A stretch of DNA of 64,000 nucleotides from an uncultured virus (IMG/VR IMGVR_UViG_3300005573_001079) (IMGVR_UViG_3300005573_001079:1-64000); one strand, 5' to 3'. Positions 1 through 64,000 are shown, counted from the first letter of the stretch. Numbers and translations: made by a program. Notes: a model not told the origin generated them from the letters alone.

Positions 1-590
1 GTAATTTGGTTTTGTAGATTATTATCAGTATTAATTCTGTCTTGAATTTCAGTTACAAGAGAACCTGAAACTAAAGTAATTTGGTTTTGTAAATTATTAT
101 CCTCGCTAATTCTATTTTGAATTTCAGTAGTTAATGATCCACTAACTAAAGTAATTTGGTTTTGTAGATTATTATCCCCGCTAATTCTATTTTGAATTTC
201 AGTTACAAGAGAACCAGAAACTAAAGTAATTTGACTTTGTAGATTATTATCTGCATTGATTCTATTTTGAATTTCAGTAGTTAATGATCCACTAACTAAA
301 GTAATTTGGTTTTGTAAATCTTGACCATCAATTATAATCTCATTTCCAATTGTACTTACATTTATACTTCCAGAACCTTTTAGTGTCTTAAACCGTAGTA
401 TAGAACCAAAATTACCAATATAAATTCCTTCTCCACTACCTAAATTTTCACCAGTACTTATGCCTCCACTTATAACTAATTGATTGATTTGACTTTGTAA
501 ATTATTATCAGCATTGATTCTATTTTGAATTTCAGTTACAAGAGAACCTGAAACTAAAGTAATTTGGTTTTGTAGATTATTATCTACGTT
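1..590 (-). repeat. 75-nt (25-aa) coding tandem repeats shared with 41990..42985
   Basis: Positions 1-91 are identical to 42631-42721; the period is 75 nt. Confidence 0.9.
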
Positions 591-848
591 TTGAAGAGTA
601 GTTAATATCTCATATAAATCAGTTTGATCAGATATACTTCCTAATATACTTCCCCATAAAATAAACCCAGATACTGATCCAGAAGCCCCTAAATATTGAA
701 CTAAAGGTTTACAAATATTAAGCCACGAGTTATAAATATAGCCACTTTTATCATTTTCAGTTAAATCTCCTATAGTTTTTCCCGCCCCCGCATCTTGCTT
801 TAATATACTTTCTGTTATTTTTTGAGCTAATAACTCTGCAGGTGTCAT
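1..848 (-). CDS. Tail-fibre-like coiled-coil repeat protein, 3' end truncated by the window edge (not in the ORF track)
   Basis: ATG at 848 with GGAGGGGAG upstream. Reads MTPAELLAQKITESILKQ... then 25-aa repeats DNNLQNQITLVSGSLVTEIQNRINA and the GENLGxGEGIYIG...FKTLKGSGSINVSTIGNEIII module also found in 41556..43082. Open to position 1. Confidence 0.8.
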   Translation of the reverse strand, partial: MTPAELLAQKITESILKQDAGAGKTIGDLTENDKSGYIYNSWLNICKPLVQYLGASGSVSGFILWGSILGSISDQTDLYEILTTLQNVDNNLQNQITLVSGSLVTEIQNRINADNNLQSQINQLVISGGISTGENLGSGEGIYIGNFGSILRFKTLKGSGSINVSTIGNEIIIDGQDLQNQITLVSGSLTTEIQNRINADNNLQSQITLVSGSLVTEIQNRISGDNNLQNQITLVSGSLTTEIQNRISEDNNLQNQITLVSGSLVTEIQDRINTDNNLQNQI

Positions 849-1994
849 TTACTCCCCTCCTACTATAACATCTTTTGCACCAGATGTTATTTCTCCTTTT
901 AAACTATTGTTTACCCCTAAAACTCCGAGGTTTAGAAAACATGGTCCCATAGGAGAAATAATTGACATAGCTAAAGTTTGCAAAGCATTCAAATTTTGAA
1001 GGTTCTTTTCAGATAATGTTTTATGTTCTACAGATTCAAATTGTGTACTTATAGGAATAGTAACTTCATCATGTTCTCTTGCAACATGTTGTCCTCTTGT
1101 ACCTAATAATGCGTTGTTTTTTTCTAATCCTAATGCAATATCTGGATCATCATAATCAACACTTCCTTCATTTATATTTATCTTCATGTTCTTTATACTT
1201 AATCTTCCTTCTTTATCTATATCAATTTGAACTCCATTTTTTAACTTTAAATGTAAAAGTACTTCTTTATTTGAGTATAAAGTTTTGTTTAAATTTTTAT
1301 CTACTACATTTCCTTCTTTATCAACTAAAGTTCCTAAAGTCATTTCAATTAAAGGAGAAGCATTTGGATCAATTCCAAGAGAACCATCCGCTTTTTCTAT
1401 AACTTTTAAGCTTAATTCTGTATAAGCGTCCCCATTAAAAGATGTTATTGGTTTGTATTCAAGATTACCTTTTTCATCCTTTACAAGCCTTTTAACAATT
1501 CCAAAATATAATATTCCTCCTTCTGTAATAACCTTCCAGTTTACACTTTCAAACTTTAACGATCCTGAAGTGTTCTCTATTTCTAGATAATTCCCGGTTA
1601 AAGTAGATATTATAATATTTCCATTTTTTCTTATATAAAAGTAAGAACCCCCTGCTTCAAAAAATTTTTCACCAGGCTTAAATTTTGGCAATGTATTTAA
1701 TTTACGCACTCTGCTTTCGTGTCCTAAATTTATATATCCTACTATATAAGGCCTTTCAAATTTATCAAATACAACTATAACAATATTGCCTACCTCTGGG
1801 ATGTTGAATATTCCAGAGGAGGGCTGTACAAGAATAACATCAGAGCGTGTACTAGGAGTATCGAGAAATCTTATTGTACACACTCCTTTTTCTGCTTCTA
1901 CACTTATAACTTGAGCTAACCTTGCGTGTTTGTTTAAATTAGATGGTACTATAGTAGAAGTTATGTCGGATAAATATTGCTTTCGAAATCTCAT
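849..1994 (-). CDS. Putative baseplate central spike (gpV/gp5-like, N-terminal OB fold)
   Basis: N-terminal LAQVISV...CTIRF...IPEVGNIVIVVF...PYIVG pattern typical of spike OB folds, then short beta-strand repeats. Lies downstream of hub and tape measure. Confidence 0.65.
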   Translation of the reverse strand: MRFRKQYLSDITSTIVPSNLNKHARLAQVISVEAEKGVCTIRFLDTPSTRSDVILVQPSSGIFNIPEVGNIVIVVFDKFERPYIVGYINLGHESRVRKLNTLPKFKPGEKFFEAGGSYFYIRKNGNIIISTLTGNYLEIENTSGSLKFESVNWKVITEGGILYFGIVKRLVKDEKGNLEYKPITSFNGDAYTELSLKVIEKADGSLGIDPNASPLIEMTLGTLVDKEGNVVDKNLNKTLYSNKEVLLHLKLKNGVQIDIDKEGRLSIKNMKININEGSVDYDDPDIALGLEKNNALLGTRGQHVAREHDEVTIPISTQFESVEHKTLSEKNLQNLNALQTLAMSIISPMGPCFLNLGVLGVNNSLKGEITSGAKDVIVGGE

Positions 1995-2728
1995 AATTTT
2001 ATTTCTTCTATTATAGAAGCTTCCTCTATTTTATCTTGCTTCATTTCAGAGTTTAAGACTTCCGCTAAAAACAGTTTTTGATTATCTGGAAGATCTTTTA
2101 GTACTTCGTTCAATACTTCTTTTCTTATACATTCTTGCAAAGCATTCTTCAAATGTCCTAATATACTTATCTTTACTGCAACTTCAGTATTAGAATCTAT
2201 TAACATTGCTTCTTGTATAAACCTCTTGGTATAACTAATTAACTGATGATTGTTTACATCTTCCAGTTCTTCTTTTGTCATATGTTTCATTTCTCTCTTC
2301 TTTATATCGCTCCACTCCTTTACTTCTCTTAATCTGTCTCTTGCAACTTTTTCCATTTGTCTTAAATGAAATTCTTCTCTCTCTATGTCAATTTGAATAA
2401 GTTCTCTTTCTAAATCATCTTCTTCTTTTTCTAACTTTCTTTTTAACTTCTTAATTTCAATACATTTTCTTCTATACTCATAAGATAATTCTACTAACTC
2501 TGTAAAATGTACGTTTTGTTCTCTTACTGCTTGCCAGTATTTAGCAGCATGAGTAGGAAAATGTAAGTCATTCAAAACAGAAACTTCCATTTCTGTTCGA
2601 GTTCTAAAAACTTGAGATTTAGCAAATGTTTCTGCTAATTCTTCTTTCAAGTTTAAGATATCTTGTAATTCATTTTCTTTTAATAAATTAGAAGTATTAA
2701 TAATGTTTACTGCATTTTCAATATTCAT
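1991..2728 (-). CDS. Hypothetical coiled-coil phage protein, possibly fibre-associated
   Basis: Intact 245-aa ORF with motif FPTHAAKYWQAVREQ and an E/K-rich helix. Directly follows the Kelch-repeat gene. Confidence 0.55.
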   Translation of the reverse strand: MNIENAVNIINTSNLLKENELQDILNLKEELAETFAKSQVFRTRTEMEVSVLNDLHFPTHAAKYWQAVREQNVHFTELVELSYEYRRKCIEIKKLKRKLEKEEDDLERELIQIDIEREEFHLRQMEKVARDRLREVKEWSDIKKREMKHMTKEELEDVNNHQLISYTKRFIQEAMLIDSNTEVAVKISILGHLKNALQECIRKEVLNEVLKDLPDNQKLFLAEVLNSEMKQDKIEEASIIEEIKL

Positions 2729-2740
2729 AAAAGATTCTCC

Positions 2741-5539
2741 TTATTGTTTTTGATACATTATTTTTAATTCTGTTTGACTAATTGCCATCCCAGCAGGATA
2801 ATCATTTTTTGTAGTAGTTAAACCATTACCAGTATTAATATTATAATAGTAAGTACTTCCAGGAACAAGTCCACTATGTACTTTGCTTATATCCCCAAAA
2901 AGTGCTACTGGTTTACTTTGACCAGCACTTCCACTCTCTTGTAAGATACCAACTACTTTCCCCATAGTTTGTTGACTATAAACTATCCCATAACCTTTAG
3001 CAATAGACCCAGAAGAATATACAAATGCACTAAGCGTAGGAGATATAGTAGTACCAGCATTGTAGGAAGAACTTATATAAGATGAATTATAAGGTATATT
3101 AGAACCAAATTCTATTTGATTTTGAGAATCTATGTTTCCTGGAACTATTCCAGATGGATGATATACTATAAATGTAGATTCAGAAAGAACGCATACATCA
3201 TAAACATTAGAAACTCCTGATAGAATTATAGGAGATGTAAAACTTATATTAGGACCACTACTAATTACACCTATTCTAAAATGATACACCCCACTTTTAG
3301 AATATACTAATAAGAAAGAAATATCGGTTAACCTTTTTATTCTTACATTAGATAATGTAACTCCTGTTTCAAACATAAATAATGATGGATCAAATACTAA
3401 GTCATTATTTAAGTATTGTATTATACTTACATAGTGATTATTAGAAGAAGTTCTATAAGTAACAAAAGTAGTAGAGTTAAGAGCGTCTATAACATATGCG
3501 TAAGTATTGTTATCTATATAAAGATAATAATTATCAAAACTAAAAGGAGATAGATTATAGGAAGCAAAAGCTTTTCCTACCGATAAAAGTACTTTATTAC
3601 TTGATAACGGAAATAATTTTACTGTATTAAAACGATCAAAAAATTGTGGTTTGAGAGTATAATTATAAAGATCATGCCAATTTGTTCCATTAAATAATTC
3701 TGTTGCTGCAAGATATTTTTCAGAACCATGTCCTCCGAAACTTAATGCTGAGTTGGAAGTTCCAGCCCCTGCTAAATCGTAACGATCAACATACATACCA
3801 TTTTTAGTAGTCCAACTTGTTCCGTCAAATAATTCCGTTGTTCTAGTACCCCCTATTCCTCCGAAACTTAATGCTGAGTTAGAAGTTCCAGCTCCTGCAA
3901 GACCGCTTCGTGCAACATTCATATTATTTTTAATAGTCCAACTTGTTCCATCAAATAATTCTGTTGTTGCAACAGCACCAGCACGATATCCTCCAAAACT
4001 TAATGCTGAGTTAGAAGTTCCCGCTCCTGCAAGACGTTCACGATCAACATTCATATTATTTTTAGTAGTCCAACTTATTCCGTCAAATAATTCTGTTGTT
4101 CTATAACCTGGATATCCTCCAAAACTTAATGCTGAGTTAGAAGTTCCCGCTCCTGCAAGACTTTCACGCGCAACATTCATATTATTTTTAGTAGTCCAAC
4201 TTATTCCGTCAAATAATTCTGTTGTTGCAACATATCCTGTAGAACTATCTCCTCCAAAACTTAATGCTGAGTTAGAAGTTCCAGCTCCTGCTAAACCGTA
4301 ACGTGCAACATTCATATTATTTTTAGTAGTCCAAACTACTTTATCAAATAATTCTGTTGTTGAAAGATATATTCCAAAATTAGGATTATATCCTCCAAAA
4401 CTTAATGCTGAGTTAGAAGTTCCAGCTCCTGCAAGACTGTTTCGTGCAACATTCAAATATCCAGAGGTTAAACTAAGACTTATGCTTTGCTGAGTTATTA
4501 TTGATGTACCACTTGTTGTAAAAAGAGTTAAGCTTACTCTTATAGTATCAATAGTTGCAGGTGATCCCATAAAATATTTTATAAATAATGCTCCTGTACT
4601 CGAATCATATTTTGATAATTTTGCGTCAGGAAGCGTATCATTAAAATAACTAATAAGAGGATTACTCCCAATAGTTATTGACCCTCCTGAAATCTGAACT
4701 ACATTAGTTATAATTCTTCGGTCACTAGAAGAAACGTTTCTTTGATAAGTATAAACAAATACATCATTTTGTAATCCTATAACAGATAGCATAAATACAC
4801 TATCATTTACATTACTAGGAGCCAAATTAGAAATAAAAGTAATAGGATTATAAGTAATCTTTGAAATCGTACCATTTGTATTCAATACTACAAGATCCCC
4901 TGCGCTCATATTTGTAGTTAACGTAAAATATTTATAAGGATTATATGGAGGTGGGGCAACTCCTTGTAAACTCATCCACTTAATTGCATCTGTAGAATTT
5001 GAGTTATATACATAAATAGAATTGTTACTTGATCTTACTACTGCCCAGTTGTTTTGAGGAGTTACATATACCCAACTTCCTCCTTGTCTTATAGCGATTT
5101 TATTAATATTTGTTCCATCAGTAATAATATATCTATCATTTTCTTGTGGAGATAAAGAGTTTAATTGTGCTTGTGTTACAAAATTAATTACCGGATTTTG
5201 CCATGATATACCTAAAAGTAGATTGTCTACATATGATTTAGTTGCTTTTGAATTCAGTTCGTTTATCAAAGAATCATAGATGCTTTGTACATATGATCTA
5301 TCTGCTTTAACTTCTAATAAATCTCTTACTTTGTAACTACTCCAACTTCTATTATAAGATAAATTTTCGTCATCTATTATTACACTTAATAAATTATCCA
5401 AATTCACAGTAACATTTTTAGCTGAGTCTAACGAACGAGTAGTATCAAGCACTGGAACATATTTTAGATGTAAAGATTCTCTTATACTAGAATCTTGTAT
5501 TTTTTCAAGCTCTGATAATTTTTTTCCTGTTACTGCCAT
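2741..5539 (-). CDS. Tail fibre / receptor-binding protein with six Kelch-like repeats
   Basis: Six copies of R-x-x-LAGAGTSNSALSFGG-(variable)-TELFDGxxW carrying the Kelch GG and W hallmarks. Fibre-like N-terminus (KATKSYVD, GISWQNPV). Confidence 0.75.
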   Translation of the reverse strand: MAVTGKKLSELEKIQDSSIRESLHLKYVPVLDTTRSLDSAKNVTVNLDNLLSVIIDDENLSYNRSWSSYKVRDLLEVKADRSYVQSIYDSLINELNSKATKSYVDNLLLGISWQNPVINFVTQAQLNSLSPQENDRYIITDGTNINKIAIRQGGSWVYVTPQNNWAVVRSSNNSIYVYNSNSTDAIKWMSLQGVAPPPYNPYKYFTLTTNMSAGDLVVLNTNGTISKITYNPITFISNLAPSNVNDSVFMLSVIGLQNDVFVYTYQRNVSSSDRRIITNVVQISGGSITIGSNPLISYFNDTLPDAKLSKYDSSTGALFIKYFMGSPATIDTIRVSLTLFTTSGTSIITQQSISLSLTSGYLNVARNSLAGAGTSNSALSFGGYNPNFGIYLSTTELFDKVVWTTKNNMNVARYGLAGAGTSNSALSFGGDSSTGYVATTELFDGISWTTKNNMNVARESLAGAGTSNSALSFGGYPGYRTTELFDGISWTTKNNMNVDRERLAGAGTSNSALSFGGYRAGAVATTELFDGTSWTIKNNMNVARSGLAGAGTSNSALSFGGIGGTRTTELFDGTSWTTKNGMYVDRYDLAGAGTSNSALSFGGHGSEKYLAATELFNGTNWHDLYNYTLKPQFFDRFNTVKLFPLSSNKVLLSVGKAFASYNLSPFSFDNYYLYIDNNTYAYVIDALNSTTFVTYRTSSNNHYVSIIQYLNNDLVFDPSLFMFETGVTLSNVRIKRLTDISFLLVYSKSGVYHFRIGVISSGPNISFTSPIILSGVSNVYDVCVLSESTFIVYHPSGIVPGNIDSQNQIEFGSNIPYNSSYISSSYNAGTTISPTLSAFVYSSGSIAKGYGIVYSQQTMGKVVGILQESGSAGQSKPVALFGDISKVHSGLVPGSTYYYNINTGNGLTTTKNDYPAGMAISQTELKIMYQKQ
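3677..4460 (-). repeat. Six Kelch-type coding repeats of about 42-47 aa
   Basis: Near-identical DNA core aaacttaatgctgagttagaagttcc repeated six times, separated by variable-length loops. Confidence 0.9.
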
Positions 5540-5545
5540 ATTTTA

Positions 5546-6211
5546 TTACTCCAATTGTATATATGTATTATCTTCACTAAACATTATAGTATTATCTTCA
5601 TATAGTAAAACTCCACTTATATCCTCTTCCTTAGATTGTTCTTTATCAATAATTCCTCCAGTATCAACAATTTCTTTCTTATAAATATAAGGTATAAATA
5701 CTGATTTTTTAGCTTTTGTTACATCTTTAATTAGTTTAATCTTATCAAAAAAGAAAACTCCTGGAGAAGTAGTATTATATATTTCATAATAATAAAGTAG
5801 GTCAGTGTATAAATCAATATTTAAATTATTATTTATCTCAGTTAAAACTTTAACTAAAGTATTATAAATAAAAGAATTAGGCCTAACATTATCAAAATCT
5901 CCTATAACTCCAATAACTAAACTTTTGTCTTGATAATATATAGGTAATATATCTATGTAAAAATGTTCTTTGTAGTAAAAAATTTTATAAAAAGATGCGT
6001 TTACTTCTAATAGTTCTCTTTTTTGAGATCTTGTCCACCGTTGAGATAAAGATAAATTACCAAAAGAATCTATTATAATATCATAAGGAGGTCCATAATC
6101 TCCCATCTGTAAGTGATATTGATTTAATTCTGTTGCAGTTATAGGAATAGAATCTCCAGTATGCTGAATTATTACGTATTTAATATCTCTATTACTTCGG
6201 ATTTTTGACAT
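5546..6211 (-). CDS. Amidase_2 / PGRP-fold protein, probably non-catalytic
   Basis: YVIIQHTG...PYDIIIDSFG...SLVIGVIGDFD...TTSPG follows the T7 lysozyme/PGRP motif order, but the Zn ligands appear substituted. Confidence 0.65.
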   Translation of the reverse strand: MSKIRSNRDIKYVIIQHTGDSIPITATELNQYHLQMGDYGPPYDIIIDSFGNLSLSQRWTRSQKRELLEVNASFYKIFYYKEHFYIDILPIYYQDKSLVIGVIGDFDNVRPNSFIYNTLVKVLTEINNNLNIDLYTDLLYYYEIYNTTSPGVFFFDKIKLIKDVTKAKKSVFIPYIYKKEIVDTGGIIDKEQSKEEDISGVLLYEDNTIMFSEDNTYIQLE

Positions 6212-8210
6212 TTTTCTTTGCTTCGTTAGTTAAGGTTTCTACATATTGATAAACGTGTGCATCAACTAAGTAAATCTCGTCGCTTTCCGAAAAAGAAATA
6301 ATCTCTGGTAAATATTCCCATGGTTTTCTTCCATAACTTAAACTTAGTGTAGTAGTAAATTGACTACCAAAAGAAAAACTATGTTCAACTGTTTCTACAT
6401 AATAAACTCTATTAACTAATGGAATATATACAGGTCTGCCAGGATCAATCTCTGGTCTACCTACTATTGTAACTTGTCCTTGATACCTTCCTGCAAGTAA
6501 TCTTTGCAAAACTGATTTTGCAAATGCAATGATTGCTTTATCCGTTTTATCTTTAGTGTTTATAATAGGATTGTGAACTGTAAAAAATCTTTGGCCATAT
6601 TTCATAGTAACTCCATCATCTCTTACTGTTCTTGCATACCACCCTAATGACTGCAAAGATTCATAAGCAAAATCTGGTTCGGTAGAAGCATAAACAGTAG
6701 AGTATATATTTTGATCTGATTCTACAAATCCATAGCTTATTATACTGTCTGTGTCAATAATATAAATTCTAGGATCTTCACACGCAAAAATCCAAGAGTT
6801 GTCAAACCTTAGAGGATGAAACCAAATTTCCCCATTACGATCTGCATAAAAGTTAAAATGACTATCTTCTGCAACTCTTTCTGCTATTTCTCTTCTCGTT
6901 TTCCATTCTCCTTGATAGTAACTCCAAGATAATGATAAAGAAATTTCGTATGGGCGAAATCCTTTCAAATGAGTGTTTTTATTAAAAGGATCTACTATAT
7001 GAACAGTACTTGTTGTAAACAACGCCCCTAATGCTTCTTTAAAACTTATTTTCTTTCTATTACCATCTTGAGTTACTTCTATAAAGGAATTGTCTTCTGG
7101 ACTAAATCTAATACGAGTTCCTATTTTGGGAACATTTGAAGCATCATAATATCCAATACCATCGATAGATTGTGTTTGAGATGTTTTCTTAGATAAATGT
7201 TTATGTCCTAAAGTTACTAAACGTATGATATCTGGAGCCCTAAGTCCTTTTAGTATACTAGTCCAAATAGTTAGTTTTTGATCTGGAGTTTGATTAATAT
7301 CAGTTGCTTTGTCAAGTAACAATGCGGGATTTACATTTATGTAAGAAAGTTTCATATACTTAGTAACATCTGTACATTGGATATTTAAAAGTTCTTGGTC
7401 TCCACTATAGCTGTCTTCTACACTATCTACTACTCCTGTAAATACTCTAATCATATCAGATACTTTTCGATTATCAAACCTTTTTGACATATAACAAATT
7501 ACTCTGTCCATCGGTTCGATTCTACATCTTCCTCTTTCATACTTTTTCCCTTTACCTTGTACATCAATATCTTTGTATGTAGTAGTAAACGCTTGATTAT
7601 TATACTTGTATATAATAAATACTCTCGTACTATTGTTAACATTTATAAGAATTTCTTCTCCCGATACCTTTTGTTTTATCTGATTAATATCTTTTATAAC
7701 AATTATATTCCCGTCTATATCATATGTCCAATATTCTTGAACTTTACCTAATGAATTTCTTGTATTAAAAAGAGGATATCTTAATTGAGTTTCTTTATCT
7801 TCAAGAATTATGTATTCATACTTTTCCCATTCATCGTAACTACTGAATTCATAAAAATTACTATGCTCTTCTTCTGAGACTGTTCTGAAAGAATCCATAA
7901 GTTGCGAATTTGATGAGATATTTGCATACACATTTATTTTTTTCTTTTTATTACTATAGTTATATAATATTGGAATTTCCTTTTCTGGATCGTCTTCTCT
8001 AAAAAACTTTTTACCTGTATTAACTATTGTGGCGCTTAAAGTTCCAGGAGATGACTTTACTGTTAAAGAAACACGAATAGATTGTATTTCCTTAACGTCT
8101 CCTAAATTAGAAAATACTACAGATGATAAATTATTGCTATCTTTCTGATAAGACGAAACAAATATGAGCATTGCGTTAGGATAATAATGTGTAATGTTTT
8201 GCCACGACAT
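6192..8210 (-). CDS. Putative baseplate hub protein
   Basis: VFTGVVDSV...IQCTD, NFYADRNGEIWF and C-terminal GQVTIVGRPEIDPGRPV...YYVETVEHSF...FTTTLSL are typical of gp27/gpD-like hubs. Located after the tape measure. Confidence 0.7.
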   Translation of the reverse strand: MSWQNITHYYPNAMLIFVSSYQKDSNNLSSVVFSNLGDVKEIQSIRVSLTVKSSPGTLSATIVNTGKKFFREDDPEKEIPILYNYSNKKKKINVYANISSNSQLMDSFRTVSEEEHSNFYEFSSYDEWEKYEYIILEDKETQLRYPLFNTRNSLGKVQEYWTYDIDGNIIVIKDINQIKQKVSGEEILINVNNSTRVFIIYKYNNQAFTTTYKDIDVQGKGKKYERGRCRIEPMDRVICYMSKRFDNRKVSDMIRVFTGVVDSVEDSYSGDQELLNIQCTDVTKYMKLSYINVNPALLLDKATDINQTPDQKLTIWTSILKGLRAPDIIRLVTLGHKHLSKKTSQTQSIDGIGYYDASNVPKIGTRIRFSPEDNSFIEVTQDGNRKKISFKEALGALFTTSTVHIVDPFNKNTHLKGFRPYEISLSLSWSYYQGEWKTRREIAERVAEDSHFNFYADRNGEIWFHPLRFDNSWIFACEDPRIYIIDTDSIISYGFVESDQNIYSTVYASTEPDFAYESLQSLGWYARTVRDDGVTMKYGQRFFTVHNPIINTKDKTDKAIIAFAKSVLQRLLAGRYQGQVTIVGRPEIDPGRPVYIPLVNRVYYVETVEHSFSFGSQFTTTLSLSYGRKPWEYLPEIISFSESDEIYLVDAHVYQYVETLTNEAKKNVKNPK

Positions 8211-8214
8211 AATC

Positions 8215-8772
8215 TTAATCTGCTTTTAAATATTGTTTTCCTTTTGGAGTAATCATATATGTTTTTTGACCATCTTTTACAACAACAGTAGGAGCAATAA
8301 ATTGTAATTCTTGTAAAGCATAAACTGCTTTTATAATTTCTGTTTTTACTTTACGTACATTTTCAGGAGGAACACTTAATTTTTGATTTAAAACAATCTC
8401 TACAATGTTGTCGAGAGATAACAACCCTTTTTCATTTAATGTTTGTAAAATCTTGTAAGGAAGTTCTCCATATGTTACTTCCATCTTGTCTTGTTTAGAC
8501 ATTTCTACCTTTTGAAAGTACTCACCTAATCCTTCTTTTGAAAACCAAAACCCCCATTTATTTCCTTCAACATCAATTACAAACCCTCCTTTGTATTTAG
8601 AAGGTAAAAATTCTACTACTCTGTAAAATTCTCCAGGATATACAGCAAGTGTTTCTTCCGGAGATACAATTGTAGTAGTAGGCGTTACATAGTCTCCAAT
8701 CTTTAATTTTCCTTCTTTTATACTATCTTCATTAAGTTGTGTATAGCTATAACTAAACTTTAAAATTCTCAT
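8215..8772 (-). CDS. Hypothetical protein with possible C-terminal winged helix
   Basis: KILQTL...AVYALQELQFI...YMITPKGKQYL resembles a wHTH wing/terminal helix. GGAGG RBS upstream. Confidence 0.5.
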   Translation of the reverse strand: MRILKFSYSYTQLNEDSIKEGKLKIGDYVTPTTTIVSPEETLAVYPGEFYRVVEFLPSKYKGGFVIDVEGNKWGFWFSKEGLGEYFQKVEMSKQDKMEVTYGELPYKILQTLNEKGLLSLDNIVEIVLNQKLSVPPENVRKVKTEIIKAVYALQELQFIAPTVVVKDGQKTYMITPKGKQYLKAD

Positions 8773-8800
8773 TTTTCTTTAACCTCCTATATTCAAAAAC

Positions 8801-9559
8801 TTACATATATGCAGTATCCAACTGCATATAGTCTAATACTTTGAATGTAAACCCAAATGTCATAAGATAAGGTTTTTCAGCATCTGCTATCGGCCCGCTA
8901 AACTCTGTGAAAAAGCCTATCAAAAAAAGATCATAATAATTTATGCCAAGTAAACTTTTTAAAGGTTGATTTCTATACTTATGATCTTCTTCATATATCT
9001 GTCTTAGTTTTTGTACTTTCTTCCACGCTTGAGATTCTACGATAGATTCAGTTTTAGATAATTTAGAACCATCTTCTTTTAATAACATCCCTCCAGTTAT
9101 ACAATCTACTTTTAATTCTGTTAACGCATTTCCCCAGTGTTGTACCTCCCATCCTCCTCTTGTTCTAATTTCGTTATATATCTTCCTATAAATAGGAGTT
9201 ACTCTTATTGGATTTACATAGAATTCAAAGATTTGATCGAATTCTCTTCTTTCAACACCAAAACTCTTAGGTATATAATATTTTGTATTAGTTTCCGTTA
9301 AGAGTACGTAATACTCGTTTGTTACACTATCCTTTTGTACTACACAATCTATCGGCATTGAAGAACTAAGAAATATCTTAGATGCATCATTTGAAGAAAA
9401 ATTATTAGGAGTAAGAGTAATATGTAAGTAGTCATCTTCTTTCTTTACTATATCTGCTTCTGTAACTCCTATTAAGTAATTCTGAGAATTTAATTTTGTT
9501 TTTATTTCAGATGAAGGAACTACTGGAACTTTGTATATTTTCATTGATATTCTTGACAT
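8801..9559 (-). CDS. Putative tail tube initiator / baseplate protein
   Basis: FEFYVNP...EIRTRGGWEVQHWG...GFFTEF...FGFTFKV is a tube-like fold pattern. Immediately follows the tape-measure-like gene. Confidence 0.55.
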   Translation of the reverse strand: MSRISMKIYKVPVVPSSEIKTKLNSQNYLIGVTEADIVKKEDDYLHITLTPNNFSSNDASKIFLSSSMPIDCVVQKDSVTNEYYVLLTETNTKYYIPKSFGVERREFDQIFEFYVNPIRVTPIYRKIYNEIRTRGGWEVQHWGNALTELKVDCITGGMLLKEDGSKLSKTESIVESQAWKKVQKLRQIYEEDHKYRNQPLKSLLGINYYDLFLIGFFTEFSGPIADAEKPYLMTFGFTFKVLDYMQLDTAYM

Positions 9560-9560
9560 A

Positions 9561-11699
9561 TTAAGATCTTCCTGACATTGAATTTATAATTGCGCCAATG
9601 TTTATATTAATAAATGTTTCTTTTCCTATCTCAGCTATTGTTTCTCCAAGATTTATTCCAGAGGAAGTTGAAAATATAACATTTAATGTACCAGAAGAAG
9701 ATTTGTCTTTTAAAGCAGATAAAGCATCTTCTCTTGTCGTATCTAATTTACTAAGCTCTTTGCCAAGACTAACTCCAGTTGCGTCTGATACTGAAGGAGT
9801 AGTCATATATTTACTAAGAGATTTGAAACCTTGAGGAGATCTAAAAAACTTACCTGGTGTAGTTCCTATTCCTTTTGATACTTCTTCAATCTTTTTATAC
9901 TCTCTCTCTGCTTGTGTTAACTCACTTTGTCTATTTATTGAATCAACTAATAAATCTACTATATCATAAACAGCAAGTATAGCACCTATTGGTCCAAAGA
10001 ATTTTGATACTGTTTTTCCTAATGCCCCTAAACCGAGTTTTGTACCTACCTTTGTTGCTACTTCTTCTGCAACTTCCCCAGCAACCTTACCTCCTACTCC
10101 TTCTGCAACCTCTCCTGCAACTTTACCTCCTAAAATAATGTCTCTTAATCCACCAGATTTTGTAAGCGCCCCTGCAATTCCTTTAAGTTTTTTTATCCCT
10201 TTAATTCCTGTATAAGCAAGAGCTCCACTAACAAGACCTCCGATTATAGATTGTAAAAGTAATGGAGAAATTCCTAAGTCCTCTGCCTTCCCTGCAGCTT
10301 GTGTAGAAATCCAATCAAGAAAGCCTCCTATTACGTCTGGTAATTTTCGAGCTCTCTTTTCTCTTTGTTCTAGTTCTCTTGCATGTCTATCTGGTATTCC
10401 TTGTATAAAGTTTTTTAATGAATTTACTTGTTCTGTATTTAATGAATTTATACTCTTAACTACTTTTTCTATATCTTGTACCTTAAAGGTAATATCAGGT
10501 AATTGTGCTAAAGTAATTAACTCTTGATAAGATCTTCCCATCTTCGATCCTAATTCTCTTGTAACAATATCCTGAACTTCACTTCCTGGCATTCCTGCTA
10601 ATCCTTTACTTTTAGCCCACTTTTGTAATGCTTGAATTGTAAACAATGGACCGTAAGTTCCTAAATATTGTGCTCTTTGTGTTAAAGGTACTCCTAAGGC
10701 TCTCATTAAAATTTCTTGTTCTGGAGCTCTGCCAGGATACATACTTAATAATTCAGTAATTAAAGTTAAAGGTAAAGGTTCTCCTCCCGCTCCTCTTACT
10801 TGAGATAATCCTAATATTGAAGCTTGAGCCATTTCAAATGATTTTACTCCTAATCCCCTACTTTTATACAACTCTGCAGTTCTTAACAAAATATTCATAT
10901 TTTCCCCAACATCTGCGGTTGGAATCATTCTACCATAAGCTGCCATACGCGAGAAATACATAGCAGCATTTATTGCGGCAAGAGGAGTCATTCCAAAACC
11001 GCCATACTCCTCATATAATCTTCCTGCTAGTCGTGGAATGTTAGCTTCTGGATATGCACGAGAGTATAAAGTAATTTGTTTCATAAAATTTTCGTATACT
11101 TCTTTTGCCATTAGTCCTCTCATTCCTGTAACGCTTGAAATCTGTTCTGGTGTAATTAATCTCCCTAACATTTGTTTAATTTCTGCGTTGGCCTTTGCAA
11201 AGTCTGCATTTAACTGTAAAGTCTGTAATGCTCTCATTCGTTGAACTTGATACACAGTTTCAAAAGGAGCGCCATACGGCAAAGCATTTAAGTTAAAGTA
11301 CCTACTTAAATCTATAGTACCTGCTCTTAATTGAGATTGTAAATATGCTACTTTTGTAGTAAATGATAACAATGAGCTTGTAGTAAAATTAATTACAGAT
11401 GCCCATTTATTCCAAGATGCTACTTGAGCATCTGTTAAGTTTTTAACTTCTCTTAAATGTTGAATAATTTCTTTTTGTAACGATCTTCCTATTTTCTCAA
11501 AAAATGTAAAACTAACAAGAGGGTTTCTTGTAATAAAATCTAAGGTACTTCCTAATTCTTGTAATACTCCTAATAATCCAGTAGTTTCTTCTGTAAGAGT
11601 AAATGCTCCTAATGACGCATTTTTAAAACCTTCTCTTAAGTTTTCTGCACTTCCTGAGAGATTATTTAAATCTTCTGGTTTTATTCCTTCAGTTGCCAT
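9561..11699 (-). CDS. Putative tape measure protein
   Basis: 712 aa, A/G/L-rich and helical, with a GKVAGEVAE repeat. Canonical position after tube and chaperone genes. Confidence 0.65.
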   Translation of the reverse strand: MATEGIKPEDLNNLSGSAENLREGFKNASLGAFTLTEETTGLLGVLQELGSTLDFITRNPLVSFTFFEKIGRSLQKEIIQHLREVKNLTDAQVASWNKWASVINFTTSSLLSFTTKVAYLQSQLRAGTIDLSRYFNLNALPYGAPFETVYQVQRMRALQTLQLNADFAKANAEIKQMLGRLITPEQISSVTGMRGLMAKEVYENFMKQITLYSRAYPEANIPRLAGRLYEEYGGFGMTPLAAINAAMYFSRMAAYGRMIPTADVGENMNILLRTAELYKSRGLGVKSFEMAQASILGLSQVRGAGGEPLPLTLITELLSMYPGRAPEQEILMRALGVPLTQRAQYLGTYGPLFTIQALQKWAKSKGLAGMPGSEVQDIVTRELGSKMGRSYQELITLAQLPDITFKVQDIEKVVKSINSLNTEQVNSLKNFIQGIPDRHARELEQREKRARKLPDVIGGFLDWISTQAAGKAEDLGISPLLLQSIIGGLVSGALAYTGIKGIKKLKGIAGALTKSGGLRDIILGGKVAGEVAEGVGGKVAGEVAEEVATKVGTKLGLGALGKTVSKFFGPIGAILAVYDIVDLLVDSINRQSELTQAEREYKKIEEVSKGIGTTPGKFFRSPQGFKSLSKYMTTPSVSDATGVSLGKELSKLDTTREDALSALKDKSSSGTLNVIFSTSSGINLGETIAEIGKETFININIGAIINSMSGRS

Positions 11700-11704
11700 A
11701 TACC

Positions 11705-12391
11705 CTACTTAATTATGTCTAACTCTTCTAATATTTGTTTATGTATTTTTTCGTAAGCAGAGTTAAACCTTGCATTTTCCTTTTGTTTTTGTACTTTGTC
11801 CCATAACTCTGGGTTTATCCAAGGTAACAAACTGTCTCTTAGTTTTATCATTAATTCTATTTTCTCTTTTTCATCATTCTTACTACAATAAAATATCCAT
11901 AAAGACTGTTCTAAAGATAATGGCAGACTTAATACTGTATTTACCCCCGTAGTTTTGACTAAAGTCCATTTTAGTTTGCTTTCAAATGTTTCACAATATT
12001 TTTCAAGGTTATTAATAATATAATCTTCCCACTTTTCAATTCCCTCTTTATATTCTTTAATAACTCTTCCTAACATCCATGCAGGTAATTTTAAAAGATA
12101 ATTGTATATCCGGTCGTTTTGTACAGCACTTTTTAATATTGTATAAATATCACTTGTGTTTTTATCAAATAAAGATAAATATGTTGGAATTATTATTTGA
12201 TACTTTATTATATCCCTAAATGGTGTAATAAAATAAACAGGTTTTTTATTATAAAATAAGACATTCGTAATATCATCAAAATTAAATTGTGTCGAAGTCT
12301 GTTGTTGTACAAGTGTCGTTGTGTTTAGAAAATTCTTCAAATTTTTCAAACTCCTTTTTACATTTTTCACATTTAAAAACTTCAATGTCAA
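11705..12391 (-). CDS. Putative second tail assembly chaperone ORF (start uncertain)
   Basis: Lies between chaperone and tape measure, overlaps the upstream ORF in the +1 frame, and has no early ATG. Confidence 0.55.
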   Translation of the reverse strand: MTLKFLNVKNVKRSLKNLKNFLNTTTLVQQQTSTQFNFDDITNVLFYNKKPVYFITPFRDIIKYQIIIPTYLSLFDKNTSDIYTILKSAVQNDRIYNYLLKLPAWMLGRVIKEYKEGIEKWEDYIINNLEKYCETFESKLKWTLVKTTGVNTVLSLPLSLEQSLWIFYCSKNDEKEKIELMIKLRDSLLPWINPELWDKVQKQKENARFNSAYEKIHKQILEELDIIK

Positions 12392-12959
12392 AATCTTTTG
12401 TGTCTATTCCTTCTTCAATACATTTTCCACATATAATTTCGCTCGTAGAGTATTTTATCTTTTTACTATTATCTGGTAGGTTAGTGTTTTCATATACATT
12501 ACCACAAGTTGCGCATTGAGATTCTCCCATTACTAAGCGAATTTGTTTTAGTTGTAAAGCTACATAAACACTATATAATGTATCAACAACTATTGTTTCT
12601 AAATCTTTTACCCAATTTCTTAAATACTCAACTCTCGTTAAGTTAGTATTATGTTTTTGATTATACTTTAATACTTCGTCTGGAGACCCAATTGGTATTC
12701 CATTTATTTCATAAATAGATCGTGCTACTGTCTCTATTTTTATGGCACGGTCCTTTGAGTCGCCAGAAAATTGTTCTGCGTAGTTTGAAATTTCTAAAAC
12801 CTCACCCGCATTACATAACCTCATTTTAAATATAGCATTTGACCAATACTTACTTCCTTTCCAGTCTTTAAAAGGTTTAACATCTATTAAGCCGTTTCTT
12901 TCAGAAAGTGCTGCTAAATCTTCAAGCTGTCTCATTAACGTGTTTCTAAACTCTTCCAT
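12282..12959 (-). CDS. Putative tail assembly chaperone with C-terminal zinc-binding motifs
   Basis: Directly after the tube gene. Contains CATC...CGKC and CEKC-x12-H-x3-C. Confidence 0.6.
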   Translation of the reverse strand: MEEFRNTLMRQLEDLAALSERNGLIDVKPFKDWKGSKYWSNAIFKMRLCNAGEVLEISNYAEQFSGDSKDRAIKIETVARSIYEINGIPIGSPDEVLKYNQKHNTNLTRVEYLRNWVKDLETIVVDTLYSVYVALQLKQIRLVMGESQCATCGNVYENTNLPDNSKKIKYSTSEIICGKCIEEGIDTKDFDIEVFKCEKCKKEFEKFEEFSKHNDTCTTTDFDTI

Positions 12960-12981
12960 GTGCTATTGTATCCTTATTTTT

Positions 12982-13422
12982 TTATGATAAAACTTGTACA
13001 CGAGTTACCCATAATGTAACTGATTCTGATACAGTAATGGTACCCTCTCTGATAGTTTTGTTTACACTTTGTATCCAACAATCCTCATAATGAATGGTTC
13101 TGCGTTTTCCATTCGGGCCACTTATCTCTTCTATAATTTGAATAGGAGTAGTAATTTGATCTAGTGTCGTAAAATTATCATATCCTAATGCTTGAATTAA
13201 TGCTTCATCATAAGTTTCTAATCTATCAATGGTTGCAGTAAATTCTGTTCTTCCTGGAACGATTTCTACAATATCATTTTCTTCATTCATAATTTCACGA
13301 ACTCGATCAAGCATTCTTGTTCCTGATGGAGTAAATGTTTGAAGTGTGCCAACTGCTTTACCATTTACCTTTACTGTATATGCGTAAGATACAACTGTTT
13401 TTGTTTCTGGTATTCTTGTCAT
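12982..13422 (-). CDS. Tail tube protein
   Basis: 146 aa, beta-rich (VKVNGKAVG...IVEIVPG...IHYEDCWI...ESVTL), as in myovirus tube proteins. AGGAG RBS. Confidence 0.75.
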   Translation of the reverse strand: MTRIPETKTVVSYAYTVKVNGKAVGTLQTFTPSGTRMLDRVREIMNEENDIVEIVPGRTEFTATIDRLETYDEALIQALGYDNFTTLDQITTPIQIIEEISGPNGKRRTIHYEDCWIQSVNKTIREGTITVSESVTLWVTRVQVLS

Positions 13423-13468
13423 TTTTCTATAAACTCCTATTTTTTTTGTTATATTTATGTTTACTAAC

Positions 13469-13478
13469 TAATATTTAG
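13469..13478 (-). promoter_or_regulatory. Putative late promoter motif CTAAATATTA (tail tube)
   Basis: Recurrent intergenic 10-mer CTAwATATTA upstream of structural genes. Confidence 0.55.
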
Positions 13479-13507
13479 TATTTTTTCCTAATAAATACTA
13501 TTTTATT

Positions 13508-14320
13508 TTAAACAATTCCTTCTCTCTGACTATTTGAAGTAATTAATAAAGGAGTAACATTACCTATAGAACCTTCTTTAAGTTTTTTCATAGAAGGAGA
13601 AATATGTTTATCTAACAACATGCTCATAAGAGATATAACTTCTTTGGCTTTCTCTGTATCATCTGATAATACTTCATAAACTAAACGTGGTATAAACTCG
13701 TCCATAAAAGATTTTAAGTCGTTTTCAAATATGTTTACTACATTGTTGTTTATATAAGTATTTCCCGGACCTTTTTCTACTTTTATATCTTGTAAAATAA
13801 CAGATTGTATATCTCTTTCTATAGAATCAATTTGAGATATAATCTCTCTTATTTCTTTTTCTGTTTTTTTAGCATCCTCTCTAGATAAAGGATCTTCTTT
13901 ACTTTTATATCTTTCATACTCTTTTTGCTTATCCTCTAATAAGTCTCTTAAGAATTGAATATTATTTATACGTTCTTTATATATTGCATGTAAAACATTT
14001 TGTTTATCTATACGCTCTTTAAATCTTTCTGCATATAGAATAGAAACAAAATCACCTGGAGTAATAGGTTGGTTTTTTCTACGGAGAATTTCTTCTGCAA
14101 TTGTAGAAGGATCACAATGTTTTTTATGATTTAATAAGTTTACATGATTTAATGGTGGTATATTCTCAGGAATATACTTCCCATATTCATTAATAATTTC
14201 TTTTATAGTTTTTCTTGATAAAATCAAATCAATATTAAGTTGATTTAAAACATTATCATCTGTTATTACAGTACAAACTTTACAAGCTTTATGTCTTCTT
14301 GTTAATCCAATTAAAGACAT
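13508..14320 (-). CDS. Hypothetical protein with N-terminal CxxC...HxxHC zinc/HTH-like domain and coiled coil (small-terminase-like architecture possible)
   Basis: CKVC...LLNHKKHC followed by long heptad helices. Function is inferred only. Confidence 0.45.
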   Translation of the reverse strand: MSLIGLTRRHKACKVCTVITDDNVLNQLNIDLILSRKTIKEIINEYGKYIPENIPPLNHVNLLNHKKHCDPSTIAEEILRRKNQPITPGDFVSILYAERFKERIDKQNVLHAIYKERINNIQFLRDLLEDKQKEYERYKSKEDPLSREDAKKTEKEIREIISQIDSIERDIQSVILQDIKVEKGPGNTYINNNVVNIFENDLKSFMDEFIPRLVYEVLSDDTEKAKEVISLMSMLLDKHISPSMKKLKEGSIGNVTPLLITSNSQREGIV

Positions 14321-14326
14321 ACTAGT

Positions 14327-14824
14327 TTACTCTTCGTTTTTTTCTAACATTAATTCTTTTTGAAATCTTCTTTCCATTCTATCTACTTTTTCGTTATTTT
14401 TTTCGATAATGTCTTTGTCCCTTACAGGATCTAACCCATGGTTTAGCATTCTTTTCCAGCTTTCGGGAGTAACCTTGTCAGATATTCTTCTATTATAAGC
14501 ATAGTTTTTATAAGTAAGCTCGTCAATAATATCTTCAGGTAACATCATACCTTCATTAGTCGGAATAAATCCTGGATTGTTAAAAGATAGAGATGTTTTT
14601 ATTTTTCTTGCTCCTTTGTTCAAAGTAGTGGTGTCACTTCTGTTCGATATGTTATCATCATGTAAATGCTCATTTAAGTAATTATACCAATCCTTCTTTT
14701 TATCATAGCGATTAGGATTTACTCTTTTCAATTTAACATCGTCTAATTCATTTGCAAAATTTCTATCTTCAGGTTGATCTAAAGAAGTATCTATGTAATC
14801 ATAAGAAGTTGATTTTTTCTTCAT
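14327..14824 (-). CDS. Hypothetical hydrophilic protein
   Basis: Intact 165-aa ORF, preceded by the recurrent CTATATATTA motif. Confidence 0.6.
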   Translation of the reverse strand: MKKKSTSYDYIDTSLDQPEDRNFANELDDVKLKRVNPNRYDKKKDWYNYLNEHLHDDNISNRSDTTTLNKGARKIKTSLSFNNPGFIPTNEGMMLPEDIIDELTYKNYAYNRRISDKVTPESWKRMLNHGLDPVRDKDIIEKNNEKVDRMERRFQKELMLEKNEE

Positions 14825-14848
14825 CCCAAATCTCTTTTTTTTAATATT

Positions 14849-14858
14849 TAATATATAG
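14849..14858 (-). promoter_or_regulatory. Putative late promoter motif CTATATATTA
   Basis: Same motif, about 25 nt upstream of the 14824 start. Confidence 0.55.
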
Positions 14859-15028
14859 TTTTTACTATGGAAAAGAAATAAAAGAAAAACATTTTGTAAA
14901 TATAATAAATTCTTACAAATATTATATACTTTGTATAATTAAGTTATATAAATATATACCTCCTTCTAATATATTTAATACAATACATTTAAGTTTATGT
15001 TCTTTTATACTCCTTATAGACTATCTTT

Positions 15029-15058
15029 TTAGTTGTTAAAGCTTAGTTTATTCAACAT
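15029..15058 (-). pseudogene. Terminal stub of an additional LRR unit (MLNKLSFNN*)
   Basis: ATG TTG AAT AAA CTA AGC TTT AAC AAC TAA overlaps the stop of the last LRR gene in the standard 11-nt junction. Confidence 0.85.
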
Positions 15059-15626
15059 ATACTCTTCCTCTGATTTCTACTTTACTTAAAATTTTATTTA
15101 GTTCTTCTTCCGAAAGTTTTGATAAAGGAGTGTTTTGTAAGAATAAATCCCATCCTACATATTCAAGGTTTCCTAAGGATTGAATGGGGGTATCGCGTAA
15201 GAATAAATCCCATCCTACATATTCAAGATTTCCTAAAGATTGAATAAAGGTATCACGTAAGTTTAAACTTCCTTCGACTCTTTTAAGATTACCTAATGAT
15301 TGAATAGGAGTATTTTGCAACCATAAACTACCTCCAACATAATGAAGATTTCCTAAAGATTGAATAGGAGTACTTTCTAAATCTAAACTACCTTCTACTC
15401 TTTCAAGATTTCCTAAGCTTTTGATAGAAGAATTGTATAAGTATAAATATCCTTTTACTTCTTTAATATTTCCTAAATCTTCAATCCAGTTAATTCCACG
15501 TAAATCTAAATCTCCTTCTATGATTTCTTGTTGTAGAAGTTTTTGAATTTTCGTTTTTTCCTTTTCTTCTATTTCATTAAGTTTACGTGGAATAAATATG
15601 TTGTTAAAGTTTAGTTTATTTAACAT
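15048..15626 (-). CDS. LRR array protein (192 aa)
   Basis: N-cap, 20-aa LRRs and C-cap. Confidence 0.93.
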   Translation of the reverse strand: MLNKLNFNNIFIPRKLNEIEEKEKTKIQKLLQQEIIEGDLDLRGINWIEDLGNIKEVKGYLYLYNSSIKSLGNLERVEGSLDLESTPIQSLGNLHYVGGSLWLQNTPIQSLGNLKRVEGSLNLRDTFIQSLGNLEYVGWDLFLRDTPIQSLGNLEYVGWDLFLQNTPLSKLSEEELNKILSKVEIRGRVYVE

Positions 15627-16374
15627 GTACTTCCTCTCTTATTTCTATCTTACTTAAAATTTTATTTCGTTCTTCTCTCGGAAGTTTAGATAACGGAGTG
15701 TTTTGTAAGAATAAATCTCCTCCAACATACTCAAGTTTTCCTAAAGATTGGATTTGAGAGTTTTCTAAATTTAAACTCCATCCTACTTGTTCAAGATTTC
15801 CTAAAGATTGAATAGGAGTGTTTGATAAATTTAAATAATTTCCAACATACTTAAGATTTCCTAATGATTGAATAGGAGTGTTTTCTAAATCTAAACTACC
15901 TTCAACTCGTTCAAGATTTCCTAATGATTGAATAGGAGTGTTACGTAAATCTAAGTCTTCCCCAACATAACAAAGATTTCCTAATGATTGAATGGGAGTA
16001 TTGGATAAGTATAAAGACTGCCCTGCTCGTTCAAGTTTTCCTAAAGATTGAATAGAAGTATCGTATAAATATAAATCTCCATCAACATATTGAAGATTTC
16101 CTAAAGATTGAATAGGAGTGTTTGCTACTAATAAACTTTCACCAATATAACGAAGATTTCCTAAACTTTTAATAGAAGAGTTTTGTAAATATACACTACC
16201 TTTTACTTCTCTAACGTTTCCTAAATCTTCGATCCAGTCAATTCCTTGTAAATCTAAACTTCCTTCTACGACTTCTGATTGTAGAAGTTTTTGAATTCTC
16301 ATTTTTTCTTTTTCTTCTATTTCATCTATCTTGCGTGGAATAAATATGTTGTTAAAGTTTAGTTTGTTTAACAT
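15616..16374 (-). CDS. LRR array protein (252 aa)
   Basis: Start moved to the conserved MLNKL ATG (track start 16389). Confidence 0.93.
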   Translation of the reverse strand: MLNKLNFNNIFIPRKIDEIEEKEKMRIQKLLQSEVVEGSLDLQGIDWIEDLGNVREVKGSVYLQNSSIKSLGNLRYIGESLLVANTPIQSLGNLQYVDGDLYLYDTSIQSLGKLERAGQSLYLSNTPIQSLGNLCYVGEDLDLRNTPIQSLGNLERVEGSLDLENTPIQSLGNLKYVGNYLNLSNTPIQSLGNLEQVGWSLNLENSQIQSLGKLEYVGGDLFLQNTPLSKLPREERNKILSKIEIREEVHVK

Positions 16375-17002
16375 ATGCTTTTCCTTCAATTTCTATTTTG
16401 TTTAAAATTATATTTAGTTCTTTTTTTGGAAGTTTTGATAAAGGGGTATTTTGCAAGTATAAGCTTTCCTTTACATATTTAAGGTTTCTCAAGGATTGAA
16501 TAGGAGTGTTTGACAAATCTAAATAACCCTCAACATAACAAAGATTTCCTAAGGATTGAATAGGAGTATTATGCAACCATAAATTTCCTCCTACATATTC
16601 AAGATTTCCTAATGATTGAATAGGGGTGTTTTCTAAATCTAAACTCCCTCCCACATATTCAAGATTTCCTAATGATTGAATAGGAGTATTTGATGAGAAT
16701 AAACTTTCGCCAATATACTCAAGATTTCCTAATGATTGAATAAGAGTATTGTGTAAATCTAAACAACCCTCAACATACTCAAGTTTTTCTAAACTTTTAA
16801 TAGAAGAGTTTTGTAAATATACATTACCTTTTACTTCTCTAATATTTCCTAAATCTTCGATATAGTTAATTCCATGTAAATCTAAATCTCCTTCTATAAC
16901 TTCTTGTTGAAGAATCTTTTGAATTCTCATTTTTTCTTTTTCTTCTATTTCATCTACCTTACGTGGAATGAATATGTTGTTAAAGTTTAGTTTATTTAAC
17001 AT
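16352..17002 (-). CDS. LRR array protein (216 aa, 4-aa C-terminal extension)
   Basis: Junction stop TAA changed to CAA, giving a QTKL extension. Confidence 0.93.
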   Translation of the reverse strand: MLNKLNFNNIFIPRKVDEIEEKEKMRIQKILQQEVIEGDLDLHGINYIEDLGNIREVKGNVYLQNSSIKSLEKLEYVEGCLDLHNTLIQSLGNLEYIGESLFSSNTPIQSLGNLEYVGGSLDLENTPIQSLGNLEYVGGNLWLHNTPIQSLGNLCYVEGYLDLSNTPIQSLRNLKYVKESLYLQNTPLSKLPKKELNIILNKIEIEGKAYVKQTKL

Positions 17003-17810
17003 GTACTTTTCCTATGATTCTTATCCTACTTAAGATTCTATTTAATTCTTCTTCTGAAAGTTTTGATAAAGGAGTATTTTGTAAGAATAAATCCCATCCT
17101 ACTCGTTTGAGATTTCCTAAGGATTGAATAGGGGTATTACGTAAATCTAAATCCCATCCTACTCGTTCAAGATTTTCTAATGATTGAATAGGTGTATTTC
17201 TTAAGTCTAACCGTCCTCTAACACGCTTAAGTTTTCCTAAAGATTGAATTGGAGAGTTTTGTAAATTTAAGTCTGATCCAACATATTCAAGATTTCCTAA
17301 TGATTGGATTTGAGTGTTGTGTAAATCTAAATAACCGCCAACATAACGAAGATTTCCTAATGATTGAATAGGAGTGTTTTCTAAATCTAAACTACCTTCA
17401 ACTTTTTCAAGTTTTCCTAATGATTGAATAGGAGTGTTTTCTAAATCTAAACTACCTTCAACTCGTTCAAGATTTCCTAATGATTGAATAGGTGTTTTTT
17501 CTGACCATAAATTTTCTCCAATGTATTTGAGATTTCCTAAGGATTGAATAAGAGTGTTTTCTAAATCTAAACTACCTTCAACTCGTTCGAGTTTTCCTAA
17601 AGATTGAATAGAAGAATCATATAAGTATAAATCTCCTCTTACTTCTCTAATATTTCCTAAATCTTCGATCCAGTCAATTCCATGTAAATCTAAGTCTCCT
17701 TCTATTACTTCTTGTTGTAGAAGTTTTTGAATTCTCGTTTTTTCCTTTTCTTCTATTTCATCAAGTTTACGTGGAATAAATATGTTGTTGAAGTTTAGTT
17801 TATTTAACAT
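16992..17810 (-). CDS. LRR array protein (272 aa)
   Basis: Start moved to the conserved ATG (track start 17825). Confidence 0.93.
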   Translation of the reverse strand: MLNKLNFNNIFIPRKLDEIEEKEKTRIQKLLQQEVIEGDLDLHGIDWIEDLGNIREVRGDLYLYDSSIQSLGKLERVEGSLDLENTLIQSLGNLKYIGENLWSEKTPIQSLGNLERVEGSLDLENTPIQSLGKLEKVEGSLDLENTPIQSLGNLRYVGGYLDLHNTQIQSLGNLEYVGSDLNLQNSPIQSLGKLKRVRGRLDLRNTPIQSLENLERVGWDLDLRNTPIQSLGNLKRVGWDLFLQNTPLSKLSEEELNRILSRIRIIGKVHVK

Positions 17811-18258
17811 ATACCCCTCCACCAATTTCTATCTTACTTAAAATTTTATTTAGTTCTTTTTTTGGAAGTTTTGATAAAGGAGTATTTTGTAAGTATAAGT
17901 CTTTTCTAACATACTCAAGATTTCCTAATGATTGAATTGGAGTATTTTGTAAATATAAATAACCTCCAACATAATGAAGATTTCCTAAAGATTGAATAGG
18001 AGTACTTTCTAAATCTAAACTACCTTCTACTCTTTCAAGATTTCCTAAGCTTTTGATAGAAGAATTGTATAAGTATAAATATCCTTTTACTTCTTTAATA
18101 TTTCCTAAATCTTCAATCCAATTAATTCTTTGTAAATCTAAATCTCCTTCTATGATTTCTTGTTGAAGAATCTTTTGAATTTTCTTTTTTTCTTTTTCTT
18201 CTATTTCATCTATTCTACGTGGAATAAATATATTGTTAAAGCTTAGTTTATTCGACAT
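17800..18258 (-). CDS. LRR array protein (152 aa, mosaic)
   Basis: Shortest full unit; segments are identical to two other members. Confidence 0.93.
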   Translation of the reverse strand: MSNKLSFNNIFIPRRIDEIEEKEKKKIQKILQQEIIEGDLDLQRINWIEDLGNIKEVKGYLYLYNSSIKSLGNLERVEGSLDLESTPIQSLGNLHYVGGYLYLQNTPIQSLGNLEYVRKDLYLQNTPLSKLPKKELNKILSKIEIGGGVYVK

Positions 18259-19999
18259 ATACTCCTCTACTAATTCTTATCTTACTTAAAATTTTATTTA
18301 GTTCTTCTCTTGGAAGTTTAGATAATGGAGTATTTTTTAAGTATAAAGCTCCTCCAACATAACGAAGATTTCCTAATGATTGAATTTGAGAGTTTTGTAA
18401 GTATAAATTCCATTCTACATATTTGAGGTTTCCTAAAGATTGAATAGGAGTGTTTGATAAATTCAAATAACCACCAACACGTTCAAGATTTCCTAATGAT
18501 TGAATAGGAGTGTTTTGTAAATTTAAATCTCTGTCAACTCGTTCAAGATTTCCTAATGATTGAATAGAAGTTTTACGTAAATCTAAATCTCTCCCAACAT
18601 AACGAAGATTTCCTAAAGATTGAATAGAAGTGTTTTCTAACCATAAATCTTCTTCTACTCTCTCAAGATTTCCTAATGATTGAATAGGAGTATTTGATAA
18701 ATTTAAGCTACCCTTTATATGTTTAAAATTTCCTAACGATTGAATTTGAGTGTTTGCTACATATAAACTTCCACCAATATACTCAAGATTTTCTAATGAT
18801 TGAATAGGAGTGTTATATAAATCTAAATAACCTCCAACATAACGAAGATTTCCTAATGATGGGATAGGAGTGTTTTGTAAATTTAAGCCTAATCCAACGC
18901 GTTCAAGATTTCCTAATGATTGAATAGGAGTGTTATGTAAATCTAAATCCCATTCTATTCGTTCAAGGTTTCCTAACGATTGAATTTGAGAGTTTGATGC
19001 TAATAAACTTTTACCAATATGCTCAAGGTTTCCTAATGATTGAATAGGAGTGTTACGTAAATCTAAATGACCACCAACATAACGAAGATTTCCTAAACTT
19101 TTAATAGAAGAGTTTCGTAAATATGCATCACCTTTTACTTCTCTAATGTTTCCTAAATCTTCAATCCAGTTAATTCCACGTAAATCTAAATCTTCTTCTA
19201 TAACTTCTTGTTGTAAAAGTTTTTGAACTCTTTCTCTTTCTTCTATTCCATCTATTATTTGTGGAATAATAAGCAGGTTGTTAAATTTTAGTTTGTTTAA
19301 CTTATGTACATATGTTTCTCCTTCTACTTTTACTTTACTTAAAATTTTATTTAGTTCTTCTTCTGGAAGTTCGGATAAAGGCGTGTCTTGTAAGTATAAG
19401 TTTTTTCCAACATAATTGAGATTTCCTAATGACTGAATAGGAGTGTCGGATAAATCTAAATTTCCTCCAACATATTCAAGATTTCCTAAGGATTGAATTT
19501 GGGTGCTTTGTAAACTTAAACTGCCTTCAACTCTTTCAAGTCTTCCTAATGATTGAATAGGAGTGTCGGATAACCATAAATCTCCGTAAACCTCTTTAAG
19601 ATTTCCTAAAGATTGAATGGAGGTTTCACGTAAATCTAAATTTCCTCCAGCATATTCAAGATTTCCTAATGATTGAATAGGGGTATCCTCTGCGTATAAA
19701 TTTCCTCCAATATATTTAAGATTTCCTAATGATTCAATAGAAGTATAGTGTAACCATAAACTACCTTCGACTTTTTCAAGATTTCCTAAAGATTGAATAG
19801 AAGAGTGTTGTAAATATACATTACCTCTTACTTCTTTAACATTTCCTAAATCTTCAATCTGATTAGTTTCTTGTAAATTTAAGTCTCCTTCTACAACTTC
19901 TTGTTGTAAAAGTTTTTGAGCTCTTACTCTTTCTTTTTCTAATATTTCATCTGTTTTGCGTGGAATAAATATGTTGTTAAAACTTAGCTTGTTTGACAT
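18248..19999 (-). CDS. LRR array protein, in-frame fusion of two units (583 aa)
   Basis: Internal C-cap/N-cap junction GETYVHKLNKLKFNN. Start moved to the conserved ATG (track start 20014). Confidence 0.92.
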   Translation of the reverse strand: MSNKLSFNNIFIPRKTDEILEKERVRAQKLLQQEVVEGDLNLQETNQIEDLGNVKEVRGNVYLQHSSIQSLGNLEKVEGSLWLHYTSIESLGNLKYIGGNLYAEDTPIQSLGNLEYAGGNLDLRETSIQSLGNLKEVYGDLWLSDTPIQSLGRLERVEGSLSLQSTQIQSLGNLEYVGGNLDLSDTPIQSLGNLNYVGKNLYLQDTPLSELPEEELNKILSKVKVEGETYVHKLNKLKFNNLLIIPQIIDGIEERERVQKLLQQEVIEEDLDLRGINWIEDLGNIREVKGDAYLRNSSIKSLGNLRYVGGHLDLRNTPIQSLGNLEHIGKSLLASNSQIQSLGNLERIEWDLDLHNTPIQSLGNLERVGLGLNLQNTPIPSLGNLRYVGGYLDLYNTPIQSLENLEYIGGSLYVANTQIQSLGNFKHIKGSLNLSNTPIQSLGNLERVEEDLWLENTSIQSLGNLRYVGRDLDLRKTSIQSLGNLERVDRDLNLQNTPIQSLGNLERVGGYLNLSNTPIQSLGNLKYVEWNLYLQNSQIQSLGNLRYVGGALYLKNTPLSKLPREELNKILSKIRISRGVYVE

Positions 20000-20507
20000 A
20001 TGCTTTTCCTCCAATTTTTATTTTGTTTAAAATTATATTTAGTTCTTCTTTTGGAAGTCTTGATAAAGGAGTGTTTTGTAAGAATAAATCCCATCCTACA
20101 TACTTAAGATTTCCTAATGATTGAATAGGAGTATTGCGTAAGAATAAATCCCATCCTACATATTCAAGATTTCCTAATGATTGAATAGGAGTATTGCGTA
20201 AATCTAAATCTCCTCCAACGTGGCGAAGATTTCCTAACGATTGAATAGGAGTATTTTGTAAATTTAAGTCTGCCTCAACATATTCAAGATTTCCTAAACT
20301 TTTAATAGAAGAGTTTTGTAAGTATAAATCTCCTTTTACTTCTTTAATATTTCCTAAATCTTCAATCCAATTAATTCCATGTAAATCTAAATCTCCTTCT
20401 ACGACTTTTTGTTGTAGAATCTTTTGAATTCTCATTCTTTCTTTTTCTTCTATTTTATCTATCTTACGTGGAATAAATATGTTATCAAAACTTAGTTTGT
20501 TTGACAT
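19977..20507 (-). CDS. LRR array protein (176 aa)
   Basis: N-cap, LRRs and C-cap with a QAKF extension. Confidence 0.93.
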   Translation of the reverse strand: MSNKLSFDNIFIPRKIDKIEEKERMRIQKILQQKVVEGDLDLHGINWIEDLGNIKEVKGDLYLQNSSIKSLGNLEYVEADLNLQNTPIQSLGNLRHVGGDLDLRNTPIQSLGNLEYVGWDLFLRNTPIQSLGNLKYVGWDLFLQNTPLSRLPKEELNIILNKIKIGGKAYVKQAKF

Positions 20508-21258
20508 ATACTCTTTTTCCGATTTCTATTTTACTTAAAATTTTGTTTAGTTCTTCTTTCGAAAGTTTAGATAAAAGTGTGTTTTGTAAGTATAAGTTTT
20601 TTCCAACATAACGAAGATTTCCTAAAGATTGGATGGAAGTGTCTGATAAACCTAAACTTCCTCCTACATGTTTAAGATTTCCTAGTGATTGAATAGGAGT
20701 GTTGGATAACCATAAATTTCCTCCTACATGTTGAAGATTTCCTAATGACTGAATAGGAGTGTTTTGTAAATGTAAGTCTGCTCCAACATATTCAAGGTTT
20801 CCTAATGATTGGATTTGAGAGTTTTGTAAGTATAAACTCCACCCTACATATTTAAGATTTCCTAATGATTGAATGGGAATGTTTTCTAACCGTAAACTGC
20901 CTCCAACTTTTTCAAGATTTCCTAATGATTGAATAGGGGTATTTTGTAACCATAAACTGTTTCCAACATACTTAAGCTTTCCTAAACTTTTGATGGAAGA
21001 ACCATGTAAGTATAAATGGCCTCTTACTTCTCTAATATTTCCTAAATCTTCGATCCAATTAATTCCGTGTAAATCTAAATCTCCTCTTACTTCTCTAATA
21101 TTTCCTAAATCTTCAATCCAATTAATTCCATGTAAATCTAAGTCTCCTTCTACGACTTCTTGTTGTAAAAGTCTTTGAATTCTCATTTTTTCTTTTTCTT
21201 CTATTTCATCTATCTTGCGTGGAATAAATATGTTGTCAAAACTTAGTTTATTTAACAT
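20485..21258 (-). CDS. LRR array protein (257 aa, duplicated first 21-aa repeat)
   Basis: DLDLHGINWIEDLGNIREVRG occurs twice. Confidence 0.93.
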   Translation of the reverse strand: MLNKLSFDNIFIPRKIDEIEEKEKMRIQRLLQQEVVEGDLDLHGINWIEDLGNIREVRGDLDLHGINWIEDLGNIREVRGHLYLHGSSIKSLGKLKYVGNSLWLQNTPIQSLGNLEKVGGSLRLENIPIQSLGNLKYVGWSLYLQNSQIQSLGNLEYVGADLHLQNTPIQSLGNLQHVGGNLWLSNTPIQSLGNLKHVGGSLGLSDTSIQSLGNLRYVGKNLYLQNTLLSKLSKEELNKILSKIEIGKRVYVKQTKF

Positions 21259-22066
21259 ATACTTCTCCTTCGATTTCTATCTTACTTAAAATTTTGTTTA
21301 GTTCTTCTTTTGGAAGTTTAGATAATGGAGTATTTCTTAAGTCTATCCATCCTCTGACATACTTAAGTTTTCCTAAAGATTGAATTTGAGAATCGTGTAA
21401 ATCTAAATAACCTCCAACATGTTGAAGATTTCCTAATAATCGGATTTGAGAGTTTCGTAAATCTAAATAACCTCCGACATATTCAAGATTTCCTAATGAT
21501 TGAATAGAAGTATTTTGTAAATATAAATCTTCTCCAACATATTGAAGATTTCCTAAAGATTGAATAGGAGTGTTTTCTAAATCTAAACTCTTTCCAACGT
21601 ATTGAAGATTTCCTAATGATTGAATAGGAGTGTTATATAAATTTAAATAATCTTCAACATAACGAAGATTTCCTAATGATTGAATTTGAGAATTTTCTAA
21701 ACGTAAATCTCCTTCTACTCTTTCAAGGTTTTCTAATGATCGAATAGGAGTGTTATATATCCATAAATTTCTTCCAACATATTCAAGATTTCCTAATGAT
21801 TGGATTTGAGAATTTTCTAAATGTAAATTTCCATCTACTCTTTCAAGATTTCTTAAACTTTTAATGGGGGAATCACTTAAATTTAAATTCCCTCTTACTT
21901 CTCTAATATTTCCTAAATCTTCAATCCAGTCAATTCTACGTAAATCTAAATCTCCTTCTATGATTTCTTGTTGAAGAATCTGTTGAATTCTCGTTTTTTC
22001 TTTTTCTTCTATTTCATCTATCTTACGAGGAATAAATATGTTATTAAAACTTAGTTTATTCAACAT
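21248..22066 (-). CDS. LRR array protein (272 aa)
   Basis: Start moved to the conserved ATG (track start 22081). Confidence 0.93.
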   Translation of the reverse strand: MLNKLSFNNIFIPRKIDEIEEKEKTRIQQILQQEIIEGDLDLRRIDWIEDLGNIREVRGNLNLSDSPIKSLRNLERVDGNLHLENSQIQSLGNLEYVGRNLWIYNTPIRSLENLERVEGDLRLENSQIQSLGNLRYVEDYLNLYNTPIQSLGNLQYVGKSLDLENTPIQSLGNLQYVGEDLYLQNTSIQSLGNLEYVGGYLDLRNSQIRLLGNLQHVGGYLDLHDSQIQSLGKLKYVRGWIDLRNTPLSKLPKEELNKILSKIEIEGEVYVK

Positions 22067-22694
22067 ATACTCCTCCGCCAATTTCTATCTTACTTAAAAT
22101 TTTGTTTAGTTCTTTTTTTGGAAGTTCTAATAATGGATTATTTCGTAAGTCTATCCATCCTCCAACATATTCAAGATTTCCTAATGATTGAATTTGAGAG
22201 TTTTGTAAATCTAAATTCCACCCTACATATTGAAGATTTCCTAAAGATTGAATAGAGGTATTACGTAAATCTAAACTCCCTCCTATGTGTTGAAGATTTC
22301 CTAATGATTGGATTTGAGAGTTTTGTAGTAATAAGTTTTCACCAATATACTCAAGATTTCCTAATGATTGAATAGGAGTGTTTTGTAAACATAACCACCC
22401 TCCAACATAACGAAGATTTCCTAAGGATTGAATTTGAGAATTGTCTAACCATAAATCTCCTTCAACTCTTTCAAGTTTTCCTAAACTTTTAATAGAAGAG
22501 TTTCGTAAATATGCATTACCTTTTACTTCTCTAATATTTCCTAAATCTTCAATCCAGTTAATTTCACGTAAATCTAAATCTCCTTCTATAATTTCTTGTT
22601 GAAGAATCTTTTGAATTTTCGTTTTTTCTTTTTCTTCTATTTCATCTATTCTACGTGGAATGAATATGTTATTGAAACTTAACTTATTCAACAT
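22056..22694 (-). CDS. LRR array protein (212 aa)
   Basis: Start moved to the conserved ATG (track start 22709). Confidence 0.93.
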   Translation of the reverse strand: MLNKLSFNNIFIPRRIDEIEEKEKTKIQKILQQEIIEGDLDLREINWIEDLGNIREVKGNAYLRNSSIKSLGKLERVEGDLWLDNSQIQSLGNLRYVGGWLCLQNTPIQSLGNLEYIGENLLLQNSQIQSLGNLQHIGGSLDLRNTSIQSLGNLQYVGWNLDLQNSQIQSLGNLEYVGGWIDLRNNPLLELPKKELNKILSKIEIGGGVYVE

Positions 22695-23502
22695 ATACTT
22701 CTCCTCCAATTTCTATCTTACTTAAGATTCTATTTAATTCTTCTTCTGGAAGTTTTGATAATGGAGTATTTTGTAAGTCTAACCTCCACCTTACGTACTC
22801 GAGATTTCCTAATGATTGAATAGGAGTGTTTTGTAAATCTAAAGACAGTCCTACATATCTGAGATTTCCTAATGATTGAATTTGAGAGTTTTGCAAGTAT
22901 AAATTATATCCTACATATTTGAGATTTCCTAATGATTGGATGGGGGTATTGCGTAAATCTAAATCTCCTTCAACATGTTTAAGATTTCCTAAAGATTGAA
23001 TAGGAGTATTTTGTAAGTATAAGTTTTCTCCAACATATCTAAGATTTCCTAATGACTGAATAGGAGTATTACGTAAATCTAAAGACTTTCCGACACACTC
23101 AAGTTTTCCTAAGGATTGAATAGGAGTATTTTGTAAATCTAAATAATTACCAACTTGTTTAAGATTTCCTAATGATTGAATAGGAGTATTGTATAGCCAT
23201 AAATCTCCATTAACTTGTTTAAGATTTCCTAAAGATTGAATTTGAGAATTGTGTAACAATAAACTGCCTTCAACTTTTTCAAGTCTTCCTAAACTTTTAA
23301 TAGAAGAGTTTTGTAAATATACATTACCTCTTACTTCTCTAACATTTCCTAAATCTTCGATCCAGTCAATTTCTTGTAAATCTAAACTTCCTTCTACGAC
23401 TTCTTGTTGTAAAAGTCTTCGAATTCTTGCTCTTTCTTTTTCTTCTATTTCATCTATTCTACGTGGAATAAATATGTTATCAAAACTTAGTTTATTCAAC
23501 AT
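22684..23502 (-). CDS. LRR array protein (272 aa)
   Basis: N-cap, LRRs and C-cap. Confidence 0.93.
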   Translation of the reverse strand: MLNKLSFDNIFIPRRIDEIEEKERARIRRLLQQEVVEGSLDLQEIDWIEDLGNVREVRGNVYLQNSSIKSLGRLEKVEGSLLLHNSQIQSLGNLKQVNGDLWLYNTPIQSLGNLKQVGNYLDLQNTPIQSLGKLECVGKSLDLRNTPIQSLGNLRYVGENLYLQNTPIQSLGNLKHVEGDLDLRNTPIQSLGNLKYVGYNLYLQNSQIQSLGNLRYVGLSLDLQNTPIQSLGNLEYVRWRLDLQNTPLSKLPEEELNRILSKIEIGGEVYVE

Positions 23503-24250
23503 ATACTTCTCCTCCGATTTCTATCTTACTTAAGATTCTATTTAATTCTTCTTCTGGAAGTTTTGATAAAGATGTGTTTCGTAAGTATAAGTCTTTTCCA
23601 ACATAACGAAGATTTCCTAAAGATTGAATAGAAGTATTACGTAAACTTAACCATTCTCCAATACGTTCAAGATTTCCTAATGATTGAATAGGAGTATCTC
23701 TTAGGTCTAACCATCCTCTAACATAATGAAGATTTCCTAAGGATTGAATAGAAGCTTTTTGTAAATCTAACCACGATCCTACATATTCGAGATTTCCTAA
23801 TGATTGAATAGGAGTGTTGTGTAAATCTAAATAACCACCAACATAACGAAGATTCCCTAATGATTGAATAGGAGTGCTTTCTAAATCTAAATTACCTTCA
23901 ACTCGTTCAAGTTTTTCTAATGATTGAATAGGAGTGTTGCGTAAATTTAAATCTTCTCCAACATAACGAAGATTTCCTAATGATTGAATAGGAGTGTTTG
24001 AGGCTAATAAACTTTCACCAATATACTCAAGATTTTCTAAACTTTTAATGGAAGAGTTTCGTAAATCTAAATTCCCTCTTACTTCTCTAACATTTCCTAA
24101 ATCTTCGATCTGATTAATCCCTTGTAAATCTAAATCTCCTTCTATGATTTCTTGTTGTAGAAGTTTTTGAATTCTCGTTTTTTCTTTTTCTTCTATTTCA
24201 TCTATTTTACGTGGAATGAATATACCATTAAAGCTTAGTTTATCTAACAT
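23492..24250 (-). CDS. LRR array protein (252 aa)
   Basis: Start moved to the conserved ATG (track start 24265). Confidence 0.93.
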   Translation of the reverse strand: MLDKLSFNGIFIPRKIDEIEEKEKTRIQKLLQQEIIEGDLDLQGINQIEDLGNVREVRGNLDLRNSSIKSLENLEYIGESLLASNTPIQSLGNLRYVGEDLNLRNTPIQSLEKLERVEGNLDLESTPIQSLGNLRYVGGYLDLHNTPIQSLGNLEYVGSWLDLQKASIQSLGNLHYVRGWLDLRDTPIQSLGNLERIGEWLSLRNTSIQSLGNLRYVGKDLYLRNTSLSKLPEEELNRILSKIEIGGEVYVE

Positions 24251-24815
24251 ATACTTCTCCACCAATTTCTATTTTGTTTAAAATTATATTTAGTTCTTTT
24301 CTTGGAAGTTTTGATAATGGAGTATTTCTTAAGTATAAACATGCTCCAACATACTTAAGTTTTCCCAATGATTGAATAGGAGTGTTTTCTAAATCTAAAC
24401 TCTCTCCTACGTGTTGAAGATTTCCCAATGATTGGATTTGAGAATTGTCTAACCATAGATTCCCATTAACTCGTTCAAGATTTCCTAATGATTGAATAGG
24501 AGTATTGTATAACCATAAATCCCCATTAACTTTTTTAAGATTCCCTAAAGATTGAATTTGAGAATTGTATAACCATAAACTTTTTTCAACATACTCTAGT
24601 TTTCCTAAACTTTTAATAGAAGAGTTTTGTAAGTATAAATTACCTCTTACTTCTCTAATATTTCCTAAATCTTCGATCCAGTTAATTCCGGGTAAATCTA
24701 AACTTCCTTCTACAACTTCTTGTTGAAGAATCTTTTGAATTCTCGTTTTTTCTTTTTCTTCTATTTCATCTATTCTACGTGGAATAAATATGTCGTTAAA
24801 ACTTAGTTTATACAT
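24240..24815 (-). CDS. LRR array protein (191 aa)
   Basis: N-cap one codon shorter (MYKLSF); 8-nt overlap with the upstream gene. Confidence 0.93.
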   Translation of the reverse strand: MYKLSFNDIFIPRRIDEIEEKEKTRIQKILQQEVVEGSLDLPGINWIEDLGNIREVRGNLYLQNSSIKSLGKLEYVEKSLWLYNSQIQSLGNLKKVNGDLWLYNTPIQSLGNLERVNGNLWLDNSQIQSLGNLQHVGESLDLENTPIQSLGKLKYVGACLYLRNTPLSKLPRKELNIILNKIEIGGEVYVR

Positions 24816-25683
24816 ATATCCCCTCTTCTATTTCTATCTTACTTAAAATTCTATTTAATTCTTCTTTTGGAAGTTTTGATAATGGAGTATCTCTTAAGTC
24901 TATCCATCCTCTAACATACTCAAGTTTTCCTAAAGATTGAATTTGAGAGTTTTGTAAATCTAAATTCCCTCCTACTTGTTGGAGATTTCCTAATGATTGA
25001 ATAGGAGTGTTGTGTAAATCTAAAGATTGTCCTACATAACGAAGATTTCCTAATGATTGAATTTGAGAATTTTCTAACTGTAAGTCTTCGTCAACTTGTT
25101 CAAGATTTCCTAATGATTGAATAGGGGTATCGTGTAAATCTAAATAACCACCAACATAACGAAGATTTCCCAAGGATTGAATGGAAGTATGGTCTAACCA
25201 TAAATCTCTGTCAACTCGTTCAAGATTTCCTAATGATTGAATGGGGGTGTTTGCTAAATCTAAACTTCCCTCTACATATTTAAGATTTCCTAATGATTGA
25301 ATTTGAGAATTTTCTAAATGTAAATTTCCATCTACTCTTTCAAGATTTCCTAATGATTGAATTTGAGAATTTTCTAAATGTAAATTTCCATCTACTCTTT
25401 CAAGATTTCCTAATGATTGAATAGGAGAGTTTTCTAAGCGTAAATCTCCATCTACTCTTTCAAGCTTTCCTAAACGTTTAATAGAAGAGTCTTGTAAGTA
25501 TAAATTACCTCTTACTTCTCTAACGTTTCCTAAATCTTCGATCCAGTCAATTCTAGATAAATCTAACCATCCTTCTATGATTTCTTGTTGCAGAAGTTTT
25601 CGAATTTTCTTTTTTTCTCTTTCTTCTATTTCATCTATTCTACGAGGGATAAATATGTTGTTAAAGCTTGGTTTATTTAACAT
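24808..25683 (-). CDS. LRR array protein (291 aa)
   Basis: Contains a perfect 60-nt tandem duplication. Confidence 0.93.
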   Translation of the reverse strand: MLNKPSFNNIFIPRRIDEIEEREKKKIRKLLQQEIIEGWLDLSRIDWIEDLGNVREVRGNLYLQDSSIKRLGKLERVDGDLRLENSPIQSLGNLERVDGNLHLENSQIQSLGNLERVDGNLHLENSQIQSLGNLKYVEGSLDLANTPIQSLGNLERVDRDLWLDHTSIQSLGNLRYVGGYLDLHDTPIQSLGNLEQVDEDLQLENSQIQSLGNLRYVGQSLDLHNTPIQSLGNLQQVGGNLDLQNSQIQSLGKLEYVRGWIDLRDTPLSKLPKEELNRILSKIEIEEGIYV

Positions 25684-26371
25684 ATACTTCTCCTTCGATT
25701 TCTATCTTACTTAAAATTTTATTTAGTTCTTCTTCTGGAAGTTTTGATAAAGGAGTATTTCGTAAGTATAAGTCTTTTCCAACATAACGAAGATTTCCTA
25801 AAGATTGAATAGGAGTGTTTCTTAAGTCTAGCCATCTTCCAACGTGTTGAAGATTTCCTAATGATTGAATAGGAGTGTTTTGTAAATCTAAAGACTGTCC
25901 AACGTACTTAAGATTTCCTAATGATTGAATTTGAGAGTTTTTTAACCATAAACCTTCCCCAACATGACAAAGATTTCCTAATGATTGGATTTGAGAATTA
26001 TGTAAATCTAAATAACCACCAACATATTGAAGATTTCCTAATGACTGAATAGGAACATTGAGTAAATATAAAGACTGTCCCACATATTGAAGATTTCCTA
26101 AAGATTGGATTTGAATACTGTATAACCATAAATCTCCATCAACTCTTTCAAGCTTCCCTAAACTTTTAATGGAAGAGTTTTGTAAATATACATTGCCTTT
26201 TACTTCTCTAATGTTTCCTAAATCTTCAATACAGTTAATTTCGTGTAAATCTAAGTCCCCTTCTACGACTTCTGGCCGTAGAAGTTTTTGAATTCTCATT
26301 TTTTCTTTTTCTTCTATTTCATCTATCTTACGTGGAATAAATATGTTATCAAAACTTAGTTTATCTAACAT
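25673..26371 (-). CDS. LRR array protein (232 aa)
   Basis: N-cap, LRRs and C-cap. Confidence 0.93.
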   Translation of the reverse strand: MLDKLSFDNIFIPRKIDEIEEKEKMRIQKLLRPEVVEGDLDLHEINCIEDLGNIREVKGNVYLQNSSIKSLGKLERVDGDLWLYSIQIQSLGNLQYVGQSLYLLNVPIQSLGNLQYVGGYLDLHNSQIQSLGNLCHVGEGLWLKNSQIQSLGNLKYVGQSLDLQNTPIQSLGNLQHVGRWLDLRNTPIQSLGNLRYVGKDLYLRNTPLSKLPEEELNKILSKIEIEGEVYVK

Positions 26372-27119
26372 ATACTTTTCCTCTAATTTCTATCTTACTT
26401 AAGATTCTATTTAATTCTTCTTCTGGAAGTTCTGATAATGAGGTATTTTGCAAGTATAAGTTTTTTCCAACATAATGAAGATCACCTAAAGATTGAATTT
26501 GAGAGTTTTGTAAATCTAAATTCCACCCTACATAATGAAGATTTCCTAATGATTGAATAGGAGTGTTTGATGCAAATAAACTTTCGCCAATATACTCAAG
26601 ATTTCTTAATGATTGAATAGGAGTATTTTGTAAGTATAAACTACGTCCTACATGTTCAAGATTTCCTAATGATTGAATTTGAGAGTTTCGTAAATCTAAC
26701 CATCCTCTAATATAATAAAGATTTCCTAATGATTGAATAGAAGTGTTACGTAAATTTAAATAACCTCCAACATATTCGAGATTTTCTAATGATTGAATAA
26801 AAGTGTTTTCTAAATCTAAACTACCTTCAACTCGTTCAAGATTTCCTAATGATTGAATGGGAGTGTTTTCTAACCATAAATCTCCGTTAACTTGTTTAAG
26901 ATTTCCTAAACTTTTAATGGAAGAGTTTTGTAAATATACATTACCTCTTACTTCTTTAACATTTCCTAAATCTTCGATCCAGTTAATTCCGCGTAAATCT
27001 AAATCTCCTTCTATGACTTCTTGTTGAAGAATCTTTTGAATTCTCGTTTTTTCTTTTTCTTCTATTTCATCAAGTTTACGTGGAATGAATATGTTGTTAA
27101 AACTTAGTTTATTTAACAT
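26361..27119 (-). CDS. LRR array protein (252 aa)
   Basis: N-cap, LRRs and C-cap. Confidence 0.93.
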   Translation of the reverse strand: MLNKLSFNNIFIPRKLDEIEEKEKTRIQKILQQEVIEGDLDLRGINWIEDLGNVKEVRGNVYLQNSSIKSLGNLKQVNGDLWLENTPIQSLGNLERVEGSLDLENTFIQSLENLEYVGGYLNLRNTSIQSLGNLYYIRGWLDLRNSQIQSLGNLEHVGRSLYLQNTPIQSLRNLEYIGESLFASNTPIQSLGNLHYVGWNLDLQNSQIQSLGDLHYVGKNLYLQNTSLSELPEEELNRILSKIEIRGKVYVR

Positions 27120-27687
27120 ATACTTTTCTTCTAATTTCTATCTTACTTAAAATTTTATTTAGTTCTTCTTTTGGAAGTTTTGATAAAGGAGTATTTTGTA
27201 AGTATAAGTCTTTTCTAACATACTCAAGATTTCCTAATGATTGAATTGGAGTATTTTGTAAATATAAATAACCTCCAACATATTCAAGATTTCCTAATGA
27301 TTGAATAGGAGTATTTTGTAAGTATAAACTCCGCCCTACATATTTAAGATTTCCTAATGATTGAATAGGAGTATTTTGTAACCATAAACTGCCTCCAACA
27401 TAACGAAGATTTCCTAATGATTGAATAGAAGTGTTTTCTAACCATAAACTGCCTTCGACCTTTTCAAGATTTCCTAAACTTTTAATGGAAGAATCATTTA
27501 AGTATAAATCTCCTTTTACTTCTCTAATATTTCCTAAATCTTCGATCCAGTTAATTCCACGTAAATCTAAATCTCCTTCTATGATTTCTTGTTGAAGAAT
27601 CTTTTGAATTCTCGTTTTTTCTTTTTCTTCTATTTCATCAAGTTTACGTGGAATAAATATGTTATCAAAACTTAGTTTATCTAACAT
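27109..27687 (-). CDS. LRR array protein (192 aa)
   Basis: Start moved to the conserved ATG (track start 27702). Confidence 0.93.
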   Translation of the reverse strand: MLDKLSFDNIFIPRKLDEIEEKEKTRIQKILQQEIIEGDLDLRGINWIEDLGNIREVKGDLYLNDSSIKSLGNLEKVEGSLWLENTSIQSLGNLRYVGGSLWLQNTPIQSLGNLKYVGRSLYLQNTPIQSLGNLEYVGGYLYLQNTPIQSLGNLEYVRKDLYLQNTPLSKLPKEELNKILSKIEIRRKVYVK

Positions 27688-28255
27688 GTACTTCTTGTCC
27701 AATTTCTATCTTACTTAAAATTTTATTTAGTTCTTTTTTTGGAAGTTTAGATAATGGAGTATTTTGTAAGTATAATCTCCTTCCAACATATTCGAGATTT
27801 CCTAATGATTGAATAGGAGTATTATTCAACCATAAACTGCTTCCAACATAACGAAGATTTCCTAATGATTGGATTTGAGAATTGTGTAAATCAAAATGAC
27901 CTCCTACATATTTAAGATTCCCTAATGATTGAATAGAAGTATTACGTAAATCTAAACTCCCTCCAACATAACGAAGATTTCCTAATGATTGAACGAGAGT
28001 ATTTTCTAACCATAAATCACCTCCAACCCTTTCAAGATTTCCTAAACTTTTAATAGAAGAATCGTGTAAATCTAAACTGCCTCTTACTTCTTTAACATTT
28101 CCTAAATCTTCAATCCAATTAATTCCATATAAATCTAAATCTCCTTCTATGATTTCTTGTTGAAGAATCTTTTGAATTCTCGTTTTTTCTTTTTCTTCTA
28201 TTTCATCTATTTTACGTGGAATGAATATATTATCAAAACTTAGTTTATTCAACAT
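27677..28255 (-). CDS. LRR array protein (192 aa)
   Basis: N-cap, LRRs and C-cap. Confidence 0.93.
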   Translation of the reverse strand: MLNKLSFDNIFIPRKIDEIEEKEKTRIQKILQQEIIEGDLDLYGINWIEDLGNVKEVRGSLDLHDSSIKSLGNLERVGGDLWLENTLVQSLGNLRYVGGSLDLRNTSIQSLGNLKYVGGHFDLHNSQIQSLGNLRYVGSSLWLNNTPIQSLGNLEYVGRRLYLQNTPLSKLPKKELNKILSKIEIGQEVHVR

Positions 28256-29060
28256 ATACTTCTCCTCTGATTTCTATTTTACTTAAAATTTTATTTAGTT
28301 CTTCTTTTGAAAGTTTTGATAATGGGGTATTTCGTAAGTCTAACCATCCTCTGACATACTCGAGATTTCCTAATGATTGAATAGGAGTATTGCGTAAATC
28401 TAAATAGCTACCAACATAACAAAGATTTTCTAGTGATTGAATGAGAGTATTCGATAAATCTAAATCTTCTCCAACATAACGAAGATTTCCTAATGATTGA
28501 ATAGGAGTGTTTTCTAACCATAAATCTTTGCCAACTCTTTCAAGATTTCCTAAAGATTGGATTTGAGAGTTTGCTGCTAATAAACTCTCACCGACATATT
28601 CGAGGTCTCCTAAGGATTGAATTTGAGAGTTTTTTAAATCTAAATTCCCCCCTACATACTCAAGTTTTCCTAAAGACTGAATAGAAGTATTACGTAAATC
28701 TAAAGACTGTCCAACATATTCGAGGTCTCCTAATGATTGGATTTGAGAGTTTTCTAACCATAGATTTTTCCTGACATAACAAAGATTTCCTAATGATTGA
28801 ATAGGAGTATTGTGTGAATATAAACCTCCATTAACTTTTTCAAGTTTTCCTAAACTTTTAATGGAAGAATCATATAAGTATAAATCCCCTCTTACTTCTC
28901 TAATATTCCCTAAATCTTCAATCCAATCAATTCCATGTAAATCTAAATCTCCTTCTATGACTTCTTGTTGAAGAAGTTTTTGAATTTTCGTTTTTTCTTT
29001 TTCTTCTATTTCATCTATCTTACGTGGAATAAATATGTTGTTAAAGTTTGATTTATTCAA
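28245..29060 (-). CDS. LRR array protein (271 aa, TTG start)
   Basis: The conserved junction ATG is changed to ATA; the next codon TTG is the likely start. Confidence 0.88.
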   Translation of the reverse strand: MNKSNFNNIFIPRKIDEIEEKEKTKIQKLLQQEVIEGDLDLHGIDWIEDLGNIREVRGDLYLYDSSIKSLGKLEKVNGGLYSHNTPIQSLGNLCYVRKNLWLENSQIQSLGDLEYVGQSLDLRNTSIQSLGKLEYVGGNLDLKNSQIQSLGDLEYVGESLLAANSQIQSLGNLERVGKDLWLENTPIQSLGNLRYVGEDLDLSNTLIQSLENLCYVGSYLDLRNTPIQSLGNLEYVRGWLDLRNTPLSKLSKEELNKILSKIEIRGEVYVE

Positions 29061-29691
29061 TATATATTTCTCCTTTTATTTCTATTCCGCTTAAAATTTC
29101 ATCCAATTCTTCTTTTGGAAGTTTAGATAAAGGAGTATTTCGTAAGTATAAGTCTTTTCCAACATAACAAAGATTTCCTAATGATTGAATAGGAGTGTTT
29201 CTTAAGTCTAACCATCTTCCAACATATTGAAGATTTCCTAAAGATTGAATAGAGGTATTATATAAATCTAAGTTCCATCTTACATGTTCAAGATTTCCTA
29301 ATGATTGGATTTGAGAGTTTTGTAAGTATAAACTTCCCTCCACTTGTTTAAGACTTCCTAATGATTGAATAGAAGTATCTTGTAAATATAAATCTTCTCC
29401 AACATATTTGAGATTTCCTAAAGATTGAATAGGGGTGTTTTCTAAACTTAAATCTCCTTCAACTCTCTCAAGATTTCCTAAACTTTTAATGGAAGAGTTT
29501 TGTAAATATACATTACCTCTTACTTCTTTAACATTTCCTAAATCTTCAATCCAATTAATTCCTTGTAAATCTAAATCTCCTTCTATAATTTCTTGTTGTA
29601 GAAGTTTTTGAATTTTTGCTCTTTCTTTTTCTTCTATTTCATCTATTTTACGTGGAATAAATATGTTATCAAAACTTAGTTTATTTAACAT
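29053..29691 (-). CDS. LRR array protein (212 aa), first full unit
   Basis: N-cap, LRRs and C-cap. Confidence 0.93.
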   Translation of the reverse strand: MLNKLSFDNIFIPRKIDEIEEKERAKIQKLLQQEIIEGDLDLQGINWIEDLGNVKEVRGNVYLQNSSIKSLGNLERVEGDLSLENTPIQSLGNLKYVGEDLYLQDTSIQSLGSLKQVEGSLYLQNSQIQSLGNLEHVRWNLDLYNTSIQSLGNLQYVGRWLDLRNTPIQSLGNLCYVGKDLYLRNTPLSKLPKEELDEILSGIEIKGEIYIE

Positions 29692-29827
29692 ATGCTTTTC
29701 CTTCTATTTTTATTTTGTTTAAAATTATATTTAGTTTTTTTGGAGGTTTGGATGATGGTGTGTTTTGAATTTTTTTTATTCTATTGGGTTTGCAAGAAAT
29801 AAATATGATAGGGCATTTTTTTTCCAT
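29681..29827 (-). CDS. 48-aa zero-repeat leader ORF of the LRR array (degenerate N-cap joined to C-cap)
   Basis: Hand translation: MEKKCPIIFISCKPNRIKKIQNTPSSKPPKKLNIILNKIKIEGKAYVK*. Overlaps the next ATG by the standard 11 nt. Confidence 0.7.
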   Translation of the reverse strand: MEKKCPIIFISCKPNRIKKIQNTPSSKPPKKLNIILNKIKIEGKAYVK

Positions 29828-29869
29828 TATATTATTTTCTCTTAAAAAAATCAATAATGACTAATATAA

Positions 29870-29907
29870 TACAACAAAAAAAGTTTTTTCAAACTTTTTT
29901 TGTTGTA
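29870..29907 (-). terminator. 17-bp perfect inverted repeat between sheath and LRR array
   Basis: tacaacaaaaaaagttt-tttc-aaactttttttgttgta. The stem is AT-rich, so a terminator or operator role is uncertain. Confidence 0.5.
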
Positions 29908-29933
29908 AAAAAAACTAAAATCTTAAAAAAGAA

Positions 29934-31382
29934 TTAAATATAAACATTTACTGTTACATTTATCCACTTTAATGGATATAAAGGTTTATAAGAACAAGAA
30001 ACATCAATTTGTCTTGGCTCTTGTGCATTTTGTTTTGCAGAAACTTTTGTTTCTCCGGTTAAAGGATTATCTATTTTTCCGTATGCAGAGATCTCTTGTG
30101 CTCTCACTAAAGATTGTAGGAGTGAAGTAGTAACTGCTACTACATCATTAACTGTTGTACTATTAATAACCTTTCCTTTATTAGAAAAGACATCGTTAAG
30201 TCCTTTTCTAAGAGTTTCTTTTACTAATCGTTGTACATCAACTACTGATGGTTCTTGAGTATCCGCAGATGTAGGATCTGTAGTAATATCATCTCTTACA
30301 GTTACAATTCCTGATTTACTTTGAATAACACAACAGCTTGCAGCTCCTAAACGATTCATTTCCATATCATTCCACTTTTCATCCACTATAGAAAATCCGG
30401 TCAACACAAACCCATGAACAGGAGTAGAACGTTTTGGTTGAGCTGATCTTAATCCAGCAAGTGCAGCTGCAATATAATTACCATCTAGTTTCATTACATT
30501 CCCTAATGCATCAGATCGAGTTGCATAAGAAGGAACTACATATGTATGATGTTTGTTCTTTATTGAATTGGCTCTATAACAATAAGTATTTGGAGTAGAT
30601 ATATCTCCTATAGAATCAAATCCATCAGAAGCCGTATAAGGACTTGGAGAACCAGAAATAATTCCTCTCTCCTTTCCTGAATTATTCATAATTATTACAT
30701 GTGTATGAGCATAATTAATAAGAGATTCTTGTTGAGCTTTTGTAACCGACCCGCTTGGAAAAACACAAACTATATAAGATATATTATCTTTCTTTTGTAA
30801 CTTATCAATAGCAGCTTTATACGCAACTTCGCTATAAGTTGAACCTGAAGCTTGCACTAACATTACTCCTGGACTTCCGTTCTCTAAAACAATACTTCCC
30901 GCTATTGATAATATTCCAGTAGAAGTATTTTCTGGACCTTTATCTCTTAAAATACTTTCTTTGTCGTAATAAATCTTCGGGTCAAATTGTTCTGGGGGAG
31001 CTGCATATGTATAACTTATATAATATACTTCTCCTACGTTTGGAACATCAGTACCAGAAGCCCATTGAACTGCTCCGGGATTAGAAATAGAAATTTTAGA
31101 AATATCATACAAGGCACCCCCTAAAGAAATGAGTTTATAAGCTAAACTTCCAGATGCAATATTGGGAGTTTGAGATACTTTTGTTATTGACAAAATAGTC
31201 TTATCACTATCAGGCAAAATATCAATATTTCCAGTCCTTCTTACAACAGCAACATCTTCAACTTGAAGAACGGTTGGACCTAATCCTACTATCGCCGGAA
31301 TCTTAACATTACCAGCTGTGTTAATAATCATCGGATTATCATATACCTCTACGGTTGTTTGAGGAGGTCTATAAGTTGCCAT
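29934..31382 (-). CDS. Tail sheath protein
   Basis: MATYRPP...IPAIVG, YIAAALAG, EMNRLGAASCCVI, VRDDITTD and QIDVSCSYKPLYPLKWINV are sheath hallmarks. ATG at 31382 follows AGGAG (track start GTG 31388). Confidence 0.88.
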   Translation of the reverse strand: MATYRPPQTTVEVYDNPMIINTAGNVKIPAIVGLGPTVLQVEDVAVVRRTGNIDILPDSDKTILSITKVSQTPNIASGSLAYKLISLGGALYDISKISISNPGAVQWASGTDVPNVGEVYYISYTYAAPPEQFDPKIYYDKESILRDKGPENTSTGILSIAGSIVLENGSPGVMLVQASGSTYSEVAYKAAIDKLQKKDNISYIVCVFPSGSVTKAQQESLINYAHTHVIIMNNSGKERGIISGSPSPYTASDGFDSIGDISTPNTYCYRANSIKNKHHTYVVPSYATRSDALGNVMKLDGNYIAAALAGLRSAQPKRSTPVHGFVLTGFSIVDEKWNDMEMNRLGAASCCVIQSKSGIVTVRDDITTDPTSADTQEPSVVDVQRLVKETLRKGLNDVFSNKGKVINSTTVNDVVAVTTSLLQSLVRAQEISAYGKIDNPLTGETKVSAKQNAQEPRQIDVSCSYKPLYPLKWINVTVNVYI

Positions 31383-31461
31383 TTTCACTTACTCCTTTTT
31401 ATATAAATTTTAATTGTTTACAAAATAGTATTAAAGTACATAATATATATAGTTACACTTA

Positions 31462-32520
31462 TCAATAAAACAACAAATTTTCATTAAAAGTTTTAGCATC
31501 TACCTCTATAGAACGTATTGTACTTAATGGATAATCTTCATACCACTCTGTATAGAAATTTACAGTTATTGTAGAAAAGAAAATAATATCTTTATCTCCT
31601 CTACGTCTACTATTTATAGGACCTTGAGAAATACCCTTTATAAAAATACCTTTTTCTGTAAATTCAGAAACTATATTATTTATATCTGCTTGAGACAATT
31701 TTAAACCGTTTATTGCATCTGACGCACGAGATACTTGACAATACTTAGCAAGAGTAAAATATATAGAAATTAATTCTGTAAGATTATAAACAGTAGCAGT
31801 ATCGTTTTTAGCTTGAACGCTAAATTGTAAAGAAGATTCAAAAGTCCCTCCTAATCTTATACAAGCAGGAAAATATAAACTCCCAACTATACTTCCAGAT
31901 CTTGTTGCATTATTATATTGATAATTCCCATTAAAGTCACTATCAATCATTATATAATAGCTACTGTTATCTTGAGTCAAAAACTTTAAATAATAATCAC
32001 TATTTTTTTGGATTTCAAAACTATTAGAAAACTCTGAAAAATAAGAATTCATTCCTTTTATATTAGTTAAACTTCCTGAGCTAATAAGAGAAGAGTCTTT
32101 ATAAACTTGAACAACTAAGCTTTCTTCATCTAAATTTCTCTCTGTTAAAGAAACAACAACTTCAATTCCTCTAATTGTATTCCCTATCAAATCTCTATAA
32201 TTAATAGGAACTATTAAATCATTTAAATTATTTACTTCTACATATGTTAAAGGTCTCTTACCTAAGATAAACCTATCGTCGTCTACTACTTTCCATAAAT
32301 CATTAAATGAAGGTCTTGTATAATTCCCTCCTCCTGTAGATACTACTATAATCGGATACTTCTCGCTTTCCCACGCAAAGTGTTCATATACTAAAGATGA
32401 GCCCGATGCAACTTGTATTTGTTCTATTCCTAAATTATCCCATTTACTATTATATGTTAAAACTCTTCTTAAAAACTTAACACTTTGTTCAATTAAATAT
32501 TTATTTAATTTAAAATGCAT
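31462..32520 (-). CDS. Putative tail terminator / completion protein with an inserted domain
   Basis: EKYPIIVVSTGG...FESSLQFSVQA...FFSTITVNFYTEW. Immediately upstream of the sheath. Confidence 0.5.
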   Translation of the reverse strand: MHFKLNKYLIEQSVKFLRRVLTYNSKWDNLGIEQIQVASGSSLVYEHFAWESEKYPIIVVSTGGGNYTRPSFNDLWKVVDDDRFILGKRPLTYVEVNNLNDLIVPINYRDLIGNTIRGIEVVVSLTERNLDEESLVVQVYKDSSLISSGSLTNIKGMNSYFSEFSNSFEIQKNSDYYLKFLTQDNSSYYIMIDSDFNGNYQYNNATRSGSIVGSLYFPACIRLGGTFESSLQFSVQAKNDTATVYNLTELISIYFTLAKYCQVSRASDAINGLKLSQADINNIVSEFTEKGIFIKGISQGPINSRRRGDKDIIFFSTITVNFYTEWYEDYPLSTIRSIEVDAKTFNENLLFY

Positions 32521-32523
32521 ATA

Positions 32524-33117
32524 CTAATTCCATTCTTCTACTTTTTCAAATACTAATGGAAACTTTTTGATTATATACGCTAAATCTACTGGATGTATTG
32601 TATTTTCTGTCCATTCATTTAACTTATTTAATACATTTTTGATAATCACATTTTTATTAGAGTATTCAAGACGTTTTGTTAAAAATCGAAAAGTCATTTC
32701 AGAACATATATCCCCAGTAGGAAACCAATTATTCTTTTTTCTTACATCTAGTCCAATTATTTCAGCAATCCATCTGTAAATAAACCAAAATAATTGAAAG
32801 AACCCGTAAGTATCTCCCGCGTAATTTAAAAAAAAGTCTTTTATTAAATTATCTAAATCTTCTGCTTTAATATTATCATTTATCTTATAGATTACATATT
32901 TAACTTTAGGCTTTTGAAACTTTTTTAGAGGCATAATACTTTGAGCAGCCTCCGCACTAAATACAAAATCTTCGTTAAAAAACTTACCTACATAAAACAT
33001 TGAATGTGTCCAGTTCCCTACTCCATATTTTTTTGCTGCTCTCTTTGTAAAAAACTTTATAGCATTTGACAAAAAGTGTCCTTCATTATTTTGAACTAAA
33101 ATAATACTTCCTTTCAT
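32524..33117 (-). CDS. Permuted papain-like (NlpC/P60, YiiX/YebB-type) amidase
   Basis: GSIILV...LSNAIKFFT...WTHSMFYVG...YAGDTYGF...ICSEM...IHPVDL, with catalytic His before Cys. Confidence 0.8.
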   Translation of the reverse strand: MKGSIILVQNNEGHFLSNAIKFFTKRAAKKYGVGNWTHSMFYVGKFFNEDFVFSAEAAQSIMPLKKFQKPKVKYVIYKINDNIKAEDLDNLIKDFFLNYAGDTYGFFQLFWFIYRWIAEIIGLDVRKKNNWFPTGDICSEMTFRFLTKRLEYSNKNVIIKNVLNKLNEWTENTIHPVDLAYIIKKFPLVFEKVEEWN

Positions 33118-35714
33118 CTCACTCCTCCAAATATTTTTGTTATATATGCATCATCCGCAGGTGATGATTTAGTTGCTCTTATTTTTAAAGTAACATTATT
33201 TCCAGGAATAAGTTCTTTTTTAGAAAACCTATTTCCAAAAGAACTTGTTATTTGTTTATCTAATTGTATATAATCTTCAGTTTGTTGTGTAGAAACATAT
33301 CCTTCTAACGTGAATCCTGAAATATCATTCTTTTGAATATTTGCAAATATAGAAGAAACGTTTCCTTTTGGAAAAATCTTATATCTTATATCAACCTCTG
33401 TAGCATCTCTGTCTCCTGATATATATTTATATACTATTACATAAGGAGGTTGATAAGCTGGGTAATCTTCTCTTGTTATTGCTAAATACTTAGAATCCGC
33501 TGAAAAAGCCACGCCCCAAGGGCGAACAGGAATATACATCGTAGAAATATCTATAGGAGTAAAAACATTTCCTGAGATTGAATAAATTCTTATATAAGGA
33601 GAATTATAATAAGTAGCTACAAAATATAGTCCATTAGGACTAAAGGCGGCCCCTTGAGAAGCAGGAAGAGATGATAAAAAAGTAAAAGTATCTCCTACTC
33701 TCCTATAGAAACTTCCATTATAAAAAAGTGATCCGTCTGAATTCCAACATGATGGACTGCCACCGCTCGGAGGATTCATAACTAAAGTAAAACTATCTCC
33801 TTGTCTTTTAAAAATATAATAATAAGGAGAAGTACCAACATTAACATAAAAATAAGTACTTGTAGGATCAATACTACAATGGTAGGCATTAACTGTAGCA
33901 GAGGTAGGAAGTTCAGTCAAAAATGAAAATGTATTCCCACTACGTTTATAAACTCTTGCATAAGGAGGTGTTCTGAAAATTGCTAATATATAAGTACCAG
34001 TAGGATCAATACAAGATGCATAACACTCTTGATTAGATACTACAATTTGTGTCTGTGAAAAAACATCTCCCGTTCTTTTATATACGAATAACCCAATTTG
34101 TGTACCAGCAGCATGTCCACAAAAATAAGTAAACGTCTTATCTACACCTCCAATTCTACCAGAGTTTCCAGCTACATCTATCCATTGAACAATATTAAAA
34201 GTGTCTCCTGTTCTTTTATATAATACACCCGCAGGTATTACATTGATCATACTTAATAACATATAAGTTCCATCCTCACTAAAAAACACATTACGTCCTA
34301 TTCTACCCGATGTATAAGGTAACTGTTGCACTTGTGATGGGTCAATTCTTTCAGGAATATCAGAAAAAGCTACAATTTTTCCAAACTTTAATCTTTTATT
34401 AACAGTATCAATTTCTACATTACTCCTATATACTTTTGTAATCGCAGCAGAATAAGAAGAATTTACAGCAGATGAAAATCGTAAAGTATTAGCATCTGGT
34501 ATCGCACTTATAACTTTTCTTTCAATACTTGAAGAACTTTGTATTGTTACTTCTTGTCCTACTGAAAATATAGAAGCATTTGCTACCTGAGCCATATCAC
34601 TTCCTGCAGATAATAGAGATATCAAAGTAGTATTAGCAGTATCTAACACTCCTAAGCTGTAATAATTGGTATTGTTAAGCAAATCATAAAATTTATTAAT
34701 ACTCCCGCTATTAGGTTCTGAATCCATTTCTATCTGCTCACATACTTCTAAATTTTCAACTTTATTTATTAAAGAAGTAATATTAGTTGGAATTTTGTTA
34801 TCTACATATGTTTTAATCGCTTTTTGAGTAGAAATTTTAACATCACTATTTGCACTAAGTGTAGGATCTGTGTCAAGATAACTAAGCGGAATTTGTGTAA
34901 CATTTTGAACTTGACTTAAACCAACATCAGAAGGAGTGTGTGTATGAGCAGATGGTGGGAAAGATTGAGGAATATTAGTAATATTAGACCAATCTATACC
35001 AATATTTGCCCAATCTTTTGATGCAGTCAAATACCATAAAGTACCATCCCATACATATGAATTTCCGGTTCCATATTCATAACACCCATCCCCAGAGCGT
35101 AATGATCCCGTAGGAATTGCTAAACGATTAACTGAACCAGAAACTACATAAACCTTTGTCCCTCCTATTCCTGCAATATCTGGTATTTGTGATAAAGGAA
35201 CTTTTGAGTTTCCATCAAGAGAAGCATATCCTCCAGGTTGTCCTTTATTAGATATATTTTCGGGAATATAACCAAGAGAATCTTGTTTACTATTCCAATA
35301 TTGTATTTGACTATCTGTTACAAATCTATGAGAGGAATCATCAACAACACTTGAAGCAAGTAAAGAATAAGAACTTGAAGGATTTTGAAGCTGGAATGTA
35401 TTACTACTCAAATCATAAACTACTTGCACAATTTGTCCATCATTTATATCCCCAACACTTAAAGGTTTATTTCCCAACTTCACTATAGGAACAGGACCCA
35501 TGCCATTAATATTTAAAGTTACAGATCCAGAACCATCAATACCATTAAGAACCTTCATAAATACTGTAAGACCATCTACATAAAAATCCACTCCTAAATT
35601 ACTTAAGTATAAATAGTAATTATTATTTAATCCAGTTGCATAACCAAAATTTAATACTTTGGAAGCAAAAACTTTTTCTGTTTCTATTGCTCTTATATAC
35701 TTATATACAGACAT
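33114..35714 (-). CDS. Tail fibre / virion protein with C-terminal WD40-like beta-propeller
   Basis: Fibre motifs (TLNINGMG, HRFVTD, GYASLDGNSKVP, PPSAHTH, STQKAIKTYVD) followed by about seven YKRxGDxF...FSPNG repeats. Confidence 0.75.
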   Translation of the reverse strand: MSVYKYIRAIETEKVFASKVLNFGYATGLNNNYYLYLSNLGVDFYVDGLTVFMKVLNGIDGSGSVTLNINGMGPVPIVKLGNKPLSVGDINDGQIVQVVYDLSSNTFQLQNPSSSYSLLASSVVDDSSHRFVTDSQIQYWNSKQDSLGYIPENISNKGQPGGYASLDGNSKVPLSQIPDIAGIGGTKVYVVSGSVNRLAIPTGSLRSGDGCYEYGTGNSYVWDGTLWYLTASKDWANIGIDWSNITNIPQSFPPSAHTHTPSDVGLSQVQNVTQIPLSYLDTDPTLSANSDVKISTQKAIKTYVDNKIPTNITSLINKVENLEVCEQIEMDSEPNSGSINKFYDLLNNTNYYSLGVLDTANTTLISLLSAGSDMAQVANASIFSVGQEVTIQSSSSIERKVISAIPDANTLRFSSAVNSSYSAAITKVYRSNVEIDTVNKRLKFGKIVAFSDIPERIDPSQVQQLPYTSGRIGRNVFFSEDGTYMLLSMINVIPAGVLYKRTGDTFNIVQWIDVAGNSGRIGGVDKTFTYFCGHAAGTQIGLFVYKRTGDVFSQTQIVVSNQECYASCIDPTGTYILAIFRTPPYARVYKRSGNTFSFLTELPTSATVNAYHCSIDPTSTYFYVNVGTSPYYYIFKRQGDSFTLVMNPPSGGSPSCWNSDGSLFYNGSFYRRVGDTFTFLSSLPASQGAAFSPNGLYFVATYYNSPYIRIYSISGNVFTPIDISTMYIPVRPWGVAFSADSKYLAITREDYPAYQPPYVIVYKYISGDRDATEVDIRYKIFPKGNVSSIFANIQKNDISGFTLEGYVSTQQTEDYIQLDKQITSSFGNRFSKKELIPGNNVTLKIRATKSSPADDAYITKIFGGVR

Positions 35715-35758
35715 ATGAACAAACTCCCTTAATTATAATATCTATATAAACTAATTTC

Positions 35759-36550
35759 TTAATTATTTTCTTTGTATTCAATATAAATCTTTCCTCTTCC
35801 TTGTGAACTACCAGAAGCAATTATTTCTATAAACGGAGTAGAACTTGTTTGTAAAGTATAAATATCTTCAAATATATATGTTCCCTCCTCTATCATATTC
35901 TCAAAAGAGAAAATTGGTTCTAATTTGTCTGCATAAACATTTATAACACTTAAATAAGAAAAAGGCTCTATTACCTTATTTATAATACTAATAATATCAG
36001 TATTTTCTTTTAGCTGATCTCTAAAGTAGATTATATTATCCATATAAGAATATTCAACTACAATATATTGAGAAAAACTTTTATTTACTGCGCCTCCTTT
36101 TAATATAAAATTATCTTCCTCTTTAATATAAATACTATTCGAATTTAAAACGATAGAACCAGAAATTTGTGTAGTAGTTATAATCCCTTTGACAACATTA
36201 AAAGGTACTTGTATTAAAGAAATACCGTTATCATATACAATTGTTTTATCCTTATAAATACTTCCGCTAGTGTGACAAAATCCAAATTTGTTGAGATTGT
36301 TTCCAGGGACTGGAGGAGAGCTACCATCAAAATCAAATTCGATCAAAGGCAATAAACTCTTTAAGTTAAAGAATGTTGCAACTGTATTAAGAGTACTCTC
36401 TTCTGTGATAGATTTTGTTTCTACTTCTATTAATTCTCCTTCTACATTTTTTATTTGTAAGATACTCCCACTAGCAACTAAATTAGTAGTATCCCCTATG
36501 GAAAATTCTTGACTTAAAGTGCCTTTAATATTTGAAATTATATTATTCAT
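35759..36550 (-). CDS. Hypothetical virion structural protein
   Basis: Beta-rich. C-terminal jelly-roll-like domain ending GRGKIYIEY resembles those of its neighbours. Confidence 0.55.
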   Translation of the reverse strand: MNNIISNIKGTLSQEFSIGDTTNLVASGSILQIKNVEGELIEVETKSITEESTLNTVATFFNLKSLLPLIEFDFDGSSPPVPGNNLNKFGFCHTSGSIYKDKTIVYDNGISLIQVPFNVVKGIITTTQISGSIVLNSNSIYIKEEDNFILKGGAVNKSFSQYIVVEYSYMDNIIYFRDQLKENTDIISIINKVIEPFSYLSVINVYADKLEPIFSFENMIEEGTYIFEDIYTLQTSSTPFIEIIASGSSQGRGKIYIEYKENN

Positions 36551-37158
36551 AAACTAAAGTAATATATTTTTAATTTTGCTTTACCTTTTGTAGGGTTCTC
36601 ATCAAAATACAAATTCAAATCTCTTTTATTAATCCCTTCTATAAAATATTGATTTTTAGTTTTCCCTTCTAAATCTATTGAGAATACACTATCACGTTCT
36701 TCGCTATCTCCTATGTAAATCTTTCCTTTATCGAACTCTTCTTCTATTTCTAAATAAAGCACATATAATCTATCGTTATTAAATGTTTGTAATGGAATAA
36801 TAGATTTAGAAAAGTCTAAATAGTTAAAATCAAACTCTATTAAATTATTTTCATATATATAGTAAATTACTACAGTAATGTTTCCTTCTATTGGATTTTT
36901 ATCAACTAAATTTAAATATAAATTTTTGTAACAAACAAATATTAAAGACAATAAAACAAACCTCTTACTTACATTAATACTATCAACTATAGTAGTATTG
37001 TTTTCGTCTACTATCTTGATAACTCCTTCATTTAAACTACTATGTAAGTCGACTCTAAAAGCAATAGTATTAACTGGAAGTCTCCCGATTAAGTTTTGAG
37101 ATTGTTGAATTAAATTATCATAAGTCAAAGTTTTTGATATTTTATTTACATTTCTCAT
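36547..37158 (-). CDS. Hypothetical virion protein with two tandem beta domains
   Basis: Two halves ending NLYLNL...PIEGNITVVIYY and DLNLYF..NPTKGKAKLKIYY. Confidence 0.55.
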   Translation of the reverse strand: MRNVNKISKTLTYDNLIQQSQNLIGRLPVNTIAFRVDLHSSLNEGVIKIVDENNTTIVDSINVSKRFVLLSLIFVCYKNLYLNLVDKNPIEGNITVVIYYIYENNLIEFDFNYLDFSKSIIPLQTFNNDRLYVLYLEIEEEFDKGKIYIGDSEERDSVFSIDLEGKTKNQYFIEGINKRDLNLYFDENPTKGKAKLKIYYFSL

Positions 37159-38378
37159 ACAAAGTATACTATAACTTTTCCTTCTCCAATAATAGGATTC
37201 CCTAAAAAATTTAAATATAAATTTACAGGAGTGTTGTAATTTACATAAATGTAAAAAACATAAAAGTTTCTAACAGTTATTGATAAATCATTTATAAGAG
37301 GAGTTTGTGTATCATCCGTAATAAATAGGTTACCACTATCAAAAGGTGTGCTAATACTTATTATAACTTTTAATATGTTAAAATTAGAAGAGGATATGTT
37401 ACCAATTAATAAACTACCTGCGGAAAAATCTCTATAAGTAAAACTCTTCTCTACAACATTCTTAAGCACTTTTAGCTGAGCATTTTTAAACATTATGCCA
37501 GAAAATTCGGTTAAATAAGGAATTTTATACCTTTCATCTGTTTCTTCTAACAACTTAATTTTAAATCTTTGACTAACTAAATGTCCTTGAATTATACTGT
37601 CTTGTTTATTTTCTATAATATAACGTAATTCTTTATTTAATGGGTTTTGATTTGCAGGTACTATTAGTATATCCCAGTCTTTAACATAGGGCTCCCAGAT
37701 CATCCAACACTGATTATCTTCCATCACTACTTTCCCTTCTTCATTTATAGTTAATGCAGTTGTTGTTAAAGGAGTACGAACAAGAACTTGATGTTTTTCT
37801 TTTAAAGGATCAGAGCGGAAATCTAACCATTGCTTCCATCCATATAAAGTATGAGGACTGTCTATTGACTCTCCTATTTTTAATCTTTCTATATTTATAC
37901 CTTTATCAATTGTAGAATATGTATAAGTAATTGTATGTTGAGATGCATTAAATCCTTTATTAAATACTACTTCCACTCTTTTATCACTCAAATCTTCTCT
38001 CTTAACTAATGCATATTCATTATCGTTAATTATATCATCCTCTTCATACACTCTATGTGCTTCAACCCCATCAATCCATAATGTAAATCTTTTTTGTGTA
38101 TCTGCAGTATAAAAACGAAGATCCGGATAATTACTTCCAGAAGACCAAATGATTGCACGATATTGAGGATCCGTCTCAATATAAGAAGTTATAGTAAGAG
38201 GAGCATCTTGAGAACCAACTGTATTTCCTACTTCTAATTGTTGTAATAAATAACATCTAGTAGGAGATATTCTGCTTTGTATTACATGACTCTCTTTTAT
38301 ATAATCAATTATTTCCGGTTCAATTCCTAAACCTAAATCGTAATTGTATATATTATCTAAATAATTACTTAAATCCAT
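37155..38378 (-). CDS. Putative head-closure / neck protein with C-terminal beta domain
   Basis: QCWMIWEPYVKDWDILI...RYII...SQRFKI is a head-closure-like pattern. Its C-terminus is paralogous to 36547..37158. Confidence 0.5.
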   Translation of the reverse strand: MDLSNYLDNIYNYDLGLGIEPEIIDYIKESHVIQSRISPTRCYLLQQLEVGNTVGSQDAPLTITSYIETDPQYRAIIWSSGSNYPDLRFYTADTQKRFTLWIDGVEAHRVYEEDDIINDNEYALVKREDLSDKRVEVVFNKGFNASQHTITYTYSTIDKGINIERLKIGESIDSPHTLYGWKQWLDFRSDPLKEKHQVLVRTPLTTTALTINEEGKVVMEDNQCWMIWEPYVKDWDILIVPANQNPLNKELRYIIENKQDSIIQGHLVSQRFKIKLLEETDERYKIPYLTEFSGIMFKNAQLKVLKNVVEKSFTYRDFSAGSLLIGNISSSNFNILKVIISISTPFDSGNLFITDDTQTPLINDLSITVRNFYVFYIYVNYNTPVNLYLNFLGNPIIGEGKVIVYFV

Positions 38379-38391
38379 ATTGTTCCTCTAT

Positions 38392-38778
38392 TTATATTAC
38401 TGGAGCTTGTATACTTTTAACTGCATTTGATATTTCTTCTAATGTCATATTTTCAACGTTAAGAGTTTGAGGTAAATCTCTAAGTTGTTGTTTGTAATTT
38501 TCTACTTCATCTAAACCTTTCTTCTTTGATAATGCTTCTATCCATAACGAATCGCTTTCTTTTAATTTTTTATTACGAAAAGCTCTTAAAAAGTCTGTTT
38601 TAAATAATAATAAATTTTCATAACTATTAGAAACAACATTATCAACAACAGGACTACTAACATCATAATCTTTTTTAAACTCCATTACAATATAATCAAT
38701 CGTATCTTGATACGTATAGTTTTTTGTTAACAAAATAAGTTTTCCTTCTTCAGTTAATATTAAAAAATACTTTTCCAT
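38392..38778 (-). CDS. Tail fibre assembly chaperone-like protein
   Basis: LRAFRNKKLKESD...YKQQLRDLPQ matches the R..RN.LL..SD...YRQ.LRD.P chaperone motif. Follows the propeller genes. Confidence 0.7.
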   Translation of the reverse strand: MEKYFLILTEEGKLILLTKNYTYQDTIDYIVMEFKKDYDVSSPVVDNVVSNSYENLLLFKTDFLRAFRNKKLKESDSLWIEALSKKKGLDEVENYKQQLRDLPQTLNVENMTLEEISNAVKSIQAPVI

Positions 38779-38783
38779 TTTCT

Positions 38784-40154
38784 TTACTCCTTATATTTGT
38801 CTAAGTTAAAAAATAATACTGAATCATTTATTGCATATCCTAAACTTCTTCTTATTACAGTACTTCCTTTATAAATTGTAATGTAAGGAGAAATATCGTG
38901 ACATACAACTAAATATACTCCATCAGGACTAAAGGTTGCCTCTTCTCCAACCCCTGTTGGTAATACAGAAGGATCTGGTAATTTAGTAAAAGTATCTCCA
39001 TTTCTTTTGTAAATTGTAATATAAGGAGAAACAGCATAGGTTACTGATAAATATGTTCCATCCGGACTCCATTTTACTCCATATGCATCTCCTGTTGGTA
39101 ATACAGAAGGATTAGGTAATTTAGTAAAAGTATCTCCATTTCTTTTGTAAATTGTAATGTAAGGAGAAACTTTATGAGCTACTGCTAAATAAGTCATGTC
39201 TAAACTAAAAGATACACTCCACCCGTTACCAGTCGGTAATACAGAAGGATCTGGCAATTTAGTAAATGTATCTCCATTTCTTTTGTAAATTGTAACGTAA
39301 GGAGAATTATAATGACCGACTACTAAATAAGTATTATCAGGACTAAAAGAAACTCCTACTCCAACCCCTGTTGGTAATACAGAAGGATCTGGTAATTTAG
39401 TAAAAGTATCTCCATCTCTTTTGTAAATTGTAAGGTAAGGAGAAGTAATATATGCAACTGCTAAATATGTTCCATCTGGACTAAAAGATACACTCCACGC
39501 GTTACCGGTTGGTAATACAGAAGGATTAGGTAATTTAGTAAATGTATCTCCATCTCTTTTGTAAATTGTAATATAAGGAGAGTTTACATGACCTACTGCT
39601 AAATAAGTATTATCAGAACTAAAAGAAACTCCTACTCCTGTACTAGTTGGTAATACAGAAGGATTAGGTAATTTAGTAAATGTATCTCCGTTTCTTTTGT
39701 AAATTGTAATATAGGGAGAGTCTACGTGAACTATTGCTAAATATGCTCCGTCTGAACTCCATGACGCTTCAAAAGAATGATTTGTTGGTAATACAGAAGG
39801 ATCTGGTAATTTAGTTACATTACTAAAATTATAAGAAGGTTTGTAAGAAATTTTTCCTCCGAAAGTATCTCTATCCAACCAATATTCGCTTCCAGTTAAT
39901 AATCCTGTAGTAGAGTATAAACCATCTAATATAAAAGCTCCTGTTGTATTAGAAGAAACACTAGAAGATGATATAGCTAATAACCCTTTGCTTGTAGAAA
40001 GCATACTTGCATTTGCTTTGTAAAATTTACCATCATTTGATAAATAACATATATCCCCTGCATTTAAGTTTTCACCTGCAGTTCCTAATGTCACTTGAGT
40101 ATCAATAATCAAACTGTTATCAAAATCTATAAATTTGCTTTTAATCATATTCAT
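38784..40154 (-). CDS. Seven-repeat WD40-like beta-propeller virion protein, paralog 2
   Basis: 44-aa repeats TKLPDPSVLPTxxxxVSFSPDxTYLAVxHxxSPYITIYKRNGDTF. Confidence 0.82.
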   Translation of the reverse strand: MNMIKSKFIDFDNSLIIDTQVTLGTAGENLNAGDICYLSNDGKFYKANASMLSTSKGLLAISSSSVSSNTTGAFILDGLYSTTGLLTGSEYWLDRDTFGGKISYKPSYNFSNVTKLPDPSVLPTNHSFEASWSSDGAYLAIVHVDSPYITIYKRNGDTFTKLPNPSVLPTSTGVGVSFSSDNTYLAVGHVNSPYITIYKRDGDTFTKLPNPSVLPTGNAWSVSFSPDGTYLAVAYITSPYLTIYKRDGDTFTKLPDPSVLPTGVGVGVSFSPDNTYLVVGHYNSPYVTIYKRNGDTFTKLPDPSVLPTGNGWSVSFSLDMTYLAVAHKVSPYITIYKRNGDTFTKLPNPSVLPTGDAYGVKWSPDGTYLSVTYAVSPYITIYKRNGDTFTKLPDPSVLPTGVGEEATFSPDGVYLVVCHDISPYITIYKGSTVIRRSLGYAINDSVLFFNLDKYKE

Positions 40155-40174
40155 AATACTTCTAAATCCTAAAT

Positions 40175-41545
40175 TTATACTCCGTTGTATCTATCTGGAT
40201 TAAAAAATAATACTGAATCATTTATTGCATATCCTAAACTTCTTCTTATTACAGTACTTCCTTTATAAATTGTAATGTAAGGAGAAATATCGTGACATAC
40301 AACTAAATATACTCCATCAGGACTAAAGGTTGTTTCATCTCCAGCTCCTGTTGGTAATACAGAAGGATTTGGCAATTTAGTAAAAGTATCTCCGTTTCTT
40401 TTGTAAATTGTAAGATAAGGAGAAGTAATATGTGTAACTGCTAAATATGTTCCATCTGGACTCCACGCTACCCCATTTCCATTTCCTGTTGGTAATACAG
40501 AAGGATCTGGTAATTTAGTAAAAGTATCTCCATTTCTTTTGTAAATTGTAACATAAGGAGAACCGAAATGACCTACTGCTAAATATGTCATATCTGGACT
40601 AAAAGAAACTCCATTTGCAACCTCTGTTGGTAATACAGAAGGATCTGGCAATTTAGTAAATGTATCTCCATTTCTTTTGTAAATTGTAATGTAAGGAGAG
40701 TTTGCATGACCGACTACTAAGTATGTCATATCCGGACTCCATGCTATACACTTTCCATCTCCTGTTGGCAATACAGAAGGATCTGGTAATTTAGTAAATG
40801 TATCTCCATTTCTTTTGTAAATTGTAACGTAAGGAGAACTATAATGCGCTGTTGCTAAATATGTCATATCCGGGCTCCAATCAACTCCTCTTACATAAGC
40901 AGGCGGTAATGTAGAAGGATTAGACAGTTTAGTAAATGTATCTCCACTACGTTTATAAATAAAAATATAAGGAGAATTCCAGCTCCCTGTAGCTAAATAA
41001 GTTTCGTCAAAACTCCACTTTATACTATAACATAAAGTGGTCGGTAATGTAGAAGGATTAGACAGTTTAGTAAATGTATCTCCATCTCTTTTGTAAATTA
41101 TAATGTAAGGTGAACTATTACAAGTTACTGATAAATAAGTCATACTAGGACTAAAAGAAACACCATATCCTATTCCAGACGGTAATACAGAAGGATCTGG
41201 TAATTTAGTTACATTACTAAAATTATAAGAAGTTTTGTAAGGAGTTTTTCCTCCGGAAATATCTCCATCTAACCAATATTCGCTTCCAGTTAATAATCCT
41301 GTAGTAGAGTATGCCCCTCTTAATATCATAATATTAATAAAACCTGCAGAAACACTAGAAGATGATATAGCTAATAACCCTTTGCTTGTAGAAAGCATAC
41401 TTGCATTTGCTTTGTAAAATTTACCATCATTTGATAAATAACATATATCCCCTGCATTTAAGTTTTCACCTGCAGTTCCTGATATTAATACATTTCCTAA
41501 AGGAATTCCAGTAAAATCAATAAATTTACTCTTAATTAAACTCAT
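40175..41545 (-). CDS. Seven-repeat WD40-like beta-propeller virion protein, paralog 1
   Basis: Same 456-aa length and architecture as 38784..40154. Confidence 0.82.
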   Translation of the reverse strand: MSLIKSKFIDFTGIPLGNVLISGTAGENLNAGDICYLSNDGKFYKANASMLSTSKGLLAISSSSVSAGFINIMILRGAYSTTGLLTGSEYWLDGDISGGKTPYKTSYNFSNVTKLPDPSVLPSGIGYGVSFSPSMTYLSVTCNSSPYIIIYKRDGDTFTKLSNPSTLPTTLCYSIKWSFDETYLATGSWNSPYIFIYKRSGDTFTKLSNPSTLPPAYVRGVDWSPDMTYLATAHYSSPYVTIYKRNGDTFTKLPDPSVLPTGDGKCIAWSPDMTYLVVGHANSPYITIYKRNGDTFTKLPDPSVLPTEVANGVSFSPDMTYLAVGHFGSPYVTIYKRNGDTFTKLPDPSVLPTGNGNGVAWSPDGTYLAVTHITSPYLTIYKRNGDTFTKLPNPSVLPTGAGDETTFSPDGVYLVVCHDISPYITIYKGSTVIRRSLGYAINDSVLFFNPDRYNGV

Positions 41546-41555
41546 AATTACCTCT

Positions 41556-43082
41556 TTACGAACTCATTATATTATATGTCACTCTTAATCTATCACCAAC
41601 ACTAAGTATTCCGTCCAATCCTAATCCACTCCAACTTAATTCCTTCGTCATCGTATTAACTATAAAATCATTTCCATTACTTTGAGCACATCCTCCTATA
41701 ACGTCTAATCTTACATAATTAGAATTAATTGGAGTATATGCAAGAACTACTTTTTTATTTGTAATATCTGTAGAAGTTAATACAAACTCTTCTACTACAT
41801 CTCTCTCTAATTGAGATATACTTCCAGATCCTCCTGTGCCCACAATTATAATCTCATTTCCAATTGTACTTACATTTATACTTCCAGAACCTTTTAATGT
41901 CTTAAACTGTAATATAGAACCAGAATTACCAATATAAATTCCTTCTCCATTACCTAAATTTTCACCAGTACTTATACTTCCACTTATAACTAATTGATCT
42001 ATTTGATTCTGTAAATTATTATCAGCATTAATCCTATTTTGAATTTCAGTTACAAGAGAACCAGAAACTAAAGTAATTTGATTCTGCAAATTATTATCTG
42101 CATTGATTCTATTTTGAATTTCAGTTACAAGAGAACCAGAAACTAAAGTTATTTGATTTTGTAAATTATTATCTGCATTAACTCTGTCTTGAATTTCAGT
42201 TACAAGAGAACCTGAAACTAAAGTTATTTGATTTTGTAAATTATTATCTGCATTAACTCTGTCTTGAATTTCAGTTACAAGAGAACCTGAAACTAAAGTA
42301 ATTTGGTTTTGTAAATTATTATCAACATTAGTTCTATTTTGAATTTCAGTAGTTAATGATCCGCTAACTAAAGTAATTTGACTTTGTAAATCTTGACCAT
42401 CAATTATAATCTCATTTCCAATTGTACTTACATTTATACTTCCAGAACCTTTTAATGTCTTAAACTGTAGTATAGAACCAGAATTGTCAATATAAATTCC
42501 TTCCCCATTACCTAAATTTTCACCAGTACTTATACTTCCACTTGCAGCTAATTGATTTATTTGATTCTGTAAATTATTATCAGCATTAATCCTGTCTTGA
42601 ATTTCAGTAGTTAATGATCCACTAACTAAAGTAATTTGGTTTTGTAGATTATTATCAGTATTAATTCTGTCTTGAATTTCAGTTACAAGAGAACCTGAAA
42701 CTAAAGTAATTTGGTTTTGTAGATTATTATCCTCACTAATTCTATTTTGAATTTCAGTAGTTAATGAACCTGAAACTAAAGTAATTTGGTTTTGTAAATT
42801 ATTATCAACATTAGTTCTATTTTGAATTTCAGTAGTTAATGATCCGCTAACTAAAGTAATTTGGTTTTGTAGATTATTATCAGTATTAATTCTGTCTTGA
42901 ATTTCAGTTACAAGAGAACCTGAAACTAAAGTAATTTGGTTTTGTAGATTATTATCTGCATTAATTCTGTTTTGAATTTCATTAATAATTTGAGTACGAA
43001 GCTCCGTAAGCTCTGCAGTTCCTAAAGCTTTTAAAGTAGGGTTAATAACTATTTTTATTACTCTCGGCAGTAAAAATGGCAT
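41556..43082 (-). CDS. Coiled-coil fibre / whisker-like repeat protein
   Basis: Two blocks of 25-aa repeats, each followed by a GENLGNGEGIY...GSGSINV module; globular C-terminal domain. Confidence 0.75.
   Translation of the reverse strand: MPFLLPRVIKIVINPTLKALGTAELTELRTQIINEIQNRINADNNLQNQITLVSGSLVTEIQDRINTDNNLQNQITLVSGSLTTEIQNRTNVDNNLQNQITLVSGSLTTEIQNRISEDNNLQNQITLVSGSLVTEIQDRINTDNNLQNQITLVSGSLTTEIQDRINADNNLQNQINQLAASGSISTGENLGNGEGIYIDNSGSILQFKTLKGSGSINVSTIGNEIIIDGQDLQSQITLVSGSLTTEIQNRTNVDNNLQNQITLVSGSLVTEIQDRVNADNNLQNQITLVSGSLVTEIQDRVNADNNLQNQITLVSGSLVTEIQNRINADNNLQNQITLVSGSLVTEIQNRINADNNLQNQIDQLVISGSISTGENLGNGEGIYIGNSGSILQFKTLKGSGSINVSTIGNEIIIVGTGGSGSISQLERDVVEEFVLTSTDITNKKVVLAYTPINSNYVRLDVIGGCAQSNGNDFIVNTMTKELSWSGLGLDGILSVGDRLRVTYNIMSS
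41990..42985 (-). repeat. 75-nt coding tandem repeats
   Basis: DNNLQNQITLVSGSL(V/T)TEIQ(N/D)RINA units, near-identical at DNA level. Confidence 0.9.
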
Positions 43083-43091
43083 ACTTTCTTC

Positions 43092-43454
43092 TTATATATT
43101 TTTGTCAATTATTGTAAACTTTCCATATAAACAAGTTAAAGATTCAAAAGTAGACGTATCTATTAAATCTCCATGATACATATAAACCCCTTCTTTGCCT
43201 TTGGTTTTTTCTCCTTCTATTTTCCATAATATACTACCACTCGTTGGCACAATATAAAAATCATTTCCTTCAAATGTTATATCTGGTTCTTGTTGTCTAC
43301 TACGCTTGTAAAGATAAATCTTAAAATCATAGCCTGTTAAGTCAATAGGATTATTTTCTGTATCCCAAAATTCTAATAATGTAACGTGAGAATTCCCTTC
43401 TCTTATTACAATATCTTGATAAGCTGCATTATCTATAATTAAAGGTACATCCAT
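43092..43454 (-). CDS. BppU-N-like small virion protein
   Basis: DIVIREGNS...PIDLTGYDF...GVYMY...LYGKFTI pattern. Confidence 0.55.
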   Translation of the reverse strand: MDVPLIIDNAAYQDIVIREGNSHVTLLEFWDTENNPIDLTGYDFKIYLYKRSRQQEPDITFEGNDFYIVPTSGSILWKIEGEKTKGKEGVYMYHGDLIDTSTFESLTCLYGKFTIIDKNI

Positions 43455-43468
43455 CTTATACCTCTTTC

Positions 43469-43726
43469 TTATTTCTTAAAAAACGGACTTCCTATTTCTG
43501 CTAACTTATGTAAATACTTTGGTATAAAGACTCCTATTAACAAAACAAAATTAAATACAATAAAGTAAGGGTCAATTTTAAACTCTTGGTATGAAGCAAT
43601 TAGAATATCAAATCCAAACATAAATAATAATAATAAAAAACTAAACAAGCGTGTAGATGACTTAACTCCCGCACTTTCTTCAAAAAAACCTACTTTTTTA
43701 ACTTCTTTTTTTTCAACTTCTTCCAT
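43469..43726 (-). CDS. Putative holin (two transmembrane helices)
   Basis: 85 aa, GFFEESAGVKSSTRL followed by two hydrophobic segments. Adjacent to the endolysin. Confidence 0.6.
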   Translation of the reverse strand: MEEVEKKEVKKVGFFEESAGVKSSTRLFSFLLLLFMFGFDILIASYQEFKIDPYFIVFNFVLLIGVFIPKYLHKLAEIGSPFFKK

Positions 43727-43747
43727 TTTTAACCTCCATGTAAAAAA

Positions 43748-44176
43748 TTATCCTTTAAATAAATATATAACATCAGAGTTTATATTTCTAAAATCTATAT
43801 GTACCCAACTAACATCTAGTTCCATCGCAGTTATTTCGTTAAAAGGAAAAATATTTTGATTATCAATTATTATTTTTCTTACCTCTTCTGCAGTTCTGCC
43901 TGTAACTGTAAAATCTACTGCTCTCCCGAATCTGTGTTGAGAATATAATGCTCCGGTTTTATCATCAGGTCTCCTAAAACCTCTTGAATCTAAATTACCT
44001 CCTAAATGCCAATTATTAATAATTATAGGAGAATTAAAATATTCTCTAATACCATCTAAGGTTTTTAATAAACGAACATCAAAAAACATCCAGGCTTGTT
44101 CCCCAAATTTTTCATAAGTAACTCTATCTACTAACTCCTGAATTTTGAAATATTTGCATTTATAAAAAGATCTCAT
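43748..44176 (-). CDS. Endolysin, peptidase M15 family
   Basis: SRGFR...SQHRFGRAVDF...WVHID: the H-x6-D and WxHxD zinc motifs. Confidence 0.85.
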   Translation of the reverse strand: MRSFYKCKYFKIQELVDRVTYEKFGEQAWMFFDVRLLKTLDGIREYFNSPIIINNWHLGGNLDSRGFRRPDDKTGALYSQHRFGRAVDFTVTGRTAEEVRKIIIDNQNIFPFNEITAMELDVSWVHIDFRNINSDVIYLFKG

Positions 44177-44191
44177 ATTGTATCCTCCTTT

Positions 44192-44785
44192 CTACTTTTT
44201 CGATATTACCATCTTTATAATACTAAGAATAAGGGTAACTGCTGTACCAGCAGACAATCCTGCTAATAAATAATTCTCAAAAATCTTTAAAAAATTATTA
44301 ATTTCGTTATGAAACTTAAATGAAAGTAAAAATATCGAAACAAATACTATTGTAAAATAGTACTTATAAGTTAATATTACCTCTCTAAGTTTTTTTGCGT
44401 TTCTTTCTTTTTTATGTATTTCCCATAATTCCTCTACTACTTCTCCTATATTTCTCTCCTGACTTATTCCATTTTTTGTTGTTATTATAAGTTTTTTATT
44501 TATGTTTTCCAGAGATTTTAAAATCTCTGTATTTGCTTCGTGTAAACTTTCTATTCTTTCTTGTATTTTTTCCATAATTACATTTATAGAATTTACTAAA
44601 TTGTGATTACTTTTTCTTAATAATAGTAACTCCCATGCAGAAACTCCTGTGTCCAATAACTCTTTAATTTCGTCTTTTGTTAAGTCATCTAAATTATCAG
44701 GAGTAACAGTTTTACCGGAATTAAGTGTATAAGTCCCTTCTTTTACATCAATTTTATACATTTCAAACACCTTTTTATATAACAA
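44192..44785 (-). CDS. Membrane protein (coiled coil plus two C-terminal TM segments), possibly lysis-related
   Basis: Hydrophobic YYFTIVFVSIFLLSF and YLLAGLSAGTAVTLILSII. The start may instead be the ATG at 44761. Confidence 0.55.
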   Translation of the reverse strand: MLYKKVFEMYKIDVKEGTYTLNSGKTVTPDNLDDLTKDEIKELLDTGVSAWELLLLRKSNHNLVNSINVIMEKIQERIESLHEANTEILKSLENINKKLIITTKNGISQERNIGEVVEELWEIHKKERNAKKLREVILTYKYYFTIVFVSIFLLSFKFHNEINNFLKIFENYLLAGLSAGTAVTLILSIIKMVISKK

Positions 44786-44809
44786 ATTTATTTCTTTTTT
44801 CTCATTTTA

Positions 44810-44863
44810 TAAAAAAGAACATTATTAACTTTATAGTGTTGTTATAAAAAAGTATAATGTTCT
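44810..44863 (-). terminator. Possible intrinsic terminator
   Basis: agaacattat...ataatgttct inverted repeat followed by a T-run on the minus strand, just after the 44872 stop. Confidence 0.45.
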
Positions 44864-44871
44864 CTGCATAA

Positions 44872-45450
44872 TTATCCCCCAAATCCTATTCTTGTTCCTC
44901 TTAATCCTCTAGTTAAACTTCTTGGCATTGATATCATTCCAGACCATAAACCTTTCGACTTAAGTAGCTTAAATCCTAAAGCTTTCTTTATTGCTAAAAG
45001 TTGATTGTTAAGGTATGCTAAAATATCTCCATTCACAATATTAGCATAATCTTGTTGTTTTGCTCTTTCAATGCTAATACCATTGTCACTATAGCGAAAA
45101 TGTTTTCCAGCTTCAAACCATTGTAATCTCATTCCTGTAAAAAATAAGGCACACATAATAACAGGAGTTATTAAAATAGATTGTATATCTTCTCTTTCAG
45201 GAGCATTGGGATCCCCGCCTTCACTAATAGTAGCTTTTGAAACTTGATATAAATCTTCTGATGAAAAAGTTGTTAAAACTGGAGGAGTTGTATTAAAATA
45301 GTTTAAACCTAATCTAAAATCTTCCCACAGTTCTTCATCTCCTAACACAGCGGAGAGTTTATAACTAGAACCTTTTGCATTTACTTCCCTCATTGATAAA
45401 TGAGATCTTAAAAGGTCTACAAAATATTGTTGTGCTTGAGATAATGCCAT
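44872..45450 (-). CDS. Putative head-tail adaptor / neck protein
   Basis: DEELWE...LNYFNTTPP...FRYSDNGISI pattern; located downstream of the capsid gene. Confidence 0.6.
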   Translation of the reverse strand: MALSQAQQYFVDLLRSHLSMREVNAKGSSYKLSAVLGDEELWEDFRLGLNYFNTTPPVLTTFSSEDLYQVSKATISEGGDPNAPEREDIQSILITPVIMCALFFTGMRLQWFEAGKHFRYSDNGISIERAKQQDYANIVNGDILAYLNNQLLAIKKALGFKLLKSKGLWSGMISMPRSLTRGLRGTRIGFGG

Positions 45451-45464
45451 TTTTTTGACCCTTG

Positions 45465-46154
45465 TTATTTAGATAGTTCTCCAACTAACTCATCAAACCT
45501 TGTCTCCCATTTACCTTGAGGTATTATTTCTTCGAAACTATGTCCGTTTTTGGCAACTTTATAAAATTCTATTTCTTTATTATTTTCATAAATACCAATC
45601 CCGCAATAATCTTTACATTCTTTTCCAACTAATGAAAAGTTAGAATTTTTCTTAATTACCCAAGAATTTACTTGATTACTCGAAGATTTTTCTTTTGATT
45701 GTATTTCTTGATTGTGTTGAGATTCTTGTTGAGGAGTTTGAACCTGAGAAGGTTCTGTAGAAGGTGTTGTATTTTCCTCTACTAAAACTTTCACATTACC
45801 ATCAGGCTTTTTTTCAATACTAATATTAGACAAAACCTCTATCCATGAGAACTTCTTTTTTATTTGATTTTCTACATTTTCTTTTCTTGCATTACCTGAT
45901 GTCAAAGGACTACCTCTGTAAGAGTCTTTGTCTTCTTTTGCTTTATCATTGCTAAACTCTTTGTTTTGAAGATGCCATGCATTAAGCTCTACTTGTGAAG
46001 GATCTCCGCTTTTAGGAATCTTATCTCCTGTAAAAGTTGCATTATTTGGAAGAGTTGTTTTATTGAGAGTTTTGTAAAAATCTGGTTTTGGAATCTCAAT
46101 GTCTTTCTTCGTTCTATTATAAGATTCTGCCAATACTTTTTTCCAATCTAACAT
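45465..46154 (-). CDS. Hypothetical protein sharing a motif with the scaffold
   Basis: Contains ATFTGDKIP...PSQVELNAW...KEFSNDKAKEDK. Confidence 0.6.
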   Translation of the reverse strand: MLDWKKVLAESYNRTKKDIEIPKPDFYKTLNKTTLPNNATFTGDKIPKSGDPSQVELNAWHLQNKEFSNDKAKEDKDSYRGSPLTSGNARKENVENQIKKKFSWIEVLSNISIEKKPDGNVKVLVEENTTPSTEPSQVQTPQQESQHNQEIQSKEKSSSNQVNSWVIKKNSNFSLVGKECKDYCGIGIYENNKEIEFYKVAKNGHSFEEIIPQGKWETRFDELVGELSK

Positions 46155-46192
46155 CTTATTTATTAACTCCTATATTAATATTATTACTTATA

Positions 46193-46202
46193 TAATATAT
46201 AG
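46193..46202 (-). promoter_or_regulatory. Putative late promoter motif CTATATATTA
   Basis: Same motif upstream of the 46154 start. Confidence 0.55.
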
Positions 46203-46326
46203 GATTTTTTAAATCTTTTTACATCTAATTTTGATTTTTTTTTTACAAAACTTTGCTCAAAATTTTTAAAACTTTATCTAATTTTTTAGAGATAGGAAGA
46301 AAGAATTTTAACAAAGGAGTATAATA

Positions 46327-46539
46327 TTAATTCTTTTCTAAATTTTGACATTCACTTTTTATACAAGATTTACAAACAAAACATTCTGGCTTATTCTCAA
46401 ATACTGATATAGGAGGATTGTCCCCTCCCCACCAACTTTGTGCATCTTTAATCACTTTTTCTGTAAGACTTCTATCACATTTTTTGAAAAGATCGCAATC
46501 ATAATGCTTACAAAATGTTTTATCTTTATAACAAAGCAT
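46327..46539 (-). CDS. Small cysteine-rich hypothetical protein
   Basis: MLCYKDKTFC...CDRSLT...WW; eight Cys in 70 aa; AAGGAG RBS. Confidence 0.7.
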   Translation of the reverse strand: MLCYKDKTFCKHYDCDLFKKCDRSLTEKVIKDAQSWWGGDNPPISVFENKPECFVCKSCIKSECQNLEKN

Positions 46540-46619
46540 ATCGACAACTCCTTTATACTAATTAATACAAAATAAATACTATCTGCGAAAGCTTTGTAAT
46601 AAATTTATTTTTCCAATAT

Positions 46620-46662
46620 AAAAAACAAAGGTGTATAACATTTGTAAATGCTATACACCTTT
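46620..46662 (-). terminator. Intrinsic terminator after the major capsid gene
   Basis: Minus strand AAAGGTGTATAGCATTT-AC-AAATGTTATACACCTTT followed by GTTTTTT (one G-U pair in the stem). Confidence 0.8.
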
Positions 46663-46689
46663 CAGGAGTTTAAAATGGCCGAATTAATA

Positions 46690-47610
46690 TTAATTATGGC
46701 TTCCTACCGAAACTCCGTTTGCATTTACGATTGCCATACCTAAATTTTCGTATCCTACATACCCTATTTTTGCTTCTGCAGGAATATCATTTGGCATTAA
46801 AATTACCTCTGTACGAATTGGTAATACACCAAAAAATCTTGGTTCTGCAATTGCGTAAACAGTACCTTTAGGCACCTTACGGGATACAATTATATCAATA
46901 CCCCAAATAGTTCCATAAAGACCAGTTTCCAAAATCTCTCTCATAGTTACAGGATCTAAATCTGTATTATCCCATCCTCTAATGTCTTTGAAAGATGCAA
47001 ATCTCATTAAGAATCCATAACAAGGTAAATCATGATCCATAACTATACTAGATAAATTATTGAGGAAATATTTATCGCATCCTGTTGTAGAAGTAGTAAT
47101 TGGATTATTATTAGTATTATTTTGAGTAACAGTATTTAGTAAATGTAAAAACTGTTCGTCTTCTTGCTCTTGTATAGCGATTCTTATCTTTTCTTGAGTA
47201 CGATCAAGAATATTAAAACGTCTTTCTTGTATTTCTTTTAACCTAATTGAAGCAGGAGCAAATATCTCCCAGGTATTAGGTTCTACATATTCACCTTCAA
47301 CTGTCCATTCATCAACTTTTCCTCTTTTTGATACAACGTATGCGGGAACGTTAATATCTTTATCGTATCTTGCAATTTGTCCTTGAGCAAGAACGTCTAT
47401 TTCAAAAAACTTACGAGCTGTACCTACATAATCCAATTGAGTACGAATAGGAACTGCCATTTGAGCTCCTATAGCTTGACGTCCTGCTTCAGTTAACAAC
47501 GCATTCCATATTTCGTCATTATTCAGAACAGAATCAGAATAATTCTGATATGGATCTACTGTAGTTCCTGCCTCTTTAATGGCGAATCCTTTTTTTGGTT
47601 TTGTGTTCAT
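46690..47610 (-). CDS. Major capsid protein (HK97 fold)
   Basis: 306 aa: GRQAIGAQMAVPIRTQLDY...RRFNILDR...IQEQED...GTIWGIDIIVS...IGYVGYENLGM. Strong RBS, own terminator, and follows scaffold and cement genes. Confidence 0.88.
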   Translation of the reverse strand: MNTKPKKGFAIKEAGTTVDPYQNYSDSVLNNDEIWNALLTEAGRQAIGAQMAVPIRTQLDYVGTARKFFEIDVLAQGQIARYDKDINVPAYVVSKRGKVDEWTVEGEYVEPNTWEIFAPASIRLKEIQERRFNILDRTQEKIRIAIQEQEDEQFLHLLNTVTQNNTNNNPITTSTTGCDKYFLNNLSSIVMDHDLPCYGFLMRFASFKDIRGWDNTDLDPVTMREILETGLYGTIWGIDIIVSRKVPKGTVYAIAEPRFFGVLPIRTEVILMPNDIPAEAKIGYVGYENLGMAIVNANGVSVGSHN

Positions 47611-47637
47611 TTTTTACTTACTCCTTTTTTTTGTTGA

Positions 47638-47729
47638 ACGAATTTTTTAATTCGTAAGAATTATAAGGCAATGCCTTATAATAAAAATTTTCAAAACTTT
47701 AAATCTAAGGGCCATTGGTAATGGCCCTT
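47638..47729 (-). promoter_or_regulatory. Three consecutive hairpins upstream of the capsid gene
   Basis: aagggccatt-ggt-aatggccctt (47707-47729), attataaggc-aat-gccttataat (47660-47682), acgaatt-tttt-aattcgt (47638-47655). Confidence 0.6.
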
Positions 47730-47743
47730 CTTAAAAACAACTG

Positions 47744-48187
47744 CTAAAATCTTAAAATTACTCCAAGTCCATAGTTGTTAGTAGCAGATGGAACTTGGAA
47801 AACTTTACCATAAACCGATCCTGTTACAACAGTTGTAAACTTGCCATTCCCACTAACATACAAACTTTGACCTGGCAAAGCATTTTCAACATCAGACTCA
47901 TATGCTCTATTACTTGAATTTGTTTGAACTTCTTGACTATGATCAATAATAACTTTAGTACCAGCCCCATAAATACAAGTAACTAAAGACCCTGTAGGAG
48001 GAGAATTAAGTTCACTAGGACTATCTGCTAATAAGAACATTGTTTCATCTGTAGATGCAATCTTAATAGAAGTCCCAGCGCTATTAAGTGTTCCTAGTTG
48101 TCCTGGCATCCATCCACTATTTAATACGGTAGTGGATACAGGGAAAGTATCTTTAGCAAATGCGTGATAGATTATTACTTTAGACAT
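47744..48187 (-). CDS. Capsid cement / decoration protein
   Basis: 147 aa between scaffold and capsid. PGQSLYVSGNGKFTT...YGKVFQVP is a beta-tulip-like pattern. Confidence 0.7.
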   Translation of the reverse strand: MSKVIIYHAFAKDTFPVSTTVLNSGWMPGQLGTLNSAGTSIKIASTDETMFLLADSPSELNSPPTGSLVTCIYGAGTKVIIDHSQEVQTNSSNRAYESDVENALPGQSLYVSGNGKFTTVVTGSVYGKVFQVPSATNNYGLGVILRF

Positions 48188-48233
48188 ATTATTTAACTCC
48201 TTTTTTTAATTTTTTTACAATAAAACGACTTAA

Positions 48234-49973
48234 TCACGATTTTTTATATCTTGCAACTCTTAATCTTACTTGAGAAGGATCAACTCCTTTATTCTTTAAC
48301 TTTTTCTCTACCGTAGTAAACATATCAGATAATTGTAAACTAGATGGTGTACTTATAGCCACTTGAGGTACAAAACTTGCAGATTTTGTAATTTCTGCAT
48401 CTGATTCTAAGCTTTTGTCAATCCCTTCTGTTTTTGATTTAGCGTTAGGATCTCTCACTCCAGATAATGTATTTCCAACTATTCCAGAATCTGCATCTGG
48501 TATAGTAGCTTCTTTTAATGCAGCTTCATTTACTAATGGTAATTCATTTAACATCTTTTCTGTAAATTCAATAGTTTCTTCGCTCTTACTCATTATTTCT
48601 TTAGCATATTTCTTAACTGCTTCCTTATTCCATTCGATTAATCCGCCAGCAGCTGCTAACCTTGCTAATTCAACACCTCTTCTTGCTTTTGCTAATAACT
48701 CTTCTCTAGTAGAACTAATTTTTCCTGTACCATCTTTAGCTTTTCCAAACTCTTCTCCTTCAGTAACAGAATTCTTTTCTGGTTTATAATCTATATTTTC
48801 TTTTTCTACTTTTCTTTTCTTTGTCAATTGTGATGCATATTCTTTATCTCCATATGCATCTTCATAATATTTTTTTACACCATTAGAATTAGCAGCTTCT
48901 TTAGAAAGGGTAGGATTAAGATATTGTCCATTAACTTCTTTTCTTACAGCTTCTAATCCATCTTCTATAACTGCTTCACAAATTAAATTAGCATATGCTT
49001 TACTTGCAAAGTTTCTCAGACCTTTTTCATCTTTTGCTCCTAAATGATCTGGTGCATTTGCAAAAGTATATCTAATTGCTCTCCCTTCTCTAGAATCATA
49101 AATATCATAATATTGACCAACTGGATTATAAGATGCATTTACAAAAGGTTTTTCATCGTGTGGATTTCCTTCATCTTTCAATCTAGGATCAGATGCTGGG
49201 TTCTGCATCTTATCTTCTTTTTCTTTATCTTTGTCAAATTCTTTTGCACCTGCTTGCCAATGTCTTAATTCTATTTCTGCAGGATTTTTTCCTTCAGGCC
49301 ATTTATCTCCTGTAAATTTAGCTCCTGTCGGTGGAACTGCAGTTCCTTCTCTCTCAAGAGAACTCTTTTTAACATATCCTGCTTTTGCTAAAATTTTATC
49401 AAGTAGCGTCATTTGCTTAAGAGTATTAGCAACTTGTTTTAACTCTGGATGAGTAATTTCATCTTCATCTACAGAATCTTTTTTAACTCTCTTCTTAATA
49501 AATGCCCAATGTTTTAATGCACTATTTGCTTCTAATATAGCATTATATGCAGCAGAACTTAAATTCTTAACATTAGAAGCAAACTTATTACTAATACGTT
49601 TATAAGAAACCTTTTCAACTTCTTCTTCTGCTTGATTAACTAAAGAATCGAGATTTTCTATAACATCTTGAATATCTTCTTTAGCTTCGTCTAAAACTTT
49701 TTTAGCATCTTCTGTAGTTTCGATTTTTACTTCTTCTTCTGGTTCTTCTTCAAGTTCTTCTTCTGGTTCTTCTTCAGGTTCTTCTAATTTAAATTTAGAT
49801 TTTTCTAAAACTTTTTTCTCAGTTGGTTCTGTTTCCATTTCGTTATCGAGCTTAATATCTTTTGGCTTTATCTCTTCGAGGTCTTCTAAAAACTCCTCAG
49901 CTGCCTTCTTCGAAAGCTTCAAGTCTTTTATCATATCAATAAGACTTTCTTTAATTTTACTTGTTGTCATCAT
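48234..49973 (-). CDS. Putative capsid scaffolding / prohead core protein
   Basis: Highly charged, with EEPEEE low-complexity runs; lies between protease and cement/capsid. Confidence 0.65.
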   Translation of the reverse strand: MMTTSKIKESLIDMIKDLKLSKKAAEEFLEDLEEIKPKDIKLDNEMETEPTEKKVLEKSKFKLEEPEEEPEEELEEEPEEEVKIETTEDAKKVLDEAKEDIQDVIENLDSLVNQAEEEVEKVSYKRISNKFASNVKNLSSAAYNAILEANSALKHWAFIKKRVKKDSVDEDEITHPELKQVANTLKQMTLLDKILAKAGYVKKSSLEREGTAVPPTGAKFTGDKWPEGKNPAEIELRHWQAGAKEFDKDKEKEDKMQNPASDPRLKDEGNPHDEKPFVNASYNPVGQYYDIYDSREGRAIRYTFANAPDHLGAKDEKGLRNFASKAYANLICEAVIEDGLEAVRKEVNGQYLNPTLSKEAANSNGVKKYYEDAYGDKEYASQLTKKRKVEKENIDYKPEKNSVTEGEEFGKAKDGTGKISSTREELLAKARRGVELARLAAAGGLIEWNKEAVKKYAKEIMSKSEETIEFTEKMLNELPLVNEAALKEATIPDADSGIVGNTLSGVRDPNAKSKTEGIDKSLESDAEITKSASFVPQVAISTPSSLQLSDMFTTVEKKLKNKGVDPSQVRLRVARYKKS

Positions 49974-50039
49974 TTTTAAGCTCCTTTTTTTTTGTTTGCA
50001 AACTTTTATAAATCTAACAATTAATAGTTAGTAACTAAA

Positions 50040-50351
50040 ATAAGATATACAAAAAACTTAAATTTTCTAATCTCTTAACTAAAGTAATAAAATAAAAAGT
50101 TTTTGTAAATATAATTTTTTTTTCTAAATACTGTTAAAAAAAAAGATTTGTCAAAAGAAAGATTTGTTATAAAAAACACTAGAAGTTTTAATAAAGATGT
50201 GTAATATAAGTTTAAACCTTTTCTTATATATTTAAATCTAAGTCACCGTCGGTGATTTCTTGTTAGAGAAGTAATGAAATTCTCTGTTTCTTTCAACCTC
50301 ATTAAGTTTATAAAGAATAAGCATGTTGTTAAAACTTAATTTACTTAACAT
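50040..50351 (-). pseudogene. Decayed orphan copy of an LRR array gene
   Basis: From ATG 50351: MLSKLSFNNMLILYKLNEVE, then frameshifted QEITDGDLDL and later YLEKKLYLQK, with stops. The 3' boundary is approximate. Confidence 0.75.
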
Positions 50352-50410
50352 AAATTCTTCTTTTTACTTTATACAAAAGGTGTTTTATAAATAAAATTTT
50401 CCTTTGTCCA

Positions 50411-51436
50411 TTACCATTTCACTTCACATCCTTTACTTACAATACCTTCTTCTTGTAATAAAGAATAAATATCTAATAAAACATCATCCCCTATCATATT
50501 CCTTACATATCTCAAATAATCTTTATATTCCATATCATTTTGAGAACTTATTTTCTCTAAAGCTTTAGCTACTTCATATGCTGGAGACTTAACAATAGAA
50601 AGTTCAAAAAATGAAAGTTTATGATTTATTTCTCCATTTCTTACTGCAACCCCTTTATTAGAAATCCCATTTAACACTTCATCAACATCTTTTTTGGATA
50701 CAACTACATGTTTTAACCACTCAGGTCTTAATAAGTCTTTATCTAACAAATCTCTTATATTATTAGCAGATACAACTGTTATAGCACCTTTACGAATTGG
50801 TTTCATATGATCACAATAGTCTGATGCAAACCTAGCTTTGTTACCACAAACACTACATATGCTATACTCTACGTTCGTTCCCATAGAACAAAATAGTTTT
50901 TGTCCTGTATCAATCATTTTTATAATGCGTTCTAACGCTCTTTCTACTTCTGGTTCCAAAATCTTCTTTCCTAATAATGTTGTATCTATCTTCATTAATA
51001 CTTCTATAGAACCATCTTTCTGATTTGGAATACTAAGAATCTTAAGTCTCTTTTCTGCATTATCCTTTCCGTCTAAATCACTCCATCTACCAACACCATC
51101 AGGGTAAATAAAACGATTAAGATACGCATCTATTAATTCTCCAATTGCGCCTTTGTCACCTAATTTACTATTATGTTCATAATGAGCTCTTTTCCCTATG
51201 AATGACTTGTATCCATAACCTGGTTCATCATCTTCAAAATACTTATAAGGAAATCCGTCCCAATTAGAATTAAACCCTCCTTTTGGTTTATCAACCTCTA
51301 AGTTCCCAATTGCTCTAAACCTTAAATACCTATAATCTTTTGTATTTAGAGGAACGACCCTCTTTTCCTTCACAGCTATTTTAGATAAATCATTCGAAGG
51401 AAAAACCATTTGTAAAAAAGATCTTTTTACTAACAT
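50411..51436 (-). CDS. Putative prohead (capsid maturation) protease with zinc-binding insert
   Basis: NSNWDGF...HYEHN...GELID...CSMG...CSVCGN...CDH...FFELSIVKSPA; located between portal and scaffold. Confidence 0.78.
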   Translation of the reverse strand: MLVKRSFLQMVFPSNDLSKIAVKEKRVVPLNTKDYRYLRFRAIGNLEVDKPKGGFNSNWDGFPYKYFEDDEPGYGYKSFIGKRAHYEHNSKLGDKGAIGELIDAYLNRFIYPDGVGRWSDLDGKDNAEKRLKILSIPNQKDGSIEVLMKIDTTLLGKKILEPEVERALERIIKMIDTGQKLFCSMGTNVEYSICSVCGNKARFASDYCDHMKPIRKGAITVVSANNIRDLLDKDLLRPEWLKHVVVSKKDVDEVLNGISNKGVAVRNGEINHKLSFFELSIVKSPAYEVAKALEKISSQNDMEYKDYLRYVRNMIGDDVLLDIYSLLQEEGIVSKGCEVKW

Positions 51437-51448
51437 TTTTTCACCTTT

Positions 51449-52942
51449 TTAAATTTGTTGTAAAGATTCTCTATACATATTGTTTAAACTTTCTATTGCG
51501 TTTTTATCATTTTTCAACAACCTATTAATAAAATCGTGAAATTCAGGAGATGGCATTTGAACAAGCTTATAATAGAGAATCGAAAGAGCTCTATTATTAA
51601 TTTCTCCATCTATTAATGTTAAGATTTTTTTCCAAATTTCAGGTCCAAACCTAATATCCCAAGATTCATCTTCTAAAGAATCTGCTTGAGAAAGCACCTC
51701 ATTTCTTAATTTCTCATCTTCTGGTAATCCATGCATTGATATTAACTCCATTACTCCTTTTACTAACTCTTGTACTAAAATAGGAAAATTCACAGCTCTT
51801 GCAATTATTTTTGGTACTTCTCCAGAAAGATCAACTCTTACCATACCACCAACAGGAGCAGGAATACCACCCTCAACTTCGCTATTAGGTGGCAATACTA
51901 ACGGCGGGGCTACCCAATAACCTAATTCTGTAAATATTGAAAACAACGCATATTTATCTATTAATGAAGGATCTATATGATCTAACATTCTTTTTACAAG
52001 ATGAAATGCATGTAAACTATTTATAGCAGCTCCTTGTATTAATCCATTTATAAATCTTCTTTTAGCAGATTCTAAACTAAGATCTATATTAGTTGTTAAT
52101 TGTTCTTCTACGTCAACTTCCGGAGAGCTTAGGTTCTTGATTTTACTTCCTGTACTATCATTATTTACAACCCTTTCAATTTTTGCATCAAACTCTATTT
52201 CATCTTCTATCCCATATAGGTCTTTTACAATAGATATAGCTAAATCTTCTAAAGCTGGAATATATTCTGATTCTGTTTGTTGTATATCTTGTAATAAGAT
52301 CATCATCCCTTGTGCAATATCAGAAACAGTACGAACTCTTATATGAGAATATCTTTCTAATAATTTTAGTAAGTATTGAAATCTTGAAGACGCTATATCT
52401 TTTAAAAATGTTCCACTTGGTATAGAAGGTATAGAATGATATGGAGTATCATTTTTATCGATCTTTTCTGCTATATGAGGATGAATCTTTAGTGCGGCTT
52501 TTTTTTTAAGTGCTTCTTTTACGTTAGCTTTAGGTTGAGGTTCAGTACCGGGCTTAATATTTGGTTTTTTAAATGGATTAACCTTTTCAGGAGTTTGTGG
52601 AACTTCTTTTGTTGGTATTTCTACTGGTTCTTCATCTGGATCAATAGTAATAGTTTCGGGAGGCTCTTCTGCAGGTTCACTTTCGATATTTTTTATGAGA
52701 GCTTCTTTCCAACTTATTTTAATTTTTTTAGCGTTTTCTGATAAATCCTCTTTTAAAAAATCTAAATAATTGTCTTTAAAGAAATTTACCCCAACCTTGT
52801 TTAAGCAATTAAACCATTGAGGAGTGTCTTTAACGCCGGCCTCTTTTAAAATATTTTCAAGAGACTCCCCATCTACAAGTATTGAGGACTCATTTATTTG
52901 ATATCCATTTTTCTTTTTTGAAACCTTGTTAATTGATTTCAT
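51449..52942 (-). CDS. Hypothetical head-associated protein
   Basis: P/E-rich linker then a helical domain (KRRFINGLIQGAA, FPILVQELVKGVME, DIRFGPEIW); lies between portal and protease. Confidence 0.6.
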   Translation of the reverse strand: MKSINKVSKKKNGYQINESSILVDGESLENILKEAGVKDTPQWFNCLNKVGVNFFKDNYLDFLKEDLSENAKKIKISWKEALIKNIESEPAEEPPETITIDPDEEPVEIPTKEVPQTPEKVNPFKKPNIKPGTEPQPKANVKEALKKKAALKIHPHIAEKIDKNDTPYHSIPSIPSGTFLKDIASSRFQYLLKLLERYSHIRVRTVSDIAQGMMILLQDIQQTESEYIPALEDLAISIVKDLYGIEDEIEFDAKIERVVNNDSTGSKIKNLSSPEVDVEEQLTTNIDLSLESAKRRFINGLIQGAAINSLHAFHLVKRMLDHIDPSLIDKYALFSIFTELGYWVAPPLVLPPNSEVEGGIPAPVGGMVRVDLSGEVPKIIARAVNFPILVQELVKGVMELISMHGLPEDEKLRNEVLSQADSLEDESWDIRFGPEIWKKILTLIDGEINNRALSILYYKLVQMPSPEFHDFINRLLKNDKNAIESLNNMYRESLQQI

Positions 52943-52957
52943 ATCTACCTCTCTTTT

Positions 52958-54853
52958 TTATATTTTTTTCTTTTTTAATACTTTATTTTCTTTAATTAAA
53001 GTCATATCGTCTGAAAAAACTAATCTTTTAATAGGTTCTTCCATACTCTCTGCGATTCCTTCGGGAGCAGGTGGTGGTTCTGTACCTTCTGCTGTTTCTG
53101 GAGGACCTTCTGTTCCTGCAGGAATAGGTGGTTCTTCTCCTGTCAATCCTACCAAGTCTCCCCCTCCGAAATTAACTTCGTCAAAATTCATCCCTCCTCC
53201 TTTACCTTTATTTTTAGATAAATAAAAATCTAATAACCCCTCTTTCTGAAGTTCTTGATAAAACGCTTTCATTCTTTTAATATCATTAATTTTTGCTTTT
53301 AATTGATCATCCCTATCTAATTTGGCTAATCTTGCTATTAATCCAGAATCAACCAACTCAGGAAATTCTTCGTACATCCACCTTACGTAATTTTTCATAT
53401 TTTCATCATAAGATGCGTTTAATGCACCAAAATCAAGTTTTGGAAATACATATTCTTTTGAATATCTCTGATTATTCTTATTATATTCTGCAGTTTTCTT
53501 TAGCAAAAATTCTTTAAAATCAGGATTATTATAATCCTCTTTATAACTAAAAGCTTTTCTTATCTCTTTAAGAAAATTGTCTTCTTTACCATACTTAACT
53601 TTCTTTACACCTCCGTATCCTGCAAAAACTTGTTTGACTCTATAAAAACCACACATATCAGCAATAGGCTTAAATATACCATTATGAAATAAATACTCTA
53701 ACTTTAATTGTAAATTAAGAAATCTTTGTCTTTGTACTTCTAAAGAAATATAAGCTTGTCCATAAGATCCTCCTTGACCTGCAAGTAATTGTTCGTGAAC
53801 TCCTAAGCCTATGAACTTTAATCTATAAATTCTGTCAAGCTCTGGTCCTACTGGTAAAGCTCTACCATTTGAACCATAATATTCAATTCTAAAACCAGGG
53901 TGTGTTATATAAGTAAAATTAGGGTCTAATTCAAATGCTGCAATTGCATCTCTTACTTCCTCTAAATCTGATTCATCAGGTAACCAATTAAGATTTGGAT
54001 CTCCTACATGTGCAACGGTAAAAGGAACTGCGTGTCGAGTTGCTAATGCAAAATTAGCTTGATTAAGTCTATCTTCTAACATTAAAACTTTTAAAATTCT
54101 TTTTATTATAGACCTTCCTTTAGTTTCATATGGTCTCTTCGCATGAGTAAGAATAAAAGTATTGTTTGGATCTAATGGGATCTCTCTATTCAAAAAAACA
54201 TATTTCTTTACTTCTTCGGGAATTTGTTTATATAAAAACTGTGGAGATTGTGTTTGAACAATTCTTTTTAATGCTTCATCTGGTATTAACTTAACTAAAG
54301 GGTTTTCATTTATCCACGTACTTTCAATTTTTACATAATCAGGATTTAAAATAGCAAACTGATCCCACATATAATCAATTTCATTATATGCACCAAATAA
54401 TACTACAGTACCGATTTCATAATACTCCATAACTAAGTCAGTTATTAACTTATAAGCGTTTATTCTATCCCACATTTCTTCATAATGTTGTTGAACTCCA
54501 CTATCTTCACATATACCTAATCGAAGACTCGAAAGAGGTAATTCCGTTAAAATTTTTAAAGATGCCCCAACTATCGGATCTGTTTCTGAAAAGAACCTAT
54601 ATAAACCATGTAAGCTTCTTTCATCTGTAGGAATTGCTAAAGTAGAGCTTGTATAGCGTGGATCATTAAAAAGAGGTGCTGTACGAGAAGTATCTAAAAA
54701 ACCTACTTTTTGCATTAAAGCATAATTCTTAATCTTATCAGTATTCCCTGCAACTTTTAATGGTTTGGGTAAAGAAAAAGAAGTAATAGAAGAATTTCTT
54801 TGACTCAATGCACTTCTAAAATTTTCTTCTGTTCCTTTGATAATAAATGCCAT
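52958..54853 (-). CDS. Portal protein
   Basis: YRFFSETDPIVG...EYYEIG...LNPDYV...GRSIIKR...GGSYGQAYISLE and a P/E/G-rich tail; position between terminase and protease. Confidence 0.82.
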   Translation of the reverse strand: MAFIIKGTEENFRSALSQRNSSITSFSLPKPLKVAGNTDKIKNYALMQKVGFLDTSRTAPLFNDPRYTSSTLAIPTDERSLHGLYRFFSETDPIVGASLKILTELPLSSLRLGICEDSGVQQHYEEMWDRINAYKLITDLVMEYYEIGTVVLFGAYNEIDYMWDQFAILNPDYVKIESTWINENPLVKLIPDEALKRIVQTQSPQFLYKQIPEEVKKYVFLNREIPLDPNNTFILTHAKRPYETKGRSIIKRILKVLMLEDRLNQANFALATRHAVPFTVAHVGDPNLNWLPDESDLEEVRDAIAAFELDPNFTYITHPGFRIEYYGSNGRALPVGPELDRIYRLKFIGLGVHEQLLAGQGGSYGQAYISLEVQRQRFLNLQLKLEYLFHNGIFKPIADMCGFYRVKQVFAGYGGVKKVKYGKEDNFLKEIRKAFSYKEDYNNPDFKEFLLKKTAEYNKNNQRYSKEYVFPKLDFGALNASYDENMKNYVRWMYEEFPELVDSGLIARLAKLDRDDQLKAKINDIKRMKAFYQELQKEGLLDFYLSKNKGKGGGMNFDEVNFGGGDLVGLTGEEPPIPAGTEGPPETAEGTEPPPAPEGIAESMEEPIKRLVFSDDMTLIKENKVLKKKKI

Positions 54854-54878
54854 ACGTTAACTCTTTTTTTCTTATATT

Positions 54879-54888
54879 TAATATTTAG
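54879..54888 (-). promoter_or_regulatory. Putative late promoter motif CTAAATATTA (portal)
   Basis: Same motif, about 25 nt upstream of the portal start. Confidence 0.55.
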
Positions 54889-55023
54889 AAATATTAATCA
54901 GTTTTACTATCAAAATTTTTAGATTTAGAAAACCCTAATACATATACAGAATAAAGAATATAATAAAGAGCATTTTTTATAGAATTATCTATACTATCAA
55001 TATTTAAAACTTTTAATATTTCC

Positions 55024-56316
55024 TCAATCTTTTTTAGTAGTGTATTTCTCACAAGACACCACTGATAAAAATTGTGCAATTAATCCATTTTCAAAATGCC
55101 TTACAAAAGCCTCTGCCGCTCTTTGTGCTCCTACAAAACCTTTATCGTAATGCCAAGTATCAGTAGCAGATAATGCTCGTAATACTCTTACCATAACACC
55201 TTGAGATTCGTCCTCTCTTAAATATGTAAAAATTTCTTTCTTATGATGTTTATCTCCAGTTTGCCACTCTCTAAACTTAGTAATAGCCCACCATTCGGGT
55301 TGTTCTAAAGACATTAACAAAGGCAACTTTTTTAAATCTTCATAATATCCATGAGTAAATCCTATCAAATTCTTGCCATACAAGTAATATTTCCTTTTCA
55401 CTGCTCTATTATCTACTGTTACATTAGGATTGTTATGATACCAACATTCTAAAGAATCTCCTAAATAAAAAGTTCTTTCTTCATCATGATTTCCAGGAAC
55501 TATAACAACGTCTACTGGTGCAATTGTAGATAACATATCAATCATTCTTATAGCTAATAACCTTCCTTTTTTAAAGGTTTTTTGATATCTTGTGTCTTCT
55601 TGTTGAAGAGTATTATGAACAGTAGTATTAAATTTATTGTTTACATTAAAATAATCATTACCTACTGGAAATAGTATTCTATCAATAGTATAAACGGAAC
55701 TTTGATTAATCAAAGAACTTAATGAATCGAGAGCAACTTCTTCTGCAATTTTGATATCATAATCTTCTCCACTCTCTTCATTCCACGCAAGTTTTCCAAA
55801 ATGTAAATCAGGCATATCAATTTCAAGCAAATACTTTTCTTTGTGTTTTTTATAAAAAATCTTTGGATATTTTGGAGAAAATTTTTTAATCTCGTCTTTA
55901 ATTTCTTCTTTAATATTTTTTAAAAGTATTTCCTCTTTTTTTCGTCGCAACCATGCTTTTACTTGATATAAAGGTTTTATCTCAACTCCATCTTTAGGAG
56001 TTTTTACACCCACTTCCCACTTATTACAAACCCATCTTTCTATTTCCCATATACTTGTGTCGATGTTACAAACTCTTATTAAATCTTGTTCATTTAAAAC
56101 TCTCTCATTAACAGTAGAAGTAATTTCCGCAACATCTTTATTAGCGGAAACAAGCTCTTTTAAGTATTTTCTAGAAGGCGGATGAAAGTCAGTTTCATTA
56201 ATAGAAAAAGTTTTTCCACATACTTTACAAAAATATCTTTGTTTTTTATTAACAGAAAACCCCCGTTTTACGAAGGAAGTATTATTACAATAAGGACATA
56301 CTAACGGTGGTGTCAT
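55024..56316 (-). CDS. Calcineurin-like metallophosphoesterase with N-terminal zinc ribbon
   Basis: DLHFG, GND, GNHD, THG and GDKHH motifs. N-terminus CPYC...KRG...QRYFCKVCGKTF. Confidence 0.85.
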   Translation of the reverse strand: MTPPLVCPYCNNTSFVKRGFSVNKKQRYFCKVCGKTFSINETDFHPPSRKYLKELVSANKDVAEITSTVNERVLNEQDLIRVCNIDTSIWEIERWVCNKWEVGVKTPKDGVEIKPLYQVKAWLRRKKEEILLKNIKEEIKDEIKKFSPKYPKIFYKKHKEKYLLEIDMPDLHFGKLAWNEESGEDYDIKIAEEVALDSLSSLINQSSVYTIDRILFPVGNDYFNVNNKFNTTVHNTLQQEDTRYQKTFKKGRLLAIRMIDMLSTIAPVDVVIVPGNHDEERTFYLGDSLECWYHNNPNVTVDNRAVKRKYYLYGKNLIGFTHGYYEDLKKLPLLMSLEQPEWWAITKFREWQTGDKHHKKEIFTYLREDESQGVMVRVLRALSATDTWHYDKGFVGAQRAAEAFVRHFENGLIAQFLSVVSCEKYTTKKD

Positions 56317-56327
56317 GCGTTACTCCT

Positions 56328-56765
56328 TTATTTATATGGAACTTCACTTCTTAAAGATTCATCTCTTTCAACATTTTGGTGTAATCCTTTCTCAAAAATC
56401 ATTTCTTCATCATTTTTTGTATTTCTTTTTTTATAATCTTCATTATCTTTTTGTTTACTTGGATATAAATTCAATTCGTTTAGCGGAGAAATATCATAAA
56501 ACTCTTCTGATTCTTTATCTAAACTACTCCAACACAATTTAGAAGAAGTAACACCTGTGTAAGCTTGTTGAGGCAAACTATCTAACTCTTGATAAACTTT
56601 TGGATCTTTTTTATACTCCTGAGTGTCTTCTCCTATATACTCATCTTTTGGAAAAGGTAAATCTTTATCCTCCCAATGAAACATAACAAGATCTTTGTAA
56701 AATGGTTGATCCACATCACTTTTATCAGTATATGTTTCTGGTGAAGAAAATTTTAGTTTACTCAT
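56328..56765 (-). CDS. Hypothetical acidic protein
   Basis: ATG at 56765 overlaps the upstream stop (TAATG); track start 56774. Confidence 0.6.
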   Translation of the reverse strand: MSKLKFSSPETYTDKSDVDQPFYKDLVMFHWEDKDLPFPKDEYIGEDTQEYKKDPKVYQELDSLPQQAYTGVTSSKLCWSSLDKESEEFYDISPLNELNLYPSKQKDNEDYKKRNTKNDEEMIFEKGLHQNVERDESLRSEVPYK

Positions 56766-57022
56766 TATATCCATAAAGATAACCCATCTCTTTTAGTAGA
56801 ATCTAAAGACTCTTCTTCTTTATCTTTTTTATCTATAAAAGGACGATTTAACATATCAGTATTCCAAGGTTGCTTAAAGTCTAAAGAATCCAAAGCAGTT
56901 CCTTCTCCTTCCCCCGGCTCGTTTATATTTAACTGTTGTCCTCGTTCTTTATCATAATCAAAAAAGATATCTTTATAAGACCTTTTTCTTGTAGCAACTA
57001 TATTAAATCTTAAATCCTTCAT
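56765..57022 (-). CDS. Hypothetical protein
   Basis: ATGA overlap with the methyltransferase stop; AGGAGG RBS. Confidence 0.65.
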   Translation of the reverse strand: MKDLRFNIVATRKRSYKDIFFDYDKERGQQLNINEPGEGEGTALDSLDFKQPWNTDMLNRPFIDKKDKEEESLDSTKRDGLSLWI

Positions 57023-57693
57023 TCATCCTCCTTAAACTTATACAAAAATAAAGTAAAATCATCTATAGCATAATTGTCTTTCAAAACAACTTTATAAGTT
57101 ATTTCTTTTTTAACAAGTTCATAAACATCATTTGGATTATTATATCTTAAAGTAGGATAATTATAATGATTATTCTTTTTTAAAAAGTTAACACCTACTC
57201 CAGAAGTACAAATACGATACATTTCTTTTAACATATCTCTAACATAATCCTCCCAATCATCCCCATCAAATGCAAAAATACCACTCGCAAAAACATAATC
57301 AAAAGAATGAGAAGGTAATGGATCTATTAAAATATCTCTTTTTTCAAAAGTAACGTTCTTAACTAAATTAAACAAATTTTTTGCTTTTTTTATAACCTCT
57401 TCATTAATATCTACTCCGTGGTACTTCTTTACGTTAATATTTTTTTCTTTCAAAAAAGAAAAGAAACTTCCCCATCCGCACCCTACATCTAAAATTGTTT
57501 TGTTATTTAAGTCTCCAATCTTTATTAAGGTCTCAAATCTTGATTCTTGTGCTCTTTTTCCAGACCAAAAAATACTATAGTCTTTATTAAAAACTTTTGA
57601 TCTTTTTTCATAAGCAATCAAATTGTTTAATTTATAATGATCATACTTACCACTATTTTCTGTCACTTTATTCCAAGCAAGTTTTGAATTCAT
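57019..57693 (-). CDS. Class I SAM-dependent methyltransferase
   Basis: ILDVGCGWG motif I, YHGVDI, FDYVFASGIF. Confidence 0.88.
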   Translation of the reverse strand: MNSKLAWNKVTENSGKYDHYKLNNLIAYEKRSKVFNKDYSIFWSGKRAQESRFETLIKIGDLNNKTILDVGCGWGSFFSFLKEKNINVKKYHGVDINEEVIKKAKNLFNLVKNVTFEKRDILIDPLPSHSFDYVFASGIFAFDGDDWEDYVRDMLKEMYRICTSGVGVNFLKKNNHYNYPTLRYNNPNDVYELVKKEITYKVVLKDNYAIDDFTLFLYKFKEDE

Positions 57694-57977
57694 TGAGAAT
57701 TACCCTCTTTTTGATCAAGTGAAGATTGTAAAGTTGAGTCTTCTAAGGACTGTTTGAACCTCAAAACAAAATCTTCTATAAATTCTTTTTTTACAAAAAA
57801 AACACCGTCGTTAAGTTCTATAGAATTATTCTTAAAAATTCCAGTAGCAACAACTATTACTTCTTCTCCTTGTTCAAAAGGTTTTAAACTTTCAACACAT
57901 AAAGACTCTTTATAACTCAAATCAACAAACTTAATATCATCCAAATATACTTTATTTACATTACCAGTAATTTCCAT
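57690..57977 (-). CDS. Hypothetical protein
   Basis: Intact ORF with GAGG RBS, coupled to its neighbours. Confidence 0.6.
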   Translation of the reverse strand: MEITGNVNKVYLDDIKFVDLSYKESLCVESLKPFEQGEEVIVVATGIFKNNSIELNDGVFFVKKEFIEDFVLRFKQSLEDSTLQSSLDQKEGNSQ

Positions 57978-57979
57978 AA

Positions 57980-58753
57980 TTACCTCTCTTTTTTATATTG
58001 ATATAAAATATTAAAGTCATAATAAATTCCAGCATAAACATTTCTTTGAACAAAATCATATCCTAAATAAAAATTTCTATAATACCCCTCCATTCCTAAA
58101 GAAAATTGAGAGTTGTAGTTATTAAAGCTCGATAAAGTTTGTACATATGCTCTTAACTTCAAGATTGGCTCCTTTACAAGAACTTCAGAAAGTTGATTTT
58201 GAACATAAAAAGCAGAATCAATAGAATAATCAACATTTATTTTTACTCCGGGAGTAAGTGATTTTGTAAAAATTTTCCACATATTATCTTTATCTCTATA
58301 CAACTCAGATTTAACAAAAATAGGATCAAATACAAAAGATATTTGATACATACTCTTATCAGTATCAAAAAAATAACGAGTAAATCCACTATATTTTACA
58401 ATAGATTGTTTACCAGAAAAAGGTACTTCTATATATGTACTGTCTTTAATTGGAGTTGTGTATTGACTTGCATGTAAACTATCAAACAACAATTTCAAAT
58501 AAAAAGCTTGGGTCAAATATTTACCCTCAATACTTTGAGTTTTTAAATTAAGATTTTTAACTTGTCCAATAAGTACTTGTATAGAATCTTCTTTTTGAGA
58601 CAAAATATTACTATAATATTGAGTATTTTGAGACATGATTAAAGAAAAAGAGCTCAACTCTTTAGTAACTTTTTGATACTTATTATAAAATATTATAAAA
58701 CTCACTAACAACAATGAGCAAATTGTTATAAGTACAATATTAGTCTTCTGCAT
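57980..58753 (-). CDS. Membrane-anchored protein (N-terminal TM, coiled coil, beta-rich C-terminus), possibly spanin-like
   Basis: IVLITICSLLLVSFIIFY anchor and amphipathic beta strands at the C-terminus. Confidence 0.5.
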   Translation of the reverse strand: MQKTNIVLITICSLLLVSFIIFYNKYQKVTKELSSFSLIMSQNTQYYSNILSQKEDSIQVLIGQVKNLNLKTQSIEGKYLTQAFYLKLLFDSLHASQYTTPIKDSTYIEVPFSGKQSIVKYSGFTRYFFDTDKSMYQISFVFDPIFVKSELYRDKDNMWKIFTKSLTPGVKINVDYSIDSAFYVQNQLSEVLVKEPILKLRAYVQTLSSFNNYNSQFSLGMEGYYRNFYLGYDFVQRNVYAGIYYDFNILYQYKKER

Positions 58754-59039
58754 ACGTTACCTCTTTTAATATGCAAAAATTAGGTATATACTCTAATCCA
58801 TATGCACCTCCACCTAAGTTAATCAAATTTTTACGTACATCTTTAAAAGAAACTCTTACTTGCAATATCTTATTATCTTTATTAACTAATGAAAAAGGAA
58901 TTGACATTATTGAGTTCCAAAGAATTACATGAGTTGGAGATAAGTCTTGATCTTCGGGAAAGATCCCCATTCTAACATCCAGATCTTTCCTAACAATTGT
59001 ATAAAGATCTTCATTATATAAATCTGCAGTTCTCTTCAT
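58740..59039 (-). CDS. Hypothetical protein
   Basis: Intact 99-aa ORF in the operon. Confidence 0.6.
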   Translation of the reverse strand: MKRTADLYNEDLYTIVRKDLDVRMGIFPEDQDLSPTHVILWNSIMSIPFSLVNKDNKILQVRVSFKDVRKNLINLGGGAYGLEYIPNFCILKEVTYAED

Positions 59040-59047
59040 TATTTAAA

Positions 59048-59605
59048 TTATTTAAATAACCCTAAAACTTCTGTTATATAAAATGAGTCTTCTTTAACTA
59101 CTATCATAGGAGGTTTAAGTATTCTTATCTTCATTCCTTCTCTAATAATCTTACTCTCTTTTTCAACTAAATCTCTAACGGAGTTATCAATGCTCCCAGG
59201 ACGTGAAATTTGATAACTATTTGTAGATACAACATATTCTTCCATTTCATTAACATTAGAACTATTGTCAAAAACAACTCTATAAGTATTTCGAAGAGAT
59301 TCTACAGTTTCTGGAGTTACAACACTATACAAATCCTCCGTTATTTCTTTTTCTTCTAGAGAAATTATACCTTGCTTAGAAGGTTTTTGCGCTTTCTCAT
59401 TTTCTACATTTTTGATCTCTTCGTCCTCTATAGTTTGAGTCTTCTCATTTTGAGCTGAAAATTCATTCTGAGTTTTTTCGTCTTTTTCTTTCGAAAAGAA
59501 AAGCAAAACAACATCGTAATCTTTAAACTTATTTTGAGAAAACTCCCAAAAATCTGATTCAAAAGTAATTACTTCACCGTCTGGTTTTAAAATTCCAATT
59601 TTCAT
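59048..59605 (-). CDS. Hypothetical protein
   Basis: Intact 185-aa ORF, GAGG RBS, upstream CTATATATTA motif. Confidence 0.65.
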   Translation of the reverse strand: MKIGILKPDGEVITFESDFWEFSQNKFKDYDVVLLFFSKEKDEKTQNEFSAQNEKTQTIEDEEIKNVENEKAQKPSKQGIISLEEKEITEDLYSVVTPETVESLRNTYRVVFDNSSNVNEMEEYVVSTNSYQISRPGSIDNSVRDLVEKESKIIREGMKIRILKPPMIVVKEDSFYITEVLGLFK

Positions 59606-59618
59606 AATTACCTCATAT

Positions 59619-59628
59619 TAATATATAG
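59619..59628 (-). promoter_or_regulatory. Putative late promoter motif CTATATATTA
   Basis: Same motif upstream of the 59605 start. Confidence 0.5.
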
Positions 59629-59634
59629 GATATT

Positions 59635-59928
59635 TTATCCAATAATTTGACCATTTATCTTTATTGGCCACGGATGTGGAGGATAAAATGGAACATCTAA
59701 AATCTGAATAGAATCTATATTAGAAATTAAGAACTGCCTGATATTATCGTTTGAATTTACATCCCATCCCCATACACAGGGTTCTCCTGCTTTATTATAC
59801 CCAATCTCATAAATGCCACACACGTGAGTAACTGCTTCTCCAGTAGTCTTCTTCGTATAATTAATTACAACCTGTAATTTATTGGCAGTTGCTTTTTCTA
59901 AAGCAGCTAAATCTTGAGAGGTTAACAT
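59635..59928 (-). CDS. Stand-alone WYL-like (SH3/Sm fold) domain protein
   Basis: VVINYTKKTTGE...YEIG...VWGWD...IRQFLISNI matches the WYL pattern. Confidence 0.6.
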   Translation of the reverse strand: MLTSQDLAALEKATANKLQVVINYTKKTTGEAVTHVCGIYEIGYNKAGEPCVWGWDVNSNDNIRQFLISNIDSIQILDVPFYPPHPWPIKINGQIIG

Positions 59929-59963
59929 ACGTTATTCTCCTTTCTTTCTTTTCGATTTTTTTT

Positions 59964-60239
59964 TCAAAAAATAGAAATAAATATACGTACAATACGAACT
60001 ATTAATGCAATATACACTGGTATAGATATTATAGTTAACATTAAATAAAGAAATTTACCAGTATCAACATACTTTGAAAAAACTTTGTTCGAAACAAGTA
60101 AAATTATACCAAAAAGTGAAAGATTTAATTCAGAAAGAATATAAATAAGGTATATAATTAACGGCACATAAGTATAAATTGCTAACCCTATTCCTGCAGA
60201 TCTTAAAATTTCACTTAATAAATTTTCTTCCTGTTCCAT
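59964..60239 (-). CDS. Small membrane protein
   Basis: Two to three hydrophobic segments. Confidence 0.6.
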   Translation of the reverse strand: MEQEENLLSEILRSAGIGLAIYTYVPLIIYLIYILSELNLSLFGIILLVSNKVFSKYVDTGKFLYLMLTIISIPVYIALIVRIVRIFISIF

Positions 60240-60275
60240 AAGTTTTTCCTTATTTTTTTTATATATAATACAAAA

Positions 60276-62147
60276 CTAATGAATTCTCTTCGCCATTAAA
60301 GGTTTAGGTAATTTTTTTAATTGAAACGGTCTTACTCCATAATGTCTTAATTGGCGAATACTCTCGTGAGTAGGAGTAGAAATAAGACATAATCTATGAA
60401 CTAAATTAGCAGTAACATCTGCAAAATCATCATGCTGAACAGGTCCTGTAGAAGGATGATGGTAAAATGTTTTGTTTCCTTGAATAACTCGTTGTAAATA
60501 CTTGAGTTCCAACTTCCATCTCTCTACCCACCCCTCTTCATCAATACCATAAATCCTAACCTGTCCTAATGCTAGTTTTTCTAAAAAATCTCCATACATA
60601 TCTGCTTTGTAACCAGCAGTAAAAGTAGTTTCAATAGCAGGAAGTCCTAAGCTTTGTAAAATTGCAACCGGAGAAGTAGAATCAAATTGGTCATAAACAA
60701 TTTCATGTATAAAATTTTTCCCTCCTAAATCATCTACTAAATTTAAAATAAAATTTATTACATCATTAGGATCAACAGAATGCCTAATATATTGACCTCC
60801 TTCATATCTTGTCGTAGAATCAAATCCTTTTAACCCATCAATATAATATATCAAGTTCTTTTCTTCTGTCACATCTTCGTTTAAAACTCCTTCAACATGT
60901 CCCCATGCAATTGCATAAGTATCAGATGTTTTTTGTTTAGACTTACCACCAGGGTCTACAGATATTACATATTTTAGTCTTTTAGGATTACTACGTACGA
61001 TAGTTATAGACTTTTGAATTGCATTTTCTATCCATTGTTCTTGAATACTAGACCCTGCAGGATTTCCAAAGTGTGCCCCGTATTCCATTTGAGCTCCTAT
61101 AGGGTCTTTTCTAAAGTCATCTACAAAATCACTAAAAGTAAATGTTTCAAAACGAGCTTGCCATGTTGATAGTTGAATAAGTGCATAAGAAGGATCAGGA
61201 ATGACACTTTCAAAATTCTCTTGTTCCATCCCTCCCGCAATACAATATTGATTATAAAACTCCCCTCCTTTGTCTCTGGGAGAAGATTCTATTAACACTT
61301 TACCATCTTCTTTAAAATCTTTGGTAGAGGGTACAAAAGCCTTCCATATAGCATAATCTGTCTTAGGATTCTCAAATAAAATAGAATCTTCTACATTACG
61401 TAATTTTGGTCTTTCAAAATGTGCGAACTCTGATAACATTAAAGTTTTTATTGATTTACCTCTATGAGTAGCAGCAGACGTAGTAACAGACTCGATCATA
61501 ATACTACCCGGTAATAAGGACGCTCTTTGTATTCCAGATCCTCTCTTTATTAAACTATTCTTATATTTTATTTCATCATTAAGCCTCAAATCATAAGGAG
61601 TAAATAATCTTAATTCTGTAGTACTATCTTTATCAAAATCTATATATGGTTCAAAAAATGAATTCTTTCTTATATTATTCTTAGTCAAAGCAAAAACATC
61701 TTCTGCTTGGGATCCTGCGGCGGCAACGTGCATTATAGTTATTGTGTGTCTATCTCTAATACCATAATACTCTTGAGGATTCCCTTTGCAAATCAAACTA
61801 TATGCTTCATAAGTTGCAATAAAAGAAATTGTAGTAGATTTTGTAGATCTTCTTCCTAAAACTAAAACTAAAAACTTTATAGGTGTTTTTCGATGTAAAT
61901 CTATATTTATTCTCCACTCATTTTTTAAAATATCTAAAATTTTTTGTTCTTCTTTATCGGGGGGGTAAATTTCCCATAAATTATAAAAAGTCTTAATAAT
62001 TACTCTTTGTACGGGAATTAGATCTTCGTTTTGGTACTCTGAAGAAGTAAGAAAAGTTAGAGCATCTACTTGTTTTTTAGGAACATAATCTTTTACAACT
62101 TTAGTAATAATTTCATTAGAATATGTTTGAAACAATAATTCACTCAT
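60276..62147 (-). CDS. terL: Terminase large subunit
   Basis: Walker A-like LVLGRRSTKST, Walker B-like LMLSE, ESSP coupling motif, MEYGAHF, and RNase H-like nuclease VDPG...YDQF...HDDFAD. Confidence 0.88.
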   Translation of the reverse strand: MSELLFQTYSNEIITKVVKDYVPKKQVDALTFLTSSEYQNEDLIPVQRVIIKTFYNLWEIYPPDKEEQKILDILKNEWRINIDLHRKTPIKFLVLVLGRRSTKSTTISFIATYEAYSLICKGNPQEYYGIRDRHTITIMHVAAAGSQAEDVFALTKNNIRKNSFFEPYIDFDKDSTTELRLFTPYDLRLNDEIKYKNSLIKRGSGIQRASLLPGSIMIESVTTSAATHRGKSIKTLMLSEFAHFERPKLRNVEDSILFENPKTDYAIWKAFVPSTKDFKEDGKVLIESSPRDKGGEFYNQYCIAGGMEQENFESVIPDPSYALIQLSTWQARFETFTFSDFVDDFRKDPIGAQMEYGAHFGNPAGSSIQEQWIENAIQKSITIVRSNPKRLKYVISVDPGGKSKQKTSDTYAIAWGHVEGVLNEDVTEEKNLIYYIDGLKGFDSTTRYEGGQYIRHSVDPNDVINFILNLVDDLGGKNFIHEIVYDQFDSTSPVAILQSLGLPAIETTFTAGYKADMYGDFLEKLALGQVRIYGIDEEGWVERWKLELKYLQRVIQGNKTFYHHPSTGPVQHDDFADVTANLVHRLCLISTPTHESIRQLRHYGVRPFQLKKLPKPLMAKRIH

Positions 62148-63697
62148 TATATTAAACTATGAACAAAATCAATAACAATGTTTTTCGCCTGATCATCTAA
62201 TAAACTGTCTGAGTTATCGTATATTTGAGTCTCCCCTCGAGGGTCTACAACAACTGCAAAATTTGATAGGTCATATCTTAGTCCACGTGTACCCTTAGAA
62301 GATCTAAAAAGATTTTTTTCAATTAGGAGTTGTTTTAATTGATCTAAAACTTTAGGATCTTTAATATGAACATAGTATAAAGTATTTCTTAAACGCACTC
62401 TATAATTATTCCAAAAACCGGAGTTGCCATGAGTAGTACACCAAGAACACTCCCCTCGTTTAGGATTTACAAAGTATCTAAATCCTAACTTTCTAGATGC
62501 TTCATGTGTATAAGGAACAACTATAAGTACTTTGTCATTATCTGCAATAACATCATAATCATTTTCTAATTCTTTTACAGTAACAAACTTACGATTCCTT
62601 TGTTCTTCCATGTAATTCTTAAAATCATCATATGACTCAAATCTATTAATATCCTTAACCTCGGAAATATTTCTATTAGAAATTATGAAAAATTCTTCTA
62701 TATAATTACGTAATTCTTCTAAATCTAAATTAGGATTTTTTATGTACATCTTAACCATCCAATCCAAATACTTCTTAGTAGAAGATGGATCTATAGATTT
62801 TAATTGTTGTACTACCTCAGGAGAGATTTGACCTTTCGAAAGCATTAATTTTGTATAATCCCCAGAAAACTTAAAAATTTGAGTTTCTTCAGAATTAAGA
62901 CTACCAACTCTAAAGCGAGATGGGTCTTTAGGTCTTACTTCTCCAATATCCGACTTCTTTAAAGAAGGTTGTCTTTCAAATAAATAAGGTTCCTTTTCAA
63001 GTTTTTTAACATAAGTTTCTTCAAAAGGATACTCTACTCCAGACGAAACTTTAAATACTTTTGGATAAATTATCTTGCCTTCTGGAGTAATTCCAACTAT
63101 TGCAGTAGCTCTTGCTTTCAATCCTTTTCCATATTTCCACTCTAACTCAAATTCTAAGTTGTTCAAAGTAGATAAATCATTCCCTGCTTCTTTGGAATAT
63201 TCTCCTCTTTTATATCTTGCAATACACTGAGTCATTCCTTTATTTTTCGCAAAATCAGCTAATTTTTCGGAAACATTATATACTACTCTTCTGTCAAGAA
63301 ATGTATTATAAGTACCTTTAGCATTTGCATCTTTTCTAAGAAGATCTACATTTTTAGTTTGCAAAATTTCTCTAGTACTTGTTTTAGAAGGAACTTTCAA
63401 GACTTTATCATATGAAACTAATTCTGTACCACAATCTGGACAAGTAGGTATAAATTCTTTATTAGCTTTACTTGCTAAATTTTTCTGTTTTTGAAGTTTT
63501 TGATTTCCTAAAGAAATTACCTTATTACAATCTGTACAAAATAATTTTGTAGTAACTACTTCCGTAGAAGAAGTTTTTACCATTTTGTCAACAATCTGTT
63601 TTTCTTTATTACTAACTTCTATTACTTCCTTGATATCAACCCATTCAGGAAGTTCTTTTTTTACATTGCTATTAATCGTTGGAATTATTCTTGTCAT
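62147..63697 (-). CDS. Two-part hypothetical protein (zinc ribbon domain plus DP..KY..W / KDIN / WCTT domain)
   Basis: CTDC...CPDC in the N-half. IDPSSTKKYLDW...KDINRF...PYTHEASRKLG...WCTT...FWNNY in the C-half. Confidence 0.6.
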   Translation of the reverse strand: MTRIIPTINSNVKKELPEWVDIKEVIEVSNKEKQIVDKMVKTSSTEVVTTKLFCTDCNKVISLGNQKLQKQKNLASKANKEFIPTCPDCGTELVSYDKVLKVPSKTSTREILQTKNVDLLRKDANAKGTYNTFLDRRVVYNVSEKLADFAKNKGMTQCIARYKRGEYSKEAGNDLSTLNNLEFELEWKYGKGLKARATAIVGITPEGKIIYPKVFKVSSGVEYPFEETYVKKLEKEPYLFERQPSLKKSDIGEVRPKDPSRFRVGSLNSEETQIFKFSGDYTKLMLSKGQISPEVVQQLKSIDPSSTKKYLDWMVKMYIKNPNLDLEELRNYIEEFFIISNRNISEVKDINRFESYDDFKNYMEEQRNRKFVTVKELENDYDVIADNDKVLIVVPYTHEASRKLGFRYFVNPKRGECSWCTTHGNSGFWNNYRVRLRNTLYYVHIKDPKVLDQLKQLLIEKNLFRSSKGTRGLRYDLSNFAVVVDPRGETQIYDNSDSLLDDQAKNIVIDFVHSLI

Positions 63698-63720
63698 CTC
63701 TTAAACCCCATTTTTTTTAT

Positions 63721-63972
63721 TTAAATCTTAGAATTAATATCTTTTAATTTCTCTACAATGTCTATAGTCTCTTTCAAAATATCAAAAAGCATTTTATCTT
63801 CATATACACTATCATCAGCAGAGGTAGAAATTTTTTTCTTTTGTACTTCTGAAACTGGATACTTATATAAAAATCTTTCTAACACTAACTTAGTATTTTC
63901 TCCTTCTATAAGAGCCTTTATTTTATTAATTTCTTCTACAATTTTAGGATTAATCTCTTGAGCTTTTTTCAA
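63721..63972 (-). CDS. Hypothetical protein (start uncertain, near window edge)
   Basis: 83-aa ORF on the coding strand with TTG start. Confidence 0.5.
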   Translation of the reverse strand: MKKAQEINPKIVEEINKIKALIEGENTKLVLERFLYKYPVSEVQKKKISTSADDSVYEDKMLFDILKETIDIVEKLKDINSKI

Positions 63973-64000
63973 AATTTGTGCTAACGTTGCGGATGGGGCA

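What the first reader, a model, noticed from the sequence alone, without database searches (positions are those of the whole stretch)
15029..29827. Phage-encoded repertoire of 20 tandem hypervariable LRR genes (VLR-like binder library)
Seen: 20 consecutive intact ORFs (21 units) share a constant N-cap and C-cap around a variable number of 20-aa repeats, so lengths step by 20 aa (152, 172, 192, 212, 232, 252, 272, ~292). Within each repeat the N(T/S)(P/Q)IQSLGNL framework is almost invariant. The x positions of xxVxxxLxLx vary freely and are rich in W, Y, H, R, D and E. No two genes have the same repeat string and none has an internal stop or frameshift. Established: in LRR solenoids the residues between the conserved leucines of the beta strand form the ligand-binding face, and cap-plus-variable-LRR architecture is how jawless-vertebrate variable lymphocyte receptors generate diversity. 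Inference: this is a selected, diversifying panel of binding proteins, for example anti-defence inhibitors, host-factor binders or competitor-phage antagonists. There are no signal peptides, TM segments or catalytic domains. I do not know of a characterised phage system like this, although short LRRs themselves do occur in phages.
Basis: partly seen in the sequence, partly recalled or inferred. Interest (0 to 1): 0.93.

Follow-up and report, generated by a model that had tools for sequence, protein, structure and literature searches.

The report
Phage array of twenty LRR-binder genes
An uncultured tailed phage of about 131 kb carries 20 intact back-to-back genes for small leucine-rich-repeat proteins that share a fixed scaffold but differ in one surface and in repeat number, which looks like a ready-made set of binding proteins whose targets are unknown.

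Summary
On the minus strand, 29691..15048, lie 20 intact overlapping ORFs (21 units, because one gene fuses two). Each has a 44-aa N-cap, 4-14 repeats of 20 aa and a 28-aa C-cap. AlphaFold2 gives a confident solenoid (pLDDT 93) whose nearest folds are LRR proteins.

Framework positions are nearly invariant. Positions 11, 12, 14, 15, 16, 18 and 20 give 118 distinct signatures in 128 internal repeats. They are enriched in W, Y, H, R and G and never hold I, T, V, P or M.

Positive selection is not proven. dN at variable sites exceeds dS at framework sites across all pairs, but is about neutral in nearest pairs. The array is old and stable, with no reverse transcriptase and no read-level variants.

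The family is large and nearly all viral. Smaller arrays occur in other phages, and the same repeat is a module of injected "polyvalent" proteins.

Best reading (0.45): a germline panel of soluble binders used in phage-host conflict. "VLR-like" holds for architecture only. I found no published description.

The parts
29934..31388 (-). Upstream flank: tail sheath gene (484 aa)
   Evidence: phrog_2839 tail sheath, E 1.9e-26. tblastn matches annotated mycobacteriophage tail sheath genes at 26% identity.
29870..29907 (-). Terminator-like A/T-rich hairpin (17 pairs) just after the sheath gene
   Evidence: Consensus scan, sequence and fold. Its function is not shown.
29826..29854 (-). Promoter-like site (TTGATT, 17 nt spacer, TATAAT) upstream of the array
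   Evidence: Such matches are fewer than in shuffles of this AT-rich region (68 found, 98.5 expected), so this is only a candidate.
29687..29773 (-). Decayed C-cap remnant that supplies the ribosome-binding site for g01
   Evidence: Matches residues 242-271 of g10 at 59% identity, E 0.0028. Sequence.
29053..29691 (-). g01, 212 aa, 7 repeats
28245..29060 (-). g02, 271 aa, 10 repeats, TTG start (the usual ATG is lost)
27677..28255 (-). g03, 192 aa, 6 repeats
27109..27687 (-). g04, 192 aa, 6 repeats
26361..27119 (-). g05, 252 aa, 9 repeats
25673..26371 (-). g06, 232 aa, 8 repeats
24808..25683 (-). g07, 291 aa, 11 repeats (two adjacent repeats 95% identical in DNA)
24240..24815 (-). g08, 191 aa, 6 repeats
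23492..24250 (-). g09, 252 aa, 9 repeats
22684..23502 (-). g10, 272 aa, 10 repeats; the unit that was modelled and used as the search query
   Evidence: AlphaFold2 pLDDT 93.3.
22056..22694 (-). g11, 212 aa, 7 repeats
21248..22066 (-). g12, 272 aa, 10 repeats
20485..21258 (-). g13, 257 aa, 8 repeats, a 21-aa internal duplication at the N-cap/first-repeat border and a 4-aa longer tail
19977..20507 (-). g14, 176 aa, 5 repeats, 4-aa longer tail
18248..19999 (-). g15, 583 aa: in-frame fusion of two units (8 + 14 repeats). The second unit begins at 19303 with AAG and has a decayed N-terminal motif.
   Evidence: Junction sequence. The N-terminal motif is missing in this unit only (20 of 21 units have it).
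17800..18258 (-). g16, 152 aa, 4 repeats (the shortest)
   Evidence: Its first 342 nt are 93% identical to g20.
16992..17810 (-). g17, 272 aa, 10 repeats
16352..17002 (-). g18, 216 aa, 7 repeats, 4-aa longer tail
15616..16374 (-). g19, 252 aa, 9 repeats
15048..15626 (-). g20, 192 aa, 6 repeats (last gene)
15029..15058 (-). Nine-codon N-cap stub (MLNKLSFNN*) left at the 3' edge of the array
14327..14824 (-). Downstream flank: 165-aa ORF of unknown function, reached after a 223-nt AT-rich spacer

Best explanation
The locus is a germline-encoded, co-expressed panel of 20 small soluble LRR-type solenoid proteins.

**How each protein is built.** Each keeps the same caps, hydrophobic core and one constant side. 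It presents a different surface, built from positions 11, 12, 14-16, 18 and 20 of each 20-aa turn. Its length is set by the number of repeats.

**What I think they do.** I read them as stoichiometric protein binders used in phage-host (or phage-versus-rival-element) conflict. Each would grip a different host or competitor protein, for example a defence sensor or effector. One phage genome would then cover many alternative targets.

**Shown.** The anatomy, the fold class, purifying selection on the scaffold, a restricted binder-like alphabet at the variable sites, overlapping genes with a ribosome-binding site inside each preceding C-cap, and the family's viral distribution and its presence in polyvalent proteins.

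**Inferred.** That they bind proteins, what the targets are, and when they are expressed.
For: 1. **Twenty intact genes despite old divergence.** N-cap DNA identity averages 86% (range 73-95%), and only one inter-gene stretch of 120 nt or more is at least 90% identical. dN/dS is 0.30 for the N-cap, 0.23 for the C-cap and 0.12 for the framework. The genes are therefore maintained by selection.
2. **Fold.** The solenoid model is confident (pLDDT 93.3, pTM 0.87). The best structural matches are LRR binders such as SDS22, Leptospira LRR proteins and LGR4/5. The nearest solved sequences are Vibrio FlrP (E 1.6e-10) and YopM.
3. **Variable sites.** There are 118 distinct 7-residue signatures in 128 internal repeats. 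W is enriched 4.3-fold, Y 3.0, H 2.8, R 2.75 and G 2.7. I, T, V, P and M occur 0 times in 896 variable sites. This is constrained, interface-like diversity, not drift.
4. **Rate comparison.** Over the same repeat pairs, pN at variable sites is 0.47, against pS at framework sites of 0.27.
5. **Same positions elsewhere.** Positions 16, 18 and 20 are also the most variable in 3 of 3 independent arrays of other phage contigs that have different caps.
6. **Varied charge.** pI ranges from 4.6 to 8.6 and net charge from -15 to +2. This fits different targets, not one shared ligand.
7. **Operon layout.** All 19 gene junctions overlap (14 by 11 nt, 2 by 8 nt, 3 by 23 nt), with GGAGG-like sites inside the upstream C-cap. 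This fits one operon with coupled translation.
8. **Conflict context of relatives.**
   - The same repeat family is fused to ART-PolyVal, PBECR5, SprT-like, DUF5661, PcfJ, KTSC, and LPD23 plus a C5 methylase. These are hallmarks of the injected polyvalent proteins of Iyer et al. 2017 (PMC5512222; abstract read).
   - In the cultured phage Edno5, the single homologue sits in the early-left operon between CI and exo/RecT.
   - In 3 of 3 annotated multi-copy loci of other phages, the arrays lie among methyltransferases and nucleases, not among tail genes.
9. **Viral distribution.** The nearest ESM-Atlas clusters are 97-100% viral.
Against: - No binding partner, expression data or phenotype exists. 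No RNA run was available.
- The conservative test does not show positive selection. In 42 independent nearest pairs, pN(variable) is 0.153, against pS(all) of 0.187, pS(framework) of 0.138 and pS(variable) of 0.225. The Fisher tests against all-site and framework synonymous changes are not significant, and the test against variable-site synonymous changes points the other way (odds ratio 0.62, p 0.04).
- In this phage the array sits inside the virion-structure block, directly after the tail sheath gene. That position would also suit a virion role.
- Neither of the two libraries scanned with array proteins gave a functional family: Pfam matched only repeat-type models and PADLOC nothing relevant.
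- The mapping of variable sites to one side rests on the DSSP pattern of the model and on general LRR knowledge. I had no model coordinates.
Confidence: 0.45

Rival explanations
1. The LRR proteins are packaged in the virion and injected with the DNA. They would act like T4 internal proteins, or like free-standing versions of the LRR modules of polyvalent proteins, and meet host defences in the first seconds of infection. The conserved, probably disordered N-terminal peptide would be the packaging or processing signal.
For: - The same repeat family is a module of polyvalent proteins (ART-PolyVal in 5 of the 104 long relatives by precomputed Pfam; PBECR5, SprT-like, DUF5661, PcfJ and KTSC in others). 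Such proteins are predicted to be injected with the DNA (PMC5512222 abstract).
- Residues 1-14 have pLDDT below 50, yet the motif (L/F)xFNNIFIPR is present in 20 of 21 units. It is decayed only in the one unit that is no longer N-terminal, g15b.
- IDE and IEE tripeptides follow the motif. From recall, they resemble the (L/I)xE cleavage motif of the T4 prohead protease.
- The array lies in the late structural block.
Against: - There is no proteomic evidence.
- The N-terminal motif occurs in no other gene of the 143-ORF genome, apart from a partial look-alike in the next ORF. No shared targeting signal is therefore seen.
- The first codons overlap the upstream gene and the translation-initiation region, which alone could conserve them.
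- IxE tripeptides are too short to test.
Confidence: 0.2
2. The proteins are exposed on the virion. They would dock on the tail through the constant side or caps and show the variable side outward. In that case they act as a set of adhesins or accessory receptor-binding proteins that widen adsorption.
For: - The position is immediately downstream of the tail sheath gene and upstream of tail-module genes (phrog_985 virion structural protein, phrog_52 tail protein).
- Constant caps with a variable body match the layout of exchangeable receptor-binding proteins (from recall).
- The closest solved relative, FlrP, decorates a tubular assembly, the flagellar rod (passages of 10.64898/2025.12.04.692373).
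Against: - Relatives in other phages are not in tail modules (0 of 3 annotated multi-copy loci; Edno5 early operon).
- Twenty different small monomers with no recognisable virion-anchoring domain would be unusual.
- A terminator-like hairpin and a promoter-like site separate the array from the sheath gene.
Confidence: 0.12
3. The array is a neutral or selfish expansion. Unequal crossing-over inflated a dispensable gene, and the surface positions differ only because they are unconstrained.
For: - Omega at the variable sites is about 0.7-1.1 in nearest pairs.
- Remnants at both edges and the repeat-number variation show unequal recombination.
- Array position and sequence similarity are unrelated (Mantel r -0.13, p 0.90, and r 0.02, p 0.41).
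Against: - All 20 ORFs are intact, although the caps have diverged by about 14-17% in DNA on average (up to 29% in the most distant pair).
- Purifying selection on the scaffold is strong.
- The variable sites exclude five common residues completely and over-use W, Y, H and R. Neutrality in a 29% GC genome would not give this.
- The array takes about 11% of a compact one-strand genome.
Confidence: 0.08
4. The array is an assembly artefact, or its diversity is generated by a targeted mutagenesis system such as a diversity-generating retroelement.
For: - Logan contigs (31-letter words) break into pieces of 230-359 nt inside the array, and no contig spans it.
- Three joints with 20-21-letter sides were listed.
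Against: - The units differ by about 14-27% in DNA. The longest exact repeat is 159 nt and only 9 exact repeats reach 60 nt.
- A second record with different break points is 100% identical over the array and its flanks.
- 336 of 350 (X1) and 328 of 344 (X2) laid pieces are at least 99% alike, with no other letters or indels listed.
- No reverse transcriptase was found: 0 of 1 record, while the control rang in 4 of 14 genomes.
- The two records and the two runs may share sources, so these checks are not fully independent.
Confidence: 0.02

Closest known systems
LRR/L-domain-like modules inside phage and plasmid 'polyvalent proteins' (Iyer et al. 2017, PMC5512222)
   Same: The same 20-residue repeat family by sequence. 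For example, P0132 matches at E 5.6e-59 and carries ART-PolyVal and DUF5661, and P0303 carries PBECR5 and ART-PolyVal. Both belong to mobile-element conflict genes.
   Different: Here the repeat domain stands alone as a 152-291-aa protein with its own caps and is multiplied 21 times. The 2017 paper's main text mentions no LRR (0 hits for 'LRR' or 'leucine-rich'; supplements not read).
Small tandem arrays of the same family in other uncultured phages (loci L005, L008, L012; earlier scan notes e1-6034370, e1-5991907)
   Same: Cap, variable number of 20-aa repeats, cap. There are 3-5 tandem paralogues, and positions 16, 18 and 20 are variable.
   Different: Those arrays have other N-terminal regions (MKI[IV]I[TS]E...) and an invariant SVGG at positions 12-15. 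They lie among non-structural genes. The array here is four times larger, sits after the sheath gene, and has a wider variable patch (positions 11, 12, 14 and 15 as well).
Vibrio FlrP (PDB 8Z5U), a small beta-solenoid LRR protein on the polar flagellar rod
   Same: It is the closest solved sequence (profile E 1.6e-10, 142 aligned residues, 20-residue register). It is a small cap-solenoid-tail protein that works purely by binding other proteins (passages).
   Different: FlrP has a Sec signal peptide, is periplasmic, is a single bacterial gene and has one fixed partner.
Variable lymphocyte receptors of lampreys and hagfish (from recall)
   Same: N-cap, a variable number of LRR modules and a C-cap, with diversity concentrated on the beta-strand face.
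   Different: VLR diversity is assembled somatically from cassettes into an incomplete germline gene. VLR caps are Cys-rich, the modules are 24 aa, and the proteins are secreted or membrane-anchored. None of this is seen here.
Virus-encoded multigene families of repeat-protein binders, such as poxvirus ankyrin/PRANC host-range genes and giant-virus ankyrin or FNIP expansions (from recall)
   Same: Tandem paralogous families of solenoid binders in a viral genome, linked to host range and immune evasion, that grow by unequal recombination.
   Different: They have a different fold and a eukaryotic host, and they often couple to ubiquitin ligases. No such adaptor domain is present here.
Receptor L domain (Pfam PF01030)
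   Same: 5 of 5 tested units score above the gathering cut-off (29.5-67.9 bits against 21.8).
   Different: The matches cover only about half of the 112-position profile (positions 3-62). They reflect the shared repeat pattern, not a complete L domain. There are no furin-like or Cys-rich neighbours and no receptor context.

Membership tests
Leucine-rich-repeat superfamily (structural class) | Tandem 20-30-residue repeats with a conserved hydrophobic/Asn pattern (LxxLxLxxNxL) | tested here: inconclusive
   The 20-aa period is strict (170 repeats). The pattern is VxxxLxLxNTxIxSLxNL: the Asn comes one residue earlier, and there are three residues, not two, before the strand. Pfam LRR_4 stays below its cut-off (24.0 against 27). 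LRR_EndoS is above its cut-off in 2 of 5 units.
Leucine-rich-repeat superfamily (structural class) | Right-handed solenoid with one parallel beta-sheet face, closest in fold to known LRR proteins | tested here: met
   AlphaFold2 pLDDT 93.3. Foldseek finds 26 matches at E of 0.001 or better. Every listed match at that level is an LRR protein (SDS22, Leptospira LRR, LGR4/5, SHOC2), with probability 0.98-1.00 and TM 0.24-0.45.
Receptor L domain PF01030 | Score above Pfam's gathering cut-off | tested here: met
   5 of 5 units score 29.5-67.9 bits against 21.8, but each match is partial (profile positions 3-62 of 112).
Variable lymphocyte receptor system | Incomplete germline gene flanked by donor cassettes, with somatic assembly | tested here: not met
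   All 20 genes are complete ORFs with both caps. The only fragments are a 9-codon stub and one decayed C-cap. No read-level variants appeared in two runs.
Variable lymphocyte receptor system | Signal peptide, Cys-rich LRRNT and LRRCT caps, 24-aa LRRV modules | tested here: not met
   No hydrophobic N-terminus (maximum KD 0.69). The caps have no conserved Cys. The repeats are 20 aa.
Diversity-generating retroelement target | Reverse transcriptase plus template repeat in the same genome | tested here: not met
   PF00078 matched 0 of 1 record, while the control rang in 4 of 14 genomes. The record lacks about 2.1 kb of the genome.
Polyvalent proteins (Iyer et al. 2017) | Two to fifteen domains of disparate activity in one polypeptide | tested here: not met
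   The array proteins hold only the repeat domain. They share the repeat module with polyvalent proteins but are not polyvalent themselves.
T4-type internal proteins | N-terminal capsid-targeting peptide cleaved by the prohead protease, with the protein present in the head | not testable with these tools
   A conserved, low-confidence N-terminal 14 residues followed by IDE/IEE is compatible. Cleavage and packaging need proteomics.
Known anti-phage defence proteins (PADLOC) | Match to a defence-system model | tested here: not met
   0 of 4 units give a relevant match. The one weak hit (E 0.002) is to a methyltransferase model.

The most novel reading that the evidence does not exclude
The array is a pre-made, inherited "repertoire" of binders. 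The phage would load them into the particle, or make them at once on entry, so that a single genome carries about 21 different neutralisers for the alternative defence sensors or effectors found across a diverse host population. That would be a viral counterpart of an innate receptor repertoire. The same module would be reused as the targeting part of injected polyvalent enzymes.
Probability: 0.2. Interest if true: 0.85.

Novelty: new variant of a known kind. Interest (0 to 1): 0.62.

Why it matters
Phage counter-defence proteins known so far are mostly single, dedicated inhibitors. This phage spends about 11% of its genome on 20 maintained variants of one binding scaffold. The same scaffold recurs in thousands of viral protein clusters and inside injected polyvalent proteins.

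That points to a general, modular way for phages to recognise many host proteins. If targets can be found, the family would give three things:
- a new class of host-range or anti-defence factors;
- a natural library of small, Cys-poor, stable binders from a hot-spring phage;
- a handle on what the unexplained repeat modules of polyvalent proteins do.

If the proteins prove to be virion decorations instead, the locus would be an unusual multi-adhesin system.

Tried and rejected
- **Diversity-generating retroelement.** No reverse transcriptase, and the framework Asn codons are not the variable ones. Rejected.
- **DNA mimicry** (one acidic surface shared by all). pI ranges from 4.6 to 8.6 and net charge from -15 to +2. 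Rejected as a common function.
- **Homodimer through the constant side.** Complex prediction gave no answer (score 0.00, mark 0.42). This is no evidence either way.
- **Expression.** No RNA holder was listed.
- **Read-level population variation.** Only Logan contigs were available. None spans the array. The three joints have sides of 20-21 letters, which I take as repeat noise.
- **Shared docking motif.** The next ORF (14327..14824) holds LSFNNPGFIPT, which resembles the N-cap. Its homologue P0342 keeps only GFIPT, and a 99%-identical variant, P0341, has FIS. BLASTP finds no wider similarity. I treat it as chance or a small recombination scar.
- **Recent cassette shuffling.** Only one inter-gene stretch of 120 nt or more is at least 90% identical, and there is no link between position and similarity. 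Shuffling is old, if it happened.
- **Is the 146-aa gene (12982..13422) the tail tube?** No PDB sequence hit. The single-sequence AlphaFold2 model has pLDDT 51, too poor to search with. Left open.
- **Fetching the contigs of the nearest relatives (P0001, P0003, P0006).**
  - The viral and metagenome scans returned only this phage's own record and an unrelated giant protein.
  - The genome-contig scan with the N-cap patterns found 602 stretches, none related.
  - The scan with P0012 found nothing.
  - The alignment A1 was too diverse to scan with.
- **Host inference.** There are no tRNAs in the window.
- **Other library searches.** Rfam found nothing in 12-32 kb. ART-PolyVal was not found in this genome, but the control genomes were silent too, so this is uninformative.
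- **Earlier scan notes.** None for this genome and none by the sequence of g10.

Full report

The ORF listing shows an unbroken series of ORFs on the minus strand from 29691 to 15048. I re-anchored each on the conserved start (M[LS][ND]KLSF...). That gives 20 genes of 212, 271, 192, 192, 252, 232, 291, 191, 252, 272, 212, 272, 257, 176, 583, 152, 272, 216, 252 and 192 aa.

- The 583-aa gene (g15, 19999..18248) is an in-frame fusion of two units. At the junction an indel has removed the stop codon and the separate start.
- The array therefore holds 21 units.
- Its edges are a decayed C-cap upstream of g01 (29773..29687) and a nine-codon N-cap stub after g20 (15058..15029). These are the marks of growth by unequal recombination.
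- Each unit has an N-cap (44 aa in 17 of 21 units), 4-14 repeats of exactly 20 aa (170 in all) and a C-cap (28 aa in 17 of 21).
- Off-step lengths come from three 4-aa longer tails, one-residue cap differences and a 21-aa internal duplication in g13. There is no 172-aa gene.
- All 19 junctions overlap (14 by 11 nt, 2 by 8 nt, 3 by 23 nt). A GGAGG-like site lies in the codons of the upstream C-cap. The genes are built to be translated as a chain.

**2. The repeat.**

Among the 128 internal repeats, 126 protein sequences and 127 DNA sequences are distinct.
- Positions 4-10, 13, 17 and 19 (I-Q-S-L-G-N-L, V, L, L) have entropy of 0.7 bit or less.
- Positions 1-3 are semi-variable: N, then T/S, then P/Q/S.
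- Positions 11, 12, 14, 15, 16, 18 and 20 carry 1.5-2.7 bits.
- The seven variable residues form 118 distinct signatures in 128 repeats.

The variable positions do not vary freely. Compared with 29 other proteins of this phage, W is enriched 4.3-fold, Y 3.0, H 2.8, R 2.75, G 2.7 and Q 2.3. I, T, V, P and M occur 0 times in 896 sites. That is the alphabet of protein-binding surfaces. It is not what a 29% GC genome gives by drift.

**3. Fold and family.**

- Pfam: Recep_L_domain scores above its cut-off in 5 of 5 units tested. LRR_EndoS scores above its cut-off in 2 of 5. LRR_4 stays just below.
- AlphaFold2 on a 26-row alignment gives pLDDT 93.3 and pTM 0.87. The model has a disordered N-terminus (residues 1-14), a capping helix (16-31), a regular solenoid with short strands at repeat positions 6, 12-13 and 17-18, and a helical C-cap.
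- Foldseek's 26 matches at E of 0.001 or better are headed by LRR proteins: Leptospira LIC10831, SDS22, LGR4/5 and SHOC2. TM-scores are only 0.24-0.45, as expected for a different curvature.
- By sequence profile, the nearest solved chains are Vibrio FlrP (8Z5U, E 1.6e-10) and YopM (E 2.3e-5). From the passages I read, FlrP is a 21.5-kDa beta-solenoid LRR protein bound to the flagellar rod.
- The motif (VxxxLxLxNTxIxSLxNL) departs from the canonical LxxLxLxxNxL by one residue on each side of the strand.
- From the strand pattern and general LRR knowledge, I infer that 16, 18 and 20 are the outward residues of the classical binding strand, and that 11-15 form the flank leading into it. The T-P-I-Q-S-L-G-N half of each turn would be the constant side. 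I could not read model coordinates, so this mapping is inference.

**4. Evolution.**

The array is old.
- N-cap DNA identity averages 86% (73-95%), C-cap 83% and internal repeats 73%.
- Only one stretch of 120 nt or more between different genes is at least 90% identical: g16 and g20, 342 nt at 93%.
- Similarity does not follow position in the array (Mantel r -0.13, p 0.90 for N-caps; r 0.02, p 0.41 for C-caps).

Purifying selection is clear on the scaffold. dN/dS is 0.30 for the N-cap, 0.23 for the C-cap and 0.12 for framework codons.

For the variable codons the answer depends on the test.
- Over all 8128 repeat pairs, pN is 0.473 against pS 0.272 at the interleaved framework codons. Corrected, the ratio is about 2.2.
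- pN stays at 0.47 even among pairs with identical framework DNA.
- In 42 independent nearest pairs (at least 85% identity), pN(variable) is 0.153. That compares with pS 0.138 (framework), 0.187 (all sites) and 0.225 (variable codons). None of the tests shows an excess of non-synonymous change: two are not significant, and the comparison with variable-codon synonymous change goes the other way (Fisher odds ratio 0.62, p 0.04).
- Choosing pairs by overall identity biases the second test downward. Codon bias may depress framework pS in the first.

The honest reading is an omega of about 0.7 to 2: at or above neutrality, with strong compositional selection. Diversifying selection is plausible but unproven.

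Nothing points to programmed hypermutation. There is no reverse transcriptase, and the genes are not "hypervariable" on short time scales.

**5. Is it an assembly artefact?** Unlikely.

- The longest exact repeat inside the array is 159 nt, and only 9 exact repeats reach 60 nt.
- A second virus record (G005, 133,380 nt) with different break points is 100% identical over 12687-41388.
- Genome-wide, that record differs only at 25 positions, all inside a 75-nt tandem repeat of another gene.
- The two records together show a circular or circularly permuted genome of about 131 kb.
- Two runs labelled hot springs metagenome hold the stretch. When laid, 336 of 350 and 328 of 344 pieces are at least 99% alike, and no other letters or indels are listed.
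- The long flanking contigs stop at 15107 and 29707. The pieces inside the array are short and none spans it.
- These sources may overlap with the samples the records came from, so they are not fully independent.

**6. Surroundings.**

The record is a tailed phage.
- Genes in the window: tail sheath (29934..31388), major head protein (46690..47610), portal (52958..54853), large terminase (60276..62147), endolysin and exonuclease.
- All 143 ORFs I called are on one strand, and only 18 gaps exceed 60 nt.
- The array follows the sheath gene after a terminator-like A/T hairpin and a promoter-like site. Neither is proven.
- After a 223-nt spacer come two unknown ORFs and then a "virion structural protein" (phrog_985), which may be the tube.
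- No known RNA family lies in 12-32 kb.
- No further copy of the family exists elsewhere in the genome.

**7. Relatives.**

The family is large.
- There are 255 word-indexed hits of similar length and 2642 clusters at E of 0.001 or better in the exhaustive search.
- The nearest ESM-Atlas clusters are 97-100% viral.
- Three metagenome proteins (P0001, P0003, P0006) share both caps. They are only 55-71% identical to the best unit here, no closer than the paralogues are to each other.
- A sister subfamily (MHKLSFNSK.F[IV]PRK...) has at least nine distinct members on 1-2 kb contigs, probably another array that failed to assemble.
- In 16 other viral loci I found 1-5 copies each. There are tandem arrays of 3 (L005), 5 (L008) and 4+1 (L012, a 282-kb record). 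Each array has its own conserved N-terminal region and a variable repeat number.
- In those three arrays the variable positions are again 16, 18 and 20 (plus 1), while 12-15 are fixed.
- Their neighbours are DNA methyltransferases, endonuclease VII, a homing endonuclease, thymidylate synthase and a phosphoesterase, not tail genes.
- In GenBank phages the family is rare. g10 hits 4 of 50,697 records and the L012 protein hits 3. In phage Edno5 the single gene lies in the early-left operon between CI and exo/RecT.
- Long relatives fuse the same repeats to ART-PolyVal (5 of 104 by precomputed Pfam), PBECR5, SprT-like, DUF5661, PcfJ, KTSC, DUF5824 with a GNAT domain, and, in a 3461-aa protein, LPD23 plus a C5 DNA methylase.
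- These are the signature domains of the "polyvalent proteins" that Iyer et al. predict are injected with phage or plasmid DNA (PMC5512222, abstract read). That paper's main text mentions no LRR (supplements not read).

**8. How it most likely works.**

- **Shown:** a maintained, co-arranged set of 20 soluble solenoid proteins with a common scaffold and individually different, binder-like surfaces of different lengths and charges (pI 4.6-8.6). They belong to a viral family that elsewhere sits among early or accessory genes and inside conflict proteins.
- **Inferred:** each member binds a different protein, and the set serves phage-host or phage-rival conflict by titrating or blocking targets (0.45).

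The main rivals differ in where the proteins act.
- **Packaged and injected (0.20).** This is favoured by the link to polyvalent proteins and by a conserved but disordered N-terminal peptide. That peptide is present in 20 of 21 units and has decayed only in the unit that became internal.
- **Exposed on the tail as adhesins (0.12).** This is favoured only by the position next to the sheath gene.
- **Neutral expansion (0.08) and artefact or retroelement (0.02).** The data argue against both.

**9. Novelty.**

LRR binders, tandem LRR gene families and viral multigene families of repeat proteins are all known kinds. A phage array of this size and this family is not in print as far as six full-text searches show. 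Earlier notes of this scan describe comparable arrays in T4-like jumbo phages (AI notes, only partly checked here through L012). I therefore file the locus as a new variant of a known kind. It is of clear but not exceptional interest until a target or phenotype is found.

Noticed in passing
window 41556-43082 (-), 42001-42981; also window 1-316 and the far end of the genome (128617-128925): A 508-aa fibre-like protein is built from 25-aa (75-nt) repeats (NNLQNQITLVSGSLxTEIQxRINxD). The same repeat lies at both ends of the record. Both assemblies break in this repeat, and all 25 mismatches between them fall here.
   Followed up: partly
window 38784-40154 and 40175-41545 (-): Two adjacent 456-aa paralogues with beta-propeller (WD40/PD40-like) matches and 138-nt internal repeats. 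They may be receptor-binding or tail-fibre parts.
   Followed up: no
whole genome G000 (128,925 nt) and G005: All 143 ORFs I called lie on one strand, and only 18 gaps exceed 60 nt. Two records with different break points show a circular or permuted genome of about 131 kb, so CheckV's 74% completeness is probably an underestimate.
   Followed up: partly
window 14327-14824 (-), residues 79-90: The ORF just downstream of the array holds LSFNNPGFIPT, which resembles the N-cap motif LSFNNIFIPR. It is the only such match outside the array. A homologue keeps only GFIPT, and a 99%-identical variant has FIS, so this is probably a scar or chance.
   Followed up: yes
L023:4187-14572 (+): A 3461-aa protein of another viral contig joins this repeat family to LPD23 (a polyvalent-protein domain) and a C5 cytosine DNA methylase.
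   Followed up: partly
window 3677-4455 (-), inside the 932-aa gene 2741-5539: Internal 126/258-nt tandem repeats in a large protein of the tail region (phrog_27227).
   Followed up: no
window 46540-46689 and 47611-47743 (-): Strong GC-containing hairpins follow the major head protein gene and the gene before it. Like the hairpin after the sheath gene, they look like terminators or attenuators behind abundant structural genes.
   Followed up: no
proteins P0005, P0009-P0011, P0013, P0016, P0017, P0024, P0032: Nine distinct members (58-76% identical to each other) of a sister subfamily with the same N-cap motif, all on contigs of 1-2 kb. They probably come from another large array that short-read assembly could not join.
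   Followed up: partly
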